In this document: positions 1 to 64,000 of the stretch, one piece after another
Position numbering within the stretch: position 1 is the first letter of the stretch
How the letters are laid out: every line of letters starts with the position of its first letter
Assembly: GCA_016777125.1 (NCBI GenBank)
Contig: JADHSC010000003.1
Location: forward strand, 15,164 to 79,163
Direction: 5' to 3'
Length of the DNA: 64,000 nt
DNA from: Candidatus Poseidoniaceae archaeon
Lineage (GTDB): Archaea; Thermoplasmatota; Poseidoniia; Poseidoniales; Poseidoniaceae
The notes under the pieces: model-generated
The model's database searches: none
Seen by the model: the letters and a program-made list of their open reading frames with translations, nothing else
What the model was told of the DNA's origin: nothing
Position numbers and translations under genes: made by a program

Positions 1-11
1 TCGGATTGGAC

Positions 12-800
12 ATGGCAGACTCCGAATCGGTTGCGTTGATGGAAGAAAATGGCAAGATTCACATCGTGAGCATGATCGACAATACCATCAAAATCAAAGG
101 TATTGGTGTCGTCAATCCACTGAAAGAATTTTCTCAGTTGAAAGACGGGGAAGAAACTCATATTGGATCCAAAATCCTTCTTCGACTTCCTACACGATTG
201 CCCGAACTTATCTCGGGAATGAAACGAAGAGCACAAACGATTGGTTCGAAAGATGCGGGTGTCCTTATTGCACGACATGGAATCGGGGCTGACGACATCG
301 TTTTGGAAGCAGGATTGGGTTCCGGTGGACTTTCCATGCATTTAGCAAGAGTCATCGGACCAAGTGGCCATCTGATCACAGTCGAACCCCGAGAAGAACA
401 TGCTCATGTCGGATTAGAAAATCTCCAGACCCTTACACAATGTATGGTTGAATTCCCGAATCACAGTCATATTGATGGACGTATCGAAGATGTGGTTGAA
501 GAAATCAAAACATATGCTGAACATGTTGATGCAATTCTTCTGGATTTACCCGAACATCCACCTGCGATTGAAGCTGTTGCCCCTTTGCTAAAGGTTGGAG
601 CACGCATCTCCTGTTACTGCCCAGTAACCAGCCAACTCGAGAAAGCGTGGATTGCCTGTGAAGAGGCAGGATTACACGTTGAATGGGCTGGAGAGATCAT
701 CGAACGGGAATGGGGGAAGGCAAGCAGAGGCGGTGTACGTCCGGTGAATGGACCCTTTGGCCATACTGCATTCTTATTGTTGGCTCAACGACGAAAGTGA
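12..800 (+). CDS. trmI: tRNA (adenine-N1)-methyltransferase, TrmI/Gcd14 family. The true N-terminus could lie upstream of the window; the ATG at 12 is preferred over the TTG at 6.
   Basis: N-terminal beta-barrel domain followed by a SAM-binding Rossmann motif, VLEAGLGSGGLS, and a DLPEH motif. Length is typical of TrmI (about 260 aa). Confidence 0.6.
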   Translation: MADSESVALMEENGKIHIVSMIDNTIKIKGIGVVNPLKEFSQLKDGEETHIGSKILLRLPTRLPELISGMKRRAQTIGSKDAGVLIARHGIGADDIVLEAGLGSGGLSMHLARVIGPSGHLITVEPREEHAHVGLENLQTLTQCMVEFPNHSHIDGRIEDVVEEIKTYAEHVDAILLDLPEHPPAIEAVAPLLKVGARISCYCPVTSQLEKAWIACEEAGLHVEWAGEIIEREWGKASRGGVRPVNGPFGHTAFLLLAQRRK

Positions 801-801
801 T

Positions 802-3800
802 TCAGAATTTCGGAGCAGATCCGTATTCAACTACTCGAATGTTTGACTCACACGTTGGACAATTGAATCTGAATGGAGGTTCACTTCCACCAGGAACTGC
901 AAGCCTTGCTTCACATGATGGGCAAGTAATTCGGCGATTGCTATCTATTCGACATTCATTGGGCCCCAATGCATATTCCTTCTCTTCCTCTTCTTCCTCT
1001 TCTTCCTCTTCTCCTTCTTTATCAGAAGTCGGTTTGTTGGAAGGGGATCGGTATTTTATGACCAGTAGAGCAAGAGCGAACAACACATAACCTGCCGCCA
1101 TAATCTTGAATGTTGCATCGCCTCCAATTTCAATTCCAAGAATTGTAATGCCTTCAGGAGGTTGAGCCTTTCCTTCTAAATCTACATCGATAACAGAAGA
1201 TTCTGCATCGACACTGCTTCCATCGACTTGGACCAATGCTCGAACTTTCAACTCTGCTGATGTGGCTTGCGTTGATATTGCATTAAGACGGACAACAAAG
1301 ATTTCCGATGCTCCCGGGCTGAGTGTAAACAAGTCTGTCTTCTGTCCAGCAGTGTTGTTCCATTGAACATCGAAAACACCGTCCCCTACGCCAAGTAGAG
1401 TCAGACGTCCTGTAATGTCGATGTTGGCGAGATTTGTTACCGTGACTGAAGTAGATGAACCGCCCATGTAAGGGACATCAAGGGACGTAGCATCAACTGA
1501 AATTGATACAACTGATGCTGAATCCCAAGAGGCTTCGACATTGTAAGTGGCGACTTCACTGTAGACGTAATCAGAACGTGCAGATGATACAACACGAAGA
1601 CTGAATGCGTTTGTTCCTGCCAAGGCATCTTCTGAAACATCACACGTCCATGCAAGAGGAGAGGATGAGGCGCCCGGTGAAAGGGTGACTGATTCGGCAA
1701 GAGTACATGATAATCCAACAGAACTTATCGAAAATTGATCAGCACTGTTTCCTGTATTTGTAACAGAGACAGTACCATCGATGGTACCGCCTGCTATGGA
1801 AGAATCGTCATTGACAAGAATGGTCAAGTCTGCACCTGCATCCATTGAAAAGAGGGTGATTATTACGAAGTCTGTCGACTCTGAATCGAGAGTAGAAGTA
1901 ACTTGTATGTTGATTGGAAGGCCTGTTTCAGGAGCGCCGGTGGAAGACTCACGTACTCCGAGAACGATTGTTTCTGATTGACCCACACCAAGGACAACCG
2001 AGGTTTGGGATAATGATAGTTCGAAATACGTCGAAGATTCACCGGATTCAAGTGAAAGAAGGAACGTGTCTTGCATTGTACCAATGTTGGTCACTTCAAT
2101 GGTGACATTTGTGATTGCAGATGGGCCAGCAATGGCTTGATTGGTATTCGCATTAAGTTGAGCGAGGCTTCGATCGATAACTTGTAATTCAAGAGAAAGC
2201 AAGGAATCAGGCGCATCGGATACAAGACGTATACTCAACGAGTCAGTACGTGCGTTCATAGCAGCAGAGGCTGTAACGTTCAATTGAGCAACATACAATT
2301 CTCCAGATGCAAGTGTTATCGAAGATACGTCACTTAATTCAGCACTCACGCCTCCAGGCAATCCTGAGATGGTGAAGGTGGTGAGTGAAACATTGGACGT
2401 CCCCACATTTTCAACAACAATATCAATCGATGCTGATTGACCAGGCTGCACGACTATTCGGCCATCGAGGGTTCCTGATAATTCCAATTCTAGAACAGGT
2501 TGAACATCAAATGCCAACGTTGTGTTTAATGTTTGAAGCGAATCGTGAGTTACTGATACGGTTCGTTCGTTGAGTCCAAGTGAACCTGAGGCAGCTATTG
2601 CGCTGAGTGTCCACGTAGCAGACTGCCCGGAAGCGACTGTCACCGAAGATGCAGTATCCAAGGTCAGAGCAACATGAGCTGAGGCATTGCTTACGATTTG
2701 TAGTGAGAATGTTTCGGTTTCGCTCCCTGTATTGAAAACTCGCACTTCAAGAGTTTCCTCTATTCCTGGAGTAAGAAGCATAGCCCCTGATGGACCCTGG
2801 ACGGTGAAGTCAACCTTACGATCGACTTCAAAGGAGAAATCGCGAACGAAAGAAACTGAAGAATCTTCAGAGAGCGTGTTAATTATTCGAACCGAGCAAA
2901 CGTCTCCTATATTGCCGCTGCTTCCTACATCAACTGCAAACGGTATATCTGCGACCTCATCTATTGCAAACGTTGTCTCTGCTGTGAGTAATGCAACTGT
3001 ACACGGTCCGCTTAAGACTGACAATGAGTGCGAGTATGTTGATTCGGTTGTACCTTGATTTGTTATGGAAAGTGTGGTGTTCGTCTGCTCTCCTGGAATG
3101 AATTCATCTGTGCTAGCAAGGAAATCCACTTGCAAACCATAGGTTGCTTGAACATCGATAACGATGAGGGTAGATGTTGAGAGATTACCCATCAAAGATC
3201 CAGCATGCAGTCGCACGCCTGTTGCGCCGGGAAGTGCATCAGATGGTATTGAAATCCGTAGTGTAGAGGACTCTACATTTTGAGCGGATAGATTCTCGAT
3301 TTGATCATCAAGCCATCGTACTTCCCAACCAGGAGGGAATGCTGAATGCTGATTCATTGGCTGAATCGCTCCTGAAGTTTCCCATGGATAATCGTATTCG
3401 GATGAGCCATTGAAAACAACTTCAGCAGCGGTTTGTTGGAGTGTCAGTCGTAATGCAGCATCCATTGTAGTATTATCAGTCAATCCAACTGGGGAATCGC
3501 CTGTTAGAGCAGAAAACAAGACACATGCTGCGAGATAGGAACCCGACGTTGAAGGATGGCTTCCATCACTTTGGTACAGACCATAAAACGTCGAAGTAGG
3601 CGACTGCGGATTGCCACCAGATGCGATGATTGAATCGTGAATGTGTTTGAACGCTAATCCGACAGGTGCAATGTGGATATCAGCAGATGTCTGGGATGAA
3701 ATGTTGTCTCTGTAATCGATGTAGCCTTGTTCAAGTCGATCTTGCATAACGGTATAATTTGAGAACAATATTGGATTGATTGGATCGCCACTTCGATAGC

Positions 3801-4797
3801 CCCAAGTCATCATCAGCATGGTTGATCCACCTTCTGTATCAACACGTTCTGCCAAATTTACACTTGCATTTTTACTAGCAATCCAATCTGAATTAGAACG
3901 CGAAAATCCAGGTATCTGAGATTGGTCTTGAAGAACGACTGTATCCCAAACACCTGATGCCAGAGAAAGATTTTGAGCGCTCGAAGAAGTGTTCACGTTC
4001 GACCAGTGCCCAGCAAGAGTTTGACCACCAGAAGTGAAATCAGATGTATTACTTGGACTCCCTGCACTCCTTAGCATTTCTTCGACCATCGATGAGAGGC
4101 CGTTCTGAGAAGTATATGAATTTCCGAACATCAGAACATCACTGACAGACATCGACCATGCAGGGATAGAAGAGGTTGTATTGGAACCCGTAGTATTCGA
4201 GGTATAATTCGTCCACCATCCCGACAAGTCAGGCTCTTCTTGTACGCTTAGAAGGTAGGAGTCTGTCACTGAACCAAGATTGGAGACTGGTAATTGCAGA
4301 TCGACTGATTGGCCCGGCTGAAGAGCAAGCAGCCCATTGTCTCCTACACCACTTGCATCAATGGAAGGATGGTACACAAGAGCGACCGAAACATATACGT
4401 CAATCGTCGAGGTTGCAACTCCATCGGTCTCGTTTACGATAAGCGTGAACATTCCATTATCCGAAGGCGTTGCTGATTCAAGGAGTTGAACTACAATTGT
4501 TGTCGTCGAATTGTATGTAGGGAGAACATTGGAAACAGTTGCAGCGGTTGGTGTTGCCGACCATACATTGGACAACCCAGTTGTTGAGGATTCCACTGAA
4601 TAAGTCTCAATAGACGAACCATTATTTTCGATAACCAGTGAAAGGTTGACCGATTCACCTGGAAGAAGGATCATGTGCGGTGTGTCAACAGAGAGCACGA
4701 TTGTTGAATCTGCTTTTGCTGTAAAGGCAAGTGGAGAAGCACTTGCTGCGAGCATCAAAAGGACCAAAACTACGGCACGCGAGTGAGTTTTCGACAT
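802..4797 (-). CDS. Large cell-surface protein (1331 aa). It has a signal peptide, beta-rich repeated domains, an internal SGNH/GDSL-hydrolase-like domain, a C-terminal TM anchor, a poly-Glu cytoplasmic tail and a C4 zinc ribbon.
   Basis: N-terminus MSKTHSRAVVLVLLMLAASASPLAFTAKA looks like a Sec signal peptide. Ser/Thr/Asn/Val-rich composition. Motif YQSDGSHPSTSGSYLAA matches SGNH block V. C-terminal hydrophobic helix IMAAGYVLFALALLVIKY, then EEEEEEEEEEKE, then CPSC...CPTC. Confidence 0.6.
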   Translation of the reverse strand: MSKTHSRAVVLVLLMLAASASPLAFTAKADSTIVLSVDTPHMILLPGESVNLSLVIENNGSSIETYSVESSTTGLSNVWSATPTAATVSNVLPTYNSTTTIVVQLLESATPSDNGMFTLIVNETDGVATSTIDVYVSVALVYHPSIDASGVGDNGLLALQPGQSVDLQLPVSNLGSVTDSYLLSVQEEPDLSGWWTNYTSNTTGSNTTSSIPAWSMSVSDVLMFGNSYTSQNGLSSMVEEMLRSAGSPSNTSDFTSGGQTLAGHWSNVNTSSSAQNLSLASGVWDTVVLQDQSQIPGFSRSNSDWIASKNASVNLAERVDTEGGSTMLMMTWGYRSGDPINPILFSNYTVMQDRLEQGYIDYRDNISSQTSADIHIAPVGLAFKHIHDSIIASGGNPQSPTSTFYGLYQSDGSHPSTSGSYLAACVLFSALTGDSPVGLTDNTTMDAALRLTLQQTAAEVVFNGSSEYDYPWETSGAIQPMNQHSAFPPGWEVRWLDDQIENLSAQNVESSTLRISIPSDALPGATGVRLHAGSLMGNLSTSTLIVIDVQATYGLQVDFLASTDEFIPGEQTNTTLSITNQGTTESTYSHSLSVLSGPCTVALLTAETTFAIDEVADIPFAVDVGSSGNIGDVCSVRIINTLSEDSSVSFVRDFSFEVDRKVDFTVQGPSGAMLLTPGIEETLEVRVFNTGSETETFSLQIVSNASAHVALTLDTASSVTVASGQSATWTLSAIAASGSLGLNERTVSVTHDSLQTLNTTLAFDVQPVLELELSGTLDGRIVVQPGQSASIDIVVENVGTSNVSLTTFTISGLPGGVSAELSDVSSITLASGELYVAQLNVTASAAMNARTDSLSIRLVSDAPDSLLSLELQVIDRSLAQLNANTNQAIAGPSAITNVTIEVTNIGTMQDTFLLSLESGESSTYFELSLSQTSVVLGVGQSETIVLGVRESSTGAPETGLPINIQVTSTLDSESTDFVIITLFSMDAGADLTILVNDDSSIAGGTIDGTVSVTNTGNSADQFSISSVGLSCTLAESVTLSPGASSSPLAWTCDVSEDALAGTNAFSLRVVSSARSDYVYSEVATYNVEASWDSASVVSISVDATSLDVPYMGGSSTSVTVTNLANIDITGRLTLLGVGDGVFDVQWNNTAGQKTDLFTLSPGASEIFVVRLNAISTQATSAELKVRALVQVDGSSVDAESSVIDVDLEGKAQPPEGITILGIEIGGDATFKIMAAGYVLFALALLVIKYRSPSNKPTSDKEGEEEEEEEEEEKEYALGPNECRIDSNRRITCPSCEARLAVPGGSEPPFRFNCPTCESNIRVVEYGSAPKF
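975..1020 (-). repeat. GAA/GAG codon run encoding E10-K-E in the tail of the 1331-aa protein.
   Basis: tcttcctcttcttcctcttcttcctcttctccttc on the plus strand, giving a poly-Glu tract in the minus-strand ORF. Confidence 0.7.
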
Positions 4798-4861
4798 GGG
4801 ACCACTTCAAGCGAGGTGCCTTTAGCACTTGAGCGAATCGGCTACTGGGCGTTAAAAATCC

Positions 4862-6106
4862 TCAGAAGTTCGTGAGTTTTTCAATTCGAGAGGCGTCAAG
4901 ACGCTCCCATGGGAAATGGCCTTCATCTGTGGCATGGCGGCCGAAGTGACCACCTGCAGCAGTTACTTTGTAAATCGGGCGAAGTAAATCCAAGTCTTTG
5001 GCAATAGCAGCCGGTCTGAAATCGAATGTGCTCTGAACACGATGTGCGAGTTCTGAATCAGATACGGCGCCTGTCCCAAAGGAATCCACCATGAGACTGA
5101 CTGGTTTTGCAACTCCGATAACGTATGCAAGTTGAATCTCAAATCGTGTAGCTAAACCTGCTGCGACGACATGTTTGGCAGCCCATCGCGCTGCATATGC
5201 TGCGCTTCGGTCTACTTTTGAAGGGTCTTTACCACTGAAGGCACCCCCTCCATGGCGCCCCATCCCACCGTACGTATCGACAATGATTTTTCGTCCAGTC
5301 AATCCAGCATCTGCATACGGGCCACCTGGGTCTGCAAAACGACCTGTTCCGTTAACGATGAGAGTATACTCTGAGGAGAGAAGCTCAGAAGGGATTACGT
5401 ATTCTACAACGTGTTTTTTGATTTGTTCCCGTACATGTTGGAGTTCTTGCTCGACAGAACCATCAAATTGGTCTTTCAGATGTTTATCGTGTTGAATTGC
5501 AACAATGACCGTATCGACTCCAATGATTTCACCTTCCTCGTTGTAGGCTATCGAGACTTGTGATTTCCCATCGGGTCGAGCCCATGGCAGGATGTTTTCT
5601 TCACGTACTGTCGTCAGTCTTCGAGATAAACGTTGAGACAGTGCAGCAGAAAGAGGGAAATATCGTCCTTTTAATTCGTCATATTGTTCAGTTTCAGTGC
5701 AAGCAAAACCGAACATGAGACCTTGGTCACCTGCACCTTGGGAATCAAGTGTCTGCCGATCGACACCCTGATTGATGTAAGCAGACTGGGTGGTAACATA
5801 GACCAAAACATCACATAAATCCGGATTCGTAGCATCCATTCCAATGACATGCGAATCATAACCGATGTTGGCTGCTGCTTGACGGGCAATAGCGTCGTAA
5901 TTAGGAGCGGGAGCGTCCAGAGACACTTCCCCTGCAAGGATGATTACGCTCTTGTCGTCCATCCCTTTGACGCAGGTTTCAACTGCAACGCGTGCATTTG
6001 AATCAAGGGCAAGACAAGCATCGACAATAGCATCCGATATAGCATCGCACAACTTATCAGGGTGACCACTGGTTACAGACTCCGATGTAAAGATGTCATG
6101 TTGCAT
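4862..6106 (-). CDS. metK: S-adenosylmethionine synthetase, bacterial/eukaryal MetK type.
   Basis: N-terminal signature SGHPDKLCDAISDAIVDACL (the GHPDK motif). Overall MetK three-domain length. Confidence 0.85.
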   Translation of the reverse strand: MQHDIFTSESVTSGHPDKLCDAISDAIVDACLALDSNARVAVETCVKGMDDKSVIILAGEVSLDAPAPNYDAIARQAAANIGYDSHVIGMDATNPDLCDVLVYVTTQSAYINQGVDRQTLDSQGAGDQGLMFGFACTETEQYDELKGRYFPLSAALSQRLSRRLTTVREENILPWARPDGKSQVSIAYNEEGEIIGVDTVIVAIQHDKHLKDQFDGSVEQELQHVREQIKKHVVEYVIPSELLSSEYTLIVNGTGRFADPGGPYADAGLTGRKIIVDTYGGMGRHGGGAFSGKDPSKVDRSAAYAARWAAKHVVAAGLATRFEIQLAYVIGVAKPVSLMVDSFGTGAVSDSELAHRVQSTFDFRPAAIAKDLDLLRPIYKVTAAGGHFGRHATDEGHFPWERLDASRIEKLTNF

Positions 6107-6204
6107 GGTTTTCCGCTTCTGTACTCATTATCAAAGGTTTGCCTACTGAATCGAGCATGGATTTACAGCGATTCCTATTTGTACGGCACCATCTAGGATT
6201 TCAC

Positions 6205-7605
6205 ATGGCTGACTGGCATCCCACCGCATATCGGACACACACACTCGCTGAAATTCAACGAAAAGGCGCAGACCTTGTTGGCCAAGAAGTCACAGTAGCA
6301 GGATTTATGGAATCGAACCGAGGAAAAGGAGCAATTTGTTTTGTCGATATGAGAGACGGTACCGGAACCTCACAAGTATTCCTTAAAGGAGATATTATTG
6401 GAGAAGAAAAACTCGATACTGTTCAACGCATGACTCGTGAATCAACATTGCAGTTCACTGGTACTGTTGCTCAAAAGCGCCCACCGAAATTGAAGGAAGG
6501 AGAAACTCCGCCCCCACCTGCATATGAAATTGTAGCATCTGACGTTGTTGTTTTGACTCGGGCGAACGCACCGCTTCCGCTTGGAATTACTGATTCTGTA
6601 ACCATTGGACTCGACACTCGTCTTGACAATCGTTTCCTTGATCTTCGCCGAGCCCATGTCAATGCTATGTTCACACTTCGCTCCAAAGTACTTCAATATG
6701 GACGTGAACACCTCCTCACTGAAGGATTCAAAGAAATTAACACGCCAAAAATCATTGCATCGGCTTCCGAAGGTGGAACAAATCTGTTCCCTATGATGTA
6801 TTTCGATACTCCTGCATTCCTTTCACAGAGCCCTCAATTGTACAAGCAACTCACTATTCTTGGAGGAATGGAACGTGTGTTTGAGATTGGACCTGCTTTT
6901 CGTGCAGAAAACCATGATACATATCGCCACTTGAACGAATTCATTTCGTTCGATATTGAAGCAGCTTGGATGAATGATGATGACGTTATGGGTGTCCAAG
7001 AACGTATGATTCATCACATTTGGAAGACTGTAGCAGAAAACGATCAAGAACACATTGACACCATCAACGCCTTCAGAGAGAGTCAAGGTGATGATGCAAT
7101 AACAGTAGACGTCCCTACAGTTCCATTCCCACGTATCGAATATTGTGATGCGATCAAGATGATTCAAGATGCTGGCGAAGAGATTGCTTGGGGAGATGAT
7201 ATCGATTCTTCACATTGCGATATTATTGCAGCAAAGTACCCCGGTTTCCATTTCCTACCACGATGGCCTATGGAAATGAAACCATTCTACATCCATCATA
7301 TTCCTGGTGAAGTAGGAGCAACTGGTGAACAACTCAGCCGAGGATTTGATCTCAATTATGGTCGTGATGAGATGACAAGCGGTGGTCAGAGAGAACATAA
7401 TGTCGAGATTCTTGAAGAAAATCTACGTTCAAAAGGACTCAATCCTGAAGAGTTCTCTTTCTACACAGATGGTTTCAGGTTTGGAGCACCGCCACACGCT
7501 GGCTGGGGTCTTGGAGTTGCACGACTGCTCATGGCACTGACTGGTTCAAGAAACGTACGAGAAACAGTCTTGTTCCCACGGGACAGACATCGAGTTACAC
7601 CCTGA
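6205..7605 (+). CDS. aspS: Aspartyl-tRNA synthetase, archaeal/eukaryal type, class IIb. The ORF track starts at 6139. The internal Met at 6205 is preferred because 6139 would leave only 32 nt to the divergent metK start.
   Basis: OB-fold anticodon-binding N-terminus (VTVAGFMESNRGKGAICFVDMRDGTG). Class II motifs FRAENHDTYRHLNEFISFDIE, GGQREH, and a GFRFGAPPHAGWGLGVARL motif-3-like region. Confidence 0.8.
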   Translation: MADWHPTAYRTHTLAEIQRKGADLVGQEVTVAGFMESNRGKGAICFVDMRDGTGTSQVFLKGDIIGEEKLDTVQRMTRESTLQFTGTVAQKRPPKLKEGETPPPPAYEIVASDVVVLTRANAPLPLGITDSVTIGLDTRLDNRFLDLRRAHVNAMFTLRSKVLQYGREHLLTEGFKEINTPKIIASASEGGTNLFPMMYFDTPAFLSQSPQLYKQLTILGGMERVFEIGPAFRAENHDTYRHLNEFISFDIEAAWMNDDDVMGVQERMIHHIWKTVAENDQEHIDTINAFRESQGDDAITVDVPTVPFPRIEYCDAIKMIQDAGEEIAWGDDIDSSHCDIIAAKYPGFHFLPRWPMEMKPFYIHHIPGEVGATGEQLSRGFDLNYGRDEMTSGGQREHNVEILEENLRSKGLNPEEFSFYTDGFRFGAPPHAGWGLGVARLLMALTGSRNVRETVLFPRDRHRVTP

Positions 7606-7606
7606 G

Positions 7607-8362
7607 TTGACCAAGATGCCTGTTGACCGAATGCAATGGGGTGCAGAAGCATGGCAGTTTGCAGATTTGCATATGCCTGATGAACCATCACCGTTCCAAA
7701 ACGATCATGGCGTCCCATGCATTATGTTGATTCATGGTGGGTTTTGGAAGAAAGAGTACACGCTTGAATTGATGCAACCGATTGCCAATGCTCTCAGCGA
7801 TGCTGGCGTTGCAGCCTGGAATATTGAATTCAAGCGTTGGGATGATGGAGATGAAGGCGTATGGATGGATACTCTTTCAGATGTTCTTCGAGCATGGGGT
7901 CAACTTGCTTTACTCCCTGGAATTGACATTACTCGAAGTATGGTCATGGGCCATTCAGCAGGAGGTCATCTTGCTTTGTTGATGGCTAGTAAAGCAGAAC
8001 GCAAACCTTGGCTTGCTATCGCCCAGGCACCAATTACAGACTTGTTTGGTGCTGATGATGCGAAACTAAGTGACGATGGTGATGCAATCCGTCGTTGGAT
8101 TGGTTGTGAACCGTACGATAATGAAGAGGTTTGGCGACGACTCAATCCCGTTGATTTACCTCCTAAATCGCCAGTCCTCCTTCTTCATGGAGAGAAGGAC
8201 GATGAGGTTCCAATCGAGCAAAGCGAGACCTATGCTCGAATAATGGATGCCAAAGGATCTCATGTCCAAAAGGTATGGCTAACCGGTGATCATTTCAGTA
8301 TCATTGATGCAGCAAGCGATGATTGGCTTGTACAGCAAGATACAATTCTGGACTGGTTGTAA
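7607..8362 (+). CDS. Alpha/beta hydrolase (esterase, or kynurenine/aryl-formamidase-like).
   Basis: HGGFW oxyanion motif, GHSAGGHLA nucleophile elbow, and downstream Asp/His. 251 aa. Confidence 0.6.
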   Translation: MTKMPVDRMQWGAEAWQFADLHMPDEPSPFQNDHGVPCIMLIHGGFWKKEYTLELMQPIANALSDAGVAAWNIEFKRWDDGDEGVWMDTLSDVLRAWGQLALLPGIDITRSMVMGHSAGGHLALLMASKAERKPWLAIAQAPITDLFGADDAKLSDDGDAIRRWIGCEPYDNEEVWRRLNPVDLPPKSPVLLLHGEKDDEVPIEQSETYARIMDAKGSHVQKVWLTGDHFSIIDAASDDWLVQQDTILDWL

Positions 8363-8401
8363 GTCAAGAACCACTAAGACCAGTAATGCTCTCGGCGAGT
8401 C

Positions 8402-9214
8402 ATGAACCTCCTCGGCACTGATGCAGTACTCGCTTCAAACGCACTCTCTGGTAAAACGGCTCTCATCTGTGGAGCAAGTCGAGGTATTGGCGCTGCAACT
8501 GCACGAATTATGGCGGCAGCAGGGGCAAATGTCATTGTTTCAGCGCGAAATCAAGACCAACTAAATCACCTCGTTGAAGAACTGAATACTCTTGGTAATG
8601 GAAACCATCAAACTCTTGTCATGGACTTAGAGGATACAAGGGCTATTTCCAGGAAAATCAATCCACTCCTCGATCAAAACCCAATCCACATCCTTGTCAA
8701 CAATGCAGCAGGACCTCCAGGCGGACCGTTGCTTGATAGTACAGTCGAGGAACTAACCCAACCATTTGGTAGACACTTGCACGCAGCCCATACACTTGTT
8801 CAACTCCTTGTTCCAACAATGGAATCTGAGGGATATGGGCGAATTATTCAGATTGTCTCCACAAGCGTTCGTGAACCAATTCCTAATCTTGGCGTTTCTA
8901 ATACACTACGAGGAGCAATGGCTTCTTGGGCAAAATCACTCTCAAGAGAACTTGCTCCATGCATCACCATCAACAATGTGTTACCTGGTTTCACAGATAC
9001 TGAACGGCTAGAAAGTCTCGCCCAATCGCTTCATGATCGAACTGGAAAATCCCTCGAATCGATTCATGATGGATGGATGAGCCAGGTTCCAATTGAAAGA
9101 CTCATTGATCCTCTCGAAACTGCCTCTGTCATTGCATTCCTTTCGACTCCAGCTGCTGGAGCGATACGCGGAGTTTCCCTTCCAGTCGATGGCGGTAGAT
9201 TGAGAAGTATCTGA
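8402..9214 (+). CDS. Short-chain dehydrogenase/reductase (SDR) family protein with an atypical active-site region.
   Basis: TALICGASRGIGAATA glycine-rich NAD(P) motif and an NNAAG motif. The usual YxxxK appears replaced by SxxxR (VSNTLRGAMASWAKSL). Confidence 0.65.
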   Translation: MNLLGTDAVLASNALSGKTALICGASRGIGAATARIMAAAGANVIVSARNQDQLNHLVEELNTLGNGNHQTLVMDLEDTRAISRKINPLLDQNPIHILVNNAAGPPGGPLLDSTVEELTQPFGRHLHAAHTLVQLLVPTMESEGYGRIIQIVSTSVREPIPNLGVSNTLRGAMASWAKSLSRELAPCITINNVLPGFTDTERLESLAQSLHDRTGKSLESIHDGWMSQVPIERLIDPLETASVIAFLSTPAAGAIRGVSLPVDGGRLRSI

Positions 9215-9509
9215 TTTTGGCTTTTTGATTTCCAACCTCAGGTTGTAAAAAACGACCATTTCATGGGATAACGTCAATACACAAATGACGATGGCCTAAC
9301 CTATGGACACTTAGAAGATGTCAATATGACGTATTTTGCACATATGAAAAGGGCATTCTCTCTCTCATTCCGATATGGTTTGAGTGCAGTTCAACTCATC
9401 ATCCATGGACTTTTACCATTCTTATTCATTGATGCTGGGAAAAAAGCAGCAGATTCCTATGAACGTGGTTGAACATTCTCTGCTTTATTTAGAGAAGTTA
9501 AGACGGGGC

Positions 9510-11171
9510 TTATTCTTCCTCAATCAATTCGAACGTGTTGAAGAATTCATCAATATCGATGACGCCATTTTCATCCGAATCTACATTGTGGAAAATGATT
9601 CTTGATTCGTCCGAAGTAAACGAGAACCCGAGTGCAGAAAGAGCATTTTGGAATTCTCGACAAGTCAAATGATTCTTGCCTCCAAAATCAGCCGCATGGA
9701 AAACTGAAAGTCTCTTCTCATGTTCCGTTTCCGATGTAAATTTGAATTGATTTTTGAATGTGCTAAGGGGTGTCGTTGAAACGGTCGCATGCTTCTTCCC
9801 ATACAGATAGTACGTGATCGAGCCCACCAGGATTGCTGCACCGCCTCCGATGAAGGCTTTCTGTCCAATAAATGTCAGCAAGAAAGCTCCTGCAACAACA
9901 CCCCATATTTGCATGAATGGGTACAGGAGTCCTTTGTATGAAGGATTCCAATCGTGTTCTTTACTGGTTTGTCGTAGAATAATCACACATGAGTTGATCA
10001 TTATGAAAATCATAATCTTGAATCCAGAAGCCAACTTAACGACATCCTTCAACGGCACGAATAAAATCGCAAGACCCATGGCCACACCCGTGATGAGGAT
10101 TGGGAAATGTGGAGTTTCAAATCGTGCGTTGACGTCTTCAAGTGCTTGAGGCAGAAGGTTGTCACGAGACATTGCAAAGAGGAATCGGGATGATGCAAGA
10201 ATTCCTGCAAGAGCCATGGAAATCATTGTTAGAACAGAAATAATCGCAGCAAAAATACCAAACTTCGTCCCAGCCACTTCCTCTGCAAATATGAATATAG
10301 GATTTTCAACGACTTCGCCATTCGGATCAAGCCACCATTCACCAGGTATAGCAGCCATCATGAGGAAGGCTATTGCTGAATACAACACTGTTGCAATCAA
10401 AAGAGACAGCATGATACCTGCTGGAAGATTCTTCTCTGGGTTTTTGACTTCTCCTCCAATCGCTGCAACTTTCGTAACACCCGCATAGGCTACGAAGACA
10501 AACGCTGTAGCCTCTGCTAGAGACCAGACGTCTGTATTGAGTGCGCCATCAATTGGGCGACTCATATCAAAATCATCAACAAAAAATGCTGCTGCACAGA
10601 TGAACAGAAGGAGAGATACGGTTACGATAACGACTGGAGTTTGAATCGCTTTGACCTTTTTGACACCGAGTAGATTCACAATTGTAATCAGAACTAACGC
10701 ACTCAGTGATAACACCAATATGTCCATTTCAATGTCAAAATATGTTGTTACAACAACAAAATATGCAGAGAATCCAATCAAGGCAAATGCAGATTTCAAA
10801 AGAAAAGATGTCCAAAGCCCTAGTCCGCTAATGGTACCAATAAGTGGACCATATGTGCGTTCCATGTAAACGTATGAACCTCCACTTGATGGCATTCCTG
10901 AGGCCAATTCTGATTTGGAGATTGCAGCAGGTAAGACCACTGATGCTGCTAGAAGGAATGCGAGCCAAATCCCCGGACCCATGATTTCAGCGGCAAACGT
11001 TGGAGTAATGAAAATACCAGGAAGCATTGCAGAGAGGGAAATGATCACGACACCAGCCAAACCGATTGTTCGGCTTAGTGCATTCTTGATTCGCTCTGGA
11101 ACTTTCTCAAGTAAAGCATCAACATGGGAATTAACAAGAACAGAACTTGGACGAATCGTTCCCATATGCAT
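9510..11171 (-). CDS. APC-superfamily amino-acid/polyamine permease with a C-terminal cytoplasmic EF-hand domain.
   Basis: About 12 predicted TM helices with APC-like composition. C-terminal segment DSDENGVIDIDEF fits a canonical 12-residue EF-hand loop. A second degenerate loop lies upstream (ADFGGKNHLTCREF). Confidence 0.6.
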   Translation of the reverse strand: MHMGTIRPSSVLVNSHVDALLEKVPERIKNALSRTIGLAGVVIISLSAMLPGIFITPTFAAEIMGPGIWLAFLLAASVVLPAAISKSELASGMPSSGGSYVYMERTYGPLIGTISGLGLWTSFLLKSAFALIGFSAYFVVVTTYFDIEMDILVLSLSALVLITIVNLLGVKKVKAIQTPVVIVTVSLLLFICAAAFFVDDFDMSRPIDGALNTDVWSLAEATAFVFVAYAGVTKVAAIGGEVKNPEKNLPAGIMLSLLIATVLYSAIAFLMMAAIPGEWWLDPNGEVVENPIFIFAEEVAGTKFGIFAAIISVLTMISMALAGILASSRFLFAMSRDNLLPQALEDVNARFETPHFPILITGVAMGLAILFVPLKDVVKLASGFKIMIFIMINSCVIILRQTSKEHDWNPSYKGLLYPFMQIWGVVAGAFLLTFIGQKAFIGGGAAILVGSITYYLYGKKHATVSTTPLSTFKNQFKFTSETEHEKRLSVFHAADFGGKNHLTCREFQNALSALGFSFTSDESRIIFHNVDSDENGVIDIDEFFNTFELIEEE

Positions 11172-11257
11172 TACCCCCTGATTCCGACAATAAAAAGCGG
11201 TATGATTGACCTCAAGAGCACTCGGATTATATTTACTTGCCTTTATTTCATATACAT

Positions 11258-11276
11258 GTTACCGAATTGCGGTAAC
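11258..11276 (-). terminator. Candidate terminator hairpin immediately 3' of the LigB-RidA gene.
   Basis: Perfect inverted repeat GTTACCG-aattg-CGGTAAC touching the stop codon. Oligo-T tracts follow on the coding strand. Confidence 0.3.
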
Positions 11277-12673
11277 TATATCTTGGCGATAACCTTCATT
11301 TCAACAGCGATAGGCGTTGGTAAGGCGCGAATGGCTAGAGTCGTCCTTGTTGGCCCATAGTGACCAAGCGTTTCAGCCCAGACCTCATTGTAGCCTGCGA
11401 AATCTCGATCCATGTCCACTAAAAATGAAGTCACATCGACAATCTTGTCCATTGATGAACCTGCTTCTTCTAAGATTCGTGCGATGTTTTCTACAACTGC
11501 TCGTGTTTGCGCTTTGATATCATATTCGATAGGTTTTCCATCATCATCTCGAATAGGACCGCCTGGGATTGCATTTGTACCGGGTTGCCGTGGACCAACA
11601 CCTGAAAGATAGAGTAAATCTCCTACTTGACGAGCATGCGGATACATGCCAACTGGTTTAGGGGCAGCTTTGCTGTTCACCGCACCTTGACTCTCAGGAG
11701 GTTCCCAAAGCGCAGGGCCTGTTTGAGGGGTCAATGGTTCATCCGATTCAGTGGAATGCTCTTCTGCATCGAGAACATTTCGCTCACCTCTGTAGTATTC
11801 AACATCGTCCTCATCGTATTCCTTATCGCCCATTCCAGTTGAGGTCGGATCGAGTTGGACAACAGCACCACCTGCTCCATGAAGTGCCTCGTAGGCAAGG
11901 ACACGTCCTGTGAGATTGTTTCGGTTACCGTTCATTGCTGAGAGCCACCACATCGGTTTGAATGTGACAACTTTTTGAACGCGTATTTGTTGATGTATTG
12001 TTCTTGATAATTGAGCAACATCTTCGAGACGACCCTCTTCGAGGAACTCCAATACTTTACGATTCCATTCATCGTCCTTCAACGAGTGAATGCGATCATC
12101 AGATGGGTCGATGAATTCGGTAAACATCCGATTAGACATTGACATCGCAGTGACAGCCACGGCTTTACGTCCAGTCTTTTTGATAACATCGAGACATGCC
12201 TTTGCTAGAACAGTTGTTTCTGAACGATTCGCATAAACGTTTGATGATACGATGACAGCGGGAATTGCATTGTCAGGATTGAGGAGTTTAAGTGCAACAA
12301 CAGACCCTACATCGATAGGAAAACCGTGGTATGCAACGGTTCTGCTTTGAAGACCACGATTGTGATTGGCTGCATTCCATGCTTCAGCAAATTCAGCATC
12401 GATATTGAATGAATAGTCCATCGACCCAAGATCATGGAAATCCTGATCCACGAGTGTCCATTGAGGATTAGGATCCGCTTGTATTTGATGACCAATGATG
12501 CTTGGCCAAGTTGTCGAATAGATGATGAGAAGATCTGCACCGCTTTCTTTGATTGCATCTCTGGCTTCATCAAAGGCAGCTCGAAGTCGGCCCCACCCTT
12601 CGTTCTGTTCTGGAACAAGAAGTGGATGTGGATGAACTGGAACAACATAGGAACCAACAAGAGAACCGTTCAT
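11276..12673 (-). CDS. Fusion protein. N-terminal LigB/AmnA-like class III extradiol dioxygenase subunit (non-catalytic paralog?). C-terminal RidA/YjgF-family (AmnD-like) deaminase domain.
   Basis: N-terminal part is paralogous to the adjacent LigB-family protein (shared VPVHPHPLLV versus CLAPHPPHLV region). The last ~125 aa, ending PTRTTLAIRALPTPIAVEMKVIAKI, match the RidA/YjgF fold signature. 4-nt ATGA overlap with the upstream gene. Confidence 0.55.
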   Translation of the reverse strand: MNGSLVGSYVVPVHPHPLLVPEQNEGWGRLRAAFDEARDAIKESGADLLIIYSTTWPSIIGHQIQADPNPQWTLVDQDFHDLGSMDYSFNIDAEFAEAWNAANHNRGLQSRTVAYHGFPIDVGSVVALKLLNPDNAIPAVIVSSNVYANRSETTVLAKACLDVIKKTGRKAVAVTAMSMSNRMFTEFIDPSDDRIHSLKDDEWNRKVLEFLEEGRLEDVAQLSRTIHQQIRVQKVVTFKPMWWLSAMNGNRNNLTGRVLAYEALHGAGGAVVQLDPTSTGMGDKEYDEDDVEYYRGERNVLDAEEHSTESDEPLTPQTGPALWEPPESQGAVNSKAAPKPVGMYPHARQVGDLLYLSGVGPRQPGTNAIPGGPIRDDDGKPIEYDIKAQTRAVVENIARILEEAGSSMDKIVDVTSFLVDMDRDFAGYNEVWAETLGHYGPTRTTLAIRALPTPIAVEMKVIAKI

Positions 12674-13629
12674 TGTACATCACCCTCGTGTGCATAGCAA
12701 GGCCATTCGACAATCGCATTACCAGTTCCTATAATCGTTCCATATCCATGCAGGATGGCCGGATAGTCAGGAACCGATAACGTACTGAGAAGCCACGTTA
12801 AGCCGCCCCCATCAGATTCTGCAATCGCTTGTTCAGTAAATTCAGGCATTTCATCAAGAATTCGCTGAGCCTGTCCAGTTCGCATGTAATCGATAATCCG
12901 CATGTCCCACAAATGCATTGCATGACTGGCAATGTGCTCTTTACTCATATCTTCTGGAACCTCAGATTCAGTGGTAAAATGACGGTGTGAAAGAGAATTT
13001 GAAGCAAGAATAACGGCTTTCTTACCGCTTTCTTCAATCGCTTCTCTGGTAACTCGTCCAAGTTCCATCATCATTTCTTGCATAACTTCGACCGAATAGT
13101 AATGCGTCGAACGGTTTGAAGAAATAACCACTAAGGGTTTGTCGAATGCTGGATTCACCATGTGTCCTGTGGTGATTGTACCGTAATCCACACGGAAATC
13201 TGGATTCTCCATCATCTTTACAGCAAGACCCGACCCCTTTGCTTTGTCATGAATCGCCTGACTTAATTCGACATCGATGTTCATATCGTAGTTGTAACGA
13301 AACAGATTTGGGAAAACGGGATCCACCGATAATCCTTCGAAATGAGGTATTCCAAGGAAATGTGTACCTACATATGTTTGCCAATGAGGCGAAAGCAAGA
13401 CAAGCACGTCATGATCAATCTTAGATAGAGATTCTCGAAGACGTTCATATCCCCAACGTAATTGCTCCCAACCTCCTTCGGAAGTTGGTTCATTCTGTGG
13501 AGGGTTTTCTGCATAAACGAGGTGAGGAGGGTGAGGGGCTAGACAGCCTGCTACAATCGAACCTTTCGCCATGAGTGTCGGTGGAAGTTCCGTCATATGG
13601 ATGCATCGCTGCCAGATGCCAAGACTCAA
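12670..13629 (-). CDS. LigB-family (class III) extradiol ring-cleavage dioxygenase catalytic subunit, AmnB/LigB-like.
   Basis: 319 aa. His-containing N-terminal motif GCLAPHPPHLV and a later SNSLSHRH motif. Overall similarity pattern to 2-aminophenol or protocatechuate 4,5-dioxygenase beta subunits. Confidence 0.55.
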   Translation of the reverse strand: MSLGIWQRCIHMTELPPTLMAKGSIVAGCLAPHPPHLVYAENPPQNEPTSEGGWEQLRWGYERLRESLSKIDHDVLVLLSPHWQTYVGTHFLGIPHFEGLSVDPVFPNLFRYNYDMNIDVELSQAIHDKAKGSGLAVKMMENPDFRVDYGTITTGHMVNPAFDKPLVVISSNRSTHYYSVEVMQEMMMELGRVTREAIEESGKKAVILASNSLSHRHFTTESEVPEDMSKEHIASHAMHLWDMRIIDYMRTGQAQRILDEMPEFTEQAIAESDGGGLTWLLSTLSVPDYPAILHGYGTIIGTGNAIVEWPCYAHEGDVQ

Positions 13630-13653
13630 ACGAGGAAAGCATAACCATCACAC

Positions 13654-14181
13654 ATGGGAGAAGAGGATGTGGACACTTCTGAGTCAATTCCCATCAATGA
13701 ATCCGAGCCCTCTCTGGTTGTTGAAGAGCATTCTACACCTGTATCAGAAAGTGAAATCTTCAAGGATATGCTTCGACATATGATGGCTCCGCTCATCCTT
13801 GGAATGCTCTTTGGATCGATCTGGCAAATCGTAGTTATGCCGAAGGTTGACTTTTTTCCAAATCCCGTCCATGGTTCATTCATGATCTACCTTGTACTCT
13901 CTCCATTGATTTACAAATTCCTCGTCGGGCAAGAGATGAATCGTGCCAAGGAGTATGCATTAGGAGTACTATCTGTAGCAATCGTCCTATCAGTGGTTTG
14001 GATTCTCCCCCAACAATCATCCTTGTACTGTGGCGTTTTTTTGACGGGAATCGCTTGGCTATGGTTGAGTTCATTCTGGTTACAGTTTGAATTCCCACCG
14101 TTCCGATACGGCTTATGGCATGCAATTGCAGTCAACATAGGAGCCTTTGGAGGAAGTGTCCTCACGTACATCTACATCTGA
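13654..14181 (+). CDS. Hypothetical membrane protein with an acidic N-terminus and about 4 TM helices.
   Basis: Long ORF that fills an otherwise empty gap. Hydrophobic helices present. No recognisable family. Confidence 0.35.
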   Translation: MGEEDVDTSESIPINESEPSLVVEEHSTPVSESEIFKDMLRHMMAPLILGMLFGSIWQIVVMPKVDFFPNPVHGSFMIYLVLSPLIYKFLVGQEMNRAKEYALGVLSVAIVLSVVWILPQQSSLYCGVFLTGIAWLWLSSFWLQFEFPPFRYGLWHAIAVNIGAFGGSVLTYIYI

Positions 14182-15003
14182 TCAAGATGTATAAGATTCA
14201 GATTCGCTCGGGAAGTCGCCTGAACGAACATCATCGCAATACGAGCGAATTGCAGCATCAATATCCTCTGCAAGATTGAGATATCGGCGTAAGAAACGTG
14301 GTGAGAAATCCATTGTGATTCCAAGCAGATCGTGCAGAACGAGAACTTGTCCATCACAATGAGGCCCTGCGCCAATTCCAATCACTGGAATTGTCAATTC
14401 CTGTTGAACTCTTTGAGCCAAATCTTTCGGGATTTTTTCGAGAACAATGGCAAAGCAACCAGCCTTTTCCAATAACTTAGCATCTTCAATGAGTTTGTCT
14501 GCTTCCTCGTCTTCCTTTGCTCGTACTGAATAGGTACCAAACTTGTAGATGCTTTGTGGTGTAAGACCGAGATGACCCATGACCGGAATTCCAGCTGTAA
14601 GGATACGTTCAATCGATTCAACGATTTCAGAACCACCTTCGAGTTTGACAGCATGTCCTTCTGCTTCTTTCATAATCCGAACTGCTGAGTCAAGAGCGAG
14701 GCGGGAGTTTCCTTGATAGGAACCAAATGGCATATCCACGACGATAAGGGCTCGATCAACTGCTCGTTGAACACACTGAGCGTGATAGATCATATGGTCG
14801 AGTGTCATTGGAACCGTTGTGACTTGTCCAGCCATGACATTTGATGCTGAATCACCAACAAGAATCACGTCGACACCTGCTCCATCAACAAGACGAGCAA
14901 GTGAATAATCATATGCAGTAAGCATAGTGATTGGTTCTTTGACTCGCTTCATTTCTTGCAAGGTATGTGTTGTTACCTTGGTTGCTTTTCCATGAATTGA
15001 CAT
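14182..15003 (-). CDS. panB: 3-methyl-2-oxobutanoate hydroxymethyltransferase (ketopantoate hydroxymethyltransferase).
   Basis: [34 protein letters not shown] and full-length PanB TIM-barrel signature. Confidence 0.85.
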
Positions 15004-15057
15004 AGGTCTCCCTCATGTTTCCGATTGGCTTCAACGTTTCAAAGTCTCGCTATGAAT

Positions 15058-16503
15058 TTAATCATGTTTAATGCAAACATTGAGGGGTTCTGAGAAGAAT
15101 CCGAGACTCCAGCTGCCACCTTCGCGACCAACTCCAGAATGCTTCACTCCACCGAATGGTGTTCGTAAATCTCGATGCAGCCATGTGTTAATCCAGATGA
15201 TACCTGTATCGATTTTCTGTGCAATGGAATGTCCACGCTCTGTATCTCGGGTCCAAATAGATCCGGCTAAACCATAATCAGTCGCATTTGCCATCTCGAT
15301 GGCTTCTTCATCTGATGAGAAACGATGAATGGTTACAACAGGACCAAAGATTTCTTCTCGAGCAGTCCTGGACAGATGAGACAAGCCCGAAATCAAGGTT
15401 GGTCGAAGAAACGCTCCTTCAGGTGTAGGACCGGGAGGACCTGTCATTTCTCTTGTCCCTCCAGTTAGAATCGTTCCACCTTCCTGGATTGCCAAGTTGA
15501 TGTACGATTCCACCTTCTCTACATGGGCCATATTGATCAAAGCACCAACTTGAGTTTCCGGGTGGTTCGGATCACCACATTTCATTGCCGAGACCTGAGC
15601 CACGAGATGTTGTGTAAATTCGTCTGCAATCGATTCATGAACAAGGATTCTTGAACCACAAAGACAGACCTGTCCCGAGTTCGTTAAACCTGCACGGATT
15701 GCTCCTTGAACTGCTTGATTCATTTCAGCATCATCAAGAATGATCGTTGCATTTTTACCACCTAACTCCAATGACAATTTCTTGAACATTGGTGCGGCGG
15801 TTGCAGCAACATGCCGTCCTGTAGCAGTGCCCCCCGTAAATGAAATCGCTTTGATACCTTCATGCTCAAGAATCTGTTGACCAACTTCTGGACCGTATCC
15901 GTTGACGATGTTCAAGACACCATCTGGCAATCCAATCTCTTGACAGACTTCTGCAAGCAAATGTGCTGTTAACGGTGTCAATTCACTGGGTTTTGCTACA
16001 ATGACATTTCCCATGAGAAGAGCGGGTGCTACTTTCCAACTCAAGAGATACAAAGGCAGATTCCATGGAGTAATCAGGCCAACAATACCGATTGGTCGTC
16101 GATGAACAATATTTGTTGCGTCCTCCATTTCGAAGACAAGATCTTCCTGTTCACGAGAAAAATCGGCAAAGAAACGAAAATTCTCAACCGAACGCTTCGC
16201 ATCAACCCGTTGTGCCAGAGAAAATGGTTTTCCCGTATCCAAAGACTCTCTTCGTGCCAGTTCTTCGCTTCGTGATTCGAGAGCATCTGCGATGGCTTCC
16301 AGCCAATCTGCTCGGTCATCGAGTGTCAAATCAGCCCATTCATGCTGGGCGACACGCGCTGCAGCTACTGCACGATATACATCGGGTTGTTTGGAACGGG
16401 GAATCGTTCCGATGAGTTGTCCAGTTGCTGGAGCAAGATTCTCAAGTGTCGCGTGATCAACTGCATCAACGAATTCTCCACCGATGAAATTCTGAACATT
16501 CAT
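15058..16503 (-). CDS. NAD(P)-dependent aldehyde dehydrogenase, possibly a (2-amino/2-hydroxy)muconic semialdehyde dehydrogenase.
   Basis: ITPWNLPL, ELGGKNA (catalytic Glu) and GQVCLCGSR (catalytic Cys) motifs. 481 aa. Confidence 0.8.
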   Translation of the reverse strand: MNVQNFIGGEFVDAVDHATLENLAPATGQLIGTIPRSKQPDVYRAVAAARVAQHEWADLTLDDRADWLEAIADALESRSEELARRESLDTGKPFSLAQRVDAKRSVENFRFFADFSREQEDLVFEMEDATNIVHRRPIGIVGLITPWNLPLYLLSWKVAPALLMGNVIVAKPSELTPLTAHLLAEVCQEIGLPDGVLNIVNGYGPEVGQQILEHEGIKAISFTGGTATGRHVAATAAPMFKKLSLELGGKNATIILDDAEMNQAVQGAIRAGLTNSGQVCLCGSRILVHESIADEFTQHLVAQVSAMKCGDPNHPETQVGALINMAHVEKVESYINLAIQEGGTILTGGTREMTGPPGPTPEGAFLRPTLISGLSHLSRTAREEIFGPVVTIHRFSSDEEAIEMANATDYGLAGSIWTRDTERGHSIAQKIDTGIIWINTWLHRDLRTPFGGVKHSGVGREGGSWSLGFFSEPLNVCIKHD

Positions 16504-17627
16504 TCCTTCACCTCTGGGTCATAGATCCAGCGGTCTTGATCAGGGTCCCATTCATCCCATGTAGGAATTGTTTCGAGAACAGAGTGGTATTTGTCGGGAA
16601 CAATTCCCGGAACGATGAATGCTTTTTGTCGATGCAATGGATATGGATTACGTAGATCAATTCCAAGAACACCTAGAACAGCACGAGCAACATACCATGT
16701 TGCTTGAGCATTCCAACCATGTGCAATTTTAACCACAATTCCAAGACCTTTTGGATAATCTGGATGTTCAATGGCAAGACCAAGTAATCCATCCGCTCCT
16801 TCTTTTGCAATCACGGTACCTGCTCCTGCTTTGAGAATGGTTGAATCGAGTCGATTAAATCCACCGACAAGATCAGGATGCCGTACCATGGATTCCCAAA
16901 TCCAATCAGCGTCTTTGTCTCGCACAAGACCTGCGTAAATCTGGGCTAATTCAGCAACAGTGTTGGAAACAGTGGGCAAACCACAGCCGTCTTTAGCGAT
17001 ACGCATTGGTGTCCAATCCTCGCCAAGAAATCTACGGATCTGTTCCATATAGGCTTCAAAAACAGGGTGATTCGGAAGTGTATATCCAGCGCGATTCCAT
17101 CCCTTTTCTCGACAACCTCGAAGAATCGCGGCATGCTCTCCAGAGCAGGTGTGATACCAGCGGCGAGGCCGACGGACTTGACGACCAAATTGAATCAAAG
17201 GAACATCTAACGGTGTCAGCATAAGCGGCCATTCAGATTCCGAAAGTAGGGATTGTGCTGCTGCTACGTGTTCGGTATCGCCGTTATGACTTGCAACCGC
17301 TATCGCTTTTTGCTCCCAAGTGAAAGGATCGAGTTCCTTAACGAAGGCTTTGAGCATGAACGGTTTCATCATCGAACGCCCGTAACAGAGAACATTTCCT
17401 CCAAACGAATGAATGACTTCATCACCATGCGCCCATGCTACTGCTCCATGAATCGTCGTTTCAGAAACACCATTTCGACGATAGTCAACCAAGGGCTCCC
17501 AATCGACATCTCTCCCAGTTGGGATTCCATCGACTTGTTCCCCGAGTGGAGAATTTGGAAATAATCCGCTGCCTGGTTGACCTGGCTTTACTGCCGAGTG
17601 TGAGTGATGTTGAATTCCCATATTCAT
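16500..17627 (-). CDS. Asparaginase-II-family (Rhizobium-type L-asparaginase, PF06089-like) protein.
   Basis: VASHNGDTEHV and YHTCSGEHAAIL motifs are characteristic of this family. 4-nt overlap with the downstream ALDH. Confidence 0.5.
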   Translation of the reverse strand: MNMGIQHHSHSAVKPGQPGSGLFPNSPLGEQVDGIPTGRDVDWEPLVDYRRNGVSETTIHGAVAWAHGDEVIHSFGGNVLCYGRSMMKPFMLKAFVKELDPFTWEQKAIAVASHNGDTEHVAAAQSLLSESEWPLMLTPLDVPLIQFGRQVRRPRRWYHTCSGEHAAILRGCREKGWNRAGYTLPNHPVFEAYMEQIRRFLGEDWTPMRIAKDGCGLPTVSNTVAELAQIYAGLVRDKDADWIWESMVRHPDLVGGFNRLDSTILKAGAGTVIAKEGADGLLGLAIEHPDYPKGLGIVVKIAHGWNAQATWYVARAVLGVLGIDLRNPYPLHRQKAFIVPGIVPDKYHSVLETIPTWDEWDPDQDRWIYDPEVKE

Positions 17628-18883
17628 CCATCCTTGAGAAGTTCTTCAACGCGAGGAACTACTTTTTCCATGTAAGCGCGCATGTTACGACAAACACGAT
17701 CACTATCATGATTGAAGAAATCAAACCATGCCATTACTCGATCTTGTGGGTGGAAACGTTCGACCAATTGTTGAGCAACATCTTCGACATTTCCAATAAG
17801 TGCATTTTGAGCAGCATTTTGCACCTTTGTAGGATCAATTGTTCCTTCAAGGGCATTCCAATAAGCGCCTAGAGACAGATCTGCTTCACTGTGTGCTGCT
17901 GTTCGTTGCTCTTCAGAAGTTAATCCATCCTCATCATTAACGAATACGAAACTGGTTCGAGGCATATCTGAACGCTTCCATTCACCACCATCTGAATGGA
18001 AACATTGACGCATACGCTCATGTGTTGCATCGATGACTTCGGGTTGTGTAATGGAGAGATTAAACACACGAACGGGTAGATATTTATTGACAAAAACCTG
18101 GGCTTTAGGGTCATGAGTTCCTGCGACTAAGACCAATTGGTTACGATCAAATTTGTTCGGAACAATTCGAATGTCTTCGAACACATATCTTCGATCGATG
18201 GTTATTGAATCATCTTTCGAACCATGTGCATTCTGCACCTTTTCCCAATCGCCATCACTACGGAAATTATCACGCGTAAGTACTGTTGAGCGAATCTCAT
18301 CGGAGTGAACTACATCACCTCTGAGTAACCTCAAGAAGATTTCACTTGCTTCAAGGAATATCTGTCCACGCAGAGCTGGCCAAGCGGCTTCTTCGGTTGG
18401 AGTCCTTGGAACGATTCCATATGGCCGGGCCATGAATTCAAATCGTCCTGCAGAGAACCCAACGTGGAGTTTCCTCGTGTCGCCTTTGACAGCAAGAAGT
18501 TGCAATGTATTAGCGATACGTTCTGCTTGAGCAATCGGCCCACCTGATGCAAGAATTGACACAACTGCACTCCCTATTTCAATCCGGTTTGTCTGTCGAA
18601 AAGATTCCATAGCCAGTTGTGGGAAATCAGTACAGAGCCCAACCTCTCCTTTCCAGTGTGGAACCACAGGTCTGCTGTTTGATTTTTGAGTTTCAGTTGA
18701 AAGATGAGATTGTGCAATCCAGCCGACGCCAAATCCAAGTTCATCTGCAAGCGTAAGTTGCTGAAAGTAATTCTTGAACATGGTTTGCTCAGATGGGATA
18801 TGCCCTTCATGGTCTGGAGTTTGACTGATGGAGAAGAAAATATCGTGTTCCATGCCTCTCACCTGTTCTCTCCATGAAATCAA
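17624..18883 (-). CDS. Luciferase-like (LLM-class) flavin/F420-dependent oxidoreductase.
   Basis: TIM-barrel LLM signature LGFGVGWIAQSHL near the N-terminus. About 420 aa. 4-nt overlap with the next gene. Confidence 0.5.
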   Translation of the reverse strand: MISWREQVRGMEHDIFFSISQTPDHEGHIPSEQTMFKNYFQQLTLADELGFGVGWIAQSHLSTETQKSNSRPVVPHWKGEVGLCTDFPQLAMESFRQTNRIEIGSAVVSILASGGPIAQAERIANTLQLLAVKGDTRKLHVGFSAGRFEFMARPYGIVPRTPTEEAAWPALRGQIFLEASEIFLRLLRGDVVHSDEIRSTVLTRDNFRSDGDWEKVQNAHGSKDDSITIDRRYVFEDIRIVPNKFDRNQLVLVAGTHDPKAQVFVNKYLPVRVFNLSITQPEVIDATHERMRQCFHSDGGEWKRSDMPRTSFVFVNDEDGLTSEEQRTAAHSEADLSLGAYWNALEGTIDPTKVQNAAQNALIGNVEDVAQQLVERFHPQDRVMAWFDFFNHDSDRVCRNMRAYMEKVVPRVEELLKDG

Positions 18884-18913
18884 AGGACATAACCAGTTCG
18901 ACGCTCGTCTGAC

Positions 18914-19735
18914 CTATTTCTCAAGATTCGTTAACGCGTGTAGTCGTTCTTTCAAAAGGGGCGGAGTAGCGATTCCAAGTTGCATAAACAAGTGCATTGT
19001 GTCTGAAAGGAGGAGCAGGGCATCATCAAAGCGAGTCTCGATTTCTGCAAGATCTGCCAAACCCCAACTTGCAACAAGATGGCCTGCTGGATGTTCCATT
19101 GATTTCGCAATATCAAGACTCTCTTGATACATTTCAGAGGCTGTTGCAAGTTCACCAAGACTTGCTTGTGCATGAGCAACATCTGCCATTGCTTCCATTT
19201 GGAGGATATCATTTTGATTGTTGACGGCTAGTTCCAACCGTCGAGTATCGTGAATAATTGCCGTTTCCCAATCTTCATTCGCTCGAGCACAACGAGAAAG
19301 AACAGCCAATCCAAAGATGAGGCCTTCCTTATCCTCTAACTTCTCCCTTAATGTCAGTGAACGGCGTACAGACGCCTGAGCGCCATCAATTTCGTCGATT
19401 GAAAGAAGCATGAGAGCATGATGATGAAGAACTCCAGCTGCAAGAGCCTCACCATTTTCAATCGATTCCGCTTTGAAAGCAAGTTCCGCTACATCATCGA
19501 TGGATCCTTGATTTCGTTTCAACATCTCAAAATGCGCCCAACCTTTCTCAATATCGTCTTTAGCAACAACTCCAGCGTGTTCAACCAATTTCTGGAGAAG
19601 TTCGAAATCTCCTATCGATTCAACGAGAGGAAGAATTCCAAGAGCAAGGGAGGTGTTGATTGATTCCATGGCTCCTCCTTGAGTCAGCATTGAAACAATT
19701 TCTTGTGCTTGTTCAGGAGTAATCTCTTCCGCCAT
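18914..19735 (-). CDS. Hypothetical helical-repeat (TPR-like) protein.
   Basis: Alpha-helical repeat composition. No catalytic motifs. Confidence 0.3.
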   Translation of the reverse strand: MAEEITPEQAQEIVSMLTQGGAMESINTSLALGILPLVESIGDFELLQKLVEHAGVVAKDDIEKGWAHFEMLKRNQGSIDDVAELAFKAESIENGEALAAGVLHHHALMLLSIDEIDGAQASVRRSLTLREKLEDKEGLIFGLAVLSRCARANEDWETAIIHDTRRLELAVNNQNDILQMEAMADVAHAQASLGELATASEMYQESLDIAKSMEHPAGHLVASWGLADLAEIETRFDDALLLLSDTMHLFMQLGIATPPLLKERLHALTNLEK

Positions 19736-19824
19736 GACGTGGCCATAATCAACCGCGTCAAGAACCTATGGATTCTGCTGCTGAAGGGCTGTATATTGAT
19801 AATGTAGAGTTATCACAACAAACT

Positions 19825-20787
19825 ATGGGTCGTTTTGACGGAGCACTTCAAGGGGTTATGTTAGTGTCCCTTTTGTTGCTATTCCCCATCACCATTCAAT
19901 TATTGGTTCAACAAGATGATAGCCCTCTGTGGCGAACTGTTGTGGTCGAAATTGAATCCGATGAAGAGAACGATGGTACTGATGCACGCACCGAATCATT
20001 ATCTCGTGAAGATGTTGCCCGCATTGCTACATTTAACATCAAAGTATTCGGTGAAACGAAGATGGGTAAAGCAGAGGTTGTTGCAGAATTAGTCGACATA
20101 GTTCATCGCTATGACATGGTTGTTGTCCAAGAGATCAAGGATATTGATTCAACAGTCCCCTATGATTTCCTTGATGCCATCAATCAATATGGAAATGAGA
20201 CATATGCTATGGTGCTAAGTGAACGTTCTGGACTCCAGGAAGATGATAGCGGAAGCCAAGAACAATATGCATTTTATTACAGAGAGTCGGTGTTTGTTCC
20301 AAACGAGGCATGGTTGCACAATGATTCTCAAGATGATGCATTCCAACGTGAACCTTTCATTGCAAACTTTGGAATGATGAATCTAAATAACTCGATCACA
20401 GAAAATATGACATTTATCACGGTACATACCAAACCTTCCGAAGCAGTGAATGAAACCTCAGCGTTAGATGATGTTGTTCAAACGTATTTGGAAAATCGTA
20501 CACAAGAGAACATCATTTTGCTTGGTGATTTCAATGCTGATTGCAGTTATGCTTCAACATATGAATTGAATCAACTTTCACTTCGCCAACCACAATATCT
20601 GTGGGTGGTGCCAGATACTGCGGATACTGCATATTCCTCAAACAGCCATTGTGCATATGACCGAGTTGTGATGACAGGTGATATCGATGGCCGATTCTTT
20701 GGGCGATGGGGCGTAGATCGAGACATGTCTAGTTCAAATGTCTCGGACCATTATCCTGTTTGGTTCGATCTCGAACGCATCGAGTAA
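19825..20787 (+). CDS. Secreted or membrane-anchored DNase I-like endonuclease (EEP superfamily). The ORF track starts at 19768. The Met at 19825 is preferred because it begins the hydrophobic signal/anchor.
   Basis: ILLGDFNADCSYAS, CAYDRVVM and SDHYPVWFDL nearly match the vertebrate DNase I catalytic blocks MLMGDFNADCSY, CAYDRIVV and SDHYPVEV. N-terminal hydrophobic segment ALQGVMLVSLLLLFPITIQLLV. Confidence 0.65.
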   Translation: MGRFDGALQGVMLVSLLLLFPITIQLLVQQDDSPLWRTVVVEIESDEENDGTDARTESLSREDVARIATFNIKVFGETKMGKAEVVAELVDIVHRYDMVVVQEIKDIDSTVPYDFLDAINQYGNETYAMVLSERSGLQEDDSGSQEQYAFYYRESVFVPNEAWLHNDSQDDAFQREPFIANFGMMNLNNSITENMTFITVHTKPSEAVNETSALDDVVQTYLENRTQENIILLGDFNADCSYASTYELNQLSLRQPQYLWVVPDTADTAYSSNSHCAYDRVVMTGDIDGRFFGRWGVDRDMSSSNVSDHYPVWFDLERIE

Positions 20788-20799
20788 GGCGGGAAGAGA

Positions 20800-21630
20800 A
20801 TGCATCGAATTGCTTCAATTCCAGCCCGTATCAACATCATCGGTGAGCATACGGATTATGCAGGAGGCCTCTCCTTTGCATTTGCAGCACCTCAACGCCT
20901 GACCCTCAAAGCAACAGCAATTTCTGATGGATTTGAAGGTGAGAGTACGATTGTTTCTCTGTGGAAGGAAGCGAAAGGATGGCCAGCTCAACTGACTGTA
21001 ACAAGCGAAATTCCAATAGGAGCAGGGATGTCATCTTCAGCTGCACTATGTTTAGCAATTGTTCTGTGCATTAACAAGGATATTGAAGCATTCCAGGCAT
21101 GTCAAGAAGCACAACGTATCGAACATGTTGTTCTCGGAACAGAGTGCGGTTTACTCGATCAAATCGCAATGATGTTTTCCAAACCCAATCATGCAACATT
21201 AATCGATTTTTCAACGATTACGACAACACAACACCCCCTACCAGAATCCCATGTGTTCAAACTTATTGATTCAGGAATTCACAGAACATTGGGGGAAATG
21301 GACTATCGAACATCTGTCGATGAACAAACAAAGAACATCCATGTCCAAGAAGAAAATCAACGTGTAAAAGAAGCGATTAGAGCCTCACCAGAACAATTAG
21401 GATTGCTGCTCAACGCCACTCATCAATCATTACGAACCATCGGCGTTAGTATAGAAGAGATCGATCAACAAGTGATGGCCCTTCAAAATACACCAGGAGT
21501 CTTGGGTGCTCGCATGATGGGTGGTGGATTTGGAGGGATGATTCTTGTTCTTGTTGAACATGAGGGAATCTTACCTGAAACTACTGTTGTCCAACCCTCA
21601 GAGGCTGGTTTTGTTCAGGAATTCCTCTAA
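20800..21630 (+). CDS. GHMP-family sugar kinase, galactokinase-like.
   Basis: PARINIIGEHTDYAGG (galactokinase-like motif I), PIGAGMSSSAAL (motif II) and MGGGFGG (motif III). Confidence 0.6.
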   Translation: MHRIASIPARINIIGEHTDYAGGLSFAFAAPQRLTLKATAISDGFEGESTIVSLWKEAKGWPAQLTVTSEIPIGAGMSSSAALCLAIVLCINKDIEAFQACQEAQRIEHVVLGTECGLLDQIAMMFSKPNHATLIDFSTITTTQHPLPESHVFKLIDSGIHRTLGEMDYRTSVDEQTKNIHVQEENQRVKEAIRASPEQLGLLLNATHQSLRTIGVSIEEIDQQVMALQNTPGVLGARMMGGGFGGMILVLVEHEGILPETTVVQPSEAGFVQEFL

Positions 21631-23574
21631 TCGTTCCAAACGATCAGGTGTTCCCATGTCCCAAAACTTCGTATTATCCAAATATGCTGAGGCTTTCATT
21701 GCCATTTCGGGATAGACTGTTTCTTCCCAACTCCATGTTCCATCTTTACCGTGTTCGAGGAGAACCCTTTTCTCTACAACACTGGTTCCAGATTCATAGC
21801 CATTGAATTCAGATGGAGGAGATGTGCTCTTATCGTATTGAGCGATTTTCCCATCAACATGTAGAAGATTCATCTCATCATGTTCAGTTGTTACAGTAAG
21901 GGTTAACGGAGAGGATTCTTGTTCATGATAAGCGACAATTTCGCCATAATCGATTGGATGAAAATCATCGCCCCAAAGTAAAATGAATCGGTCTTGAAGA
22001 AGGTGCCTGGCATTCCACAGAGCACCTCCAGTCCCAAGTGGCTCGGATTCTTGATGAAACGTAAGGGCCATTCCTTCATGTCGGAAACCATCGAATTGCT
22101 CACCCAAATGCCCTGTTAGAATCAAAGCCTCCATACAACCTTGAGCGCCAGCCCAATCAAGAATGTGAGAAAGGATAGGTTTTCCGGACACGTCAATGAG
22201 AGATTTTGGCATTTGTTTCGTCCGTTCACCGAGACGTGTTCCCAATCCACCAGCTAGGATAACGACTTGGGGTAAGCGGTGTGCTTTGACAATCTCTGAA
22301 TACAAAGCACCGCTTTCTTTTAGTGTTCGTTCTTTGGTTTCAAAATCGACATGATAGAGGCCAAATCGTTGATCATAGCCTTCAGCCCATTCGAAATTAT
22401 CCATAAGACTCCAATGATAAAATCCACGTATATCCATCCCATCTGCAATGGCTTCACCGGTTATCTGCAAGTGACGCCGGATATGTTCAGGACGCATGTC
22501 ATCATCGTCATCTGCAACTCCGTTTTCAGTGACAATAATTGGAAGATTAAGGCATGAAACCATATCAAAAGCACGTCGCAATCCCTCAGCATACATGGGA
22601 TATCTGAAATCAGTTCGTTGTTCCCATGGACGAATCAATGGATCGATATCGACTTTAGTTGGCATGAACGGAGTGGCAAGAAGATGAGTGTAGTAATTGA
22701 CCCCAATGAAATCACTACTTCCTTTTAGTCCTGGAATTTCCTTTGAACGAAGAGCTGAAGGCGCCTTGAATCGTCCTGTCATCAATCCTTTAATCCAACA
22801 AAGATTGAACATTCCATCGAGAAATCGTGCTTGGAATCGGTGCAATGGATTCCAACGACGGTATGGATCGAAGATATTGATATTCTTCACCAATCCGATA
22901 TGAGCACGCTTACCATGCTCCATGGATTTCAGGGTTTGATAGCAACGGGCGTGAGCTCTCATAAGATTGGTTGAAACGATTCTAGTTTTCTTAAATGAGC
23001 GCTCACCTGGTGGAAACTCTCCCAAGACATATCCCATCGAGGCAAATACTGCAGGTTCGTTGATGGTACACCACCAGTCTATGCGGTCACTCAATACTTC
23101 AAACATTTTCACACAGAAGCGAATCCAATCGTCAATATTGTTCTCGTTCTCAAAGCCTCCTTTTTCATCCCACCAGAGAGGGTGTGTGAAATGATGGAGA
23201 GTTGCCATCGGTTGGATGCCTTTGTCAAGAAGTTGGTCGACAAGGTCCGAATACCATTGAACTGCATCCTCATCCCAGATACCTTGTTGTGGTTCAATAC
23301 GACTCCATTCGATTGAAAATCTGTAGTGTGAAACATTTAGATCTTTGATCAGTTGAATATCTTCTTTCTTTCGATTCCAATGATCGCATGCATCACCACT
23401 GAGTTGACCACTTTTTGAACGTGGCTCAAATGCAGACCAATTGTTGGTATTTCCACCTTCAATTTGATGAGATGCAGTAGCAACACCCCACATGAAATTC
23501 GGTGGGAAAAGATTTCCCGATAGAAGGTTTGTGTAGTCTACTGAGTCCCAATCACGATGTTCTTCAATCCCCAT
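21598..23574 (-). CDS. Fusion protein. N-terminal glycoside hydrolase family 1 (beta-glucosidase/beta-galactosidase). C-terminal sugar-1-phosphate nucleotidyltransferase. The ORF track starts at 23643. The Met at 23574 avoids overlap with the upstream gene.
   Basis: GH1 signature FMWGVATASHQIEGG, TENG nucleophile motif, NEP acid/base region. C-terminal VVILAGGLGTRLGERTKQMPKSLIDVSGKPIL nucleotidyltransferase G-loop. Confidence 0.7.
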   Translation of the reverse strand: MGIEEHRDWDSVDYTNLLSGNLFPPNFMWGVATASHQIEGGNTNNWSAFEPRSKSGQLSGDACDHWNRKKEDIQLIKDLNVSHYRFSIEWSRIEPQQGIWDEDAVQWYSDLVDQLLDKGIQPMATLHHFTHPLWWDEKGGFENENNIDDWIRFCVKMFEVLSDRIDWWCTINEPAVFASMGYVLGEFPPGERSFKKTRIVSTNLMRAHARCYQTLKSMEHGKRAHIGLVKNINIFDPYRRWNPLHRFQARFLDGMFNLCWIKGLMTGRFKAPSALRSKEIPGLKGSSDFIGVNYYTHLLATPFMPTKVDIDPLIRPWEQRTDFRYPMYAEGLRRAFDMVSCLNLPIIVTENGVADDDDDMRPEHIRRHLQITGEAIADGMDIRGFYHWSLMDNFEWAEGYDQRFGLYHVDFETKERTLKESGALYSEIVKAHRLPQVVILAGGLGTRLGERTKQMPKSLIDVSGKPILSHILDWAGAQGCMEALILTGHLGEQFDGFRHEGMALTFHQESEPLGTGGALWNARHLLQDRFILLWGDDFHPIDYGEIVAYHEQESSPLTLTVTTEHDEMNLLHVDGKIAQYDKSTSPPSEFNGYESGTSVVEKRVLLEHGKDGTWSWEETVYPEMAMKASAYLDNTKFWDMGTPDRLERLEEFLNKTSL

Positions 23575-23600
23575 ACTGGCACCACCAAAGCGATAGAAAT

Positions 23601-26198
23601 TCACTGGAGTCGAGACCAGGAACCATCGGAACCAACGTCCCATTGTTGTAATTCAGTACTCGCATCAACATACCAACCGGTTTCTCCTTGATTGGTTCCA
23701 GGTGCCGCTTGCATAACTCCAATTTGAGTGGCCTTGACTGCGAGTTCGTCTCTCAAAGCATCTTCGATAACAGGTGCTGAGTCAACAGAAACTTGTGCTG
23801 GAGGAGATTTAGGCTCGTCCTCTACTGGAGCGATGGATTCAGAGGAGACCACGTCTTCTTCGTCATCTTCTTCATCCTCATATTCATACTCATCATCATA
23901 TTCATCCCATTCTTCTTCTTTGGAATTACCTCGGCGAATGAGTACGATAAGAACTGCAAAAATCATCAGCAAGAAGACGATACCAATGGACATGGCAGTA
24001 TTTGTTGAACCAAGAGCACCTCCTAGAAGGACAGATTCAACATCATAAAACTGTTGCGAGATAAGTCCTTGCCATGCGACTGTGCATGAACGATCTGTAC
24101 CTGCTTCTTCGAGTTCGATTTCCCATGTATCGGATTTGACGTGACTGGCTTTTCCGGATGAACATGTGATACTGGTTTTATCTGGAACGACTTCAACTCG
24201 ATTCCCTTGGCTGTCCTCAGCCCAAACCTTGAGCAAGGTGACTTCACCTTGACTCAACGATTCGTTACTCACTGAAGTGAGAACACGCACTGGATCTCCT
24301 GGAAGAATTGTCAACGGAAGAATGACTGAAGCATTTCCTTGTTGAAGTTCAATATCATATGTCCCAGATATGACACCATCGAGTTGCCAATAGCCACGTC
24401 CTGTTGAAGAGGGTTCGATTGAAACAAAACCAGACTCTACTAGTTGAATATCTTCAGCAGGAGCAACGTTTCCGTGGACATCAACAATCTCCACGAAGAG
24501 GTCGCTGGAGATACCTGCTGTAATTATCAGTACATCTCCACCATCTGTGACGAGGGTGTTTTCTGAACCCGTGATTACATTGATACGAACTGCAGCAAAT
24601 ACTCCATCAGCGTTTGCTCGTATCTCATGCTCTCCTACTTCGGTGGGATACCATTTACCACCCGACATGAGTAAATCGAGTGTTGAATCAACACCATCTA
24701 TGGTCCAATTGACTGCAACAAATGGAATGATATTTCCATATGAATCTGTGAAATCTGGATCAAATTGCAAGAATGAATCTGCTGGAACCTCTGTACCTGT
24801 TTCTGGTAAGATAATGAACGCCAACCGGCCTGGTTCAACCATTTCTTGATATTCACTTTGGTGTAAAATACCAGTGTAATTATCGAAATATGTTGCTGAG
24901 AATCGAATGCTCTCAGTGAGTTTTGGAGTGAATGTTGCATAAGAGGAGAATATTTCAGATGATGATTGGTCGTTACTTGTTTTCGTAATATTACCATCGA
25001 CTTGCCATATATTTCCGAAAGCATCAGTCGCCTCATGGACCAAAGCAACTTGCAAACCTGCACTTAATCGAGGTAAACTTGGAACAAGTTGTGTGGAAAC
25101 TGCAGCCCCATGAACCACAGTGACTGTCTTTGAAGCAACAATGTCGGAATCAATGACTTCCATTGCCAAGGAACCCTCTTTACCAGGAGTCCAATGGATT
25201 TCATCGCCTACTTGAGCTACTGCACCATTACCAACGGTCCAATTTCCGATTGGAACTGGAACTGGAGAAGTATAGCCAGATGAATCGGTACGGACTGCTT
25301 CTAATCGATACACCTCTCCTGATTGGTAGGTTGTTTCCTCAGGCATAATTTGAATCGAAACAATGGCTGCATCAGCAGGAATGACTCTGATGGTACCATT
25401 ACCATAAACAGACCCTGCACGGATACTGAGATTCCAAACTCCTGGTGCTGAGGCAAAGAAGTAACCTTGGGCGGTAATACTTCCATTCTCGGCGGTCCAG
25501 ACTTTTGACCCCGCCAATGTATCATTCATCTCTTGACCGAATGAATCAACCAGTGCTGGAGTGAGTTTGACGCCAAATCCGCTACGAATCACAAGATTCT
25601 CCTCAAAGATAAATTCGAAGGGATCTCCCGCTATCGCTTCCATTGAAACTTGTTGTTCCATTTGATCAAAACGCGCAACCACTTCGTAGTCACCCAGAGT
25701 TGGAGGCGTCCACAATGGCTGCCCTTGCCCAACATATTCTCCATCAACACTCCATACAACACCAAGTCCAGTTCGAGGATTACCGTGTGAATCAAGGAGA
25801 TTGGCTTGAAGTTGGAATGGCTGTTTGGCCTTCGGAGATGTTGTGGTGTTGATCTCAATTGATTGACCCCAACCTGCCTCAACAGTCACCACAACAGTAT
25901 CGTTGAAGCCTGCATGTTCAGCTCGTATGGTTACTTGACCAGCCGACCAAGGAAAGAAGAGACCACCATCTTCGACTGTACCGTTTGTAGAAGACCACAT
26001 GATCTCGCCTTCGACAACGTTGTTCAATGCGTCGTAGATTGTTGCATCTAATTGTAGGACACCATCGGAAGAAATCGATGTTGAAGGCGTTGTGATAACG
26101 ACTTGGGCAGCGGGACCTGCTGCAGTTACTGGAAGGCTCGTCAACGGAACGAACATCAACAGAATGCACAAAAAGAATGCAGACTGTTTCGAACTCAT
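23601..26198 (-). CDS. Large cell-surface protein (865 aa). Signal peptide, Ig-like beta domains, C-terminal TM anchor, and an acidic Trp-containing cytoplasmic tail.
   Basis: MSSKQSAFFLCILLMFVPLTSLPVTAAG signal. C-terminal IGIVFLLMIFAVLIVLI TM, then EEEWDEYDDEYEYEDEEDDEED and a terminal GWYVD...QQWDV...W motif. Its start lies 8 nt after the end of the 3054-aa gene. Confidence 0.6.
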   Translation of the reverse strand: MSSKQSAFFLCILLMFVPLTSLPVTAAGPAAQVVITTPSTSISSDGVLQLDATIYDALNNVVEGEIMWSSTNGTVEDGGLFFPWSAGQVTIRAEHAGFNDTVVVTVEAGWGQSIEINTTTSPKAKQPFQLQANLLDSHGNPRTGLGVVWSVDGEYVGQGQPLWTPPTLGDYEVVARFDQMEQQVSMEAIAGDPFEFIFEENLVIRSGFGVKLTPALVDSFGQEMNDTLAGSKVWTAENGSITAQGYFFASAPGVWNLSIRAGSVYGNGTIRVIPADAAIVSIQIMPEETTYQSGEVYRLEAVRTDSSGYTSPVPVPIGNWTVGNGAVAQVGDEIHWTPGKEGSLAMEVIDSDIVASKTVTVVHGAAVSTQLVPSLPRLSAGLQVALVHEATDAFGNIWQVDGNITKTSNDQSSSEIFSSYATFTPKLTESIRFSATYFDNYTGILHQSEYQEMVEPGRLAFIILPETGTEVPADSFLQFDPDFTDSYGNIIPFVAVNWTIDGVDSTLDLLMSGGKWYPTEVGEHEIRANADGVFAAVRINVITGSENTLVTDGGDVLIITAGISSDLFVEIVDVHGNVAPAEDIQLVESGFVSIEPSSTGRGYWQLDGVISGTYDIELQQGNASVILPLTILPGDPVRVLTSVSNESLSQGEVTLLKVWAEDSQGNRVEVVPDKTSITCSSGKASHVKSDTWEIELEEAGTDRSCTVAWQGLISQQFYDVESVLLGGALGSTNTAMSIGIVFLLMIFAVLIVLIRRGNSKEEEWDEYDDEYEYEDEEDDEEDVVSSESIAPVEDEPKSPPAQVSVDSAPVIEDALRDELAVKATQIGVMQAAPGTNQGETGWYVDASTELQQWDVGSDGSWSRLQ

Positions 26199-26206
26199 TC
26201 AACCAC

Positions 26207-29200
26207 CTAATCTTCCCAGACAGCCCAATCGGTTTGACCTGGTTCTCTGTAGTACCATGTCTCATCTTCATTTTGAGCCCATTCAGTTCCATCGTCATCG
26301 ACTCGATGTTCGACCATCCAACTCGTATCCTCTTTTTCTTCGGCTTCGGGTGGAGGGTTGGATGGACCAGTTCCAGGTGCAGGGCCACTCGGACCAGTTC
26401 CAGGCGCAGGACCACTTGGGCCTCGAGTTGCTGGGGCTGAATCCTCATCGTCTTCGTCATAGTCATCATCCCAGTCATCATCATCTCTTCCTGAACGGAG
26501 AGCCATGACGAGGAGAACAAGTAAAACAACAGCGATTAAGCCAATCAGAACGGCTCCGACGTAATACAAGGCACCGCCTGCTGCGAAGAATCCACCAAAG
26601 GTTCCAGTTACTTCAATCTCCAGAGATTCACTAACTTGCCCCGCTGTAACAGTAATCGTTTGACCTCCACTATCGAGCGTTGTTACTCGCCATTGACCTG
26701 GTCCAAGTTCCTTGACAGTTCCTCGGCCAGTTGAATCAACACGCGCACTGCTTGGAACAGGGATCGGATTGTAGAACATATCTTTAGCTTCAACTGTGAC
26801 ATCAATCGATGCTTGTTGGTCCACAGTTGTTGCAGACAAAACAACTTCGAGATACGCAACCACCATTTGAGGCTGTATTGAAAGTTCGAACGTATTGGTT
26901 GCCGACGGTGTGGAATAGACCATGACATGCTCACCAGCAACGGATGCCTGATAGAGATAGCCTCCAGGTATACGTTCACCGTCTAAGTTGGCAAGAGGAA
27001 CAATTCGAGAAGAAAGCGTTCCATCTTCAGTCCATTCAACATCCTGAGGGAAGGTGTTACCGTCGTTATCAGTACCGGTGATGATAATGTCAATCGATTC
27101 ACCTGCATCTTCACTTAGTGTATCAAGAGCATGGTCAAGTGAAACTGCAATACCATGATACACAGAAATATCAACCTGTTTCGAATAATTGAATCCTTCT
27201 GCATTAACAACGAATGCAGTTATTCGGTAAGATCCAACAGTAGTTGCTTCCCAATGATAAGCATCAGCTTCGAACGTAGAAGTCATATCCTGAATAGAAC
27301 CAGAATCTAAATCTTCGAATAACCACGTAAGTCTTGAGGCCTCCAAAGGATTCAAATCTCCGTCGCTAAGACTTACTGAGAAGTCGATATGTTGATCTGC
27401 ACTTATATCGTATGTCGTTGATGAATCACCAGTTGAGGCGACTGAATTCATTGTGAAAATCTGCAAAATTCCTTCGGATACTACCGCTGAAACAGATTCG
27501 CTAAAGACAACACTTCCAGATGTATATTCTGCATAGATCATGTACGGGATTTCTGATGCCAACTGCGGCATGAATTCGGTTTCATCAGAGAGTGTGTAGA
27601 GAAGCACGGACTGATCGGTCCAACTTGGATGGGATATGGTCCAATTTACGTCAATTGTCCATCGATTTCCTTTCGCATCAGTAGCCTTTGCCTTCACTTG
27701 CAATGTCTCATCTGCAGTCAAACTGTAGGATTGATCATTTGCATCAGCCGAATCGACAATCAGTGCCATACCAGTCATTGCACCCTTGGTGACGTTGACT
27801 GTAATTGATGCTGAAATTGTTTCGTACTGTGCTGTTATCACACGGCCACCAAGCCCGGTTGGAATCCATTGCACTGGATGATTGAATGTGATATTCACCG
27901 CACCATCGCTCACAAACGTCCAATTTGCTAACGGCAAGGAAACTGGCAATCTGTTTCCTTGAATGTCGATTCTTGTCGTGTTCATGAAGATGATTTCATC
28001 GGCTGTCAAGTCCCATGCCGAAGGAACAATTTCTAGTGAATCCATTGCTCCATGCCCGGTGGTAATCGTGATTGAATCCGACAAGCCAATTCCAGAAGTC
28101 AAAGAGAATTGCCACGTACCGACTTGGTCGGCGAAATACATGCTGGTCGCTTCACTGTAGAGTCCATCGGTGACTGAATAGGTCAATGCACCTGCTTCAG
28201 ACAATGGAATGATGTTTCCGAATTGGTCATACAGAGTTGTAGTGATTTCACATTCTGTTCCTGCAGGAGTGACGCCTTCACATCCAACCAAGACGATCTC
28301 GGAAGGTGCACCAAGTTCAACTTGAACATTCACAATAACTGTGATTGTCGTCCAAGTCACAGATACTGTTTGACCTCCAACCGAATATGGTTGGAATACA
28401 TCGCCGAACGTACCGCCCATTGAACCGTTACTTGGTGAGAACGTGATGCTTTCTCCAGGGACAACATTTCCAAATTGATCAACGACATCTGCAGTTAATT
28501 GCAGCGTATCATCAGAAGTAATCGTTGCAGTAAGAGGTGTGACAACCAAGTTTACTGGAGCACCTGGCGTAACGGTCACTGTTTCATCAGCACAAATGAC
28601 ACCAAAACAAGCGGTGATTGTGTGAACTCCTGTTGTTGAAGGAGTGTAAACACCAGTTGAAGCATCGATTTGACCGCTTGAAGCAGACCAAACAATTGGG
28701 ACAGTTGCAACCAGAGAGTTGTAATCAAACGTTGAAGCACTGAATGTTACAGATGTATCAGCATCTGTGGTTGTTGCAGTTGGCGAGATGGTTACTGAAT
28801 CAATGTCAGTATAGTTCATTTGCATCAGTGGTCTTAGATTGCTGGTTGAATCGCTGTTATCTGCAAATTCAACTGTCATCCATCCTTGGTTAACGGTTGC
28901 GATGATGACCCATCCATGTGTGCCATCAATGAAGAGAGAACGATGTCCGAGGCTCATTTGCACCCATTGATTGGTCGCTTGAGAATTACTGACAAAGAAG
29001 GTATCGAGTGGCGTAGAATCATAATCCACACCAGGTTGAAGACCAGGAGCACCCCAAGTTGCAGCGCCCGTTCCGTTCCATGTCACAGAGGTTTCACCCC
29101 AACCAGTTGTCAAGACTTTGTGAACAGAGAGTGTCATTCCAGTTGCGCCTGCACCGAAGTCAAGATCGGTGAGGTACAAACTCAAATCAACAGAATGAAC

Positions 29201-32200
29201 GTTCATGTTTGGATTGAATGGTATTTGACCGAAATCAGTCGAGATGAGCATTCGATACTCATCTTGACCTGAATCGATACCAATCATACTGGAATCGCCA
29301 TCCAAGTTGACGTCTGCAGTTCCGCTGTAGACGGAAGCATCTTCGACATTGGTGTGAGCCATCTCTTGAATTTCGTTTCCAGTTTGGAATTCATAGGTCC
29401 AAGTGTGATCAAAATTATCTTGTGTCGTCGGATCACCAATACCTACAATCCATCGCGAAGAAGACGGCCCTGGAATAGAACCATTGACTGCTTGAACCCA
29501 CCACTCGAAGGTTGAACCAGGAGTCAAAGAGGTATCAAACACAAAGTTTGTTCCTGTTATCTGACTTGAAATTCCAGATTTGAAATTGTATTGGCCAGAG
29601 GAATTACGGATGGTAACGATGTATCCGGTCGCTCCAGTAACTGGGTTCCAAGAAAGTGTTGGCTTGTCCAATGGTTCAAGCAGAGTTGTTGTTGTATTGT
29701 ACAGCACAGTTCCATCTACAGGTGAGATAAGGACTGGTTGTGCCGGTGGGATAACACCTGCAATGTTATCGACATAATCGACGCGAAGGACAGGACGCAA
29801 GGCTGTCGAGGAAGATTCGCCCGAATGGAATGAATGCAAACTACTTGCTGTTCCAACAGCTGATAGTTTGATGGTCATTGAAAGATTTCCATTAGCAATG
29901 TTTGATTGAGCCAGTGAGGTAATATCCCATTCCAGCCAACCATTTGGTGGCGTTACTGGTAGAGTAGAACGTGTTATTTCTGTCGCATTGCATGTTGGAG
30001 ATTGCAATGCAGTGACGAAACCTTCATTGAATGTTGAACAAGCGTGAGCACTCACAGTTATTGGGGAGACCCCTGTTACTTGTGTTCGATACATACGCAG
30101 CATTACAGAGGTTGGCGTGATTGCACTTGGCCAAGGCATCTGAGACAAATCATATTCAATGAAAATCTCATTGTCCCCAGAAGAACCAGCACCAAGTAAC
30201 AGTGTGGCGCTCGAACCATAATTTGTGTTAAACGATGAAGAGGAAGTGTACGTATCAGGAGCATCAGGGAGTAAACCCGTGCTTGTAAAAATAGACCCAC
30301 TTGAGAGGTTTACAGTATGGTTTCCTAAACCGTCATCGTACCCTTGTGCATCAGGAATACGGTATTTGTTAACTTGAGAATATTCTCCGATTCTGTAGTA
30401 ATCTTCGATTGATTGGTAGGAACGAACGCGCCAGTATTGCCATTCGTCTCCAGATGTTGCATTCGTATTCGCAAGAGTGGTAGTCGATGGATCCCAAGTG
30501 AGGTTGGCCTCAGAGAGAGAAGTGGTATCAGTAGACAAAATACAAGCAAGATCGTAAATCATTCGAGCATCAGATGCAGAACAAATCTGGTATCCTGTTT
30601 CGTTGGAAGACGGAGGAGTCCATGAATGGTTTACATGATCAACTCCAGTTGGACGGGGAGCGGACATATTCCATAGGGTCGAACTGTCAACAGGGAGGAG
30701 ATTTGATGGACTTGAAGCAACATATGGGTTTGTTGTTCTGTATGTTAGATTCAAACTTGGGCGCAGGCTGGTTGAAGTCTCATCACTTGAGAAGAAATCC
30801 ATTCTACCATCGACACTGCTGAAATTCTCTTCAGGTTGAACAAGAATATGGATTGTATTCACTCCTTGAACAAGGGCTTGTTGAATGACTTCCGTAATGT
30901 TTCCAAAGACAGTTTCATCACTTGATTCAACAAGACCTGCCCCGTTCATTGGAACTGAGGTATCGGACGAATGGTAAGCACCTGGAGCATTCCAAGTCGT
31001 TGAGCTTGTCGCATTATTCCAATTTGCATCTGCATCGAATGACGTGAGAACCTTGGAGTGGCTACTCCATACTTCTCCGTACGAACCAGATTCTATGTTA
31101 AGATAAAGTTCAGCAGACATCACTTCAAAGGAATTACTAAGCGGTAATTTCGAGATATCTATTGAGAAGAGAACAGAGGAACGAGCTGATGTACTTGTTG
31201 TGAAGGAGGAACGGCCGAAACTGAGAACACTATTTCCTGCAAGATTTGAATTTGGAGAACCGGAATCGAGTCCAATGTCTTGGATGAAACCAGATGGCTC
31301 GTTAAGAGATGGCAAGAAGCCTCCTTCGGTAATGTTGACGTATCCCCATGTACTGTTAATCTCTTGACCAATGTCATGAGGTATATGGAATACTGAACTT
31401 GTTGAACGTGGACCGAGCATGCTGTTGTTTACGGGTTGAACGAACCAGCGAACACTTTGATTTGTGCTAAGATCGGTCGAAGGTTGGAAGGTTAGACTTT
31501 GCAAATCGAACATTGAAGAATCAACACGTGAATCGTATGTTGTGAATCCTTCCATGATATCAGAAGCATCATTTTGCAGGAAGACTTTCCAATCATCGAT
31601 ATTCGCAGAATTAGAGTGTGTCCAACTCAACACTGGACGTGTATCTGGTTCTGGAACGTGTGTTGACAGATTCCATGACATATCCCCATCAGCAGGTAAT
31701 GCGTTTGCACCAGCCACAGTAGGAATTGTTGAAGTTCCTTCAGTCCATGTGAGATTGAGCCATGGTCGTTGAGTGGTAAGCCCTTCTGTGCTTGCAAAGG
31801 TGATCAGTGAATCAGAAGAATCGCTCGTCATCAGAGCAATTGAAAGATATGAATCACCGTTTGCAAGTGCTGCTTGCACAAGTTCTGTAACATCCCAATC
31901 CATCCAATCTGCACTTGCAGAAGTACTCAAATCACTGAGTTGACCAACATCGTTTCCGATGGAACGGCCGCCATCTAATGTCCATGAATTCGTACCATCA
32001 TAGGTTGAATTGTTGAGGTCAGTCGTCCAAGTTTGCAATACTGGTCGAACTGCAATTTCTGTATTCGTATCAGAACCTACAAGAGCCCACAGATTCAATT
32101 CTGCGTTTGTCACGCGAGCATTCGAAGGTGAAGGAATCTGATCGAGAGGAATCTTCAGGAGTGCTGTCGATTGGTAGCCACTACCAAGTTCTCCAACCTT

Positions 32201-35200
32201 CATCGAGGTGGATGTAGAGTGGTTTTGTTGCCCTTCCATACCTCCTTCGGCCACCCATGTGTCAATGAAATGTGGTAGCCCCAAATCAGGCATAGCTTCC
32301 GCATGACGAATCTCAACTGCTGCGCTGGTTGATGAAAGATTCCATGTTGTTAGAGATGGAATGTTGAAGTGGAATGTTTGCGACCAATTTCCAAGTTGAT
32401 TTGTTGTCGAGATTGTACGTACACGCCAGTACCATGTTTCACCAACTGTCAAATCGTTTTGTGGAGTAAAGGTTTTCCCATTTACATCGAAACCTGCGTT
32501 TGACCATGAAGTCTCAATGCTCATGTAACTGCTGTCAAAGGCGTCGGTTGTATCGACCTGAACGGCATAACCACCAACGCTGATTGCACTGGAATGAGTC
32601 CAATTAAGCATTGGTCGAAGAACTGGCTCAGGATTAATTCCAGGCTGAATGCTCCATGAACCATTCAATGGATTTACTGGAACCGGCTCAACCGGTATGG
32701 CGTTTGAACCTGGGACATAAACGAAACTGAGTTCAGGACGTTTTGCATCAACTGCGCTTCCAGTATGGAATAGCGCATCTCTAATTTGACCTGAACCAGC
32801 ACCAATAATGCCGAGAATAAAGTCTGCAGAATGATTGTCTCTCATCGCGTTTTGCATTGCAAGTGTAACGTTCCAATTAACTGATGAACTGGAAGTATAA
32901 CCACTTCCAATACTTACTGAATCAAGCAATGATGAACGTTCAGATCCCTTTGCGCCAACGGTGCCCCACGTGCTTGACCCATCATAAGTCGCCCAAGTAG
33001 CACCGTCTTCAGTCCAGTTGTTTTGTGTGCTCTCCCAGGCACCAACAGTCGGCGAACCGAATGGGAAATCGCTGAGGTACATTTCTAAATTTGCGGATTC
33101 AACTGCGTAACCATTTGGAAGGAATGTGCTTGATAGATCACATCCAAACAGAATTGTTGTTTCTGATGGAATCGTGTTGTAAGAAACTTGGAGTTCAGTT
33201 TCTTGACCGTAGTTTGAACTTGGCATACCTGAATCAATGTAGGTATCTGCACATGCTGGATGGAGTCCATCCGAACTTGCATTGCCTTGCTTGAGCCTAA
33301 ACTCATAGCGGTCTCCACCAAGCCATGTTGAATTCATGTTACTAATCAGGAATGTCGAATGGGTCCAATCACCATGACGACCATCGGAATCGATGTGGAG
33401 CATCCTCCAGTTGTACATGTGTCCGGCTTCAAGGCTATTGGCACCAGTGAATGAAAAATCTCCGTCACTTGGCAAGAAATCTGAATCAACACGAGTATCA
33501 ACATAAGCGATACGATCATGGTATTGACCGTCTGTTGACAATTCAAAAATCATATCATATGAACTGGATGTGCTAGCAGACCAGGTCAAAGTAGGAGTCG
33601 TATTTCCGGTGAAATTGTGACCTGTTTGATTCCAAAGGGTTTCTCCATCGTAAGGAGAAGTGAGAGAAGGTGCAACGGTTACTGGTGTACCCCATTCATA
33701 TGTGATGTAGAGATATGGTTTGTCAGATTCAGAAGTTGCATCGGAGGAATAGAAGGTTACAGAATCAATTCCAGCATTTGCAGAATAAGCACCATTTTCT
33801 GAGCGCGTTGTGATTGCCAAATCGATTACACCCGTGTTTCCATTATCCAAGTGTTGTTGTAATGTAGGGGTCAAGTCAAACGAAAAGTCATCACTGATCT
33901 GTGAACCAAAAATGCCCGTATCTGTCGCATGACTAATCAATCCTCGGCCTCCGCTTCTCCACCATTGACTGGTTTTATTTTGCAGCCATGTAAGTTCATC
34001 TTCATTCCATGCACCATCATTGTCCATTTCATGTAATGCAAGCGTTGCTGAACCGCTTGAAGTGGATCGGGTAAGATTCAATGAAGCCTCAAGAACTGTT
34101 GCATTTGAGTGCATTCCGAGGGCATCGAATGCCAATCTGAAATGAGGAATAGTCTCTTTGGTTGAAGATAATGTAGCATCCAATGTAGTGGAGGACCCAT
34201 AATTGGTATTCTTGTTATTCTCATCTGCGACCGCATCTTCGATGAAATTCAGGTCTGTTGATAGATCATTAATGTTGACGGCAATTGTAGCTGTCCCATC
34301 TCCGTTATCGATGACGTCGTGTTCAGGGAGGAAGAACGAACCTGTTTCCCATGAACCGAGAATTCCTGTCGTATCCATTGAACGCATTCGATAATGCATG
34401 TAGGTTCCGTTCTCAAAGGCAGCAGATGAAGGGATGGCAAGAGAACCTGTAGTTCCTGCCAAGGTGAATAAGCTCGTTTGAATATCTGAATTAAAAAGCC
34501 AGGCGTAATCGTCTTCCGTACTCTTGAAACTGGAATCGAGTGAAACTTGAACTTCAGCGAGAATACCGGAATATGTATTCCACGTCATTGAGGGTGTTAG
34601 GTCTGCTGAAAGGATGAAATCTCCAGTCATCAATGGCGCACCATCAGAAACGAAATCGGGAGTGATTTGGCCCCCTGCACCAGCAGTTGAGGTTGAAGAG
34701 TCAACGATCATTACTGGCTTGTTAGCGACATTTAGGGTTTCATTGAGTTCACAATCATATTGTGCTTCATGAGCAGAAATTACCAGGTCGAGAGAACTCT
34801 GGCTCGAAGCTACTGCAGCCTGAGTCAAAGCAGTGACATTGAGTTCGACTGTAGAGGAACCACCGCCAATATTGAGCGGGGCTGTAAGATGGAAGGGTTC
34901 CCATCCATCACGATCGGTTGTGCCATCCACACCAGGTTGAGCCCATGCAAGAACTCCATTTCTCGAATTCCAAGTTGCGCTCTCGTTCCATGATGCGCTT
35001 GTTGCGGCCGGATAAACCGCCAAACCATTCGAAGCATCACTACTGCTGCACACAAGGTCAACTCGTGAGGAATGAATCGTATCTGTTGATGCATAATTCA
35101 AAGGGAATGAAATCAAGATTCGGCTATCGCTTGTTCCTGAAACACCCAGCAATCCAGTGTCATCGCTGGAAAAGTCATCGTTTGGAAAATCTGAATCGAT

Positions 35201-35371
35201 GTATGTGTCTGTTGTAGGATTAAGAGTCGAAGTAACATGGAGAACCGTTTGCTCCTCCTCAAGTTGTTCGGGGGCAGGGAAGGCTGATGGGACGAACACA
35301 TCGGCGAGTAAAAACATCAAAACCATGATTATGGCTGCTGAAAGATTTTGGGTATTGGTGGTGGTTCTCAT
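26207..35371 (-). CDS. Giant cell-surface protein (3054 aa). Signal peptide, many beta-rich adhesin-like domains, C-terminal TM anchor, and an acidic/Pro-Gly-repeat/Trp-rich cytoplasmic tail.
   Basis: N-terminal signal AAIIMVLMFLLADVFVPSAFPA. C-terminal TM VGAVLIGLIAVVLLVLLVMAL, then RDDDDWDDDYDEDDED, 2.5 copies of GPSGPAPGT, and a terminal TWYYREPGQTDWAVWED. Confidence 0.65.
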   Translation of the reverse strand: MRTTTNTQNLSAAIIMVLMFLLADVFVPSAFPAPEQLEEEQTVLHVTSTLNPTTDTYIDSDFPNDDFSSDDTGLLGVSGTSDSRILISFPLNYASTDTIHSSRVDLVCSSSDASNGLAVYPAATSASWNESATWNSRNGVLAWAQPGVDGTTDRDGWEPFHLTAPLNIGGGSSTVELNVTALTQAAVASSQSSLDLVISAHEAQYDCELNETLNVANKPVMIVDSSTSTAGAGGQITPDFVSDGAPLMTGDFILSADLTPSMTWNTYSGILAEVQVSLDSSFKSTEDDYAWLFNSDIQTSLFTLAGTTGSLAIPSSAAFENGTYMHYRMRSMDTTGILGSWETGSFFLPEHDVIDNGDGTATIAVNINDLSTDLNFIEDAVADENNKNTNYGSSTTLDATLSSTKETIPHFRLAFDALGMHSNATVLEASLNLTRSTSSGSATLALHEMDNDGAWNEDELTWLQNKTSQWWRSGGRGLISHATDTGIFGSQISDDFSFDLTPTLQQHLDNGNTGVIDLAITTRSENGAYSANAGIDSVTFYSSDATSESDKPYLYITYEWGTPVTVAPSLTSPYDGETLWNQTGHNFTGNTTPTLTWSASTSSSYDMIFELSTDGQYHDRIAYVDTRVDSDFLPSDGDFSFTGANSLEAGHMYNWRMLHIDSDGRHGDWTHSTFLISNMNSTWLGGDRYEFRLKQGNASSDGLHPACADTYIDSGMPSSNYGQETELQVSYNTIPSETTILFGCDLSSTFLPNGYAVESANLEMYLSDFPFGSPTVGAWESTQNNWTEDGATWATYDGSSTWGTVGAKGSERSSLLDSVSIGSGYTSSSSVNWNVTLAMQNAMRDNHSADFILGIIGAGSGQIRDALFHTGSAVDAKRPELSFVYVPGSNAIPVEPVPVNPLNGSWSIQPGINPEPVLRPMLNWTHSSAISVGGYAVQVDTTDAFDSSYMSIETSWSNAGFDVNGKTFTPQNDLTVGETWYWRVRTISTTNQLGNWSQTFHFNIPSLTTWNLSSTSAAVEIRHAEAMPDLGLPHFIDTWVAEGGMEGQQNHSTSTSMKVGELGSGYQSTALLKIPLDQIPSPSNARVTNAELNLWALVGSDTNTEIAVRPVLQTWTTDLNNSTYDGTNSWTLDGGRSIGNDVGQLSDLSTSASADWMDWDVTELVQAALANGDSYLSIALMTSDSSDSLITFASTEGLTTQRPWLNLTWTEGTSTIPTVAGANALPADGDMSWNLSTHVPEPDTRPVLSWTHSNSANIDDWKVFLQNDASDIMEGFTTYDSRVDSSMFDLQSLTFQPSTDLSTNQSVRWFVQPVNNSMLGPRSTSSVFHIPHDIGQEINSTWGYVNITEGGFLPSLNEPSGFIQDIGLDSGSPNSNLAGNSVLSFGRSSFTTSTSARSSVLFSIDISKLPLSNSFEVMSAELYLNIESGSYGEVWSSHSKVLTSFDADANWNNATSSTTWNAPGAYHSSDTSVPMNGAGLVESSDETVFGNITEVIQQALVQGVNTIHILVQPEENFSSVDGRMDFFSSDETSTSLRPSLNLTYRTTNPYVASSPSNLLPVDSSTLWNMSAPRPTGVDHVNHSWTPPSSNETGYQICSASDARMIYDLACILSTDTTSLSEANLTWDPSTTTLANTNATSGDEWQYWRVRSYQSIEDYYRIGEYSQVNKYRIPDAQGYDDGLGNHTVNLSSGSIFTSTGLLPDAPDTYTSSSSFNTNYGSSATLLLGAGSSGDNEIFIEYDLSQMPWPSAITPTSVMLRMYRTQVTGVSPITVSAHACSTFNEGFVTALQSPTCNATEITRSTLPVTPPNGWLEWDITSLAQSNIANGNLSMTIKLSAVGTASSLHSFHSGESSSTALRPVLRVDYVDNIAGVIPPAQPVLISPVDGTVLYNTTTTLLEPLDKPTLSWNPVTGATGYIVTIRNSSGQYNFKSGISSQITGTNFVFDTSLTPGSTFEWWVQAVNGSIPGPSSSRWIVGIGDPTTQDNFDHTWTYEFQTGNEIQEMAHTNVEDASVYSGTADVNLDGDSSMIGIDSGQDEYRMLISTDFGQIPFNPNMNVHSVDLSLYLTDLDFGAGATGMTLSVHKVLTTGWGETSVTWNGTGAATWGAPGLQPGVDYDSTPLDTFFVSNSQATNQWVQMSLGHRSLFIDGTHGWVIIATVNQGWMTVEFADNSDSTSNLRPLMQMNYTDIDSVTISPTATTTDADTSVTFSASTFDYNSLVATVPIVWSASSGQIDASTGVYTPSTTGVHTITACFGVICADETVTVTPGAPVNLVVTPLTATITSDDTLQLTADVVDQFGNVVPGESITFSPSNGSMGGTFGDVFQPYSVGGQTVSVTWTTITVIVNVQVELGAPSEIVLVGCEGVTPAGTECEITTTLYDQFGNIIPLSEAGALTYSVTDGLYSEATSMYFADQVGTWQFSLTSGIGLSDSITITTGHGAMDSLEIVPSAWDLTADEIIFMNTTRIDIQGNRLPVSLPLANWTFVSDGAVNITFNHPVQWIPTGLGGRVITAQYETISASITVNVTKGAMTGMALIVDSADANDQSYSLTADETLQVKAKATDAKGNRWTIDVNWTISHPSWTDQSVLLYTLSDETEFMPQLASEIPYMIYAEYTSGSVVFSESVSAVVSEGILQIFTMNSVASTGDSSTTYDISADQHIDFSVSLSDGDLNPLEASRLTWLFEDLDSGSIQDMTSTFEADAYHWEATTVGSYRITAFVVNAEGFNYSKQVDISVYHGIAVSLDHALDTLSEDAGESIDIIITGTDNDGNTFPQDVEWTEDGTLSSRIVPLANLDGERIPGGYLYQASVAGEHVMVYSTPSATNTFELSIQPQMVVAYLEVVLSATTVDQQASIDVTVEAKDMFYNPIPVPSSARVDSTGRGTVKELGPGQWRVTTLDSGGQTITVTAGQVSESLEIEVTGTFGGFFAAGGALYYVGAVLIGLIAVVLLVLLVMALRSGRDDDDWDDDYDEDDEDSAPATRGPSGPAPGTGPSGPAPGTGPSNPPPEAEEKEDTSWMVEHRVDDDGTEWAQNEDETWYYREPGQTDWAVWED
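26350..26430 (-). repeat. In-frame tandem 27-bp repeat (about 2.5 copies) encoding GPSGPAPGT in the cytoplasmic tail of the 3054-aa protein.
   Basis: ggaccagttccaggtgcagggccactc / ggaccagttccaggcgcaggaccactt are near-identical adjacent units. Confidence 0.7.
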
Positions 35372-35419
35372 GGCGCTCGCTTCGGCTAAGATGTGGAAGG
35401 TTATGACTGATTCGCTCTA

Positions 35420-35438
35420 CGCCCCCCATAGGGGGGCG
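35420..35438. promoter_or_regulatory. GC-rich perfect hairpin (8-bp stem, 3-nt loop) in the divergent intergenic region between the giant surface-protein gene and rfcS.
   Basis: CGCCCCCC-ata-GGGGGGCG seen directly. It lies upstream of both divergent starts, so it is not a terminator. Confidence 0.3.
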
Positions 35439-35467
35439 CTCAATTTTGTCAATTCAAATCCAACCGA

Positions 35468-36457
35468 ATGTTGAAGGAGGCTCGGCATTCTCTTGACGAT
35501 ATGAGCGAGTTATGGGTTGAGCGCCATCGGCCACAAAGTGTCTCTGAAATACGTGGCCAAGCCTCCGTAGTAAGCCGATTAAAGGTCTATGCAGAACACA
35601 AGGAATTCCCACACTTGCTTTTCGCAGGCCCACCCGGGACAGGAAAGACTACCGCAGCAATGGCACTGACCAAAGACGTCTATGGGAAAAATTTCCGTGA
35701 CAATCTTCTTGAAATGAACGCATCCGACGAGAGAGGATTGGATAAAATACGTTCAAAGGTCAAACAATTTGCACGTACGCAGCCATATGGCGATGCAAAA
35801 TTTAAGATTATTTTCCTTGATGAATCCGATGCACTAACAAACGATGCTCAAGGCGCACTTCGGCGTATTATGGAGCAGTATGCCGAGACATGTCGATTCA
35901 TTCTATCTTGCAACTATTCTTCAAAGGTGATTGAACCAATTCAATCACGATGCGCAGTGTTTCGATTTCGCCCCCTCGCAGATTCGGATGTACTCGATCA
36001 GGTAAAGCACGTCGCGAAAGAGGAGAAGGTGACGCTCGAAGATGATGCGGCAGAAGCATTGGCTCGAATTGCCCAAGGTGATTTGAGAAGGGCAATCACT
36101 GCCCTACAAGTTTCAGCTGCAATCAGCAACACTATTTCCAGAACGGTTGTTTATGAAACATCAGCAACTGCTCCACCTGAAGCATTGCATCAATACATCA
36201 TGGCATGTCGAGAAGATGGATTTCACGTTGCACGAAGAAGGCTTCAAGAACTTCTCGACCGATATGGTTTGGCAGGGACTGATTTTGTCGGTCAACTACA
36301 TCGAGAATTATACGGTGTTGATTTTATTTCGGAAACCGACAAATTGGATCTGACTGAGGTCATGGCTGAAGTTGATTATCGTCTTGTTGAGGGTGGTGGC
36401 GAGCGCATACAACTCGATGCTATGACCGCTCGATTGGTATCAATGCTCAAACCCTGA
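35468..36457 (+). CDS. rfcS: Replication factor C small subunit (clamp loader).
   Basis: Walker A GPPGTGKTT, DEAD-like box IIFLDESDALT, SRC-like motif ILSCNYSSKVIEPIQSRC, and a WVERHRP N-terminal box. Confidence 0.85.
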   Translation: MLKEARHSLDDMSELWVERHRPQSVSEIRGQASVVSRLKVYAEHKEFPHLLFAGPPGTGKTTAAMALTKDVYGKNFRDNLLEMNASDERGLDKIRSKVKQFARTQPYGDAKFKIIFLDESDALTNDAQGALRRIMEQYAETCRFILSCNYSSKVIEPIQSRCAVFRFRPLADSDVLDQVKHVAKEEKVTLEDDAAEALARIAQGDLRRAITALQVSAAISNTISRTVVYETSATAPPEALHQYIMACREDGFHVARRRLQELLDRYGLAGTDFVGQLHRELYGVDFISETDKLDLTEVMAEVDYRLVEGGGERIQLDAMTARLVSMLKP

Positions 36458-36681
36458 ACTTTTCACTTTCACTTTCACATTTACTGCCTGAAAAAAGTAA
36501 CAGTATCTTTGAATTGACGCAAGAATATGAACCAATCAACTCGAATCATGTTTGACGCCCTATCTTGGACACCTCTTGCCCCTTTGGTCAGGACATACCG
36601 ACGTAAACAAGTCGAAACTATGACGGCTCAATTACGAGTCACAATCGAAATCGATTCGTTGTTCGAACGAATTCTAGAGAA

Positions 36682-37611
36682 TCATTCTGATATGCTTTCC
36701 TGATCAAATGGGGATGCGTTGATTATTTCAAGCGTCCAAGAGTAGGTCTGAACATTTTCCCAAGGATCTCCTTTTTCCGTAATCACCACTGTGATTGTAT
36801 GAGTTCCTTCGCCCAAATCTGTTCCTAAAAAGATTGCAAAGGGTTGATCTTGGTCTCCGTGAGGAGTCAAGTTTGGTGAACTCTTATTCGAGCTTGAAGT
36901 ACCATTCTTAATCGCCTCAGCATTATCATACCAGTACGATTCATTCACTTCCCTAGTTGATACATTTGCTTGATATTCCCGAGTCACTTCAACTGAAGCG
37001 CCATCGGAATTTTTGTTATCCATTAGACCGAATAAAAGCCATGCATCCCCTTGCAGAGTAGTTGTTCCGTTGGTGTGCCAAGTAAGTGTCGCCCCTCTAG
37101 TTGAAACATCGAACGGATATTCGATTGCTTCACCATCGTCTGCAATTACCGTCCAAGATTTCGCTAATTCGGGGGCTGCAATATCTCCAAATGGCGGATT
37201 AACAACCAAGAAAGACAATGCTAAGAACGTGAATGTGTGGAGGAAGGCAGCCTTGAACCAAGTGCCCCCACCGTAATGCTCAACAAAGTGTTCTGGCATA
37301 ACTGTTCGATGAAGCGTTGGAATGAGGAATATGCAAGTTAATGGAAGTATGTACAGAATTTTTGAGTTCTCTGGATCAGTTACGCCCATCAGGACATATC
37401 TCATGAGGAGAGTAACCAAAAGTGCGAATCCTAAAACCAGCCACATTGAGGCCATATCTGCCTTCTCTTTTGCGACGTGCTTTACTGGGTCAAAGGGTTC
37501 GATTCCAAGGTTGCGGCCAGTCCGACGTACCTTCTTTTCCTTACCATCTCCAGGCGTTCGTTGTCGGCGCTCACCCTGCGCCGCCGTCATCGCTGTGGAG
37601 AGGTCGACCAT
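36682..37611 (-). CDS. Hypothetical membrane protein. Basic N-terminus, about 3 TM helices, then a Ser/Thr/Asn-rich extracellular domain.
   Basis: Hydrophobic helices WLVLGFALLVTLLMRYVLMG and others. No family recognised. Real start may be an internal Met. Confidence 0.35.
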   Translation of the reverse strand: MVDLSTAMTAAQGERRQRTPGDGKEKKVRRTGRNLGIEPFDPVKHVAKEKADMASMWLVLGFALLVTLLMRYVLMGVTDPENSKILYILPLTCIFLIPTLHRTVMPEHFVEHYGGGTWFKAAFLHTFTFLALSFLVVNPPFGDIAAPELAKSWTVIADDGEAIEYPFDVSTRGATLTWHTNGTTTLQGDAWLLFGLMDNKNSDGASVEVTREYQANVSTREVNESYWYDNAEAIKNGTSSSNKSSPNLTPHGDQDQPFAIFLGTDLGEGTHTITVVITEKGDPWENVQTYSWTLEIINASPFDQESISE

Positions 37612-37707
37612 ACCCCTGCGGATGAGTGAAAGCGAATGAAGGATGCGGTCGGATTCCTTCGATTACAACCCGCATTATTCAAATGGGGGTTTTCGCAGGC
37701 GAGGTTA

Positions 37708-37834
37708 GGCCGGGGTGGCGTAGTTGGTAGCGCGTCGGACTCATAGGGCAGCCTGAAGGCGATCGTATGACGTGCAAACCCCCTTGTGGTGTCTGAGACA
37801 TCCGAAGGTCGCGGGTTCGAGCCCCGCTCCCGGC
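37708..37834 (+). tRNA. tRNA-Met (anticodon CAT; elongator, or possibly tRNA-Ile2). It contains a 54-nt intron at 37745..37798, at the canonical 37/38 position.
   Basis: Cloverleaf read by hand. Acceptor GCCGGGG/TCCCGGC (G1:C72, A73). D arm GCGT-AGTTGGTA-GCGC. Anticodon stem TCGGA/TCCGA flanking CTCATA+intron+A. T arm GCGGG-TTCGAGC-CCCGC. No encoded CCA. Confidence 0.7.
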
Positions 37835-37878
37835 ACCACCATCGTAGCGTTGAAGGGCTTGGCTGTGCAGCAAGTATC

Positions 37879-39231
37879 ATGGCTGAAGCACCTTCTGTAG
37901 GGTCGAGAGTAAAACTGCGCCTCGAAACGCTCTCTGGAGAGACCATTGTAGAAGGCGTTATTTTACCACCTGCGGTCGAGCAACACGTCACCGTTAAATT
38001 ACCAAATGGCTACAATTTGAGCCACCCACTTAGCCAAACGCATGTCATAGAGTCTGAGATAAAAGAAGCTCAGCCTTCTACACAAGCGTCCCAACCGGCA
38101 CACAATCCGGACCTACCGTCCATTCGAATCATTCACACAGGAGGAACAATCGCTTCCAAGGTTGATTATGTTACAGGAGCAGTTACTGCTCAATTCGAGC
38201 CCTCTGAATTGGTGCATCATGTCCCTGAATTGCAACGAATTGCAAACATTGACGCTCACAAAATAGGCAATATGTTCAGCGAAGATATTCGCCCAATGCA
38301 TTGGAATCAAATCATCGATGCTACTGAGAAAGCATTCCAACAAGGATGTGATGGGGTCGTCGTCACACACGGGACCGACACACTCCATATCTCATCGTCC
38401 GCAGTAGCATATGCATGGTGCGGAGAAGGGAAGAAAGCACCTGGACGAATTGCGTTCGTTGGCTCCCAACGATCGAGTGATCGGGCTTCATCGGATGCTG
38501 CTCAGAACCTCATCGCAGCAGTTACTTGGGCTGCTCAAGGCCCAACTCCAAATGGAAATCTGTCCGATTGTGTTGTCGTTGCTATGCATCGAACAAGTGA
38601 TGATGGGGCATGTTCAATTCATGCTGCAACAGGTGTTCGGAAACTCCACTCGAGTCGTCGTGATGCGTTCAGACCGGTAAACACCCAACCACTCGCAACA
38701 GTTACAATCGATGAAGGAATGATTGAAATTCAACTCAGCGAACATTACCAGAAGAACAGAATGGAACATCCAGTACGTGAAAAAGCAACTGCAGCATTAC
38801 GATTCAAACCAGAGGTATCGATTCGCCAATTCATGGCTGGACCTTGGTTACTCTCCGCTGAGATTAACGAGGCAATAGAATCGAATGTTGATGCCTTAGT
38901 CTTCCACGGCACAGGTCTTGGTCACGTACCAATCGAAAACCCAAATGAAGATGCACCTCAGAACCTCGAATTACGCTCATCAATTCAGAAGGCGATTGAC
39001 AACAACATCCCCGTCATGATCGTGAACCAATGCATCCATGGCCCAGTGGATATGAATGTCTACTCCAAAGGAAGAATCCAACAAGAAATGGGCATGTTAG
39101 GCCACGGAATCACGACATCACCTGAAGCTGCAATTGTAAAGTTACATTATGCCCTCTCAACGGACAAAAATGTTCGCGAAATTCTTACAACCAATCTCTT
39201 TGGAGAAGAAATCTATCAGATAAGAGATTAA
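37879..39231 (+). CDS. gatD: Glutamyl-tRNA(Gln) amidotransferase subunit D. The ORF track start at 37786 would overlap the tRNA. The Met at 37879 gives a typical 450-aa GatD.
   Basis: Asparaginase-like domain with IIHTGGTIASKVDYVTG and the later HGTDTL motif. GatD-specific N-terminal extension. Confidence 0.8.
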   Translation: MAEAPSVGSRVKLRLETLSGETIVEGVILPPAVEQHVTVKLPNGYNLSHPLSQTHVIESEIKEAQPSTQASQPAHNPDLPSIRIIHTGGTIASKVDYVTGAVTAQFEPSELVHHVPELQRIANIDAHKIGNMFSEDIRPMHWNQIIDATEKAFQQGCDGVVVTHGTDTLHISSSAVAYAWCGEGKKAPGRIAFVGSQRSSDRASSDAAQNLIAAVTWAAQGPTPNGNLSDCVVVAMHRTSDDGACSIHAATGVRKLHSSRRDAFRPVNTQPLATVTIDEGMIEIQLSEHYQKNRMEHPVREKATAALRFKPEVSIRQFMAGPWLLSAEINEAIESNVDALVFHGTGLGHVPIENPNEDAPQNLELRSSIQKAIDNNIPVMIVNQCIHGPVDMNVYSKGRIQQEMGMLGHGITTSPEAAIVKLHYALSTDKNVREILTTNLFGEEIYQIRD

Positions 39232-39239
39232 GCGATTCG

Positions 39240-40832
39240 ATGAAGAACCTCATCGCCCCTCATCTGTTCATGGCGACTCCTACTGGCGACCCCGTTAGCG
39301 AACTTCGCTCACGTCGAGAGAGTGCCCGATTAGGTGGCGGATTGAAGGCACAGGAAGCCATCCGAGCAGGAGGAAGAGGAACTGCAAGGGACCGTATTGG
39401 GATGCTTTTAGATCCCGATTCATTCATTGAAGTGGATACATTTGTCATGCATCGAACAACTGATCACAATATGTTCCTTCATGAAACACTTGGAGACGGA
39501 GTGATCACAGGACATGGAACCATTGATGGCCGTAGAGTTCACTGTTTTGCCCAGGATTTTAGCGTCCACGGAGGTTCAATGGGTGAAATGCATGCAAAGA
39601 AGATCGCTAAAGTCGTTGAAATGGCTGAGCGAACAAAAACACCACTCGTATGTGTCTGGGATGGAGGTGGCCAACGTGCTCATGATGGACTCGATGCACT
39701 TGCTGGAACTGGAGAACTCCTCGATCGACTTGTTCAGTGCAGTGGCAGAATTCCAGTCCTCAGCCTTGTCCTTGGACCTGTCGTTGGCGTTTCCGCGCTG
39801 GCTGCAAGTCTGTCTGATTTCACAATACTTGGAGAAGAGCATGGGCAGTTATTCCTATCCTCTCCACTCGAAACTCCTGAAGTACAACAAGGTGAAGTTG
39901 ACGCATCTGGACTTGGAGGAGCATCACTTCATGCGTCCCGTTCGGGAATTGCTTGTTTGGTGGCAGATGATGAAGACGATGCATGTTTCCTCGTTCACGA
40001 GATTCTATCGTATCTTCCAGACCACAACGATGCCGAGCCTCCATTCGTAGCGACTGAAGATCCAATAACTCGTCTCAATGAAGAATTAGAAACTCTTGTC
40101 CCTGACAATCCCAATCGTCCCTACGACATGGTGAAGGTTGTCGAAGAAGTTGTTGATGATGGAGAATTCTTAGAACTCTTCACAAATTACGCAGAGAACA
40201 TCATCATTGGATTCGCTCGACTTAACGGACGAACAATCGGTATTGTCGGTAATCAACCAAATGTTCTCGCAGGCTGCTTAGACATTGACGCATCGATCAA
40301 GGCCGCTCGATTCATTCGCCTATGTGATGCATTCAACATCCCTCTTGTAACGTTCGAAGATGTTCCAGGATTCCTTCCAGGTGTTGTTCAAGAATGGGGT
40401 GGAATCATTCGACATGGAGCAAAACTCCTCTTCGCCTATGCTGAAGCAACAGTCCCAAAACTTACACTCATCACGAGAAAAGCATACGGTGGAGCCTACT
40501 TGGCAATGTCATGTAAGCATTTACAGAGTGATTACAATGTCGCTTGGCCAACTGCTGAACTTGCAGTAATGGGGGCTGAAGGAGCGGTTAACATCATTCA
40601 TCGAAGAGAAATCAACGCAGTTGAACCAGAACAACAAGAAGATGTTCGCCTTCGACTCGTCGATGAATACAAAGCCAAATTTGGTGACCCATACGTTGCA
40701 GCACGAAATGGTTGGCTTGACGATGTCATCGAACCTTCCGAAAGCAGATTGCGGCTTTGCAGAGCACTGAATATTCTACGCTCAAAGCGAGAATGGAGCC
40801 CACCTAAGAAACACGGCAACATTCCCCTATGA
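39240..40832 (+). CDS. Acyl-CoA carboxylase carboxyltransferase subunit (propionyl-CoA carboxylase beta or methylmalonyl-CoA carboxyltransferase family).
   Basis: Two carboxyltransferase half-domains. GGGxxAQEAIRAGGRGTARDRI N-terminal motif. 530 aa, typical of PccB/MmdA. Confidence 0.75.
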   Translation: MKNLIAPHLFMATPTGDPVSELRSRRESARLGGGLKAQEAIRAGGRGTARDRIGMLLDPDSFIEVDTFVMHRTTDHNMFLHETLGDGVITGHGTIDGRRVHCFAQDFSVHGGSMGEMHAKKIAKVVEMAERTKTPLVCVWDGGGQRAHDGLDALAGTGELLDRLVQCSGRIPVLSLVLGPVVGVSALAASLSDFTILGEEHGQLFLSSPLETPEVQQGEVDASGLGGASLHASRSGIACLVADDEDDACFLVHEILSYLPDHNDAEPPFVATEDPITRLNEELETLVPDNPNRPYDMVKVVEEVVDDGEFLELFTNYAENIIIGFARLNGRTIGIVGNQPNVLAGCLDIDASIKAARFIRLCDAFNIPLVTFEDVPGFLPGVVQEWGGIIRHGAKLLFAYAEATVPKLTLITRKAYGGAYLAMSCKHLQSDYNVAWPTAELAVMGAEGAVNIIHRREINAVEPEQQEDVRLRLVDEYKAKFGDPYVAARNGWLDDVIEPSESRLRLCRALNILRSKREWSPPKKHGNIPL

Positions 40833-43532
40833 TTCGTTTATTTTCCGCTCTGCTCGAGCCAGTAAGCCGCCTGATTGATCATCAGGCTCAGGTTGCTGAG
40901 GAGGCTTTCGAACCTGTAACAGCATCCACCCAACAAGAGCAACGAGTGGGACAATAATCACAGCTGCAATCAATGTTGAGCCTCCACTTGATGGATCATC
41001 AGAATCTGCTGAAGGAGTCTCTGGCTCAACTAGAACCGTGTACTGAAGGCGCAATGAAACATCTGCAAAGGCTGGATCTCTTGCAATGATATCAAACTGT
41101 AGAATCGAACCTTCGATCTGTTCTCCAGTGAAAAGTTGAGTACACCAAGAAGTGATTATTGAAGAATCACAATTCATTGTTCCACTTTGGAGTACACCGT
41201 CAAGATTGACGATGATATCCATTTGTGAATCAGGATCTGTATCGCTCCAAAGCCATTGCAACAGAAGTGTGTTTTCAGAGGTCTTTGTGATCGATCCATT
41301 CGATAGAACAGGACGATCCGGTTCAGCACTTATCGTCAAGTTAATTCTCTTTGCGAAGACAACCTCGCCATCAGTGACATTCAGCCACCATCCATTGTCA
41401 ATTCCATTTGCATCAATCAATGCAGAAATGAGCAACTCTTGACCTGATATCGCCATTTGCGACTTCGTTGAACCATCTGATTCTAATTCCCATACCAACG
41501 CATCTCCATCGGCATCAACAGCAAAATCAAGAAGGCTTACGAGAAGTGTCTCCTCCTCACCAAGAGCAATATTCCATGACGATTCAGTAACATCAAATGC
41601 ATCGTTCATTGCATTTACTCTGAACGGTACATCAAGTGAAAGAGGTGTATTGAATCCATCAGAGGCAGTTAGCGTGAACACTTCTGCGCCGTTAGCATTG
41701 GACAAAGGAGTAAATCGAATCGTGTCATTTGAAGGTTCAACAAACCATGAAAGCAACTCTCCTTCTCCTTGAGTCAATCCGTTAATTTCCATTGTCAAAG
41801 GAGCCCCTTCAGGGTCAGTGATGTATTGAGACGCATCAAACCAAACAGCAGGACCATCTTCGTCGACCACTTGTTGTACCACCGTAGAGAGTTGGATAAG
41901 CGGATCATTAATTGGAAGGATACTGCCGTTTAGAGTGACGTTCAACAGATCGAGTATAGCCCCACCTGCTTTCAGTTCCAACTCGACTTTCGTAGTCCCC
42001 TCCCATTCTTCATCAAGTGGATGTGAAAGTGTGAACCCCAATAAATCTGCATCGATTATGATGTTGAAATGGGATTCATTATCTAGAAGTGTGGCGTTGA
42101 TGATTTCAATTGCTTGACCATCAGGGTCGATGGCAATCTCAGAAGAATCAAGATGAACATATCCCCGCTGTGGAACAAGTAGTTCAGGGTAGGGATCAAT
42201 CAATCCGATTGGATCGTTTGTTCTGTTAAAGTCGAAGGTAATGTATCCTGAACCGCCTTCTACAAAGACCTTCAATTTGATTTGATGAGCTCCCGGAGAG
42301 ACACCACTCATTGGCACAACACACCGAGCCTCATCATTGATGATGACTCCAGAAAACACAGTAGAATTATCAAGAACACACTTTGTTGAAACGGTCCAAT
42401 TTGAAGGGATATCATCGTATTGATCACCGTTTCGCATAGACCATGATGCTAAGAAAACTGCTTCATCCATTGGACCAAGTAGGGTCCCATTCAAACTGAT
42501 AGGTGTTGTAAGAGGAATGAGTTGGGCTTCATCAAAATCTTCATCCACATACCCATTCGAATCGACAACTGTATCGACCTCATTCGGACGGTTAAACGCC
42601 TCACGGAAGGATGAATGGTCCCCGCGTAATGTTAAGTCGAGATACGGGAGAACATGCTCCATTGCATGATCCATTTGTTCCTCTTGAGTGAGTGAAGCAT
42701 CTCCATCATTCAAATTCTCGAAGAAGGAAGATGAATCTTGATACTGGTAATGATTTGCTCCAAGTGAGTGGAGTATTTGCCATGCAAACCCATCCACATT
42801 TTCCAATACTGGCAGAACGTGTTCTGTTGCAGGTGCTACTTCATCGGCACTTCCCGTGATGAACAAGCCAATGTTTGGAGCAGGTGCTTGTATCGTAAGT
42901 GGTTCGTTCACTTCTTCAACTTCAAGAGCAAGTCCTACAATAGCTCTCGGCGGTTGGACGGTTTGATTTGTTGCAAGTGTGAGCCAATTGATGTATCCAT
43001 TCGTTGCAATAACAGCACCTACGCCGTGTCCAATGAGGCCCCAATGAGCTTCGTCTACGGAACCAAACATTCCAAGCACTGCCTCATTTGACTGGTTCGC
43101 ATTGTTCATCCATGCTTGAATTTCCTCTAAATCGGAGACAATATCATTGACTTCCAGATCGGTTTGCCATGAAGGTATGTACACCATCGTACCCGTTTGT
43201 GCAATTCGTGAACAGAGAAGCATGTAGTTGTCTGGAGTTTCATTTTCATCAACGATGAGAACCATCCATGGGAATGGACCGTTCCCTGCTACTTCACTGT
43301 CTTCTCCAGAAACCATTGCTGGATAGACAAGGCGATGATCTTGTCCTGGAGCTCCTTGTTGGTTCACTGAAAAATCAATCCACCCGACTGGGAAGTCGGG
43401 TCCCGTGTGAGGCGATTGGAAATTAGAATCTTCTTCTGGAAAGGCTTGCACTCCCGAAAAGGTTGCTAAGACTAGCAACCCACACATCACCAAGGAGCGT
43501 GCGCTCATAGGGTTGGCTGGCTCTTCGGACAT
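40827..43532 (-). CDS. Large cell-surface protein (901 aa). Signal peptide, alpha/beta-hydrolase-like N-terminal domain (nucleophile Ser apparently replaced by Gly), beta-rich domains, and a C-terminal TM anchor.
   Basis: MCGLLVLATFSGVQAFP signal. GLIGHGVGAVIA where GHSxG is expected, followed by Asp (LFITGSADEV) and His (LHSLGANHY) positions. C-terminal TM LIAAVIIVPLVALVGWMLL followed by RKPP. Confidence 0.5.
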   Translation of the reverse strand: MSEEPANPMSARSLVMCGLLVLATFSGVQAFPEEDSNFQSPHTGPDFPVGWIDFSVNQQGAPGQDHRLVYPAMVSGEDSEVAGNGPFPWMVLIVDENETPDNYMLLCSRIAQTGTMVYIPSWQTDLEVNDIVSDLEEIQAWMNNANQSNEAVLGMFGSVDEAHWGLIGHGVGAVIATNGYINWLTLATNQTVQPPRAIVGLALEVEEVNEPLTIQAPAPNIGLFITGSADEVAPATEHVLPVLENVDGFAWQILHSLGANHYQYQDSSSFFENLNDGDASLTQEEQMDHAMEHVLPYLDLTLRGDHSSFREAFNRPNEVDTVVDSNGYVDEDFDEAQLIPLTTPISLNGTLLGPMDEAVFLASWSMRNGDQYDDIPSNWTVSTKCVLDNSTVFSGVIINDEARCVVPMSGVSPGAHQIKLKVFVEGGSGYITFDFNRTNDPIGLIDPYPELLVPQRGYVHLDSSEIAIDPDGQAIEIINATLLDNESHFNIIIDADLLGFTLSHPLDEEWEGTTKVELELKAGGAILDLLNVTLNGSILPINDPLIQLSTVVQQVVDEDGPAVWFDASQYITDPEGAPLTMEINGLTQGEGELLSWFVEPSNDTIRFTPLSNANGAEVFTLTASDGFNTPLSLDVPFRVNAMNDAFDVTESSWNIALGEEETLLVSLLDFAVDADGDALVWELESDGSTKSQMAISGQELLISALIDANGIDNGWWLNVTDGEVVFAKRINLTISAEPDRPVLSNGSITKTSENTLLLQWLWSDTDPDSQMDIIVNLDGVLQSGTMNCDSSIITSWCTQLFTGEQIEGSILQFDIIARDPAFADVSLRLQYTVLVEPETPSADSDDPSSGGSTLIAAVIIVPLVALVGWMLLQVRKPPQQPEPDDQSGGLLARAERKINES

Positions 43533-43533
43533 T

Positions 43534-44541
43534 TCATTCTTCCATTGATTTGCTTCTTGAAATGGCTAGTTCAAATTCGCAATCAGACAGCCATGACACG
43601 AGTTGTGCAAGTGTAGGCAGATGTTCAGCACTTTGAGGAGCCCACAGACGACGCCATGATTCAAGATGCTGTCCCGCCAACATCCATCTTCCATCGATTA
43701 TAGAGTTCTTTGAATCGAGGATAGAGTCCCTTTCCTGAAGCGACCCGTTCAATGGAAGATAATCTGGCGTAAGCGTTCTCTTTACAGCGAGATGTTGATC
43801 GTACGTACCATCAAAATCGATGAGCAAGTCAAGTTGTTTCACATCTGCTAACTTTTTGCTAATCAGGGACGCATCGATTTTTCTTCGTCCACCAAGCGAA
43901 ACAACATGGCCTCCCGACTCAAGCCAAGCATCTGCGATTGAACGTGCTGAACCGCCGCCCCCATGCAGACCAAGGATGGCTCCAGAAGCAACATCAATTC
44001 CGTGGTGAATTGCAACATCAACCACACCTGCACCATCTGTTGTAGCACAATACCAACCGTGGCCAGTCCATCGAAGTGTATTGACGGAGAGAATATCCAT
44101 CCCTTTGTCTACAGGCGTGAAAGCCATACTCTGCAACTGATGCTTCAATGGTGAGGTAAGATTCAACCAAACCTCTTTGCCGTAATACTGCGATGGAAGG
44201 TGATGTGAGGCTGGCGGACGTTTTCGAGATGGTTCGGCTCCTTCAAATGAAGGGCGTATGTCTCTGGTAAGAACTTCTTCAACGAGTCTTGTAAGTTGTA
44301 CTGAGTTCTTGTTGAGTCGACTTCCGAGTAGAGCCCAATCAGGATTATGTTCATCATGCTCGATATATCCCCATCCTAATACCTCATCCACGTGTACAGA
44401 TTCAATCAGTCGTAACGATCGAGGAATTAGATTCGGAATCTGGTTCTTTTTCTTCAAGTGATGGAATACCAGATGAAACAGCACGGGGGAGAGTGAATGC
44501 GATATGGGCGAGCCTCCCACCGCATATCGTACTTCGCCCAT
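43534..44541 (-). CDS. aroE: Shikimate 5-dehydrogenase. Start moved to the internal Met MGEVRYAVGG. The ORF track start is 44640.
   Basis: AVGGSPISHSLSPVLF substrate-binding motif near the N-terminus, NTDGAGV motif, and a glycine-rich NADP site LGGGGSARSIA. Confidence 0.65.
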   Translation of the reverse strand: MGEVRYAVGGSPISHSLSPVLFHLVFHHLKKKNQIPNLIPRSLRLIESVHVDEVLGWGYIEHDEHNPDWALLGSRLNKNSVQLTRLVEEVLTRDIRPSFEGAEPSRKRPPASHHLPSQYYGKEVWLNLTSPLKHQLQSMAFTPVDKGMDILSVNTLRWTGHGWYCATTDGAGVVDVAIHHGIDVASGAILGLHGGGGSARSIADAWLESGGHVVSLGGRRKIDASLISKKLADVKQLDLLIDFDGTYDQHLAVKRTLTPDYLPLNGSLQERDSILDSKNSIIDGRWMLAGQHLESWRRLWAPQSAEHLPTLAQLVSWLSDCEFELAISRSKSMEE

Positions 44542-44649
44542 GTACCCTCCATGGAACTCTTTATTGATGAACATCTGTCCCCAAAAACACGAGATTTTGT
44601 TTACTTTCGTCGGCATTGGATTCAAGAGGAAGGAGTGCATAGCATTACC

Positions 44650-44955
44650 ATGGCGGCAGCAGAACGTGGTTCATTTCTCTGGTTTATGTTCGGAATTACT
44701 CAATTTTTCCTATCGATTAAACTCATGGGAGAGGTAGAGGGATGGGTTACAACCTTGTTTGGAGGTGGAGCTGCTGCTGCAATAATGCTCGCCATCGTTG
44801 TGTTCCGCATGGAGCAAAAGGAATTACTATTGAATCCACTCAAACTCAATCGTGAAGTCAATGAAGATGCAATCAAGAATCAAGGCAAGGGCGTTGGTTT
44901 CGGTGTTGGCATGTGGATTATATCCCTGATCACACTTATGTTCGTTCAGTTTTGA
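44650..44955 (+). CDS. Small hypothetical membrane protein with 2 TM helices.
   Basis: Hydrophobic helices. First gene of a co-directional run ending in NfeD and flotillin. Start chosen to avoid overlap with aroE. Confidence 0.3.
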   Translation: MAAAERGSFLWFMFGITQFFLSIKLMGEVEGWVTTLFGGGAAAAIMLAIVVFRMEQKELLLNPLKLNREVNEDAIKNQGKGVGFGVGMWIISLITLMFVQF

Positions 44956-45210
44956 TTGGCGATTACAATGGTATCACCTGACATCTCAACATTTCGTACA
45001 ATCGACGATGGTGCTGAAGAGTTGTTCGGTGGGTTTTGGCCATTCTTGAAACGTACTCTCCTAATGTTCTTGCCACTATGGACATGGCTTTTATGCTGGA
45101 GTGCTGGTTTCAACAACATCATTTCGGCAACTCTAGCAGGACTCTCCATATCGGTCGTTGTTGGCATCGAACGGTACAAATTAAGCCAAACCCCCAGTAA
45201 AGACAATTAA
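44956..45210 (+). CDS. Small hypothetical membrane protein with 2 TM helices.
   Basis: Abuts the previous ORF (stop/start adjacent). Hydrophobic helices. Confidence 0.3.
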   Translation: MAITMVSPDISTFRTIDDGAEELFGGFWPFLKRTLLMFLPLWTWLLCWSAGFNNIISATLAGLSISVVVGIERYKLSQTPSKDN

Positions 45211-45223
45211 GGCCAACCTTGGA

Positions 45224-45841
45224 TTGAGTAATATGAGTATCTTTGAATGGCTTGCAGACCTAGCAGGAATCGAAGCCCCAACCTTACTAGAAGTCATCTT
45301 CGTTAGTTGTGCTATACTAGGAGGAATTCTTTTCTTCATCATGATGATTTTAATGCTCGTTGGAGACATTATTGGAGGAGTTGGAGAAGCGGTTGGTTTT
45401 GACGCAGACATTGGAACAGACCTCGGATTCGAAATGTTAAGCATTCAAGGGCTTTCAGTAGCTGTGATGATGTTCGGACTCACTGGTATGTTTGGCCTAT
45501 CGGCGACAGGCAGCGACGTAGCTGCCGTATTGTTCGGAGGCGCAGGTGCGGCCGGTGGAATGTACGGCATGGCTCAAATGATGAGAGGAATAAGCCACCT
45601 ACAAGCAGATGGAACTATGAATTACGATGATGCGATTGGCCAAAGAGGCCAGGTATACTCTCGAATCCGACCAAATGAATCTGGAGAAGTTCAGATTCCA
45701 CTCGGTGGATCACTCAAGAACGTAATCGCACGTGCAAAAGATAAGTCAATGCTCATTCCAAGTGGGGAATTTATCAAAGTTATCGATCGTATTGGATCAA
45801 CGATGATTGTAATCCCGCTTGAAGATGCTTCCGAAGAATAA
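45224..45841 (+). CDS. NfeD-like membrane protein. TM helices plus a C-terminal OB-fold; the usual partner of SPFH/flotillin.
   Basis: Gly/Ala/Met-rich TM segments, followed by GQRGQVYSRIRPNESGEVQIPLGGSLKNVIARA, which resembles the NfeD C-terminal beta-barrel. Sits immediately upstream of flotillin. Confidence 0.5.
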   Translation: MSNMSIFEWLADLAGIEAPTLLEVIFVSCAILGGILFFIMMILMLVGDIIGGVGEAVGFDADIGTDLGFEMLSIQGLSVAVMMFGLTGMFGLSATGSDVAAVLFGGAGAAGGMYGMAQMMRGISHLQADGTMNYDDAIGQRGQVYSRIRPNESGEVQIPLGGSLKNVIARAKDKSMLIPSGEFIKVIDRIGSTMIVIPLEDASEE

Positions 45842-45904
45842 GCGCCACCAAGGGTTTACGGACGTAGGCAAAGCAGTTAATAGGATGAGTTCTGTAAAAC
45901 GGTC

Positions 45905-47296
45905 ATGGCGGACGCATCGACCTGGGCAGTTTTCATAATTTTTGCAGTATTAGCAGTTGGAGCATTTGGATTTATCCTTCTTGTAACTCGTTACAAGCGA
46001 TGTGCTTCTGACGAAATCTTGGTTGTCTATGGACGTATCAAGGGGGGTGCAGCATCACGTTGTATCCATGGAGGTGCCGTCATGGTTTGGCCTCTTGTCC
46101 AAGAATACAAGAAAATCTCACTTACTCCAATGACAATTTCTATCCCATTGGATAACGCACTTTCTCTGCAAAATATTCGTATCAACGTACCTTCCACATT
46201 CACTGTTGGTGTAAGTACAAACCCATTGATTATGGCTAACGCAGCAGAACGTCTTTTACATCTAGCAAAGGACGCTATCGAAGAAATGGCAAAAGAAATA
46301 ATTCTAGGTCAACTCAGACTTACTGTCGCAAGTCTCACTATCGAGCAAATCAACCAAGACAGAGATTCTTTCTTGGAACTCATTCGAGACAACGTAGGTG
46401 CTGAACTACACAAGCTCGGTCTTTTCCTCATCAACGTCAACATCATCGATATTACTGACGAATCAAACTACATCGAAAGCATCGGTAAGAAAGCTGCATC
46501 TGGTGCAGTTAACAAGGCGCTTGTCGACGTAGCAAACGCAGAACGTGATGGTGCAATCGGTAAGGCAAACGCTGACCGAGACAGAGAAGTTCAAGTCGCA
46601 AATAACGTTGCTGAATCTCAGAAGGGACAGAAGACTGCTGAAGTTGGTCGACGTGTTTACATTCAACAACAAGAAGCACTTGGTGTTCAAGGAGAAAACT
46701 TGTCCCGTGCAGAAATCGCATCGTACCAGGCGGATCTCGATGAAAAGGAAGCACAAGCTATGCAGCGTGCTGAGGTTGCTCGAAGAACTGCTGAGATGGA
46801 AGTTCAAAAGGCACAGTATATGCTTGAACAAGAGCGTCTACGAGCTGAAGAGATTGTAAAGGAAGAGATTTCTAAGACTCAAATCGAGATTGCATCCGAA
46901 GCAGAAGCAGAACGTCTACGACGTATCGCTCGTGGTGAAGCAGATGCTGTACTTGCTCGTTACAATGCTGAAGCGGAAGGTACCAAAGCGGTTCTTGAAG
47001 CAAAGGCAAATGGATACAAGCAACTCGTTGCAAGTGCAGGTGGCGATGTAAAGGCTGCTGCTACTCTCCTTATGGTTGAGAAGATTGAAGAAATCGTTGC
47101 TCGACAAACTGAAGCAATCGCAAACCTACAAATCGACAAGATCACAGTTTGGGATTCTGGTGCAGGTGGAAGCGAAGGAGGAAGCACAGCAAACTTTGTT
47201 TCATCCCTCATCCGTTCCTTGCCTCCAGTTCATGATGTAGCCAAGATGGCTGGTGTTGATTTACCAGATTATCTCGGTTCCATGAAAGAAGAGTGA
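45905..47296 (+). CDS. Flotillin-like SPFH/band-7 protein.
   Basis: N-terminal TM helix, SPFH domain, then a long EA-rich coiled-coil (AEAEAERLRRIARGEADAVLA) typical of flotillins. Confidence 0.8.
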   Translation: MADASTWAVFIIFAVLAVGAFGFILLVTRYKRCASDEILVVYGRIKGGAASRCIHGGAVMVWPLVQEYKKISLTPMTISIPLDNALSLQNIRINVPSTFTVGVSTNPLIMANAAERLLHLAKDAIEEMAKEIILGQLRLTVASLTIEQINQDRDSFLELIRDNVGAELHKLGLFLINVNIIDITDESNYIESIGKKAASGAVNKALVDVANAERDGAIGKANADRDREVQVANNVAESQKGQKTAEVGRRVYIQQQEALGVQGENLSRAEIASYQADLDEKEAQAMQRAEVARRTAEMEVQKAQYMLEQERLRAEEIVKEEISKTQIEIASEAEAERLRRIARGEADAVLARYNAEAEGTKAVLEAKANGYKQLVASAGGDVKAAATLLMVEKIEEIVARQTEAIANLQIDKITVWDSGAGGSEGGSTANFVSSLIRSLPPVHDVAKMAGVDLPDYLGSMKEE

Positions 47297-47385
47297 TTCG
47301 GTCTAAGCCGAAGAACCGCCAAATTGGACGGTTTGACCTCTGATTAGGGGTTTCTTTGAAAGCCAAACTGCTTTGCATGGAAATT

Positions 47386-49101
47386 ATGGCCAGTGATTTA
47401 GAGATTGCAAGGAAGGCTGAATTAGAACCGATTGAAGCGATTGCTTGGAAACTTGGTATTCCATCAAGTGATTTGATTGCCTATGGGTCGAGTATGGCTA
47501 AGATCTCTTGGGATGGGATGAAACAACGCTTTTCTTCATCCAAAGGAAACCTGATTCTTGTCACATCAGTGAACCCTACTCCGTTTGGAGAAGGCAAGAC
47601 GGTAACGACCATTGGACTCACTCAATCCCTCTGCCGAATTGGAAAGAATGCAACATGTGTTATTCGAGAACCATCCATGGGCCCTGTTTTTGGAATCAAA
47701 GGTGGAGCTGCTGGTGGAGGGAATTCACAAGTACTTCCAATGGAGGAGATTAACCTCCACTTTACAGGAGATCTCCATGCAGTGACTTCTGCACATAATC
47801 TTCTTTCATCTTTAATTGACAATCATATCAAACACGGTAATGCCTGTAAAATTGATACGAACAGAGTCTTTTGGCCAAGAGTTGTTGATCTCAACGATCG
47901 TTCTCTCCGTGATGTTGTGGTTGGCCTAGGAGGTCCTGCAAACGGGAACGTTCGCCAAGATCGGTTTGATATAACAGCCGCTTCTGAAATCATGGCTATT
48001 CTCGTTCTTGCTAAGGATTACAGTGACCTTCGACATCGTTTGGGAGAGATTGTAATCGCTCAATCCACAGAGGGACATCCAATCAAGGCTGAGCATATCG
48101 AAGCTGCTGGATCAATGGCCTTGCTCCTTCGTAATGCCTTTTTACCAAACCTTGTACAAACCTTAGAAGGAAATCCTGCATTTATCCACGGTGGACCATT
48201 TGCAAATATTGCTCATGGAAATTCATCAATTGTAGCTGATCGAATCGCGCTCTCTTGTGCAGATTACGTCGTTACAGAAGCAGGTTTTGGAAGTGATATG
48301 GGGGCTGAGAAATTCATGCACATTAAGGCTGCAACCTCTGGAAAGGCTCCAGATTGCGTTGTAATGAATGTCACAGTTCGATCTATGAAACTTCATGGAA
48401 AGGCCTTTGGAGAACGTGGAGGATACAGACCTTCGAAGGAAGAACTTGAAACTGAGAATGTAACTGCTGTTGTGGCTGGAGCAACATCGAATCTTGATCG
48501 CCACATCAAGAATATGCTTCGTTTTGGAGTTCCTGTTGTCGTTTCAATCAATCGCTTTGCAAGTGATACCGATGCTGAACTCGAAGCAATTGAAGAAGCA
48601 TCACGAGCAAGTGGTGCAAGCCGAGTCTGTCGAACAGAAGTTCACTCAAAGGGTGGAGAAGGCGGAGAGGCACTTGCGAATGCTGTGGTGGATTCCATAC
48701 ACGATCACGTTGCTGCAGGGCGGCCCTTTTTGCCCCTTGTTAGCCCTGATGATTCAATCGAAAAGAAGGTTGAAGCAATCGCAACTCGAATGTATGGAGC
48801 ATCGAATGTAAGTTTCGAAGCACCTGCACTACGTCAATTGAAGAAAATCCAAGAATGGGGATATGGTAATCTACCTGTTTGTATGGCCAAGACTCAGTAC
48901 TCTTTTTCACACGATGCTGGAATGCTTGGAGCTCCATCTGGCTTTGAATTACCAGTTCGTGAATTTAGATTAAATGCAGGAGCAGGTTTCGTAGTTGCGA
49001 TTCTTGGTTCAATAATGACCATGCCTGGATTGCCTAAGCGACCTGCTGCAAATGATATGGACATGGATGAGGATGGAAATCTCGTTGGTGTTTTCGGGTG
49101 A
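47386..49101 (+). CDS. fhs: Formate--tetrahydrofolate ligase. Start taken at MASDLEIA. The ORF track start is 47356.
   Basis: SDLEIA...PIEAIA N-terminus, the TSVNPTPFGEGKTVTTIGL P-loop region, and overall FTHFS length. Confidence 0.85.
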   Translation: MASDLEIARKAELEPIEAIAWKLGIPSSDLIAYGSSMAKISWDGMKQRFSSSKGNLILVTSVNPTPFGEGKTVTTIGLTQSLCRIGKNATCVIREPSMGPVFGIKGGAAGGGNSQVLPMEEINLHFTGDLHAVTSAHNLLSSLIDNHIKHGNACKIDTNRVFWPRVVDLNDRSLRDVVVGLGGPANGNVRQDRFDITAASEIMAILVLAKDYSDLRHRLGEIVIAQSTEGHPIKAEHIEAAGSMALLLRNAFLPNLVQTLEGNPAFIHGGPFANIAHGNSSIVADRIALSCADYVVTEAGFGSDMGAEKFMHIKAATSGKAPDCVVMNVTVRSMKLHGKAFGERGGYRPSKEELETENVTAVVAGATSNLDRHIKNMLRFGVPVVVSINRFASDTDAELEAIEEASRASGASRVCRTEVHSKGGEGGEALANAVVDSIHDHVAAGRPFLPLVSPDDSIEKKVEAIATRMYGASNVSFEAPALRQLKKIQEWGYGNLPVCMAKTQYSFSHDAGMLGAPSGFELPVREFRLNAGAGFVVAILGSIMTMPGLPKRPAANDMDMDEDGNLVGVFG

Positions 49102-49107
49102 TCCTGA

Positions 49108-50172
49108 ATGCAACTGCTGAAGCAAAGCGAGCAACATTGGAAACTTCGGATGGATTCTGAAGATGACTTATGGGTACTTGCAAGATTTGCGATTTCTGGA
49201 AGAAGCCTTGCAATGCTTGGTGAACGCAGAGATACAACAACGGCAGAATCGGGAGATCGGGCTAAGGCTGCTGAGCGAAAAAAGATGTGGATTCAACTCA
49301 GGATACTCACCACCGAATACAAAACCTACTCCAATATCCTACGAGTGCATGGCACAATTGAACAAGCCCCAATAGACGTTGGTTCACATCATACACATCT
49401 TATCGAAGTGGGTGATGAAATCGAACTTCATTCACTAAGCGGATTTCCTGAATACGACAGACTCTTGCTTGAGGAAACAATGAACTCCGATAAGAAGAGT
49501 AATGTTTCGATCATCGTTGTTGAAAATGATGAAATTATCCTTTTTGAAGTTACACGACGAGGATTGCGAGAAGGTGCTACGTGGACAATGCGCGGTGGAG
49601 GAAAGCGTGGTGATATTCGAACGAGTGAATCTGTTGCTAAATCGTTCCAACAACAAGTTGCAAAGGAGATTCTCGCTGCTACTTCAACGAATAAACCTAT
49701 GATTCTATGTGGGCCTGGTCATGCGAGAGAACGATTACGTAATGTGATTCTTACTCAAGATCCACAACGTTCCATCCGGCTTGTATCAACATCTATGGCA
49801 GGTCGATCAGGAGCGAATGAAATTATTCGAGAGGGTTTAGCAGATGAACTCCTCTCGCAACATGCAATTAGTAAAGAAATAAAATTGCTGGAAGAAGTCT
49901 GGCTTCGTTTGAGCAAGAATGGAGCAGTGGCCTATGGTGAAAAGGAATTATCGAGAGCTATGAATGAAGGTGCAATCGAAACATTACTCGTTTCAGCAGA
50001 CACACTTCGAGACCCTGAAGCAATGATTGATGGGATTCCTGTTTCTTCTTGGGTTGAAGCAATTACTGACATAGGTGCTGAACTGGTTCAATGTTCATCG
50101 GACCATGACTCGGGTGAACAACTCAACAACATGGGCGGAATCATTGCATTATTGCGATATAGGATGGTGTGA
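49108..50172 (+). CDS. Pelota (Dom34) homolog, an mRNA surveillance/ribosome rescue factor.
   Basis: N-terminal DDLWVLARFAISG motif, central domain, and eRF1-like C-terminal domain (AYGEKELSRAMNEGAIETLLVSADTL). No GGQ motif, so not aRF1. Confidence 0.6.
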   Translation: MQLLKQSEQHWKLRMDSEDDLWVLARFAISGRSLAMLGERRDTTTAESGDRAKAAERKKMWIQLRILTTEYKTYSNILRVHGTIEQAPIDVGSHHTHLIEVGDEIELHSLSGFPEYDRLLLEETMNSDKKSNVSIIVVENDEIILFEVTRRGLREGATWTMRGGGKRGDIRTSESVAKSFQQQVAKEILAATSTNKPMILCGPGHARERLRNVILTQDPQRSIRLVSTSMAGRSGANEIIREGLADELLSQHAISKEIKLLEEVWLRLSKNGAVAYGEKELSRAMNEGAIETLLVSADTLRDPEAMIDGIPVSSWVEAITDIGAELVQCSSDHDSGEQLNNMGGIIALLRYRMV

Positions 50173-50480
50173 ATGTGAAAATCCTCTACTTCTCAGAGTT
50201 AGGAACTGACCTTCGAGAAGAAATGAGTGGAGCACGTTGGTTGCTCATGTCAAGTACAGATTTGCAATCCGCAACTGGAGCGCTAATGTTTGCAGAATTG
50301 GATGGAATCCTTATCGGAGTTGACCATAGAGGAGAAGAAATAACTCCGGGTCTATGGCAGCGAGCAGTCCATTTGATGCTCGTTTCAGAACAGATCAATG
50401 CAGATGAATTCGCTAAAAAAAGTGGAATCACAAAGGTGATTGCAGACGATGTTGGTCAACTCGTAGATTACACCTGGTAA
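50169..50480 (+). CDS. Hypothetical 103-aa protein, translationally coupled to pelota.
   Basis: ATGA start/stop overlap with pelota. No recognisable motifs. Confidence 0.3.
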   Translation: MNVKILYFSELGTDLREEMSGARWLLMSSTDLQSATGALMFAELDGILIGVDHRGEEITPGLWQRAVHLMLVSEQINADEFAKKSGITKVIADDVGQLVDYTW

Positions 50481-50554
50481 TGGGTCCGGAGGGAATTGAA
50501 CCCTCGATCTTCGCCTTGTAAGGGCGACGTCATAAACCCCTAGACCACAGACCC
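50481..50554 (-). tRNA. tRNA-Val (anticodon TAC).
   Basis: Minus-strand cloverleaf: GGGTCTG-TG-GTCT-AGGGGTTTA-TGAC-G-TCGCC-CTTACAA-GGCGA-AGATC-GAGGG-TTCAATT-CCCTC-CGGACCC-A. No encoded CCA. Confidence 0.7.
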
Positions 50555-50633
50555 AGCCTTCCGTGTACAGAGATGTATTTGAAACAAGAGGTATCCAATA
50601 ACCTCAAATTAGATGCCAAACCGCGTTTAAACA

Positions 50634-51335
50634 ATGGACGAGGAAGCACAAGCTGCCGCAGCAAGGCTAGTCCGTCGACTCAAAGGCGGCTACACCGTCA
50701 CAATTGCAGAGTCCTGTACGGGTGGTTTACTCGCGAGTACACTCACTGATATTGCTGGTGCTAGTGCATGGTTTAACCAATCATGGGTCACATATTCATA
50801 CGAGGCTAAGATCAAGGAACTGAATGTTAGTCGAGAATTGCTTGAAAAGAAAGGGGCAGTTTCAGCAGAGGTCGCAATTCAAATGGCTCAAGGAGCACTT
50901 GCTCGTGCAAATGCCGATATTGCGATTTCAATAACAGGAATTGCAGGTCCAGGAAATGATGGTACCTCAAAGAAAGTTGGTTACGTCTATGTTGGTATTG
51001 CATCGAAAACGTGGGCAATCGCCGAAGCGACTCAAATCGGTGGAAACCGCCAGGAGAACAAAGAAGGGTTTGTTCACTTCGCTTTGCTTACTGCAATCAG
51101 ACATTGGGATCAAGCGATGGAATTAGCAGAAGAGAACAGATTGAAAGATCTTGAAGAACTAGAAACGAAGGCTCGTGAAAATGCTCTTGCGGAAATTGAA
51201 CGCAACAAACGGGCTGCGGCTGCTGCACAGGAAACCGCTTGGCAATCTCAAACATGGTCTGGGAAAAACCGAGACAGTGAAGGTAAGGAAATTGGAATTG
51301 ACGTCCACTGGGACGATGAATTACAAGAAGATTGA
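50634..51335 (+). CDS. CinA C-terminal domain protein (PncC-like NMN deamidase) with a C-terminal coiled-coil/acidic extension.
   Basis: TVTIAESCTGGLLAS and ISITGIAGPGND motifs of the CinA_C/PncC family. An extra ~80 aa of helical, charged tail. Confidence 0.65.
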   Translation: MDEEAQAAAARLVRRLKGGYTVTIAESCTGGLLASTLTDIAGASAWFNQSWVTYSYEAKIKELNVSRELLEKKGAVSAEVAIQMAQGALARANADIAISITGIAGPGNDGTSKKVGYVYVGIASKTWAIAEATQIGGNRQENKEGFVHFALLTAIRHWDQAMELAEENRLKDLEELETKARENALAEIERNKRAAAAAQETAWQSQTWSGKNRDSEGKEIGIDVHWDDELQED

Positions 51336-51347
51336 ACATCAACCCTT

Positions 51348-52955
51348 TTGGAGGGTCGACCCCTCTACGCAAATATGTCTGCGGAGTGGGGGTCGATTTC
51401 GCAGGAATTAATGAGGAAAGGAATACTCGTTACCGCAGGTGTGAAAGAAATTTTACTTGCCCAATCGATGCCGATTGAGATTCTCAAACAGGGAGAGAAA
51501 ATTGGATTCCAGCGTGGGATGCTGACAGTATCTATTCTTGACCAGATGATTGCTGAGTTCGAGAAACTAAAACAACCAACTCCTGACAAAATGACTCAAC
51601 CTATCGGTCGGACTATTGCACCAATTAACGAACCAGAGCCCGTAAAAATTCAGTATCGGAATAATCTTCCTGACTGGAGAGAACAGGACTTTTCGGGACT
51701 AGCTACGGACGTAGACCTCGATATATTTGTTCATTATGACATCACAGGGAACAGTACAACTGAAGGGAAGATGGGAGATATACAAGCCTGTTTTAACGAT
51801 CGTCTAGACAGTATTCGAAAGATGATTGTTACAAATTCTCGATTACCAAGAAAACCTCAAGAAATTGGTCGATTGAATGTTGAATATCGCCGATATCAAG
51901 GATATGAAAACTTGGCAGTAGCAATTGGACTTGTCAATGAGCCTAGGCACACAAAGAACGGACACCTTATGTTTGGCTTGGAGGATGAAACTGGTGAAAT
52001 GAATTGTTTACTGACAATTCGGCAGGGGGATGATAGAGATCGTATGCATGAGCAGGTTGTAGAAGCTGGCCTCATGCCTGATGACGTGTTGGGCGTAAGC
52101 GGTTCGTTTTCACAAACAGGAGACATATTCTATGTCGATGATTTATTCTTCCCTATGAAAGATAAACACGACAAGGTAAGTGCTAATGTTGGAGTCAGTG
52201 TTGCATTTCTATCAGATATACACGTAGGATCAAAGACGTTTTTAGAAGCACAATGGCACAAAATGGTTCGCTGGTTTAACACAGATCCATTGGCTAAGAC
52301 AATCAAGTATCTTGTTTTGAGTGGGGACTGTGTCGACGGTGTAGGAATTTATCCAGGACAAGACAAGGAACTTGCCATACCTGATTTATTTGGCCAGTAT
52401 ACTGAATTCGCACGATTGCTCGAACTTTTACCCGATTGGGTTGAATGCATTATGCTTCCAGGCAATCACGATGCAGTCCGACCTGCAGAACCTCAACCTA
52501 CGTTCGAAAAAGACATTCAGCAGGATTACAATAAAACCACATTTGTTGGAAATCCCTGTGACTTTTCACTCCATGATGTCCGATTACTTTCTTACCATGG
52601 AAAATCAATTGACGATTTTGTTGCCGGTCTTCGAACTGTAACATATGCAGAACCGGTGGAAGCAATGCGTCAGATGTTAAGAAGACGACATTTAGCCCCT
52701 CAGTGGGGGGGTAAAACTCCATTATCACCAGAACTTGAAGATGGCCTTGTCATCAGAGAAGTGCCAGATATATTTGTCACTGGACACGTACATGGGCATG
52801 AGTGCATGGATTTCAGAGGAACAACTCTCGTTTGTTCTTCTACATGGCAGGATCAAACATCTTACCAGAAGATGCTCGGGTTCCAACCAAAACCATGTAT
52901 GTTGACGGTTATCAATTTACAATCCCATAAATCAACATCAATTCCTTTCGCTTGA
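51348..52955 (+). CDS. polB: DNA polymerase II (PolD) small subunit DP1.
   Basis: OB-fold, then calcineurin-like phosphoesterase motifs (LSDIHVGS, VLSGDCVDGVG, LPGNHD, GHVH). About 535 aa. Confidence 0.8.
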   Translation: MEGRPLYANMSAEWGSISQELMRKGILVTAGVKEILLAQSMPIEILKQGEKIGFQRGMLTVSILDQMIAEFEKLKQPTPDKMTQPIGRTIAPINEPEPVKIQYRNNLPDWREQDFSGLATDVDLDIFVHYDITGNSTTEGKMGDIQACFNDRLDSIRKMIVTNSRLPRKPQEIGRLNVEYRRYQGYENLAVAIGLVNEPRHTKNGHLMFGLEDETGEMNCLLTIRQGDDRDRMHEQVVEAGLMPDDVLGVSGSFSQTGDIFYVDDLFFPMKDKHDKVSANVGVSVAFLSDIHVGSKTFLEAQWHKMVRWFNTDPLAKTIKYLVLSGDCVDGVGIYPGQDKELAIPDLFGQYTEFARLLELLPDWVECIMLPGNHDAVRPAEPQPTFEKDIQQDYNKTTFVGNPCDFSLHDVRLLSYHGKSIDDFVAGLRTVTYAEPVEAMRQMLRRRHLAPQWGGKTPLSPELEDGLVIREVPDIFVTGHVHGHECMDFRGTTLVCSSTWQDQTSYQKMLGFQPKPCMLTVINLQSHKSTSIPFA

Positions 52956-53618
52956 AGGGAGTTCAATGTAATCTAGAATCTTCATGAGATTCTTTTCATA
53001 GATAATTGGAACATTAGATGCTTCGAAGGCTTTGATAGACGAGTCTCGACTAGGATTAAACCCAATGAAATGACTTCCATCGATCATCATGGAGAGATCC
53101 ATCTCAGAATCACCGACTGAGAGCACGTTTTTGGGTTCAAATCCATGCATTTCAATGAGTCGTTGAATGATATCACCTTTACCACTCGCATGAAGTCGGC
53201 AAATACCGTTATCACTCAAGTAATCTCCATCATCGAATTCAAACCCATTCGCAATCCAGTCATCAACTTTGAGCAAAGCTGCAATACTGCTGACAAATAT
53301 GTCAACACCTGCACTTACGATAGCAACATAGACACCACGTTCTTGCAACAGAGCCACGAGTTCTCGTGCACCAGGCATCAATGAGATGCCTGAATACATG
53401 CGAAAGATCTCATCCCTATGGATAGGGGATCGTATCTCCTTCCACATAGCAATGTCTGATCGCATGAACTCAACATCAGAGATTTCTCCAGCAATGAAGC
53501 GAGAGAGATTCTTACTGTTGTCTGTTCCAAAGCCATCATGGAGTGTTTTCCATGAACTTACCGAGTCAACCAGAACGCCATCACAATCAAAGACTACACA
53601 GAGACATTCGTCGCTCAT
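52938..53618 (-). CDS. HAD-superfamily hydrolase, phosphoserine-phosphatase-like.
   Basis: Motif I VVFDCDGVLVD and motif IV GDSEMDLSMM, with a cap domain between them. Confidence 0.55.
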   Translation of the reverse strand: MSDECLCVVFDCDGVLVDSVSSWKTLHDGFGTDNSKNLSRFIAGEISDVEFMRSDIAMWKEIRSPIHRDEIFRMYSGISLMPGARELVALLQERGVYVAIVSAGVDIFVSSIAALLKVDDWIANGFEFDDGDYLSDNGICRLHASGKGDIIQRLIEMHGFEPKNVLSVGDSEMDLSMMIDGSHFIGFNPSRDSSIKAFEASNVPIIYEKNLMKILDYIELPSSERN

Positions 53619-53723
53619 GTACAGACCAGTGTCTGCTTGCTTGAAAGCATTCGCCTATCAGCAGAAGATCGGGCCAGTGGCTCGAAGCCACTGGCCCATC
53701 AACTGTCGTCTCGTTTTTCAACT

Positions 53724-54254
53724 TCAGACCTTGTTGTACTCTAGGTCGCTGTAGGTCTTGATGACCGATCCTTCACCAGGTCCTGGTTGGTATGTGATTC
53801 GGATTGTTCCATCCGTAATCGCAGTACCGTCAGGTGCATGGGTTCGAACCATAATTTGATCACCAATACCGAAGGTTGATTCCTTGTAGGTTCCTTCGTC
53901 TTCTACCTTATCGAAGAAGGTAACGAATGCATCACTGTTCGATGGACTAAATCCATACACATCACTTGTGTTAGCAAGGGATGTAGCATAGGATGTTCGT
54001 GTTCCAGTTGAATCAGTGTACAGAACTGTCACGATGACAGACTGAGTTGAAAGTTCAGCTTCAGTCTGATCAACACTGATTGCCCAGTATCCATCTGCAG
54101 CACCGAGGTTCTCATTCACTTTATCGAAGGTAACTCGAGGAGTTCCTAACTTACCAGTCTCTGCAAGAGAAGATGCCCAAACATAGATGACACCGGAGAG
54201 AACAACTGTGATTGCGACCATCAAGATGGTTGCGATAACAGGGCTCACTGCCAT
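53724..54254 (-). other. In-frame archaeal type-IV-pilin-like module (Pilin_N/class III signal-peptide-like helix plus a ~150-aa globular part). It is either a C-terminal domain of the giant protein or a separate small gene that starts at the internal ATG.
   Basis: MAVSPVIATILMVAITVVLSGVIYVWAS closely resembles the conserved N-terminal hydrophobic helix of archaeal type IV pilins (AVSPVIGVILMVAITVILA...). Confidence 0.45.
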
Positions 54255-57200
54255 TTCGTCATCAACGATTCTGGTGTCTTCTTCTACGTCTTCTTCATCT
54301 CTGCGGCTTGACATAGCAAGGGCAGTAACGAAGAATCCTGCGAGAGCAACGACAACGAGGCTTGGAGCGAACGATGGAACTGATCCAAGTCCACTACCGA
54401 GCGAAACAACACTTGGTATTCGTCCAGTGTTGTTTGCTGCAAGGAAAGTGCTTGCAGGTTGGTTTGCATGGTTGCATACAGGAGCTGTTTCTGTAGAGTA
54501 CATCACGTTGTTACACCAATCGCTGTCTTCGAGGAGAGGACGGCGTTCGGATGTCTTGGTTGCATCGCTACCATATTGACCTGGCTTGGACCAATCGTCA
54601 CCTTGTTGTCCACCAGAGTTAGCTCTGTGGGATTTAGGGTCGTCGGTCTGGAAGCGGTCAGAAGGAGCCTTGCTCAAGTCACAATCATCATCCAAACATG
54701 TTAGAACATCCATCTCGACATAGATTTGTCCAGAGGAGTTAACGATGTAGACGTATTCCTGAATGACCATAGTATCTCCGTATGCAGGTACTGGATAGTA
54801 CTTGACATTCTCGGACTCACCATGACCACCATCTGTGTGGAATGTTACAGCCAACATGTGGTCGTATGTGAACGGTCCAACATCTCCACCAGCACCAATG
54901 GTTACCTCAACAGGTACGTATGTACCTGAGAGAACGTTATTGATTCCGAGGAAGTCAAAGCCGATTGCATCATCGAAGTAGTAGTCTCCAACCAATTCAC
55001 GAACGTTTTCAACACGAACACCAATTTCCTGAGTAGCAACACCTTGGGTGTAGCTGGCAATTGACATTACTGCTGGATCGTAGTTAGGTACGTAACTTGG
55101 TGCAGTAGCAGTATCCTTCAGTACAAGACGGATTTGACAGAAGTCAGAACCGCTCGGTCCGATTTGGTGGATACCGTTATCGTTCAAGTAATCAATTTCC
55201 CAAGCGTTAGCGTTGGTCGTTGCATCTGGAACCAGTTCGAAGACGAGGTTGTCGTCCTGGATGGTTGCAGTGAAGTAGTTCTGGTATGTACATTGGTCAG
55301 TTGGTTCAACAGTCCATGCCAAGTCAGCAGCGTTATGATCAACGTCATACTTGACTGCAGACAAGTCATAGGTCAAGTTCTGTACGCTTGTGTCATCTTC
55401 CATGAGGGAGATGGACCAAGGAGCAACTGGTGTAGATCCGTTAGCGGATGTTACAACAGCACCGGTAGTAACGTCCCAGTCGAGAACAACTGGAGCATCG
55501 TTAACTGGGCTGACTGAGAAGTCAACAACTACATTGTCTGCAGCTGTGTTCTCTGCACCGTCATCACTCAGAGTGAGTGTAACAGGACATGTACCACCGA
55601 GTTCGTTACCAGTGTTTTCAGTCATGGTTAGTTCGTTAGCGACAACATCGACACTGAAAGCAATACAGTCAGTAGGTACGGATGCACCCCATGTGTAGAC
55701 TTGACGGGTCGGGTCTTGCTCGTTGTCCATATCACGGACGTATGACTTGCTTGCATTGGAAATATCTCCAAGGAACTTGGAAACACTGCCGAATCCTTCA
55801 GGAACAATGTTCGTGTAAGATCCGTCATCTACGAAGACTGGCATACAATCGATACGCTCTGTGTTACAGATGACTGGCTTGTCGTTAATGTTGTTAACAG
55901 TCAACGTCATGTTCTTGGTATCAGTCAATCCGTGGCTGTCTGTTACAACAAACTCGAATTCGATTGTACCGAACTGGTCATCGAGAGGTGTGATCGATAC
56001 TGTGTGTCCGTTCTTGTTCCAGTCAACCAATACATTGCTGTGAGCAACAGTTGTTCCTTCAGTAGCGGTCCAAGTCAATGTAGCTTCATCGTCTTGTACG
56101 TCATCTGCAAGGTTTGTGAGAGACATGGTGTAAACACCGCTGTCTTCATCAACTGCATCATCTGCAAGTGTGGCTTGGATTTCAGGACATGCACGCTTGA
56201 TATCGACGGTCAATTGTTGGTTCGTTGCCATAGAGACAGCGTCAACAGTAGCCCAGTCGTAAGCACAATCTGCTTGTGTCTTAATCATGACATCGTAATC
56301 CTTAGCAGCGCCAGCAGTGGTTGAACCCTTGTAGGTTCGGTAAACCAATACTTCATCACTGATGCTTCCAGTCTCAAGATCATCGTGAGTTGTCTCGATG
56401 GAGATGTACTCAGTTAGTGTTTGAGCGCCAGTAGTTACAGTCTGGGATGGGTGAACATTTTGGATGTTCGCCGTTCCATCTTGTAGGATAGCAACGATGT
56501 TTACAGCATCAGGAGTACCGCCAAGGCGGCTGAACGGAATTGCGATTTCGAAGAAACCAGCAGTTGTTGTTCCCAAGTCTGCATCAACAGCATCTGTCGA
56601 CATTGAACTTGCTCCCCAGCCAAGGAATCCATTAGAGTATAGATCCATGTTGGTATCACTTGTTGCCCAGAACAGGTAATCTGCTTGGACAGGCAATGTG
56701 TGAGCTGCGTTCAAGTTGTAGCCAGTGTTTGAACCACCAGCAACGACGTCCAGGTAAATCAACAGGTCGTTGGTTGCAAGATCTTCACCGGTCATACCGA
56801 TGTAGAGTGCATCACCTTCGCTGTATGTTACAAGGAGGTCGTTTGTTCCGTCTCCAGAAACCATACCAGGCATAGCATCGTCAGATGGGTTCAGTGGTGT
56901 TCCACCAATCCAATCAGAGTCGTCACCGTCTACAGCCATGATATCTGGCTGGAAAGCAGGTGATACGTATGCTGCACGTGTTCCATCAGTTGAGAGAAGA
57001 GACATACCAACAGCAGATGCAGTACCTTGTAGGTGAGTTGCATCGAGGCTGAACAGGTTTGCTTCATCGATGGTTGCGGAAGCAACGATACTAATTGCGT
57101 TTGAATCGAGTGTGTTACCAATACTGGTTACGTATGCATTCGATCCTGCATTAATTTGCGTTGTTGAAGCAGACCATGTGAGGTTCTCGACAGATCCTAC

Positions 57201-60200
57201 AGATTCAACTGCGTGAAGGGCTGTTGTTGCAGTAGAGGTACCGCCGTCCCAACGGAACTCAGTATTCTCTGCGTAAACACCAACGTCTCCAGCAGCATCA
57301 AGTGGGTATATCCACGAGTAGTCACCGTCAACCATGTACAATCCAGTACCTGTTGCACCACCATCGACTGAAGCGTCGATAGCAGTTACAGTTGCATCCT
57401 CAGCATAGACACCAGCAGTTGATCCTGCAACGGATGCAGCACCTGTTAGTGTTAGCGTAGCGTCTTCGATAGAGACACCGTATGCATATCCGCTGATGTC
57501 TGTTCCAGAGAGGGTAATGTCATCTCCCGAGTTGAGAGAAGACATACCGATACTGCCAGAGACACCTGTTCCAACAATGGTTGAGTCGACATCATTGATG
57601 TCGCAGCCATCGGTGACGACTGCATTATCGCCCATGTTGATGGTGTTCAATTGGCTCTGAATAGTTACAGAGTTACAGTCGACGAAATCAAGACCAATTG
57701 CGTTAGGAGCAACACGACCAGGACTGAGTCCGATTGTGTTGTTCTCAACAACTGGTCCAGAGTATCCACCGGTACTGGTACCGTAGTAGACAGCGATGTT
57801 TGCTCCACCGTCACCCCATGTATCAGTAACCTTCAGCGTGTATGATCCAGCAACGTTGTACGATGTTAAACGGTTGTAGGCTGTGTTGGAACTGAATGAT
57901 CCTGCAGCCCATGTATCGGTTGTTCCATCTGGCTTTGTAATTTCAAGGCCGATTTCTGAACCCCAGCTATCAGATTCTAGGTCGACATACGCAGTGGAAC
58001 CAGAAGGTACCGTAAATGTGCATGAAGCAGTAGTTCTGTATGCATTGGATGCAATTGTACACAATGATGTGGAAGGTGCAGGAGGTGCTTCTGCCGAATC
58101 AATTCGGATACCACCGTCTGCGTCCAATAGAGTGTTGTTGGAAACATCACCATATCCACCGTTGATGGTGATACCAGGCTTGCTAGCATCACTTACACCG
58201 GTGATAGAGTTGCCGTCCAATAGATAACCATTTGTGTTAATCAATTGAACTGCAGTTTCTGGTCCATCGAATGTGTTGTCAGTAACTGTCAAGCGCTTGG
58301 TCGATTGATCGTATGCTCGAACACCGTATTTACCGGTGGAACTGCTGAAGGTGTTATCCTTGACAACGGCATCATCGGCATATGAGTTCGAGTAGAACCA
58401 AACATCGGCTATTTCTCCACCATCAAGGAAGGTGTTTCCTTCAATAGTAGTGTTATCTGCACCAAACTGGCTAGCACTATGAGTGTAGGAGTATCCAGAT
58501 CGTTGGAAGGAAATTCCAGCGCCACAGTCTGACAATGTACTATTAATGACGTATGAGTTATCTGAACCATAGAAGTTGATACACACGTCTGTTGATGAGA
58601 TAGCATTGTTCAGTGGTGTGTAACCCTTGTAATGCGTCATTGAAACGTTATCAATTCGCAGCCAATCAGAGACACAGTCATAGTTGTTCCAAGTGGAACA
58701 GTATCCCATACCGCTGGTAATCGACGCCACTGGGTTCAATGTTGAATTCTTAATCGAGATATCCATTGCTTGGTATAGGTAACCGATTTCAACACCGGTT
58801 TGTTGACCAGATGTTGGGTTAACTGCAAGACCATACACTTCAGATTCGTGAAGGTACAATTCAGGTGCATCAGTTCCACTTTGAGCATACCATCGTTGAG
58901 TATCACTGAACGTGTATGAACCTGTAACCAAAACCTTGGTGTTGTTCCAGTTGTGTTCTTCATTGTCATCGAAGTACATGAATGGAACGTCAACCATAAT
59001 TGTCTTACCAGACATGTCTTCAGGAGTTGCTCCGTAGTAACCATACTCCATGTAGGATCCACCATCACCGTCAGTCAAGGATCGAGAAGAACCAGTTCCG
59101 AGGTATCGTGAACCGCTGCATCCAGCAACCATAACGTATGATGAACTGCTGTATGTGTAACAGACACGTGCTTCGATACGATCGTTCAAGTCAATAGTTC
59201 CAGTGAGGCCACTCGTATCTGAAAGACTGAGTGTTTCGAAAGCATATCTGAAATCACCCTTACTGGATGTGTATTCAATCATAGCAACAGTAGCTGCCTG
59301 ATATCCCGCCAGGTTGTCGGTGGTCGTACCTGAAGAGTCAACACGAACAGTTCTGAATTGTATTCCAGAAGCATCTCCATTGGAATCGGTTGTACCTGTT
59401 CCAGTGATCTTCTTGTCAGCATTCATCAGAACAACGTTTGTTCCTTGAACACCAGACCCATCTGCTTCAATTGTCATTTCCAATTCACGCATTCGTTCGA
59501 AATCACCAGTTCCAGTAACTGATACCTTAGAAGTATCAACTGTACCTTCAATGAAGTCAACCTTGCTTGAACCTGTTACAACAACGTCGTGTGTCGTACT
59601 CGCAAAGGCCGAGTCTGTTATCGTGAACTCTTGACTTCCTGCCGTTTCGAGACCAACATCGTTTCCTGCTAGAGTAATACCGTCAAATACAACATTCTTA
59701 CTTGTAAGTGGGCCGTACTTGTATGCAGCTCCAGCACTGTTGGTGATGGTACCTGAAAGATCTCCACCGAAGTTCTTGACGTAGTAAATACCAGCAGTGT
59801 TCTGAGCATCAAAGTCCATGTTTGTCAGGTCGATTGAACCGGAACCTGAGGAAGATACGAGCATTCCGTAATCTCCACCGTTAACTTCAATGTCGTCCAT
59901 TGCAGCGGATACAGCGCCAGTTACTTCAACACCAGAATCGGTTGGTGAAGTAATGTCGATAGATTCGAATATTCCAGCGGCAAAGTTACCACCAATTTCG
60001 ATTCCATTATCTGCTCCAGTGATGACTCCATTCTTGAAAGAAGCAGTACCGCTGTCTCTGAGATAGTCTCCGAGATCGCTTGGATCATTACCAGCACGAG
60101 CGACAATGTCAAGTCGGTCTTGGTAATTGTCTGCACGGTTGTGGAGAACATCAACATACATAGTAACCTTAGAGATTGAACTATCGGAAATATCTACGAC

Positions 60201-63200
60201 TGGGAAAGACATACGAGCGCCTTGTCCTGGATTCATGTAATATGAATATGCATAATCGAGACAGATGTTGTATGATCCTCCAACGTATCCTTCAACAGGC
60301 TTGTATACCCCTTGTCCACCATGGTAAGAGGTGTAGTAGTAGCCCCAGTAATGGTATGGGTAATATCCGCTGTTTGGTGTTGTGTCAGCATCAATTTCAG
60401 ACCATCGGAATCCGAATTGGTCTGGGTAGTAGTAGTAACCAGGATAGGATGGGAAGGTCTGAGGACCTTGAGGCCAATAGCGCCATAGGTAGTACATGTA
60501 ACCGTCAAAGTTACTTGTAGCGGATGGCCCATAGCTGTAACCGTATTGGTTACAATGCCATGATGCAACTCCACCTTCACCACCAGCGTATGTGTCAGCA
60601 CCGTTTCCAGACTTAGGATCGTTTGCACCCCATGGGTAGTATCCCATCTTGTCTGGTGTGGTAATGTTCTCAGAAACTTCTCCGCTTCCATCATCGTAGG
60701 TAACTTCGATGTTCCAGCGGTCAGTAATCATGTAGTACTTGCTTGTAGCATAGTTGTAGGTTGGGTGAGCATTTCCACCACCATAGATGGAGTTAGCACC
60801 AACTTGCAGATAATCTGAAGTTCCAAGGAAGGAGGAGAGGTCTACTGCATATGTTGTCCATCCAGTTGATTGTCCTGACAATGAAGTAGAACGGTAAATG
60901 GTTGGAAGGCTCATTCCACCGTAGACATCGACACCAACAGTGTTGTCAGTTGATGTGAATCCGTCGATTTGCGGAGCACCGTTGTAGGCTTGTATACCAA
61001 CAGCAGCGTTAGAGACTGCGAGGTTGGTGTATGAACCACTTGCTTGTTCAACCCAAAGGGCTGTGCCAGTGTTCGCTACGTTGATGATGCTGGAGGAAGC
61101 TATGTCAGCTGTTCCACCATCAACCTTGACGGTTGCCATCTCAGTAGAACTTGCAGAGGAACCGTAAACAGTACCTGAGTTCTTCATGATTAGCGTAGCA
61201 CCATCTCCAACGTACAGAGCAGACCCTGTAGTTGCATCTTGAGCAACATCACGGACAATACCGCCATCAATTTCGAGTGTTCCATCTTGGATATCGATTG
61301 TCAGAGGGTATGTTGAAGAAACCGCCTTCAATACTCCAGTGGCTACTGAAGATTTTCCTACAAGCAACTTACCACCATTCGATAGTGTTAGTACAGGAGT
61401 ACTTGTTGCAGTCGACTTGACTGCTAGAACAGCACCCATGAGTTTGACGACACATCCATTGAGGTTGAGATCTTCAGTCAATGTCATTGGTGTTCCATCA
61501 AATTCGTAGATGACTCCTCCAGCAGCGGTTGTACCGTTTGTAGGTAGACCCGCTCCGGTGTCAGCATCAGTCCATGCTGCCAACCAAGAACAGTCCATGT
61601 TGGTTCCATTGAAATCAACAGGGGATGGCTCAAGAAGAAGAGCATATGAACTGCCAATGGTAAATCCACTGGTCAAATCGCTTGCATACCAGGTGTCACT
61701 CGAGAGAGTCTCGTTCTGTCCAGCAGGTCCGAATGCACGGAGGTTGTGATCGCTGTATGTGTTTCCAGCACTGTCTCCAGTGATGACCCACACAGATGCT
61801 TCACCGTTTGCATCAGTAATGTGAGATCCGACTTCGAAGAGTTCGGCTCCCGCTCCTGATACAACACTAGCGCTGACAACGTGTCCACTCTTGTTTACTT
61901 CTTCGATAGTTGAGTTAACAGCTTCGAGTCGGTATGCACGCAGAGTTGCAGTACCACCGTAGTAAATCAATGCAGAGGATGATGTGTAAACATCACAATC
62001 TGATGTAGCACCGTTCGAGTCAGCACAATCATCAGTGTTCTGTGAAACATCGATAAGACGTACTTCAGCGTTTGAACTTGCATAAGCAAGGTAAACACCG
62101 CTTCCAGCATTGGAACTGGTAATATCAACTTCACCAATAGTCATCTTCGAGTTACGAGCGTACAGAGCGTGGTCTGTGCTTGATGTGTGGGAAAGAGTTC
62201 CCCCATCGACGACAAAGTTGTTTGGTGCAGCGCTGCTTGAACAGCTGCTGTATACTCTGTCGGAATCGATGGTTGTTACATCAATCTTCCATCCACATCC
62301 TGCTACACCAAATCGACCAGAGTCGAGATTTGCAACAGACATAACATCAGTCGAGATAGCGTTCCCTGAGATGTCAATGTGTCCAGCGGTTATATCATTA
62401 AACATCGAAGGTTGAATTCGAGTCATAGATATGTCGCCAGAATCGATGTTGTGGAAGATAGCGAAATCTCCAGAAGGTCCGTTTGCTGTGCTTGAAGAGC
62501 CACCAGGAGTGATGGATAGCGTAGCAGTTCCAATGTCGACGTCTGTCATGTTGATAGAACCAAGAGCATTGATCGAGACACTTGAGTATCCAGGAGCATC
62601 AAGGTTGAAGATGTTCACTTCGCTGGATGTACCAAATGCTGAATCCAATGCAACTCCAGTTTGTGCAGATCCACTTGTTGTGAAAGAAGCACTAACGTTT
62701 GAGATTGTTACATGTTGCAAATCTGTATCGATGAGGTTCTTGTATGCATTCTCAATTGTTACGTTCTCAACATGGAGCATTCCACCAGTAGAACCTGGAT
62801 AGTTGACGATAGCGCCGCCCCATGATTCGCCGTCAGAGTTACAATTCGACATCGTTCCTTCCATGAGCATAGCGTTTGCGCTGCTTGGCAGGTTAATACA
62901 AGCCTTGTCAGCCCCACTAATTGCGAAGTTCATCATCGTAATTCCAGTTCCTTGTCCACTGCCGTGACTGATTGCAGTCTCGACGTTGGTGAATGTAACT
63001 TGACTTAGTGTGAAGTTACCGACGTTAGCGTTGGAGTAACATGGTCGTGTACCACCGTTGCTGTCAACACAGTATGCGTTGTAGTCTTGGTGTCGTGAAC
63101 CAGCAGTGATTGCAGCAGTACTGGTGTTGTTGAAGTCAACGTAACTGAATACGTGTCGGTCATCAGTACCAGCGGTTGTAGTACAATCGTCTGTGAAAGA

Positions 63201-63980
63201 GAGACCCTTCCATTCTGCACCTGCAGCACCCTCGAAGAGGATATGATCGGTGGAGTTTCCGATAGCCTTGACTGAATCGCAAGCACCATCTATGGAAATT
63301 CCCTTACCTTGTTCGACTTGTATGACTGTTCCTGGCTGGATTGTTAGATCTCCACCAGATACAGAGAGATAGTCGCTGCTAGGGCTGATTCGGTACGGTG
63401 AACCTTCATTGTCCCAGATACATTCTACATTGTTTCCTGAACAGTCGAGGTCGTTGTCGACATCTGTACCCTTGCCTTCGAATGGCATTGTACGGACATA
63501 GACACCACAATCGTATGCTGTGTTATCATAGCAGTAGTAGCTGCTGTAATAGCCCCACCATGGTGCAATTGTACCAGGTCGAGCTGCAGAGTTACTAGAG
63601 TATGGCAAATCAGGCATGCTTGTACCCCATGTAGTAATACCACGTTCAAGGGATTGAGAGCCAGTGTCAATCATGTAGAGGTAACCGTTACGACCAATTT
63701 GAAGTCGGTCGTCAGTGTCGTCACCATCGAACGATTTCTGGAAGTAATCGAAAGTAAATCCAGAAGGAAGGTCGATGTTCGCGTTACATCCAGTCTTGTA
63801 TTGGTTCCAGTAGTAACTGTAAGAACAGTAGTAACCAGTTGGCGTACCACCTGATGAACCAGAGATAACCTGTGCAGCGTTAGAAACAGGCTTGATACCT
63901 GTTGAGAACGCTTCGTATCCATGGTCATTTCCATCAGTTGAAATTCTGTAGTTGGATGAATGCGGGTTGTTACCAGCCAT
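53724..63980 (-). CDS. Giant cell-surface protein (>3418 aa; the 5' end very likely extends beyond the window). Contains beta-helix and adhesin-like domains, a Tyr/Trp-rich low-complexity block, and a C-terminal TM anchor.
   Basis: Uninterrupted ORF to the window edge, with no signal peptide at the in-window Met. Repeated NxTxxG/DNTF right-handed beta-helix-like repeats. Hydrophobic segment PSLVVVALAGFFVTALAM followed by SSRR. Confidence 0.6.
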   Translation of the reverse strand: MAGNNPHSSNYRISTDGNDHGYEAFSTGIKPVSNAAQVISGSSGGTPTGYYCSYSYYWNQYKTGCNANIDLPSGFTFDYFQKSFDGDDTDDRLQIGRNGYLYMIDTGSQSLERGITTWGTSMPDLPYSSNSAARPGTIAPWWGYYSSYYCYDNTAYDCGVYVRTMPFEGKGTDVDNDLDCSGNNVECIWDNEGSPYRISPSSDYLSVSGGDLTIQPGTVIQVEQGKGISIDGACDSVKAIGNSTDHILFEGAAGAEWKGLSFTDDCTTTAGTDDRHVFSYVDFNNTSTAAITAGSRHQDYNAYCVDSNGGTRPCYSNANVGNFTLSQVTFTNVETAISHGSGQGTGITMMNFAISGADKACINLPSSANAMLMEGTMSNCNSDGESWGGAIVNYPGSTGGMLHVENVTIENAYKNLIDTDLQHVTISNVSASFTTSGSAQTGVALDSAFGTSSEVNIFNLDAPGYSSVSINALGSINMTDVDIGTATLSITPGGSSSTANGPSGDFAIFHNIDSGDISMTRIQPSMFNDITAGHIDISGNAISTDVMSVANLDSGRFGVAGCGWKIDVTTIDSDRVYSSCSSSAAPNNFVVDGGTLSHTSSTDHALYARNSKMTIGEVDITSSNAGSGVYLAYASSNAEVRLIDVSQNTDDCADSNGATSDCDVYTSSSALIYYGGTATLRAYRLEAVNSTIEEVNKSGHVVSASVVSGAGAELFEVGSHITDANGEASVWVITGDSAGNTYSDHNLRAFGPAGQNETLSSDTWYASDLTSGFTIGSSYALLLEPSPVDFNGTNMDCSWLAAWTDADTGAGLPTNGTTAAGGVIYEFDGTPMTLTEDLNLNGCVVKLMGAVLAVKSTATSTPVLTLSNGGKLLVGKSSVATGVLKAVSSTYPLTIDIQDGTLEIDGGIVRDVAQDATTGSALYVGDGATLIMKNSGTVYGSSASSTEMATVKVDGGTADIASSSIINVANTGTALWVEQASGSYTNLAVSNAAVGIQAYNGAPQIDGFTSTDNTVGVDVYGGMSLPTIYRSTSLSGQSTGWTTYAVDLSSFLGTSDYLQVGANSIYGGGNAHPTYNYATSKYYMITDRWNIEVTYDDGSGEVSENITTPDKMGYYPWGANDPKSGNGADTYAGGEGGVASWHCNQYGYSYGPSATSNFDGYMYYLWRYWPQGPQTFPSYPGYYYYPDQFGFRWSEIDADTTPNSGYYPYHYWGYYYTSYHGGQGVYKPVEGYVGGSYNICLDYAYSYYMNPGQGARMSFPVVDISDSSISKVTMYVDVLHNRADNYQDRLDIVARAGNDPSDLGDYLRDSGTASFKNGVITGADNGIEIGGNFAAGIFESIDITSPTDSGVEVTGAVSAAMDDIEVNGGDYGMLVSSSGSGSIDLTNMDFDAQNTAGIYYVKNFGGDLSGTITNSAGAAYKYGPLTSKNVVFDGITLAGNDVGLETAGSQEFTITDSAFASTTHDVVVTGSSKVDFIEGTVDTSKVSVTGTGDFERMRELEMTIEADGSGVQGTNVVLMNADKKITGTGTTDSNGDASGIQFRTVRVDSSGTTTDNLAGYQAATVAMIEYTSSKGDFRYAFETLSLSDTSGLTGTIDLNDRIEARVCYTYSSSSYVMVAGCSGSRYLGTGSSRSLTDGDGGSYMEYGYYGATPEDMSGKTIMVDVPFMYFDDNEEHNWNNTKVLVTGSYTFSDTQRWYAQSGTDAPELYLHESEVYGLAVNPTSGQQTGVEIGYLYQAMDISIKNSTLNPVASITSGMGYCSTWNNYDCVSDWLRIDNVSMTHYKGYTPLNNAISSTDVCINFYGSDNSYVINSTLSDCGAGISFQRSGYSYTHSASQFGADNTTIEGNTFLDGGEIADVWFYSNSYADDAVVKDNTFSSSTGKYGVRAYDQSTKRLTVTDNTFDGPETAVQLINTNGYLLDGNSITGVSDASKPGITINGGYGDVSNNTLLDADGGIRIDSAEAPPAPSTSLCTIASNAYRTTASCTFTVPSGSTAYVDLESDSWGSEIGLEITKPDGTTDTWAAGSFSSNTAYNRLTSYNVAGSYTLKVTDTWGDGGANIAVYYGTSTGGYSGPVVENNTIGLSPGRVAPNAIGLDFVDCNSVTIQSQLNTINMGDNAVVTDGCDINDVDSTIVGTGVSGSIGMSSLNSGDDITLSGTDISGYAYGVSIEDATLTLTGAASVAGSTAGVYAEDATVTAIDASVDGGATGTGLYMVDGDYSWIYPLDAAGDVGVYAENTEFRWDGGTSTATTALHAVESVGSVENLTWSASTTQINAGSNAYVTSIGNTLDSNAISIVASATIDEANLFSLDATHLQGTASAVGMSLLSTDGTRAAYVSPAFQPDIMAVDGDDSDWIGGTPLNPSDDAMPGMVSGDGTNDLLVTYSEGDALYIGMTGEDLATNDLLIYLDVVAGGSNTGYNLNAAHTLPVQADYLFWATSDTNMDLYSNGFLGWGASSMSTDAVDADLGTTTAGFFEIAIPFSRLGGTPDAVNIVAILQDGTANIQNVHPSQTVTTGAQTLTEYISIETTHDDLETGSISDEVLVYRTYKGSTTAGAAKDYDVMIKTQADCAYDWATVDAVSMATNQQLTVDIKRACPEIQATLADDAVDEDSGVYTMSLTNLADDVQDDEATLTWTATEGTTVAHSNVLVDWNKNGHTVSITPLDDQFGTIEFEFVVTDSHGLTDTKNMTLTVNNINDKPVICNTERIDCMPVFVDDGSYTNIVPEGFGSVSKFLGDISNASKSYVRDMDNEQDPTRQVYTWGASVPTDCIAFSVDVVANELTMTENTGNELGGTCPVTLTLSDDGAENTAADNVVVDFSVSPVNDAPVVLDWDVTTGAVVTSANGSTPVAPWSISLMEDDTSVQNLTYDLSAVKYDVDHNAADLAWTVEPTDQCTYQNYFTATIQDDNLVFELVPDATTNANAWEIDYLNDNGIHQIGPSGSDFCQIRLVLKDTATAPSYVPNYDPAVMSIASYTQGVATQEIGVRVENVRELVGDYYFDDAIGFDFLGINNVLSGTYVPVEVTIGAGGDVGPFTYDHMLAVTFHTDGGHGESENVKYYPVPAYGDTMVIQEYVYIVNSSGQIYVEMDVLTCLDDDCDLSKAPSDRFQTDDPKSHRANSGGQQGDDWSKPGQYGSDATKTSERRPLLEDSDWCNNVMYSTETAPVCNHANQPASTFLAANNTGRIPSVVSLGSGLGSVPSFAPSLVVVALAGFFVTALAMSSRRDEEDVEEDTRIVDDEMAVSPVIATILMVAITVVLSGVIYVWASSLAETGKLGTPRVTFDKVNENLGAADGYWAISVDQTEAELSTQSVIVTVLYTDSTGTRTSYATSLANTSDVYGFSPSNSDAFVTFFDKVEDEGTYKESTFGIGDQIMVRTHAPDGTAITDGTIRITYQPGPGEGSVIKTYSDLEYNKV

Positions 63981-64000
63981 GTATCCAGCACCAGGGTTTC

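Follow-up and report, generated by a model that had tools for sequence, protein, structure and literature searches.

The Poseidoniales (Marine Group II, MGII) are uncultured and rank among the most abundant archaea of the surface ocean. The locus described here adds sequence handles for studying their attachment to particles and algae and the makeup of their envelope. Hypothetical proteins with adhesion-type domains have been noted in MGII and were proposed to serve attachment to particles or phytoplankton (Iverson et al. 2012, cited in Orsi et al. 2015, PMC4511931; Rinke et al. 2019, PMC6461757). The MGII papers cover adhesion domains, thrombospondin, flotillin and archaella (PMC4511931, PMC6461757), and the searched passages make no mention of a transmembrane (TM) helix followed by a tail, of cytoplasmic minidomains or of a pilin fusion. 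The proteins analysed here share both the lineage and the adhesion-type domains of those described in these papers. Giant surface proteins as such are a known hallmark of MGII; the details of the predicted tail minidomains and of the pilin fusion reported below appear to be new.

The haloarchaeal S-layer glycoprotein and the substrates of the PGF-CTERM/archaeosortase system are large and N-glycosylated, carry a Sec signal and have a hydrophobic anchor region at the C-terminus; the proteins of our locus resemble them in size, in the hydrophobic C-terminal region and, as far as predicted, in glycosylation and signal-type N-terminus. PGF-CTERM proteins end a few basic residues past the helix, and ArtA processes and lipid-anchors them. 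Sorting by this route is not supported here: we find no NCBIfam signal match and no PGF motif, the tails continue for 29–111 aa after the helix, and in protein E a conserved SFAP–TM–RR arrangement is present but internal. Eukaryotic type-I adhesion receptors (cadherins, integrin beta subunits) have a comparable layout, in which an ectodomain of repeated domains and a single TM helix lead to a short cytoplasmic tail for the recruitment of adaptors, and our proteins D and E contain cadherin-like domains; however, the tails are without homology, and coupling to the cell interior would be putative for the archaeal proteins. We know of no catenin- or talin-type partners in archaea. With the bacterial giant non-fimbrial adhesins our proteins have in common multi-thousand-residue arrays of Ig-like, cadherin-like or beta-helix domains. 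SiiE, LapA and RTX adhesins use type I secretion (T1SS) with a C-terminal signal and have no TM anchor (PMC6272769). Membership of this class is likewise not supported: no RTX or T1SS family is matched, and proteins A–D have N-terminal signal-type segments and TM helices.

The window, that is, the whole stretch of 64,000 nucleotides that was analysed, is to all appearances chromosomal DNA of a Candidatus Poseidoniales archaeon; the neighbouring genes, among them RFC, PolD small subunit and Pelota, are archaeal. An earlier note on this DNA had pointed to five minus-strand ORFs filling about 45% of the window, and we could verify both statements. Proteins A (802..4797), B (23601..26198), C (26207..35371), D (40827..43532) and E (53724..63980, extended below) all lie on the minus strand, as do the features of these proteins described below, and add up to 28,722 nt, or 44.9% of the window. 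The chance probability of a stop-free run of 3,054 codons is approximately 1e-64. The note had also ascribed one shared architecture to all five. This description is apt for A–D as far as the signal-type segment, the ectodomain and the single TM helix are concerned, but not for E, which has a pilin module, nor for the short neutral tail of D, and the sequences are unrelated. Judged by blastp, the five proteins are not paralogues: the sole resemblance is that of B (residues 48–593) to the membrane-proximal Ig-like stalk of C (27011..28750, aa 2208–2787; 24% identity over 584 aa, E 3e-24), and no sequence relationship beyond it was found among A–E. As an explanation of the window as a whole, we consider it rather likely that it encodes five large, mostly unrelated surface proteins of the kind with adhesion domains that earlier work had recorded in MGII.

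For each of A–D the predicted order is a signal-type N-terminus, then an ectodomain rich in sequons and made of Ig-like, cadherin-like or carbohydrate-binding modules, then a single TM helix and finally a tail. Hydropathy reveals an N-terminal hydrophobic segment with n-h-c layout in all four. It ends in AFTAKA before DS in A and in SGVQA before FP in D (AxA-like), and it is kept in the orthologues of A and C. Each of the four has one strong C-terminal TM helix (Kyte-Doolittle 2.2–3.3), immediately followed by basic residues (KYR in A, RRGNSK in B, RSGR in C, QVRK in D), a pattern from which E departs with its two helices. With a signal segment at one end and, at the other, a lone TM helix that basic residues follow, the tails of A–D are predicted, from hydropathy and the positive-inside rule, to face the cytoplasm, and the signal segments to be cleaved. 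Further pointers in the same direction are that the terminal Trp-rich domain of C (the W-domain, see below) is also found next to a kinase domain and in a TPR protein that lacks a signal peptide, and that the tail of A is a Cys4 zinc ribbon; zinc ribbons in the cytoplasm are the norm. A Sec-type signal peptide and one C-terminal TM helix had been claimed for every one of the five: for A–D the helix is confirmed and the signal peptide is predicted from hydropathy, and neither claim extends to E, whose N-terminus lies beyond the window and which has two hydrophobic helices.

The ectodomains contain 14–24% Ser/Thr, in line with the Ser/Thr-rich composition noted earlier, and in A–D the density of N-X-S/T sequons is 1.5–1.8 per 100 aa, versus mostly ~0–0.9 in cytoplasmic neighbours, which speaks for a surface location. 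Domain matches are seven DNRLRE/CBM96, fn3 and Big_1 in C; Big_9 and cadherin-like in D; NosD beta-helix, Big_9 and cadherin-like in E; and Ig-like and DUF4886 in A. These matches support the view that we are dealing with putative cell-surface proteins with domain types serving adhesion or glycan binding, and they back the surface adhesion or substrate-capture role that had been suggested. Together the ectodomains would form a glycosylated adhesive or polysaccharide-binding coat.

Protein C (3054 aa) comprises, from its signal-type N-terminus on, approximately seven DNRLRE/CBM96 modules with fn3-like spacers, the Ig-like stalk, a Gly-rich segment with the TM helix, an acidic run, Pro-rich repeats and the W-domain; full-length orthologues are 3047–3087 aa long. 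The DNRLRE/CBM96-type array (29066..35227, aa 49–2102) scores above the curated thresholds both with PF24517 (E 1.8e-57, 194 bits versus a cut-off of 26, in 5 stretches) and with NF033679 (E 1.3e-84, 282 bits versus a cut-off of 34, in 7 stretches), and a member of the 90% cluster of a C orthologue carries the NCBI label 'DNRLRE domain-containing protein'. The founding member of CBM96 sits in a bacterial alginate lyase and is the sole member with a characterised ligand (PMC9971899). C matches the family strongly, but, unlike this founding member, it has no catalytic module and presents seven copies on a membrane-anchored archaeal protein. It is probably directed at acidic algal glycans; alginate binding in particular would be an extrapolation from the bacterial founding member.

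Protein B (865 aa) has a signal-type N-terminus, an Ig-like stalk homologous to residues 2208–2787 of C, a TM helix, an acidic/aromatic linker and a conserved C-terminal domain. Its gene is separated from that of C by 8 nt (26199..26206), the Shine-Dalgarno-like GTGGTTGA between the TAG of C and the ATG of B. The third gene encodes a cytoplasmic fusion of a GH1 glycosidase and an NTP-transferase (21598..23574, minus strand), the start of which is probably Met24, with GGTGGTG just upstream. This fusion protein is 91% identical to one from a MAG deposited as 'Methanobacteriota archaeon' and 73–75% identical to those of several named Poseidoniales MAGs. The order C–B–GH1 is retained in three related loci (L001, L003 and L008), and, given the same order in relatives and the short Shine-Dalgarno-like spacers, the three genes are a predicted operon; the earlier proposal that B and C, 8 nt apart, are co-transcribed is borne out to this extent. 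In other Poseidoniales (L005–L007) a different protein, with a basic, Pro-rich tail, occupies the genomic position of C/B.

Adhesion and substrate capture are not the only roles that proteins of this kind could have. B and C above all might form a structural, S-layer-like or glycocalyx lattice fixed by its tails to the membrane or a cytoskeleton, a reading we regard as unlikely. It would suit the observations that the Poseidoniales share C and B as core genes with conserved synteny and not as strain-variable islands, that sequon density is high, and that membrane-proximal Ig-like stalks are combined with conserved Gly-rich juxtamembrane motifs. However, an array of seven DNRLRE/CBM96-type modules is what one typically sees in proteins that bind glycans (PMC9971899), no S-layer family is matched, and a PGF-CTERM-type signal is absent. 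Lattice and adhesin roles may also coexist, and the persistence of C and B across the order, at 33–46% identity over 3,000 aa, would be expected of an adhesin and of a core envelope component alike.

In A, B and C the long tail has three layers: basic residues at the membrane, a fast-evolving low-complexity spacer and a family-specific terminal domain (a zinc ribbon in A, a helix plus a Trp-rich segment in B, a Trp-rich four-strand beta domain in C). In the B and C families the spacer is acidic/aromatic, to which C adds a Pro-rich part; in the A family it consists of poly-Glu or is rich in Lys. In this blueprint of basic collar, disposable spacer and conserved minidomain, the spacers would keep the minidomains at the tail ends at a distance from the membrane.

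Protein A (1331 aa) consists of a signal-type N-terminus, an Ig-like/DUF4886/choice-of-anchor-T-like ectodomain, the TM helix (1057..1113, aa 1229–1247; Kyte-Doolittle 2.16), a linker and the ribbon. The linker contains a Glu10 run (982..1011, aa 1263–1272) that is variable among close orthologues and replaced in distant ones by the Lys-rich KPEKKPKKKEEK. At the very end stands the Cys4 zinc ribbon (805..969; NEC...CPSC...CPTC...IRVVE), which matches PF23548 (E 6.4e-7, 29.3 bits versus a cut-off of 27) and has two CxxC knuckles (CPSC...CPTC), the cysteines being invariant in 16 sequences. Orthologues in marine metagenomes are either 87–94% or 37–40% identical to A; by region, identity is 51–55% in the ribbon, 37–40% in the ectodomain and 21–28% in the linker. 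In B, the TM helix (23937..23993, aa 736–754; Kyte-Doolittle 3.17) is followed by the acidic/aromatic juxtamembrane run EEEWDEYDDEYEYEDEEDDEED (23853..23918), of which the family keeps the composition and not the sequence, and then by the terminal domain (23604..23762; LR..LA.KA.Q.GVMQA...GWYVD.S.E.Q.W.VG.DGSW.R). Identity is 75–77% in this domain, 67% in the ectodomain and 41% in the linker, and the domain persists in family members down to 43% identity; a Pfam search with it returned nothing at E≤10. In C, a conserved GFFAAGGxLYYVGA segment and the TM helix (26498..26599, aa 2925–2958) precede the acidic/aromatic run DDDDWDDDYDEDDED (26441..26485), with an equivalent run in all C-family members read, and the Pro-rich repeat (GPSGPAPGT)2 (26366..26422), the copy number of which varies among orthologues from 2 to ~8. 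Here identity amounts to 45–55% in the W-domain, 33–46% in the ectodomain and 23–50% in the linker. Protein D (901 aa; signal-type N-terminus, Big_9/cadherin-like ectodomain, TM helix at 40917–40973) ends in a neutral tail of 29 aa with 5 D/E and 5 K/R; an upstream ORF (43534–44640) is only 1 nt away.

The greater conservation of the terminal domains relative to the ectodomains supports the view that the tails are under selection. What is conserved in them is the family-specific terminal minidomain and not acidity, the acidic linker being the least conserved part of the tail (21–50% identity). An acidic cytoplasmic tail had been attributed to all five proteins. It is a property of A, B and C, with 19 D/E in 84 aa, 32 in 111 aa and 30 in 96 aa, respectively, and not of the neutral D or of E, which has a 21-aa loop before its pilin helix; a long acidic tail is confined to A, B and C, and distant A orthologues have a Lys-rich linker.

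The companion suggestion of the earlier note, that the tails dock on a common cytoplasmic partner, is not supported. That all five share an engineered acidic tail docking on one such partner is highly unlikely. The B and C families retain the composition of the acidic/aromatic runs after the TM helix, all of the E family has an acidic stretch behind TM1, and A has its Glu10 run, all in keeping with a common partner; against this, the acidic stretch is the least conserved tail layer, it gives way to a Lys-rich linker in distant A orthologues, the different protein at the C/B position in L005–L007 has a basic, Pro-rich tail, the tail of D is short and neutral, and the acidic stretch of E aligns with pilin leaders. 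Moreover, the proteome is acidic overall (net charge −1 to −12 per 100 aa), and the conserved tail parts are three unrelated domains. Our preferred reading is that each tail minidomain would bind its own cytoplasmic partner or self-associate; for C, this may be a contact of its W-domain with W-domain scaffolds or kinases.

The W-domain (26210..26341, aa 3011–3054) is a Trp-rich beta domain of ~42 aa with the pattern W..(E/D)HRVDDDGTEW...WYYR..G..W..W, of which W73, W81 and W91 are invariant in alignment A1. AF2 models residues 58–96 of the C tail as four short strands with pLDDT 90–94 and the remainder as disordered, and placed no contact of the Pro-rich linker on the W-domain, i.e. docking between the two was not predicted. 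The domain has no Pfam family at E≤10 and no PDB profile match at E≤1; Foldseek returned nothing significant (best E 0.44), the closest geometry being that of single beta-propeller blades. Its HMM does not match B, and the terminal domains of B and C are without detectable kinship. WW and DUF2510-type domains are short three- to four-stranded meanders with spaced Trp residues, next to Pro-rich linkers, and the W-domain resembles them in appearance; however, it has no sequence or fold match to either family. Membership of the WW/DUF2510 type is not supported for the tail of either B or C.

Outside C, the W-domain is found in P0196 (Pkinase, E 5e-13), in P0199 (TPR_12, E 1.5e-19) and in P0202, which is of a small coiled-coil type. 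The P0196 type is a polytopic membrane Ser/Thr kinase with the W-domain beside the kinase domain, represented by a cluster of eight members on independent contigs. The kinase and TPR proteins with W-domains are known from short contigs, and their host lineage may differ from that of the C-bearing organisms. By this distribution, the W-domain of C is a mobile module: a portable Trp-rich cytoplasmic domain common to a seven-CBM megaprotein, scaffold-type proteins and a kinase. It is tempting to speculate, at long odds, that it is a previously undescribed docking module that links the glycan-binding C to TPR and coiled-coil scaffolds and to the membrane Ser/Thr kinase by homotypic or shared-ligand contacts, so that the cell interior would sense, or mechanically anchor, the attachment to algal polysaccharide. 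If this were true, giant Poseidoniales surface proteins would be wired to the interior by dedicated modules, an archaeal counterpart of adhesion-receptor coupling.

Alternatively, the terminal tail domains might aid the biogenesis or sorting of giant exported proteins, by holding the C-terminus inside, recruiting chaperones or insertases, or exerting quality control, and have no part in signalling or anchoring. We deem this very improbable. Each family does have its own small domain at the extreme C-terminus behind a disordered spacer, and no partner is encoded beside the genes in the window, as such a role would allow; but the proteins that share the W-domain with C (soluble TPR and coiled-coil proteins, and a kinase) have no need of help with export, and D copes with a tail of 29 aa.

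Protein E differs from the other four at both ends. There is no stop codon between 63980 and the end of the window at 64000, and an E orthologue in L081 runs on upstream without a signal peptide. Therefore the ATG at 63980 is internal, and an E signal peptide is not visible in the window. E thus spans 53724..64000 (>3418 aa) and comprises a NosD beta-helix, a Big_9/cadherin-like ectodomain, TM1, an acidic loop and a pilin module. A nearly invariant SFAP stands just before TM1 (54315..54371, aa 3204–3222), and RR comes right after it. The acidic, putatively cytoplasmic loop of 21 aa (54252..54314) corresponds to the leader of a pilin precursor and is followed by a Pilin_N helix (class III signal/pilin N-domain; 54123..54251) that matches PF07790 (E 2.3e-8, 30.1–35.2 bits versus a cut-off of 25.2) and TIGR02537 (30.6 bits versus a cut-off of 20), with 24 invariant columns. 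The E profile matches the solved pilins 8fj5 (E 8.7e-12), 8gi2 and 9myg, including their acidic leaders (SDEERAVSPVIG). The C-terminus (53727..54122; ~150 aa, predicted to be extracellular) is modelled by AF2 as a beta-sandwich (model residues 94–225, pLDDT ~80–92), a pilin/FlaF-like globular domain with weak Foldseek similarity to the soluble domain of S. acidocaldarius FlaF (E 7.5e-3 to 2e-2, target TM-score 0.46–0.54). In order, E has a giant ectodomain, TM1, the acidic loop and, at its end, a complete precursor module of an archaeal type IV pilin.

Known pilins have the class III signal at the extreme N-terminus, with a leader of ~10–30 residues. With the archaeal Pilin_N (DUF1628) pilins (8fj5, Natrinema PilA2 8gi2) and archaellum FlaF, E shares the AVSPVI(G/A)(V/T)ILMVAITV(I/V)L helix, the acidic leader and a weakly FlaF-like beta-sandwich. 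In contrast to archaeal type IV pilins, its signal comes after at least 3,240 residues and a TM helix, starting at residue 3244 or later and not at the precursor N-terminus behind a short leader, a placement kept in 57 homologues, and no assembly ATPase or platform gene is nearby. Neither pilus assembly genes (ATPase/platform) nor a prepilin peptidase gene is found in the window. It is unusual for a conserved protein family to carry an entire type IV pilin precursor so far from the N-terminus, with at least 3,200 residues as well as a TM helix ahead of it. Prepilin peptidase may cut the embedded class III signal, and the predicted cleavage would release a free pilin and leave a giant type-I protein whose tail is short and acidic. 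That E is made as an adhesin–pilin polyprotein and split in this way at its internal signal is a tentative proposal, about which we have more doubt than confidence. Were E so processed, the rules for class III signal peptides would be extended, and adhesin and pilus biogenesis linked one-to-one.

An assembly or gene-calling artefact behind the E fusion, or the giant ORFs generally, is effectively refuted by the conservation data: although E is cut by the window end and long-read assemblies show orthologues broken by frameshifts, the ORFs in the window are uninterrupted, full-length C orthologues of 3047–3087 aa exist, and the fusion junction recurs in 57 homologues from independent assemblies. 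Both helices are kept in 57/57 aligned homologues, down to ~38% identity, and an E orthologue on a 1.95-Mb contig has the same HAD-hydrolase neighbour.

Five large surface-protein ORFs, all on the minus strand, were called in the window: A (802-4797), B (23601-26198), C (26207-35371), D (40827-43532) and E (53724-63980, counted from its listed ATG). Together they sum to 28,722 nt, or 44.9% of the window; the positions reported in the earlier note are exact, and the share agrees with its figure of about 45%. The chance probability of a 3,054-codon stop-free run, the length of C, is ~1e-64, and the five are therefore genes. The remaining ORFs are ordinary archaeal housekeeping genes, including those for the RFC small subunit, the PolD small subunit, a Pelota/eRF1-like protein, a GCD14-type methyltransferase, SAM synthetase, an aminoacyl-tRNA synthetase and formate-tetrahydrofolate ligase, and GC content stays at 42-48% along the whole window. 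The five do not form one paralogous family: all-against-all blastp gives only a match between B (residues 48-593) and the stalk of C (2208-2787), at 24% identity and E 3e-24.

The proposal that all five share one architecture holds for A-D but not for E, nor for the tail of D. Hydropathy and the terminal sequences give each of A-D a hydrophobic N-terminal segment with signal-peptide layout, the putative segment ending at MSKTHSRAVVLVLLMLAASASPLAFTAKA before DS in A and at ...LVLATFSGVQA before FP in D, and a single strong C-terminal TM helix (Kyte-Doolittle 2.2-3.3). Basic residues follow the helix directly (KYR, RRGNSK, RSGR and QVRK in A, B, C and D, respectively), the positive-inside arrangement that would be expected for a cytoplasmic tail. 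Weaker internal hydrophobic windows in A (977-995) and B (556-574) include Asp residues and reach no more than ~1.8 on the same scale; we read them as probable buried strands rather than TM helices. N-X-S/T sequons reach 1.5-1.8 per 100 aa in A-D, above the composition-based expectation, and ~0-0.9 in most cytoplasmic neighbours, a density that fits heavily N-glycosylated exported domains. Two more probably exported proteins, at 19768-20787 (+) and 36682-37611 (-), carry 2.1 and 2.3 sequons per 100 aa; one of the pair belongs to the endonuclease/exonuclease/phosphatase family and has a hydrophobic segment at its N-terminus, and the other, of 309 aa, matches no Pfam family.

The tails of these proteins had been proposed to be uniformly acidic and to dock onto a common cytoplasmic partner. 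The tail of A (84 aa; 19 D/E, 12 K/R) has a Glu10 run and then a Cys4 motif, that of B (111 aa; 32 D/E, 7 K/R) an acidic/aromatic run and a conserved end, and that of C (96 aa; 30 D/E, 6 K/R) an acidic run, a Pro-rich repeat and a Trp-rich terminal minidomain, the W-domain. D, with five D/E and five K/R in 29 aa, is not acidic, and E is off-pattern, so the acidic tail is not common to all five. The whole proteome is itself acidic, with a net charge of -1 to -12 per 100 aa, and tail acidity is by itself therefore a weak signal.

Conservation within the tails is layered. In orthologue alignments of A, the zinc ribbon is 51-55% identical, the ectodomain 37-40% and the linker 21-28%; for B the values are 75-77% (last 53 aa), 67% (ectodomain) and 41% (linker), and for C 45-55% (last 44 aa), 33-46% (ectodomain) and 23-50% (linker). 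Distant A orthologues have a Lys-rich linker (KPEKKPKKKEEK) instead of poly-Glu, and the juxtamembrane run of the B and C families retains its D/E plus Y/W/F composition but not its sequence. The (GPSGPAPGT)n repeat of C, at 26366-26422 (-), has two copies in the window and up to ~8 in orthologues (L001, P0201, P0204), and behaves as a length-variable spacer would. Since the terminal domain is the best conserved region, the conserved element of the A, B and C tails is a small terminal domain, presumably the functional element of each.

These three terminal domains are different domains. That of A is a zinc ribbon with an invariant CPxC...CPxC (PF23548, E 6.4e-7, exceeding the cut-off). That of B, LR..LA.KA.Q.GVMQA...GWYVD.S.E.Q.W.VG.DGSW.R, is found only in B orthologues, all 59 hits being B-type fragments. 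Homology between the tail ends of B and C was considered and rejected: a W-domain HMM run against the six-frame window matches C only and does not detect B. A likeness of the tail domains to DUF2510/WW is unsupported by Pfam, where no family appears in the terminal parts of the B or C tails at E<=10, by a PDB profile search or by Foldseek. With three different conserved elements, each behind a poorly conserved linker, a common partner docking through the acidic tails finds no support. What emerges is a three-layer tail design, apparently new, with a conserved minidomain specific to each family.

The W-domain is also present outside C. An exhaustive phmmer search with the tail of C against 1.84 billion representatives gave 38 proteins, most of them C orthologues or their fragments; three architectures differ. 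P0196 (962 aa; a cluster of eight members from independent contigs) begins with a polytopic membrane region, followed by the W-domain (614-655; 80% identity to that of C over 30 aa) and, C-terminal to it, a Ser/Thr kinase domain (Pkinase, E 5e-13). P0199 (631 aa) lacks a signal peptide and is a TPR protein (TPR_12, E 1.5e-19), and P0198 and P0202 (118 aa) are coiled-coil proteins; in all three the W-domain lies at the end. Its position beside a kinase domain and in a signal-less protein supports a cytoplasmic location. Neighbour-gene comparison assigned neither the kinase nor the TPR contigs to Poseidoniales.

Other candidates did not stand. P0185 and P0207, which looked like shorter paralogues with the tail of C, proved to be pieces of C orthologues cut by contig ends or frameshifts, not new architectures; P0200, P0201, P0204 and P0205 retain the stalk of C and are likewise read as fragments. 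P0203, a Ras-like protein with a W-domain, comes from a single 954-nt contig; at the junction it is almost identical to a C-type tail, and it is a probable chimera.

The W-domain alignment has three invariant Trp and a near-invariant R..DG. AlphaFold2 on this alignment left the acidic/Pro-rich linker disordered (pLDDT ~50), modelled residues 58-96 as a four-strand beta meander (pLDDT 90-94) and placed no docking of the Pro-rich linker onto the W-domain. A PDB profile search with the W-domain was empty, and Foldseek against the PDB yielded no significant hit (best E 0.44); the nearest matches in geometry, themselves non-significant, are single beta-propeller blades (rmsd ~1.3 A over 30-34 residues), and such a blade-like fold would suggest assembly into a ring. 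The W-domain appears to be a new portable module common to C and to kinase, TPR and coiled-coil proteins, and, given its place beside a kinase domain and in a signal-less protein, protein-protein docking or self-association would be the most economical role for it. On a TARA scaffold (L101, 1-12206) and on L083, the genes clustered with the W-domain kinase encode two other Ser/Thr kinases (one of them with FHA), a VWA protein and a Pro/Glu-rich protein of 1,082 aa, possibly a signalling island.

Protein E is built differently. There is no stop codon from its listed ATG at 63980 to the window end, and an orthologue on a 1.95-Mb contig aligns from residue 1 of E and continues upstream as plain ectodomain with no signal peptide there; E must therefore exceed 3,418 aa and have its N-terminus outside the window. 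Its C-terminus has two hydrophobic helices, TM1 and a second one, followed by ~130 residues. The second helix is a Pilin_N/archaellin-pilin N-terminal domain above curated thresholds (PF07790, TIGR02537), and the segment at 53724-54371 (-) comprises TM1 and an entire type IV pilin precursor of the Pilin_N kind with its acidic leader, placed after a giant ectodomain and a TM helix.

A search with a 402-aa query gave 237 homologues, many spanning the full query. In the 57 that we aligned, both helices are always present, TM1 is preceded by a near-invariant SFAP and followed by a near-invariant RR, and all 24 invariant columns fall in one conserved stretch ending ..LA. The adhesin-TM-pilin fusion in E is real, conserved and a new element. 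The E family profile matches pilins of solved filaments, 8fj5 (E 8.7e-12), Natrinema PilA2 8gi2 and 9myg; the precursor of one of this group reads ...SDEERAVSPVIG..., and because such precursors carry a matching leader, the acidic loop of E is the counterpart of a pilin leader. In the AlphaFold2 model of the C-terminus (mean pLDDT 79), a helical hairpin leads into a beta-sandwich, which bears a weak resemblance to the soluble domain of FlaF (E 7.5e-3 to 2e-2).

Elsewhere in Poseidoniales the same helix is carried by a free-standing pilin (L033). In E itself, separate translation of the pilin from an internal start is unlikely, since homologues have no conserved Met between TM1 and the pilin helix. 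That a prepilin-type cut is made within E, at its embedded class III signal, is a tentative idea that we consider less likely than not; the products would be a giant type-I protein whose acidic tail has 20 aa and a free pilin. In the type IV pilus surveys searched (PMC4858521; a 2026 bioRxiv survey), an internal class III signal is not described. The SFAP-TM1-RR arrangement of the family (homologues P0001-P0107) resembles an internal sortase-type tripartite signal. Gene order of E and a downstream HAD hydrolase is retained with a 37-41%-identical orthologue.

Ectodomain contents were read from Pfam and NCBIfam. A has DUF4886, several Ig-like domains (FixG_C, NPCBM_assoc, HYDIN-type) and a sub-threshold choice-of-anchor-T match; B has weak Big_1 signals only; D has Big_9, cadherin-like and tandem-95 repeats; and E has a NosD-type beta-helix, Big_9 and a cadherin-like domain. 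PDB sequence searches with A and D gave nothing useful. C carries, besides fn3 and Big_1, DNRLRE/CBM96 modules (PF24517, E 1.8e-57; NF033679, E 1.3e-84, seven stretches), which a self-search places at residues ~49-224, 379-468, 700-884, 1034-1209, ~1491-1544, 1696-1870 and 2015-2102. CBM96 was founded on an alginate-specific module in a bacterial alginate lyase (PMC9971899). The suggestion of a surface adhesion or substrate-capture system therefore survives as adhesion or glycan capture with functional cytoplasmic tails, but without the single acidic-tail partner.

Published work on Marine Group II (MGII, Poseidoniales) genomes recognises adhesion-domain proteins, enriched in particle-attached populations (PMC4511931, PMC6461757), so giant surface proteins as such are expected. 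A-E differ from PGF-CTERM/archaeosortase substrates, having long tails and no such motif or match, and are not bacterial adhesins of the T1SS type; their layout is like that of eukaryotic type-I adhesion receptors, an analogy of design and not of membership. The main value of these findings is a set of directly testable hypotheses on the way in which a globally abundant but uncultured archaeon constructs its surface and wires it to the cell.

A gap of 8 nt lies between C and B (TAG-GTGGTTGA-ATG). Next to B lies a fusion of a GH1 glycosidase and a sugar-phosphate nucleotidyltransferase (21598-23643, -), whose probable true start is Met24 at nt 23574, preceded by GGTGGTG and 26 nt past the stop of B. 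The fusion is 91% identical to that of a marine MAG deposited as 'Methanobacteriota archaeon' and 73-75% to those of several MAGs named Candidatus Poseidoniales or Poseidoniaceae, which assigns the window to an MGII (Poseidoniales) archaeon. The C-B-GH1 order is retained in 64-91%-identical relatives (L001, L003, L008) and partially in L002 and L004; in other Poseidoniales (L005-L007) the C/B position upstream of GH1, ~4000-9800, is held by another TM-anchored protein of ~1,900 aa with a basic, Pro-rich tail ending in a poly-Pro stretch. The fusion forms an operon with C and B and could supply NDP-sugars for glycosylation and not for catabolism. A GHMP (galactokinase-like) kinase at 20800-21630 is convergent with it.

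A perfect GC-rich hairpin, CGCCCCCC-ATA-GGGGGGCG, lies at 35420-35438, in the 96 nt of intergenic DNA from which C and the RFC small-subunit gene diverge. At 11276-13629 (-) there is a LigB-type extradiol dioxygenase-RidA/L-PSP fusion and then a second LigB-type gene; on L103 and L104 both directly adjoin the C orthologue, which shows that lineages differ in their gene order through rearrangement. An amino-acid permease at 9510-11171 (-) ends in an EF-hand pair (PF13499, E 2.5e-9), which would be an unusual calcium-sensing appendage for a transporter. Published work links MGII aggregation to flotillin (PMC6461757); at 45224-47296 (+) a small membrane protein is followed by an SPFH/flotillin gene.

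Follow-up and report, generated by a model that had tools for sequence, protein, structure and literature searches.

A type IV pilin module at the C-terminus of giant adhesin-like surface proteins of Poseidoniales archaea

Among the type IV pilins of archaea, those of the Pilin_N/DUF1628 kind—PilA of Haloferax volcanii (PDB 8fj5), for example, or Iho670 of Ignicoccus hospitalis (PDB 5kyh)—are small proteins whose processing site follows a short basic leader, some 7–17 residues after the start codon; in the PDB entries for mature Iho670 (5kyh and 3j1r) the chain begins with VSPVIAT. In the protein described here, the corresponding site occurs instead at residue ~3,250 of the open reading frame, behind a transmembrane (TM) segment and an acidic loop. 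The gene lies in the window, by which we mean the whole 64,000-nucleotide stretch of Candidatus Poseidoniaceae DNA that was analysed. Neither a census of archaeal type IV pili (PMC4858521) nor a paper on the pili of Thermoplasmatales (PMC12448462) mentions a C-terminal pilin fusion, and we found no description of one in the searchable full-text literature, nor any of pilins or archaeosortase in Poseidoniales (Marine Group II, MGII). These uncultured organisms are said to outnumber all other planktonic archaea of the surface ocean (PMC6461757), and their attachment to particles or phytoplankton has so far been deduced from gene content only. Adhesion by means of the archaellum has been proposed by Rinke et al. 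(PMC6461757), who report that every genus of Poseidoniaceae has the archaellum operon, which encodes a type IV machinery. A conserved, syntenic gene that couples an adhesin-like protein of 4,000–5,500 aa to a pilin offers a concrete, testable link to type IV filament machinery.

The giant reading frame ends with a stop codon at 53724–53726 (-) and is still open at base 64000, where it reads NPGAGYMAGNN..., so the gene extends beyond the window. A first-pass annotation of this DNA had placed the start at 63980; no stop lies upstream of that position, and the frame does not start there. The size it gave, more than 3400 aa, holds good: at least 3,424 codons are present. The N-terminus and its signal peptide fall outside the window. 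Since the first residue inside it aligns with position 519 of a close homologue of 3,946 aa (P0263), itself truncated at the N-terminus, the complete protein is probably ~3,900 aa long or more. Full-length homologues span 4,372–5,559 aa and begin with Sec-type signal peptides (P0122, P0124, P0125, P0131, P0132 and P0134). The ectodomain is built of NosD beta-helix, Big_9 and cadherin-like domains (Pfam models NosD, Big_9 and Cadherin_5, with Pilin_N at the end). A HAD-family hydrolase gene follows downstream, and the same neighbour is kept at five further loci (L001–L004 and L091), which marks these loci as orthologous. Further giant proteins encoded in the window end in a single TM anchor and an acidic tail. 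Coordinates are collected in Table 1.

Table 1. Features of the giant gene, its C-terminal module and its downstream neighbour (window coordinates)
Feature	Position	Strand	Remarks
Giant surface-protein gene	53724..64000	(-)	Open to window edge
HAD-family hydrolase gene	52938..53618	(-)	Downstream neighbour, outside the module; conserved synteny marker
Juxtamembrane motif RRPLLEDSDWCNNVM	54501..54545	(-)	Conserved in Poseidoniales homologues
VPSFAPS motif	54360..54380	(-)	Immediately ahead of TM1; consensus V-[PA]-S-F-A-P-[SG]
TM1 LVVVALAGFFVTALAMSS	54306..54359	(-)	18-residue hydrophobic segment
Predicted cytoplasmic loop RRDEEDVEEDTRIVDDEMA	54249..54305	(-)	Basic RR cluster, acidic stretch, D-D-E-M-A context at end
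Pilin N-terminal helix VSPVIATILMVAITVVLSGVIYVWASSLAE	54159..54248	(-)	Pilin_N and TIGR02537 above cut-off
Ig-like beta-sandwich head of pilin module	53727..54158	(-)	144 aa; predicted extracellular
Predicted cleavage point	Ala codon 54249-54251 / Val codon 54246-54248	(-)	A↓VSPVIAT context

Translation of window positions 53724–54800 (-) gives ...VPSFAPSLVVVALAGFFVTALAMSSRRDEEDVEEDTRIVDDEMAVSPVIATILMVAITVVLSGVIYVWASS..., followed by 144 residues and the stop, and so reproduces exactly the C-terminal string quoted in the first-pass annotation. The elements succeed one another in the order VPSFAPS, an 18-residue TM segment (TM1), RR, a 19-residue acidic loop, DDEMA↓VSPVIATILMVAITVVLSG (the arrow marks the predicted cut) and a beta-sandwich. 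Ahead of them lies a membrane-proximal region of ~180 aa that accompanies the C-terminal module across Poseidoniales homologues and includes the juxtamembrane motif. In this motif E91, W95 and N98 are invariant, and conservation reaches 90% or more at R86, P88 and N97 (alignment A2). The Phe and the Pro of the VPSFAPS motif are present in 106/106 sequences, its Ser in 103/106 and its Ala in 101/106; counterparts occur even in distant lineages with unrelated ectodomains, as TPGFVPS (P0136), SPSFAPS (P0203 and P0223) and SPSFAPG (P0179). TM1 is 18 residues long in 93 of 108 homologues. The loop measures 19–20 residues in 76/108 and carries a net charge of -6 to -10 in 99/108. The head, put by the first reading at about 150 aa and called Thr/Ser-rich, proves to be 144 aa long, with 24% Ser+Thr, a single N-x-S/T sequon and no Cys. 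AF2 model 1 places a helix at residues 14–34, over TM1, and leaves the loop disordered. A second AF2 model, of the last 358 aa, has a pTM of 0.52 and low confidence in the juxtamembrane domain, motif region included, and is uninformative on whether the pilin head docks on that domain.

That the C-terminal segment is a pilin is well supported. It scores 35.8 bits with PF07790 (Pilin_N; curated cut-off 25.2, E 1.5e-8) and 36.3 bits with TIGR02537 (cut-off 20, E 2.7e-9), above the threshold in both cases, so the resemblance is not due to chance and the proposal of a near-consensus archaeal type IV pilin helix is borne out. The fold, a long N-terminal helix capped by a beta-sandwich head, is that of pilins. 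The helix, nearly invariant in our alignments (A1 and A2), is identical at 26–28 of 30 positions to those of free Poseidoniaceae pilins such as MDP6869831.1 (175 aa). The processing site agrees too: a small residue, Ala, at -1 precedes the hydrophobic helix, as at class III signal-peptidase sites. Among the fused homologues Asp occupies -4 in 103/108 and Glu or Asp -3 in 103/108, while Ala at -1 and VSPV at +1 to +4 are found in all 108; free pilins (n=125) display the same pattern, [DN][ED]xA↓VSPVIA, conserved to the same degree as in the fused proteins. The acidic context ahead of the helix, earlier considered unusual, does exist, but it is no anomaly, because free pilins of this lineage likewise have an acidic consensus at -3 and -4 (N-[DE]-E-A↓VSPVIA). 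A point against processing is that the fused loop lacks the basic residues usual at -5 to -8 in free pilins; its positive charge is the RR beside TM1. Free and fused pilins of Poseidoniales probably share a peptidase and machinery.

The fusion itself is conserved. TM1, loop and pilin are read in a single frame in each of 108 homologous proteins, with identities as low as ~37%, at the extreme C-terminus of chains 1,167–5,559 aa long, and again in the loci of 80 Poseidoniales species-level genomes; over the entire 10-kb upstream flank of 45 loci the frame contains no stop. Not one stop codon interrupts the junction between TM1 and helix in the 80 loci or the 108 proteins. Of the options entertained at first pass, these data single out a real adhesin–pilin fusion that has two membrane segments. 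They also reject an artefact, whether loss of a stop codon, faulty sequencing or assembly, or a pseudogene that merged two neighbouring genes, and the probability we would still assign to one is negligible. Errors do occur in the region—two long-read assemblies, L001 and L002, break the gene by frameshifts—but those seen break the gene apart and in no case create the join, and the junction recurs in independent genomes with strongly conserved residues on both sides.

It had also been suggested that a small free pilin is initiated internally, besides or instead of the fusion, at the ATG at 54252–54254, which opens a stretch of 176 aa, or, in other lineages, at -7. In-frame ATGs are indeed frequent at these codons, at -2 in 32/89 loci and at -7 in 38/89 against an expected ~2% per codon, but these loci come from only a few clades. 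Family-wide, position -2 is Q, A, S, M, E, T or G, with Met in only 12/108, and -7 is Met in 23/108; 16 of the 89 loci have no ATG within the 20 preceding codons at all. The leaders that would result, MA or MAEDDAA, have no positive charge, whereas those of free pilins contain K or R and are mostly 7–17 residues long. The preserved frame, TM1 and the constant loop length would be left unexplained besides, and we consider a nested gene very improbable.

The locus is best explained as the 3' end, conserved across homologues, of a gene for a giant surface protein in which an adhesin-like type I membrane protein is fused to a complete archaeal type IV prepilin. Its topology is inferred. The N-terminal signal peptide would direct export of the ~3,900–5,300-aa ectodomain through Sec until TM1, a stop-transfer segment running from outside to inside, halted transfer and left the RR cluster and the 19–20-residue acidic loop in the cytoplasm. 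The pilin helix would then re-insert from inside to outside (N-in/C-out), taking the beta-sandwich head out with it. An ordinary prepilin has this same topology; here adhesin, TM1 and loop would stand in for the short leader peptide. We lean, with modest confidence, toward the view that these parts act as just that, an oversized leader, and that a class III (prepilin) signal peptidase cuts between Ala and Val at the cytoplasmic face (DDEMA↓VSPVIAT). Each cut would leave the adhesin anchored by TM1 and ending in a short acidic tail, and would produce, at the same membrane site, exactly one mature pilin. Because its helix is almost identical to those of free pilins of the same lineage, this pilin should fit into the same type IV filament or machinery as they do, probably as a subunit of low abundance. 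It counts against this reading that we know of no precedent for the processing of a substrate with an N-terminal extension of more than 3,000 aa; the family would be a natural test of the size of N-terminal cargo that a prepilin peptidase tolerates.

The tight conservation of loop length counts against a leader, since a disposable one would have no need of it; a structural hairpin, on the other hand, would be expected to have just such a loop and a TM1 of constant length. TM1 and the pilin-derived helix might stay joined as an uncleaved two-helix anchor with the beta-sandwich at the adhesin's base on the outer side, where it could serve as a rivet against extraction of a 4,000-aa protein under load, or as an envelope-binding foot of the FlaF/FlaG sort; the module would be of pilin descent but would have lost polymerization. 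FlaF binds the S-layer. Anchoring appears to be a local theme, given the other giants of the window held by one TM segment and an acidic tail; filament machinery is not adjacent to the gene in the window, and JGI labels the proteins 'FlaG/FlaF family flagellin'. Against this, a protein that stays uncut would give no function to the Ala fixed at -1 or to the acidic pair at -3 and -4, which match the peptidase site of free pilins, and near-invariance of a helix shared with those pilins is what marks a filament core or a contact with machinery. Nor do the FlaF/FlaG family models match the window protein at E up to 1. It differs from ArlF and ArlG (FlaF/FlaG; PDB 4p94 and 5tug) also in lying outside an archaellum operon, and in a helix and site that match pilins of its own lineage. 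An uncleaved anchor is the strongest of the rival readings, but we hold it less likely than cleavage. The labels have consequences of their own: current annotation pipelines give proteins of 4,000 aa the name 'flagellin' or 'type IV pilin', and metagenomic surveys can overcount motility genes as a result.

The first reading had tied the locus to a surface-filament system. Adhesin and pilin are indeed coupled, in a single protein, but the 64-kb window contains no gene for a prepilin peptidase, assembly ATPase or platform protein, so the link to filaments is inferred. A crude peptidase motif (G-x-G-D-[VILAM]-[KR], with a multi-TM filter) found no candidate in 1.5 Mb of related loci either; free pilins and the literature suggest that the lineage has the enzyme. 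No type IV pilus machinery lies beside a free Poseidoniaceae pilin gene (L086); a T2SSF platform gene occurs ~10 kb from the homologue P0132 (L090). In another lineage (L087/L088) a free pilin gene directly follows the fused one. Pilin-linked adhesins may have originated when the gene of a TM-anchored adhesin read through into a pilin gene downstream.

The VPSFAPS motif invites comparison with PGF-CTERM/archaeosortase signals (TIGR04126), which likewise combine a Pro/Phe motif, a hydrophobic segment and an Arg cluster (VPSFAPS-TM-RR here). Those signals are found at the extreme C-terminus, whereas ~195 residues trail the tripartite signal of the window protein. One could imagine a polyprotein processed twice. 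The class III signal peptidase would cut at A↓V, which would make an adhesin of more than 3,000 residues the longest prepilin 'leader' known, and VPSFAPS, at the outer face of TM1, would be a sorting signal cut by a second protease of the envelope, archaeosortase-like or of another kind. The ectodomain would be freed from TM1 and attached anew, whether to lipid, to the envelope or to the pilin or filament made along with it. Adhesin and filament attachment point would then come from a single gene in a 1:1 ratio. We regard this as unlikely. The window peptide gives no hit with TIGR04126 (cut-off 24.5 bits); relatives score far below the cut-off, at 8.1–8.2 (P0136) and 13.1 for the stand-alone tail at the non-Poseidoniales locus L087, where a neighbouring protein ends in VPGFAPS-TM-RRRRSGQ. 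No other stand-alone SFAPS-TM-RR tail occurs among the ORFs of the window and 1.5 Mb of related loci. Known C-terminal sorting domains in general were tried and rejected: four junction peptides and four trimmed ones, scanned against NCBIfam at E up to 10, all fell below cut-off (PGF_CTERM, Heimdall-CTERM, MYXO-CTERM, LPXTG and others).

Modular pilins also resemble the fusion favored here. Poseidoniales possess some, encoded by separate genes (P0175, P0196 and P0231), in which the pilin module is N-terminal and the extra domain comes after it, as does the lamin-tail domain of MBA4734888.1 (491 aa). Streptococcus sanguinis PilB and PilC, like the window protein, unite adhesive and pilin modules in one polypeptide; there, too, the pilin module stands at the N-terminus, and once the leader has been removed in the usual way the filament displays the adhesin. 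The window protein turns the order of bimodular pilins—pilin first, functional module at the C-terminus—around, the reverse of all modular pilins described, and cleavage would part the adhesin from the pilin.

Translation of the 3' end of the giant ORF, which lies on the minus strand with its stop at 53724–53726, reproduces the string reported in the first-pass annotation: a membrane anchor, an acidic linker and a pilin-like helix, all in one frame. The protein ends ...GSVPSFAPS-LVVVALAGFFVTALAMSS-RRDEEDVEEDTRIVDDEMA-VSPVIATILMVAITVVLSGVIYVWASSLAE plus 144 residues. A start at ATG 63980, taken from an ORF lister, is not borne out; the frame runs on to base 64000 (NPGAGYMAGNN...), and the gene continues beyond the window. 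Its first residue in the window aligns to position 519 of a close homologue, P0263 (3,946 aa, N-truncated), and to position 212 of another, P0121 (3,639 aa). Full-length family members begin with Sec-type signal peptides. The ectodomain in the window comprises NosD-type beta-helix, Big_9 and cadherin-like domains, from which we infer that the protein is probably an adhesin.

Positions of the parts of the giant ORF and of other genes in the window
Feature	Position	Strand	Remark
VPSFAPS motif	54360-54380	-	part of giant ORF
TM1	54306-54359	-	part of giant ORF
RR + acidic loop	54249-54305	-	part of giant ORF
Pilin helix	54159-54248	-	part of giant ORF
Beta-domain	53727-54158	-	part of giant ORF
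Large surface protein	802-4797	-	1,331 aa
Large surface protein	23601-26198	-	865 aa
Large surface protein	26207-35371	-	3,054 aa
Large surface protein	40827-43532	-	901 aa
GH1 glycosidase + nucleotidyl-transferase fusion	21598-23643	-	
Amino-acid permease with C-terminal EF-hand pair	9510-11171	-	

The proposal that the last 176 residues are a pilin module stands: Pfam Pilin_N scores 35.8 bits against them (curated cut-off 25.2) and TIGR02537 36.3 bits (cut-off 20), and the helix is not simply the second TM of an unrelated domain. Among PDB sequences the module is closest to 8fj5, the Pilin_N pilin of Haloferax volcanii, and to Ignicoccus Iho670. Because the mature Iho670 chain, as deposited, has VSPVIAT from residue 1 (5kyh, 3j1r), cleavage is expected between Ala and Val (written A/V below). 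AlphaFold was run on two alignments, of 36 and of 47 homologues, and each model shows TM1 as a helix, the loop as disordered, then a helix of 29 residues and a beta-sandwich predicted with confidence (its block pLDDT in the second model mostly 76–94, with one block at 54). Structural comparison of the module gave paired scores of 9.0 / 9.9 for the H. volcanii type IV pilus (8fj5_A), 8.1 / 8.5 for FlaF (4p94_A), 7.5 / 7.2 for the A. pernix archaellin (7txi), 7.3 / 7.6 for a Cuniculiplasma pilin (8rey_M) and 7.2 / 7.0 for FlaB1 (5ya6); Foldseek matches were mostly generic Ig.

With the last 358 residues as query, protein databases yielded 348 relatives, mostly metagenome records, those with an organism name being Poseidoniales, Thermoplasmatota or 'Euryarchaeota' MAGs. 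In every relative that reaches the junction, TM1, loop and pilin belong to one protein. In exhaustive HMMER searching with the 176-aa module alone, it forms the very C-terminal end of proteins that measure 3,639, 4,595, 4,572, 5,559, 4,539, 4,372, 4,640, 2,785, 2,360, 1,816 and 1,167 aa; the weaker matches are ordinary pilins of 150–200 aa with the helix at residues ~10–45. Species-representative genomes hold at least 531 related loci, and the stop-codon counts that follow rest on the best 80, the closest 98% identical to the window and all from Poseidoniales MAGs except two evidently mis-binned contigs. In all 80 the stretch from TM1 to the helix is free of stop codons. The frame is open to the edge of the examined sequence in 76 (in 45 of them throughout the 10 kb of flank, or 3,360 codons and more), and four have a stop 671–2,304 codons upstream. 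The fusion is thus real, and since protein-database and genome-locus results alike keep the junction in one frame, a lost stop codon, offered earlier as an explanation, is excluded. The downstream HAD hydrolase gene is syntenic. L027 (CAXQWT010000116.1) and L046 (NZEQ01000026.1) carry the Poseidoniales gene on contigs filed as 'Salipiger bermudensis' and 'Verrucomicrobiales bacterium' MAGs, probably through mis-binning. At L001 (1-11476) and L002 (1-11539), both on pilon-polished long-read contigs, frameshifts split the giant gene into 8–10 same-strand ORFs, and the 491–512-aa 'complete' pilin-containing proteins that gene callers give there are fragments of it.

The internal Met noticed at the outset bears on another reading, internal initiation, by which a small free pilin would be made from an ATG at -2 or -7 relative to the cleavage site. 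Counted in codons from the VSPVIAT Val, 32 of 89 loci have an in-frame ATG at -2 (54252–54254 in the window) and 38 have one at -7. Most close relatives have one, more often than composition predicts, a clade-dependent enrichment that may stem from a few clades or from a secondary internal start. The Met is not a conserved start, however: residue -2 across the family is Q24, A20, S19, M12, E12, T7, G6, and 16 of the 89 loci have no ATG among the 20 preceding codons. The resulting leaders, moreover, would be without any positive charge, and we consider internal initiation very unlikely.

The junction itself is conserved as a module. The consensus before TM1 is V-[PA]-S-F-A-P-[SG] (F and P in 106/106), followed by an 18-residue hydrophobic segment (93/108), [SG]-R-R, and a loop of 19–20 residues (76/108) with a net charge of -6 to -10 (99/108). 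The cleavage-site context is D (103/108), [ED], any residue, A (108/108), then VSPVIAT. The homologues P0203, P0213, P0223, P0224, P0176 and P0179 form a divergent group with unrelated ectodomains, some with glycine-rich ALK_LTK_GRD repeats, and with a shorter, basic loop (+4 to +7); because this group retains SPSFAP-TM and D/E-x-A/VSPVIA, the TM1–loop–pilin cassette is, judging by sequence, older than any single ectodomain.

VPSFAPS is invariant at the outer face of TM1 even in lineages with unrelated ectodomains. Motif, TM and Arg cluster follow one another as in a sortase-type signal. Curated sorting-domain models all score below their cut-offs at the junction, however, and 1.5 Mb of Poseidoniales DNA contains no stand-alone tail of this type; a second processing step at VPSFAPS, in addition to A/V cleavage, strikes us as improbable. 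Two related loci from a different archaeal lineage (L087 7539-15003, L088 432-7896) encode a fused gene of 1,167 aa, then a 182-aa free pilin (MKRFMSREKRA/VSPVIAT...), then a 1,127-aa protein with a stand-alone VPGFAPS-TM-RRRRSGQ tail (in L087, ...VPGFAPSITLVVTCLLAVALVGSRRRRSGQ and stop), so that the pre-TM1 motif can also occupy a true C-terminus.

The acidic residues before the helix are present, as first described, but they are not unusual. The 125 free pilins from the same searches, such as MNNENRNDEA/VSPVIATILMVAITVVLAGVLYVWASSLAG and MRKKNIREDEEA/VSPVIA..., have D/N/E at -4, E/D at -3, and A (112), G or S at -1. Several that NCBI names Candidatus Poseidoniaceae or Poseidoniales (MDP6869831.1, MDP6639622.1, MBA4734888.1) have 26–28 of 30 helix residues in common with the window module. 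By sequence, then, the fused module shares its recognition context, and very nearly its filament-core helix, with the bona fide pilins of the lineage to which it belongs. No other indirect argument speaks as strongly for its still being a peptidase substrate and a client of the machinery. The chief alternative is a hairpin that stays uncleaved and serves as a rivet-like anchor or as a FlaF-like envelope-binding foot. In its favour are the constant lengths of loop and TM, a fold score that resembles FlaF, and the absence of machinery genes next to the gene; against it are the invariance of the peptidase context and a helix identical to that of pilins. We think it possible, but rather doubtful. 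The same searches found proteins in the conventional order, an N-terminal pilin module with a large C-terminal extension (P0175, 491 aa; P0196, 409 aa; P0231, 829 aa; P0339, 1,711 aa). NCBI names the P0175 cluster, with a lamin-tail domain, Poseidoniales, and such relatives suggest that the lineage possesses a broad range of pilins.

It is plausible that the fusion arose when an adhesin gene was read through into a downstream pilin gene; in L087 and L088 a free pilin gene still directly follows the fused one. Type IV filament machinery was not seen in the 64-kb window. Its presence in the lineage is inferred from the archaellum operon reported in all Poseidoniaceae genera (Rinke et al., PMC6461757), from the free pilins, and from a T2SSF gene near one homologue. 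That homologue is one of three ~4,370-aa copies of ~90% identity (P0132, P0294, P0295) on a 3.0 Mb contig (L090/L091; ENA ERZ26167216, ctg495766), the T2SSF platform gene lying ~10 kb upstream. The two copies examined are flanked alike, by ECH upstream and by HAD or PolD/CinA downstream, and the three could be genuine paralogues or the product of an assembly that merged related strains.

Automatic annotation already labels fused proteins 'FlaG/FlaF family flagellin' or 'archaellin/type IV pilin N-terminal domain-containing protein' (e.g. MEC8576648.1, 4,578 aa), and so the domain match is known, as is the processing logic. What is new is the widely conserved, undescribed architecture: the searchable literature holds no description of a pilin C-terminal to a membrane-anchored giant protein, nor of pilins in Marine Group II (Poseidoniales). 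Archaeal PibD accepts varied leaders, and we know of no reported PibD leader that approaches the giant adhesin in size.

The reading toward which we lean, cleavage of a prepilin with an outsized leader, would proceed as follows. The order of parts implies a signal peptide and an ectodomain outside, TM1 passing out to in, RR and the acidic loop in the cytoplasm, the pilin helix passing in to out, and the head domain outside. A class III signal peptidase would cut at A/V, leaving an acidic-tailed adhesin anchored in type I fashion and releasing one mature pilin per adhesin. The window's four further large surface proteins each have an N-terminal signal peptide and a single C-terminal TM, and none has a pilin module. 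Tails are strongly acidic in three of the four (e.g. EEEEEEEEEEKE, DDDDWDDDYDEDDED) and merely short and of mixed charge in the 901-aa protein. CBM96 matches the 3,054-aa protein five times, and the cytoplasmic tail of the 1,331-aa protein contains a zinc ribbon; two other genes of the window, listed in the table, encode unusual domain combinations. With its TM and acidic tail, the proposed cleaved adhesin would resemble these other giant proteins, the 901-aa protein with its short tail apart, while the topology before cleavage would be that of a prepilin in which adhesin, TM1 and loop replace the leader.
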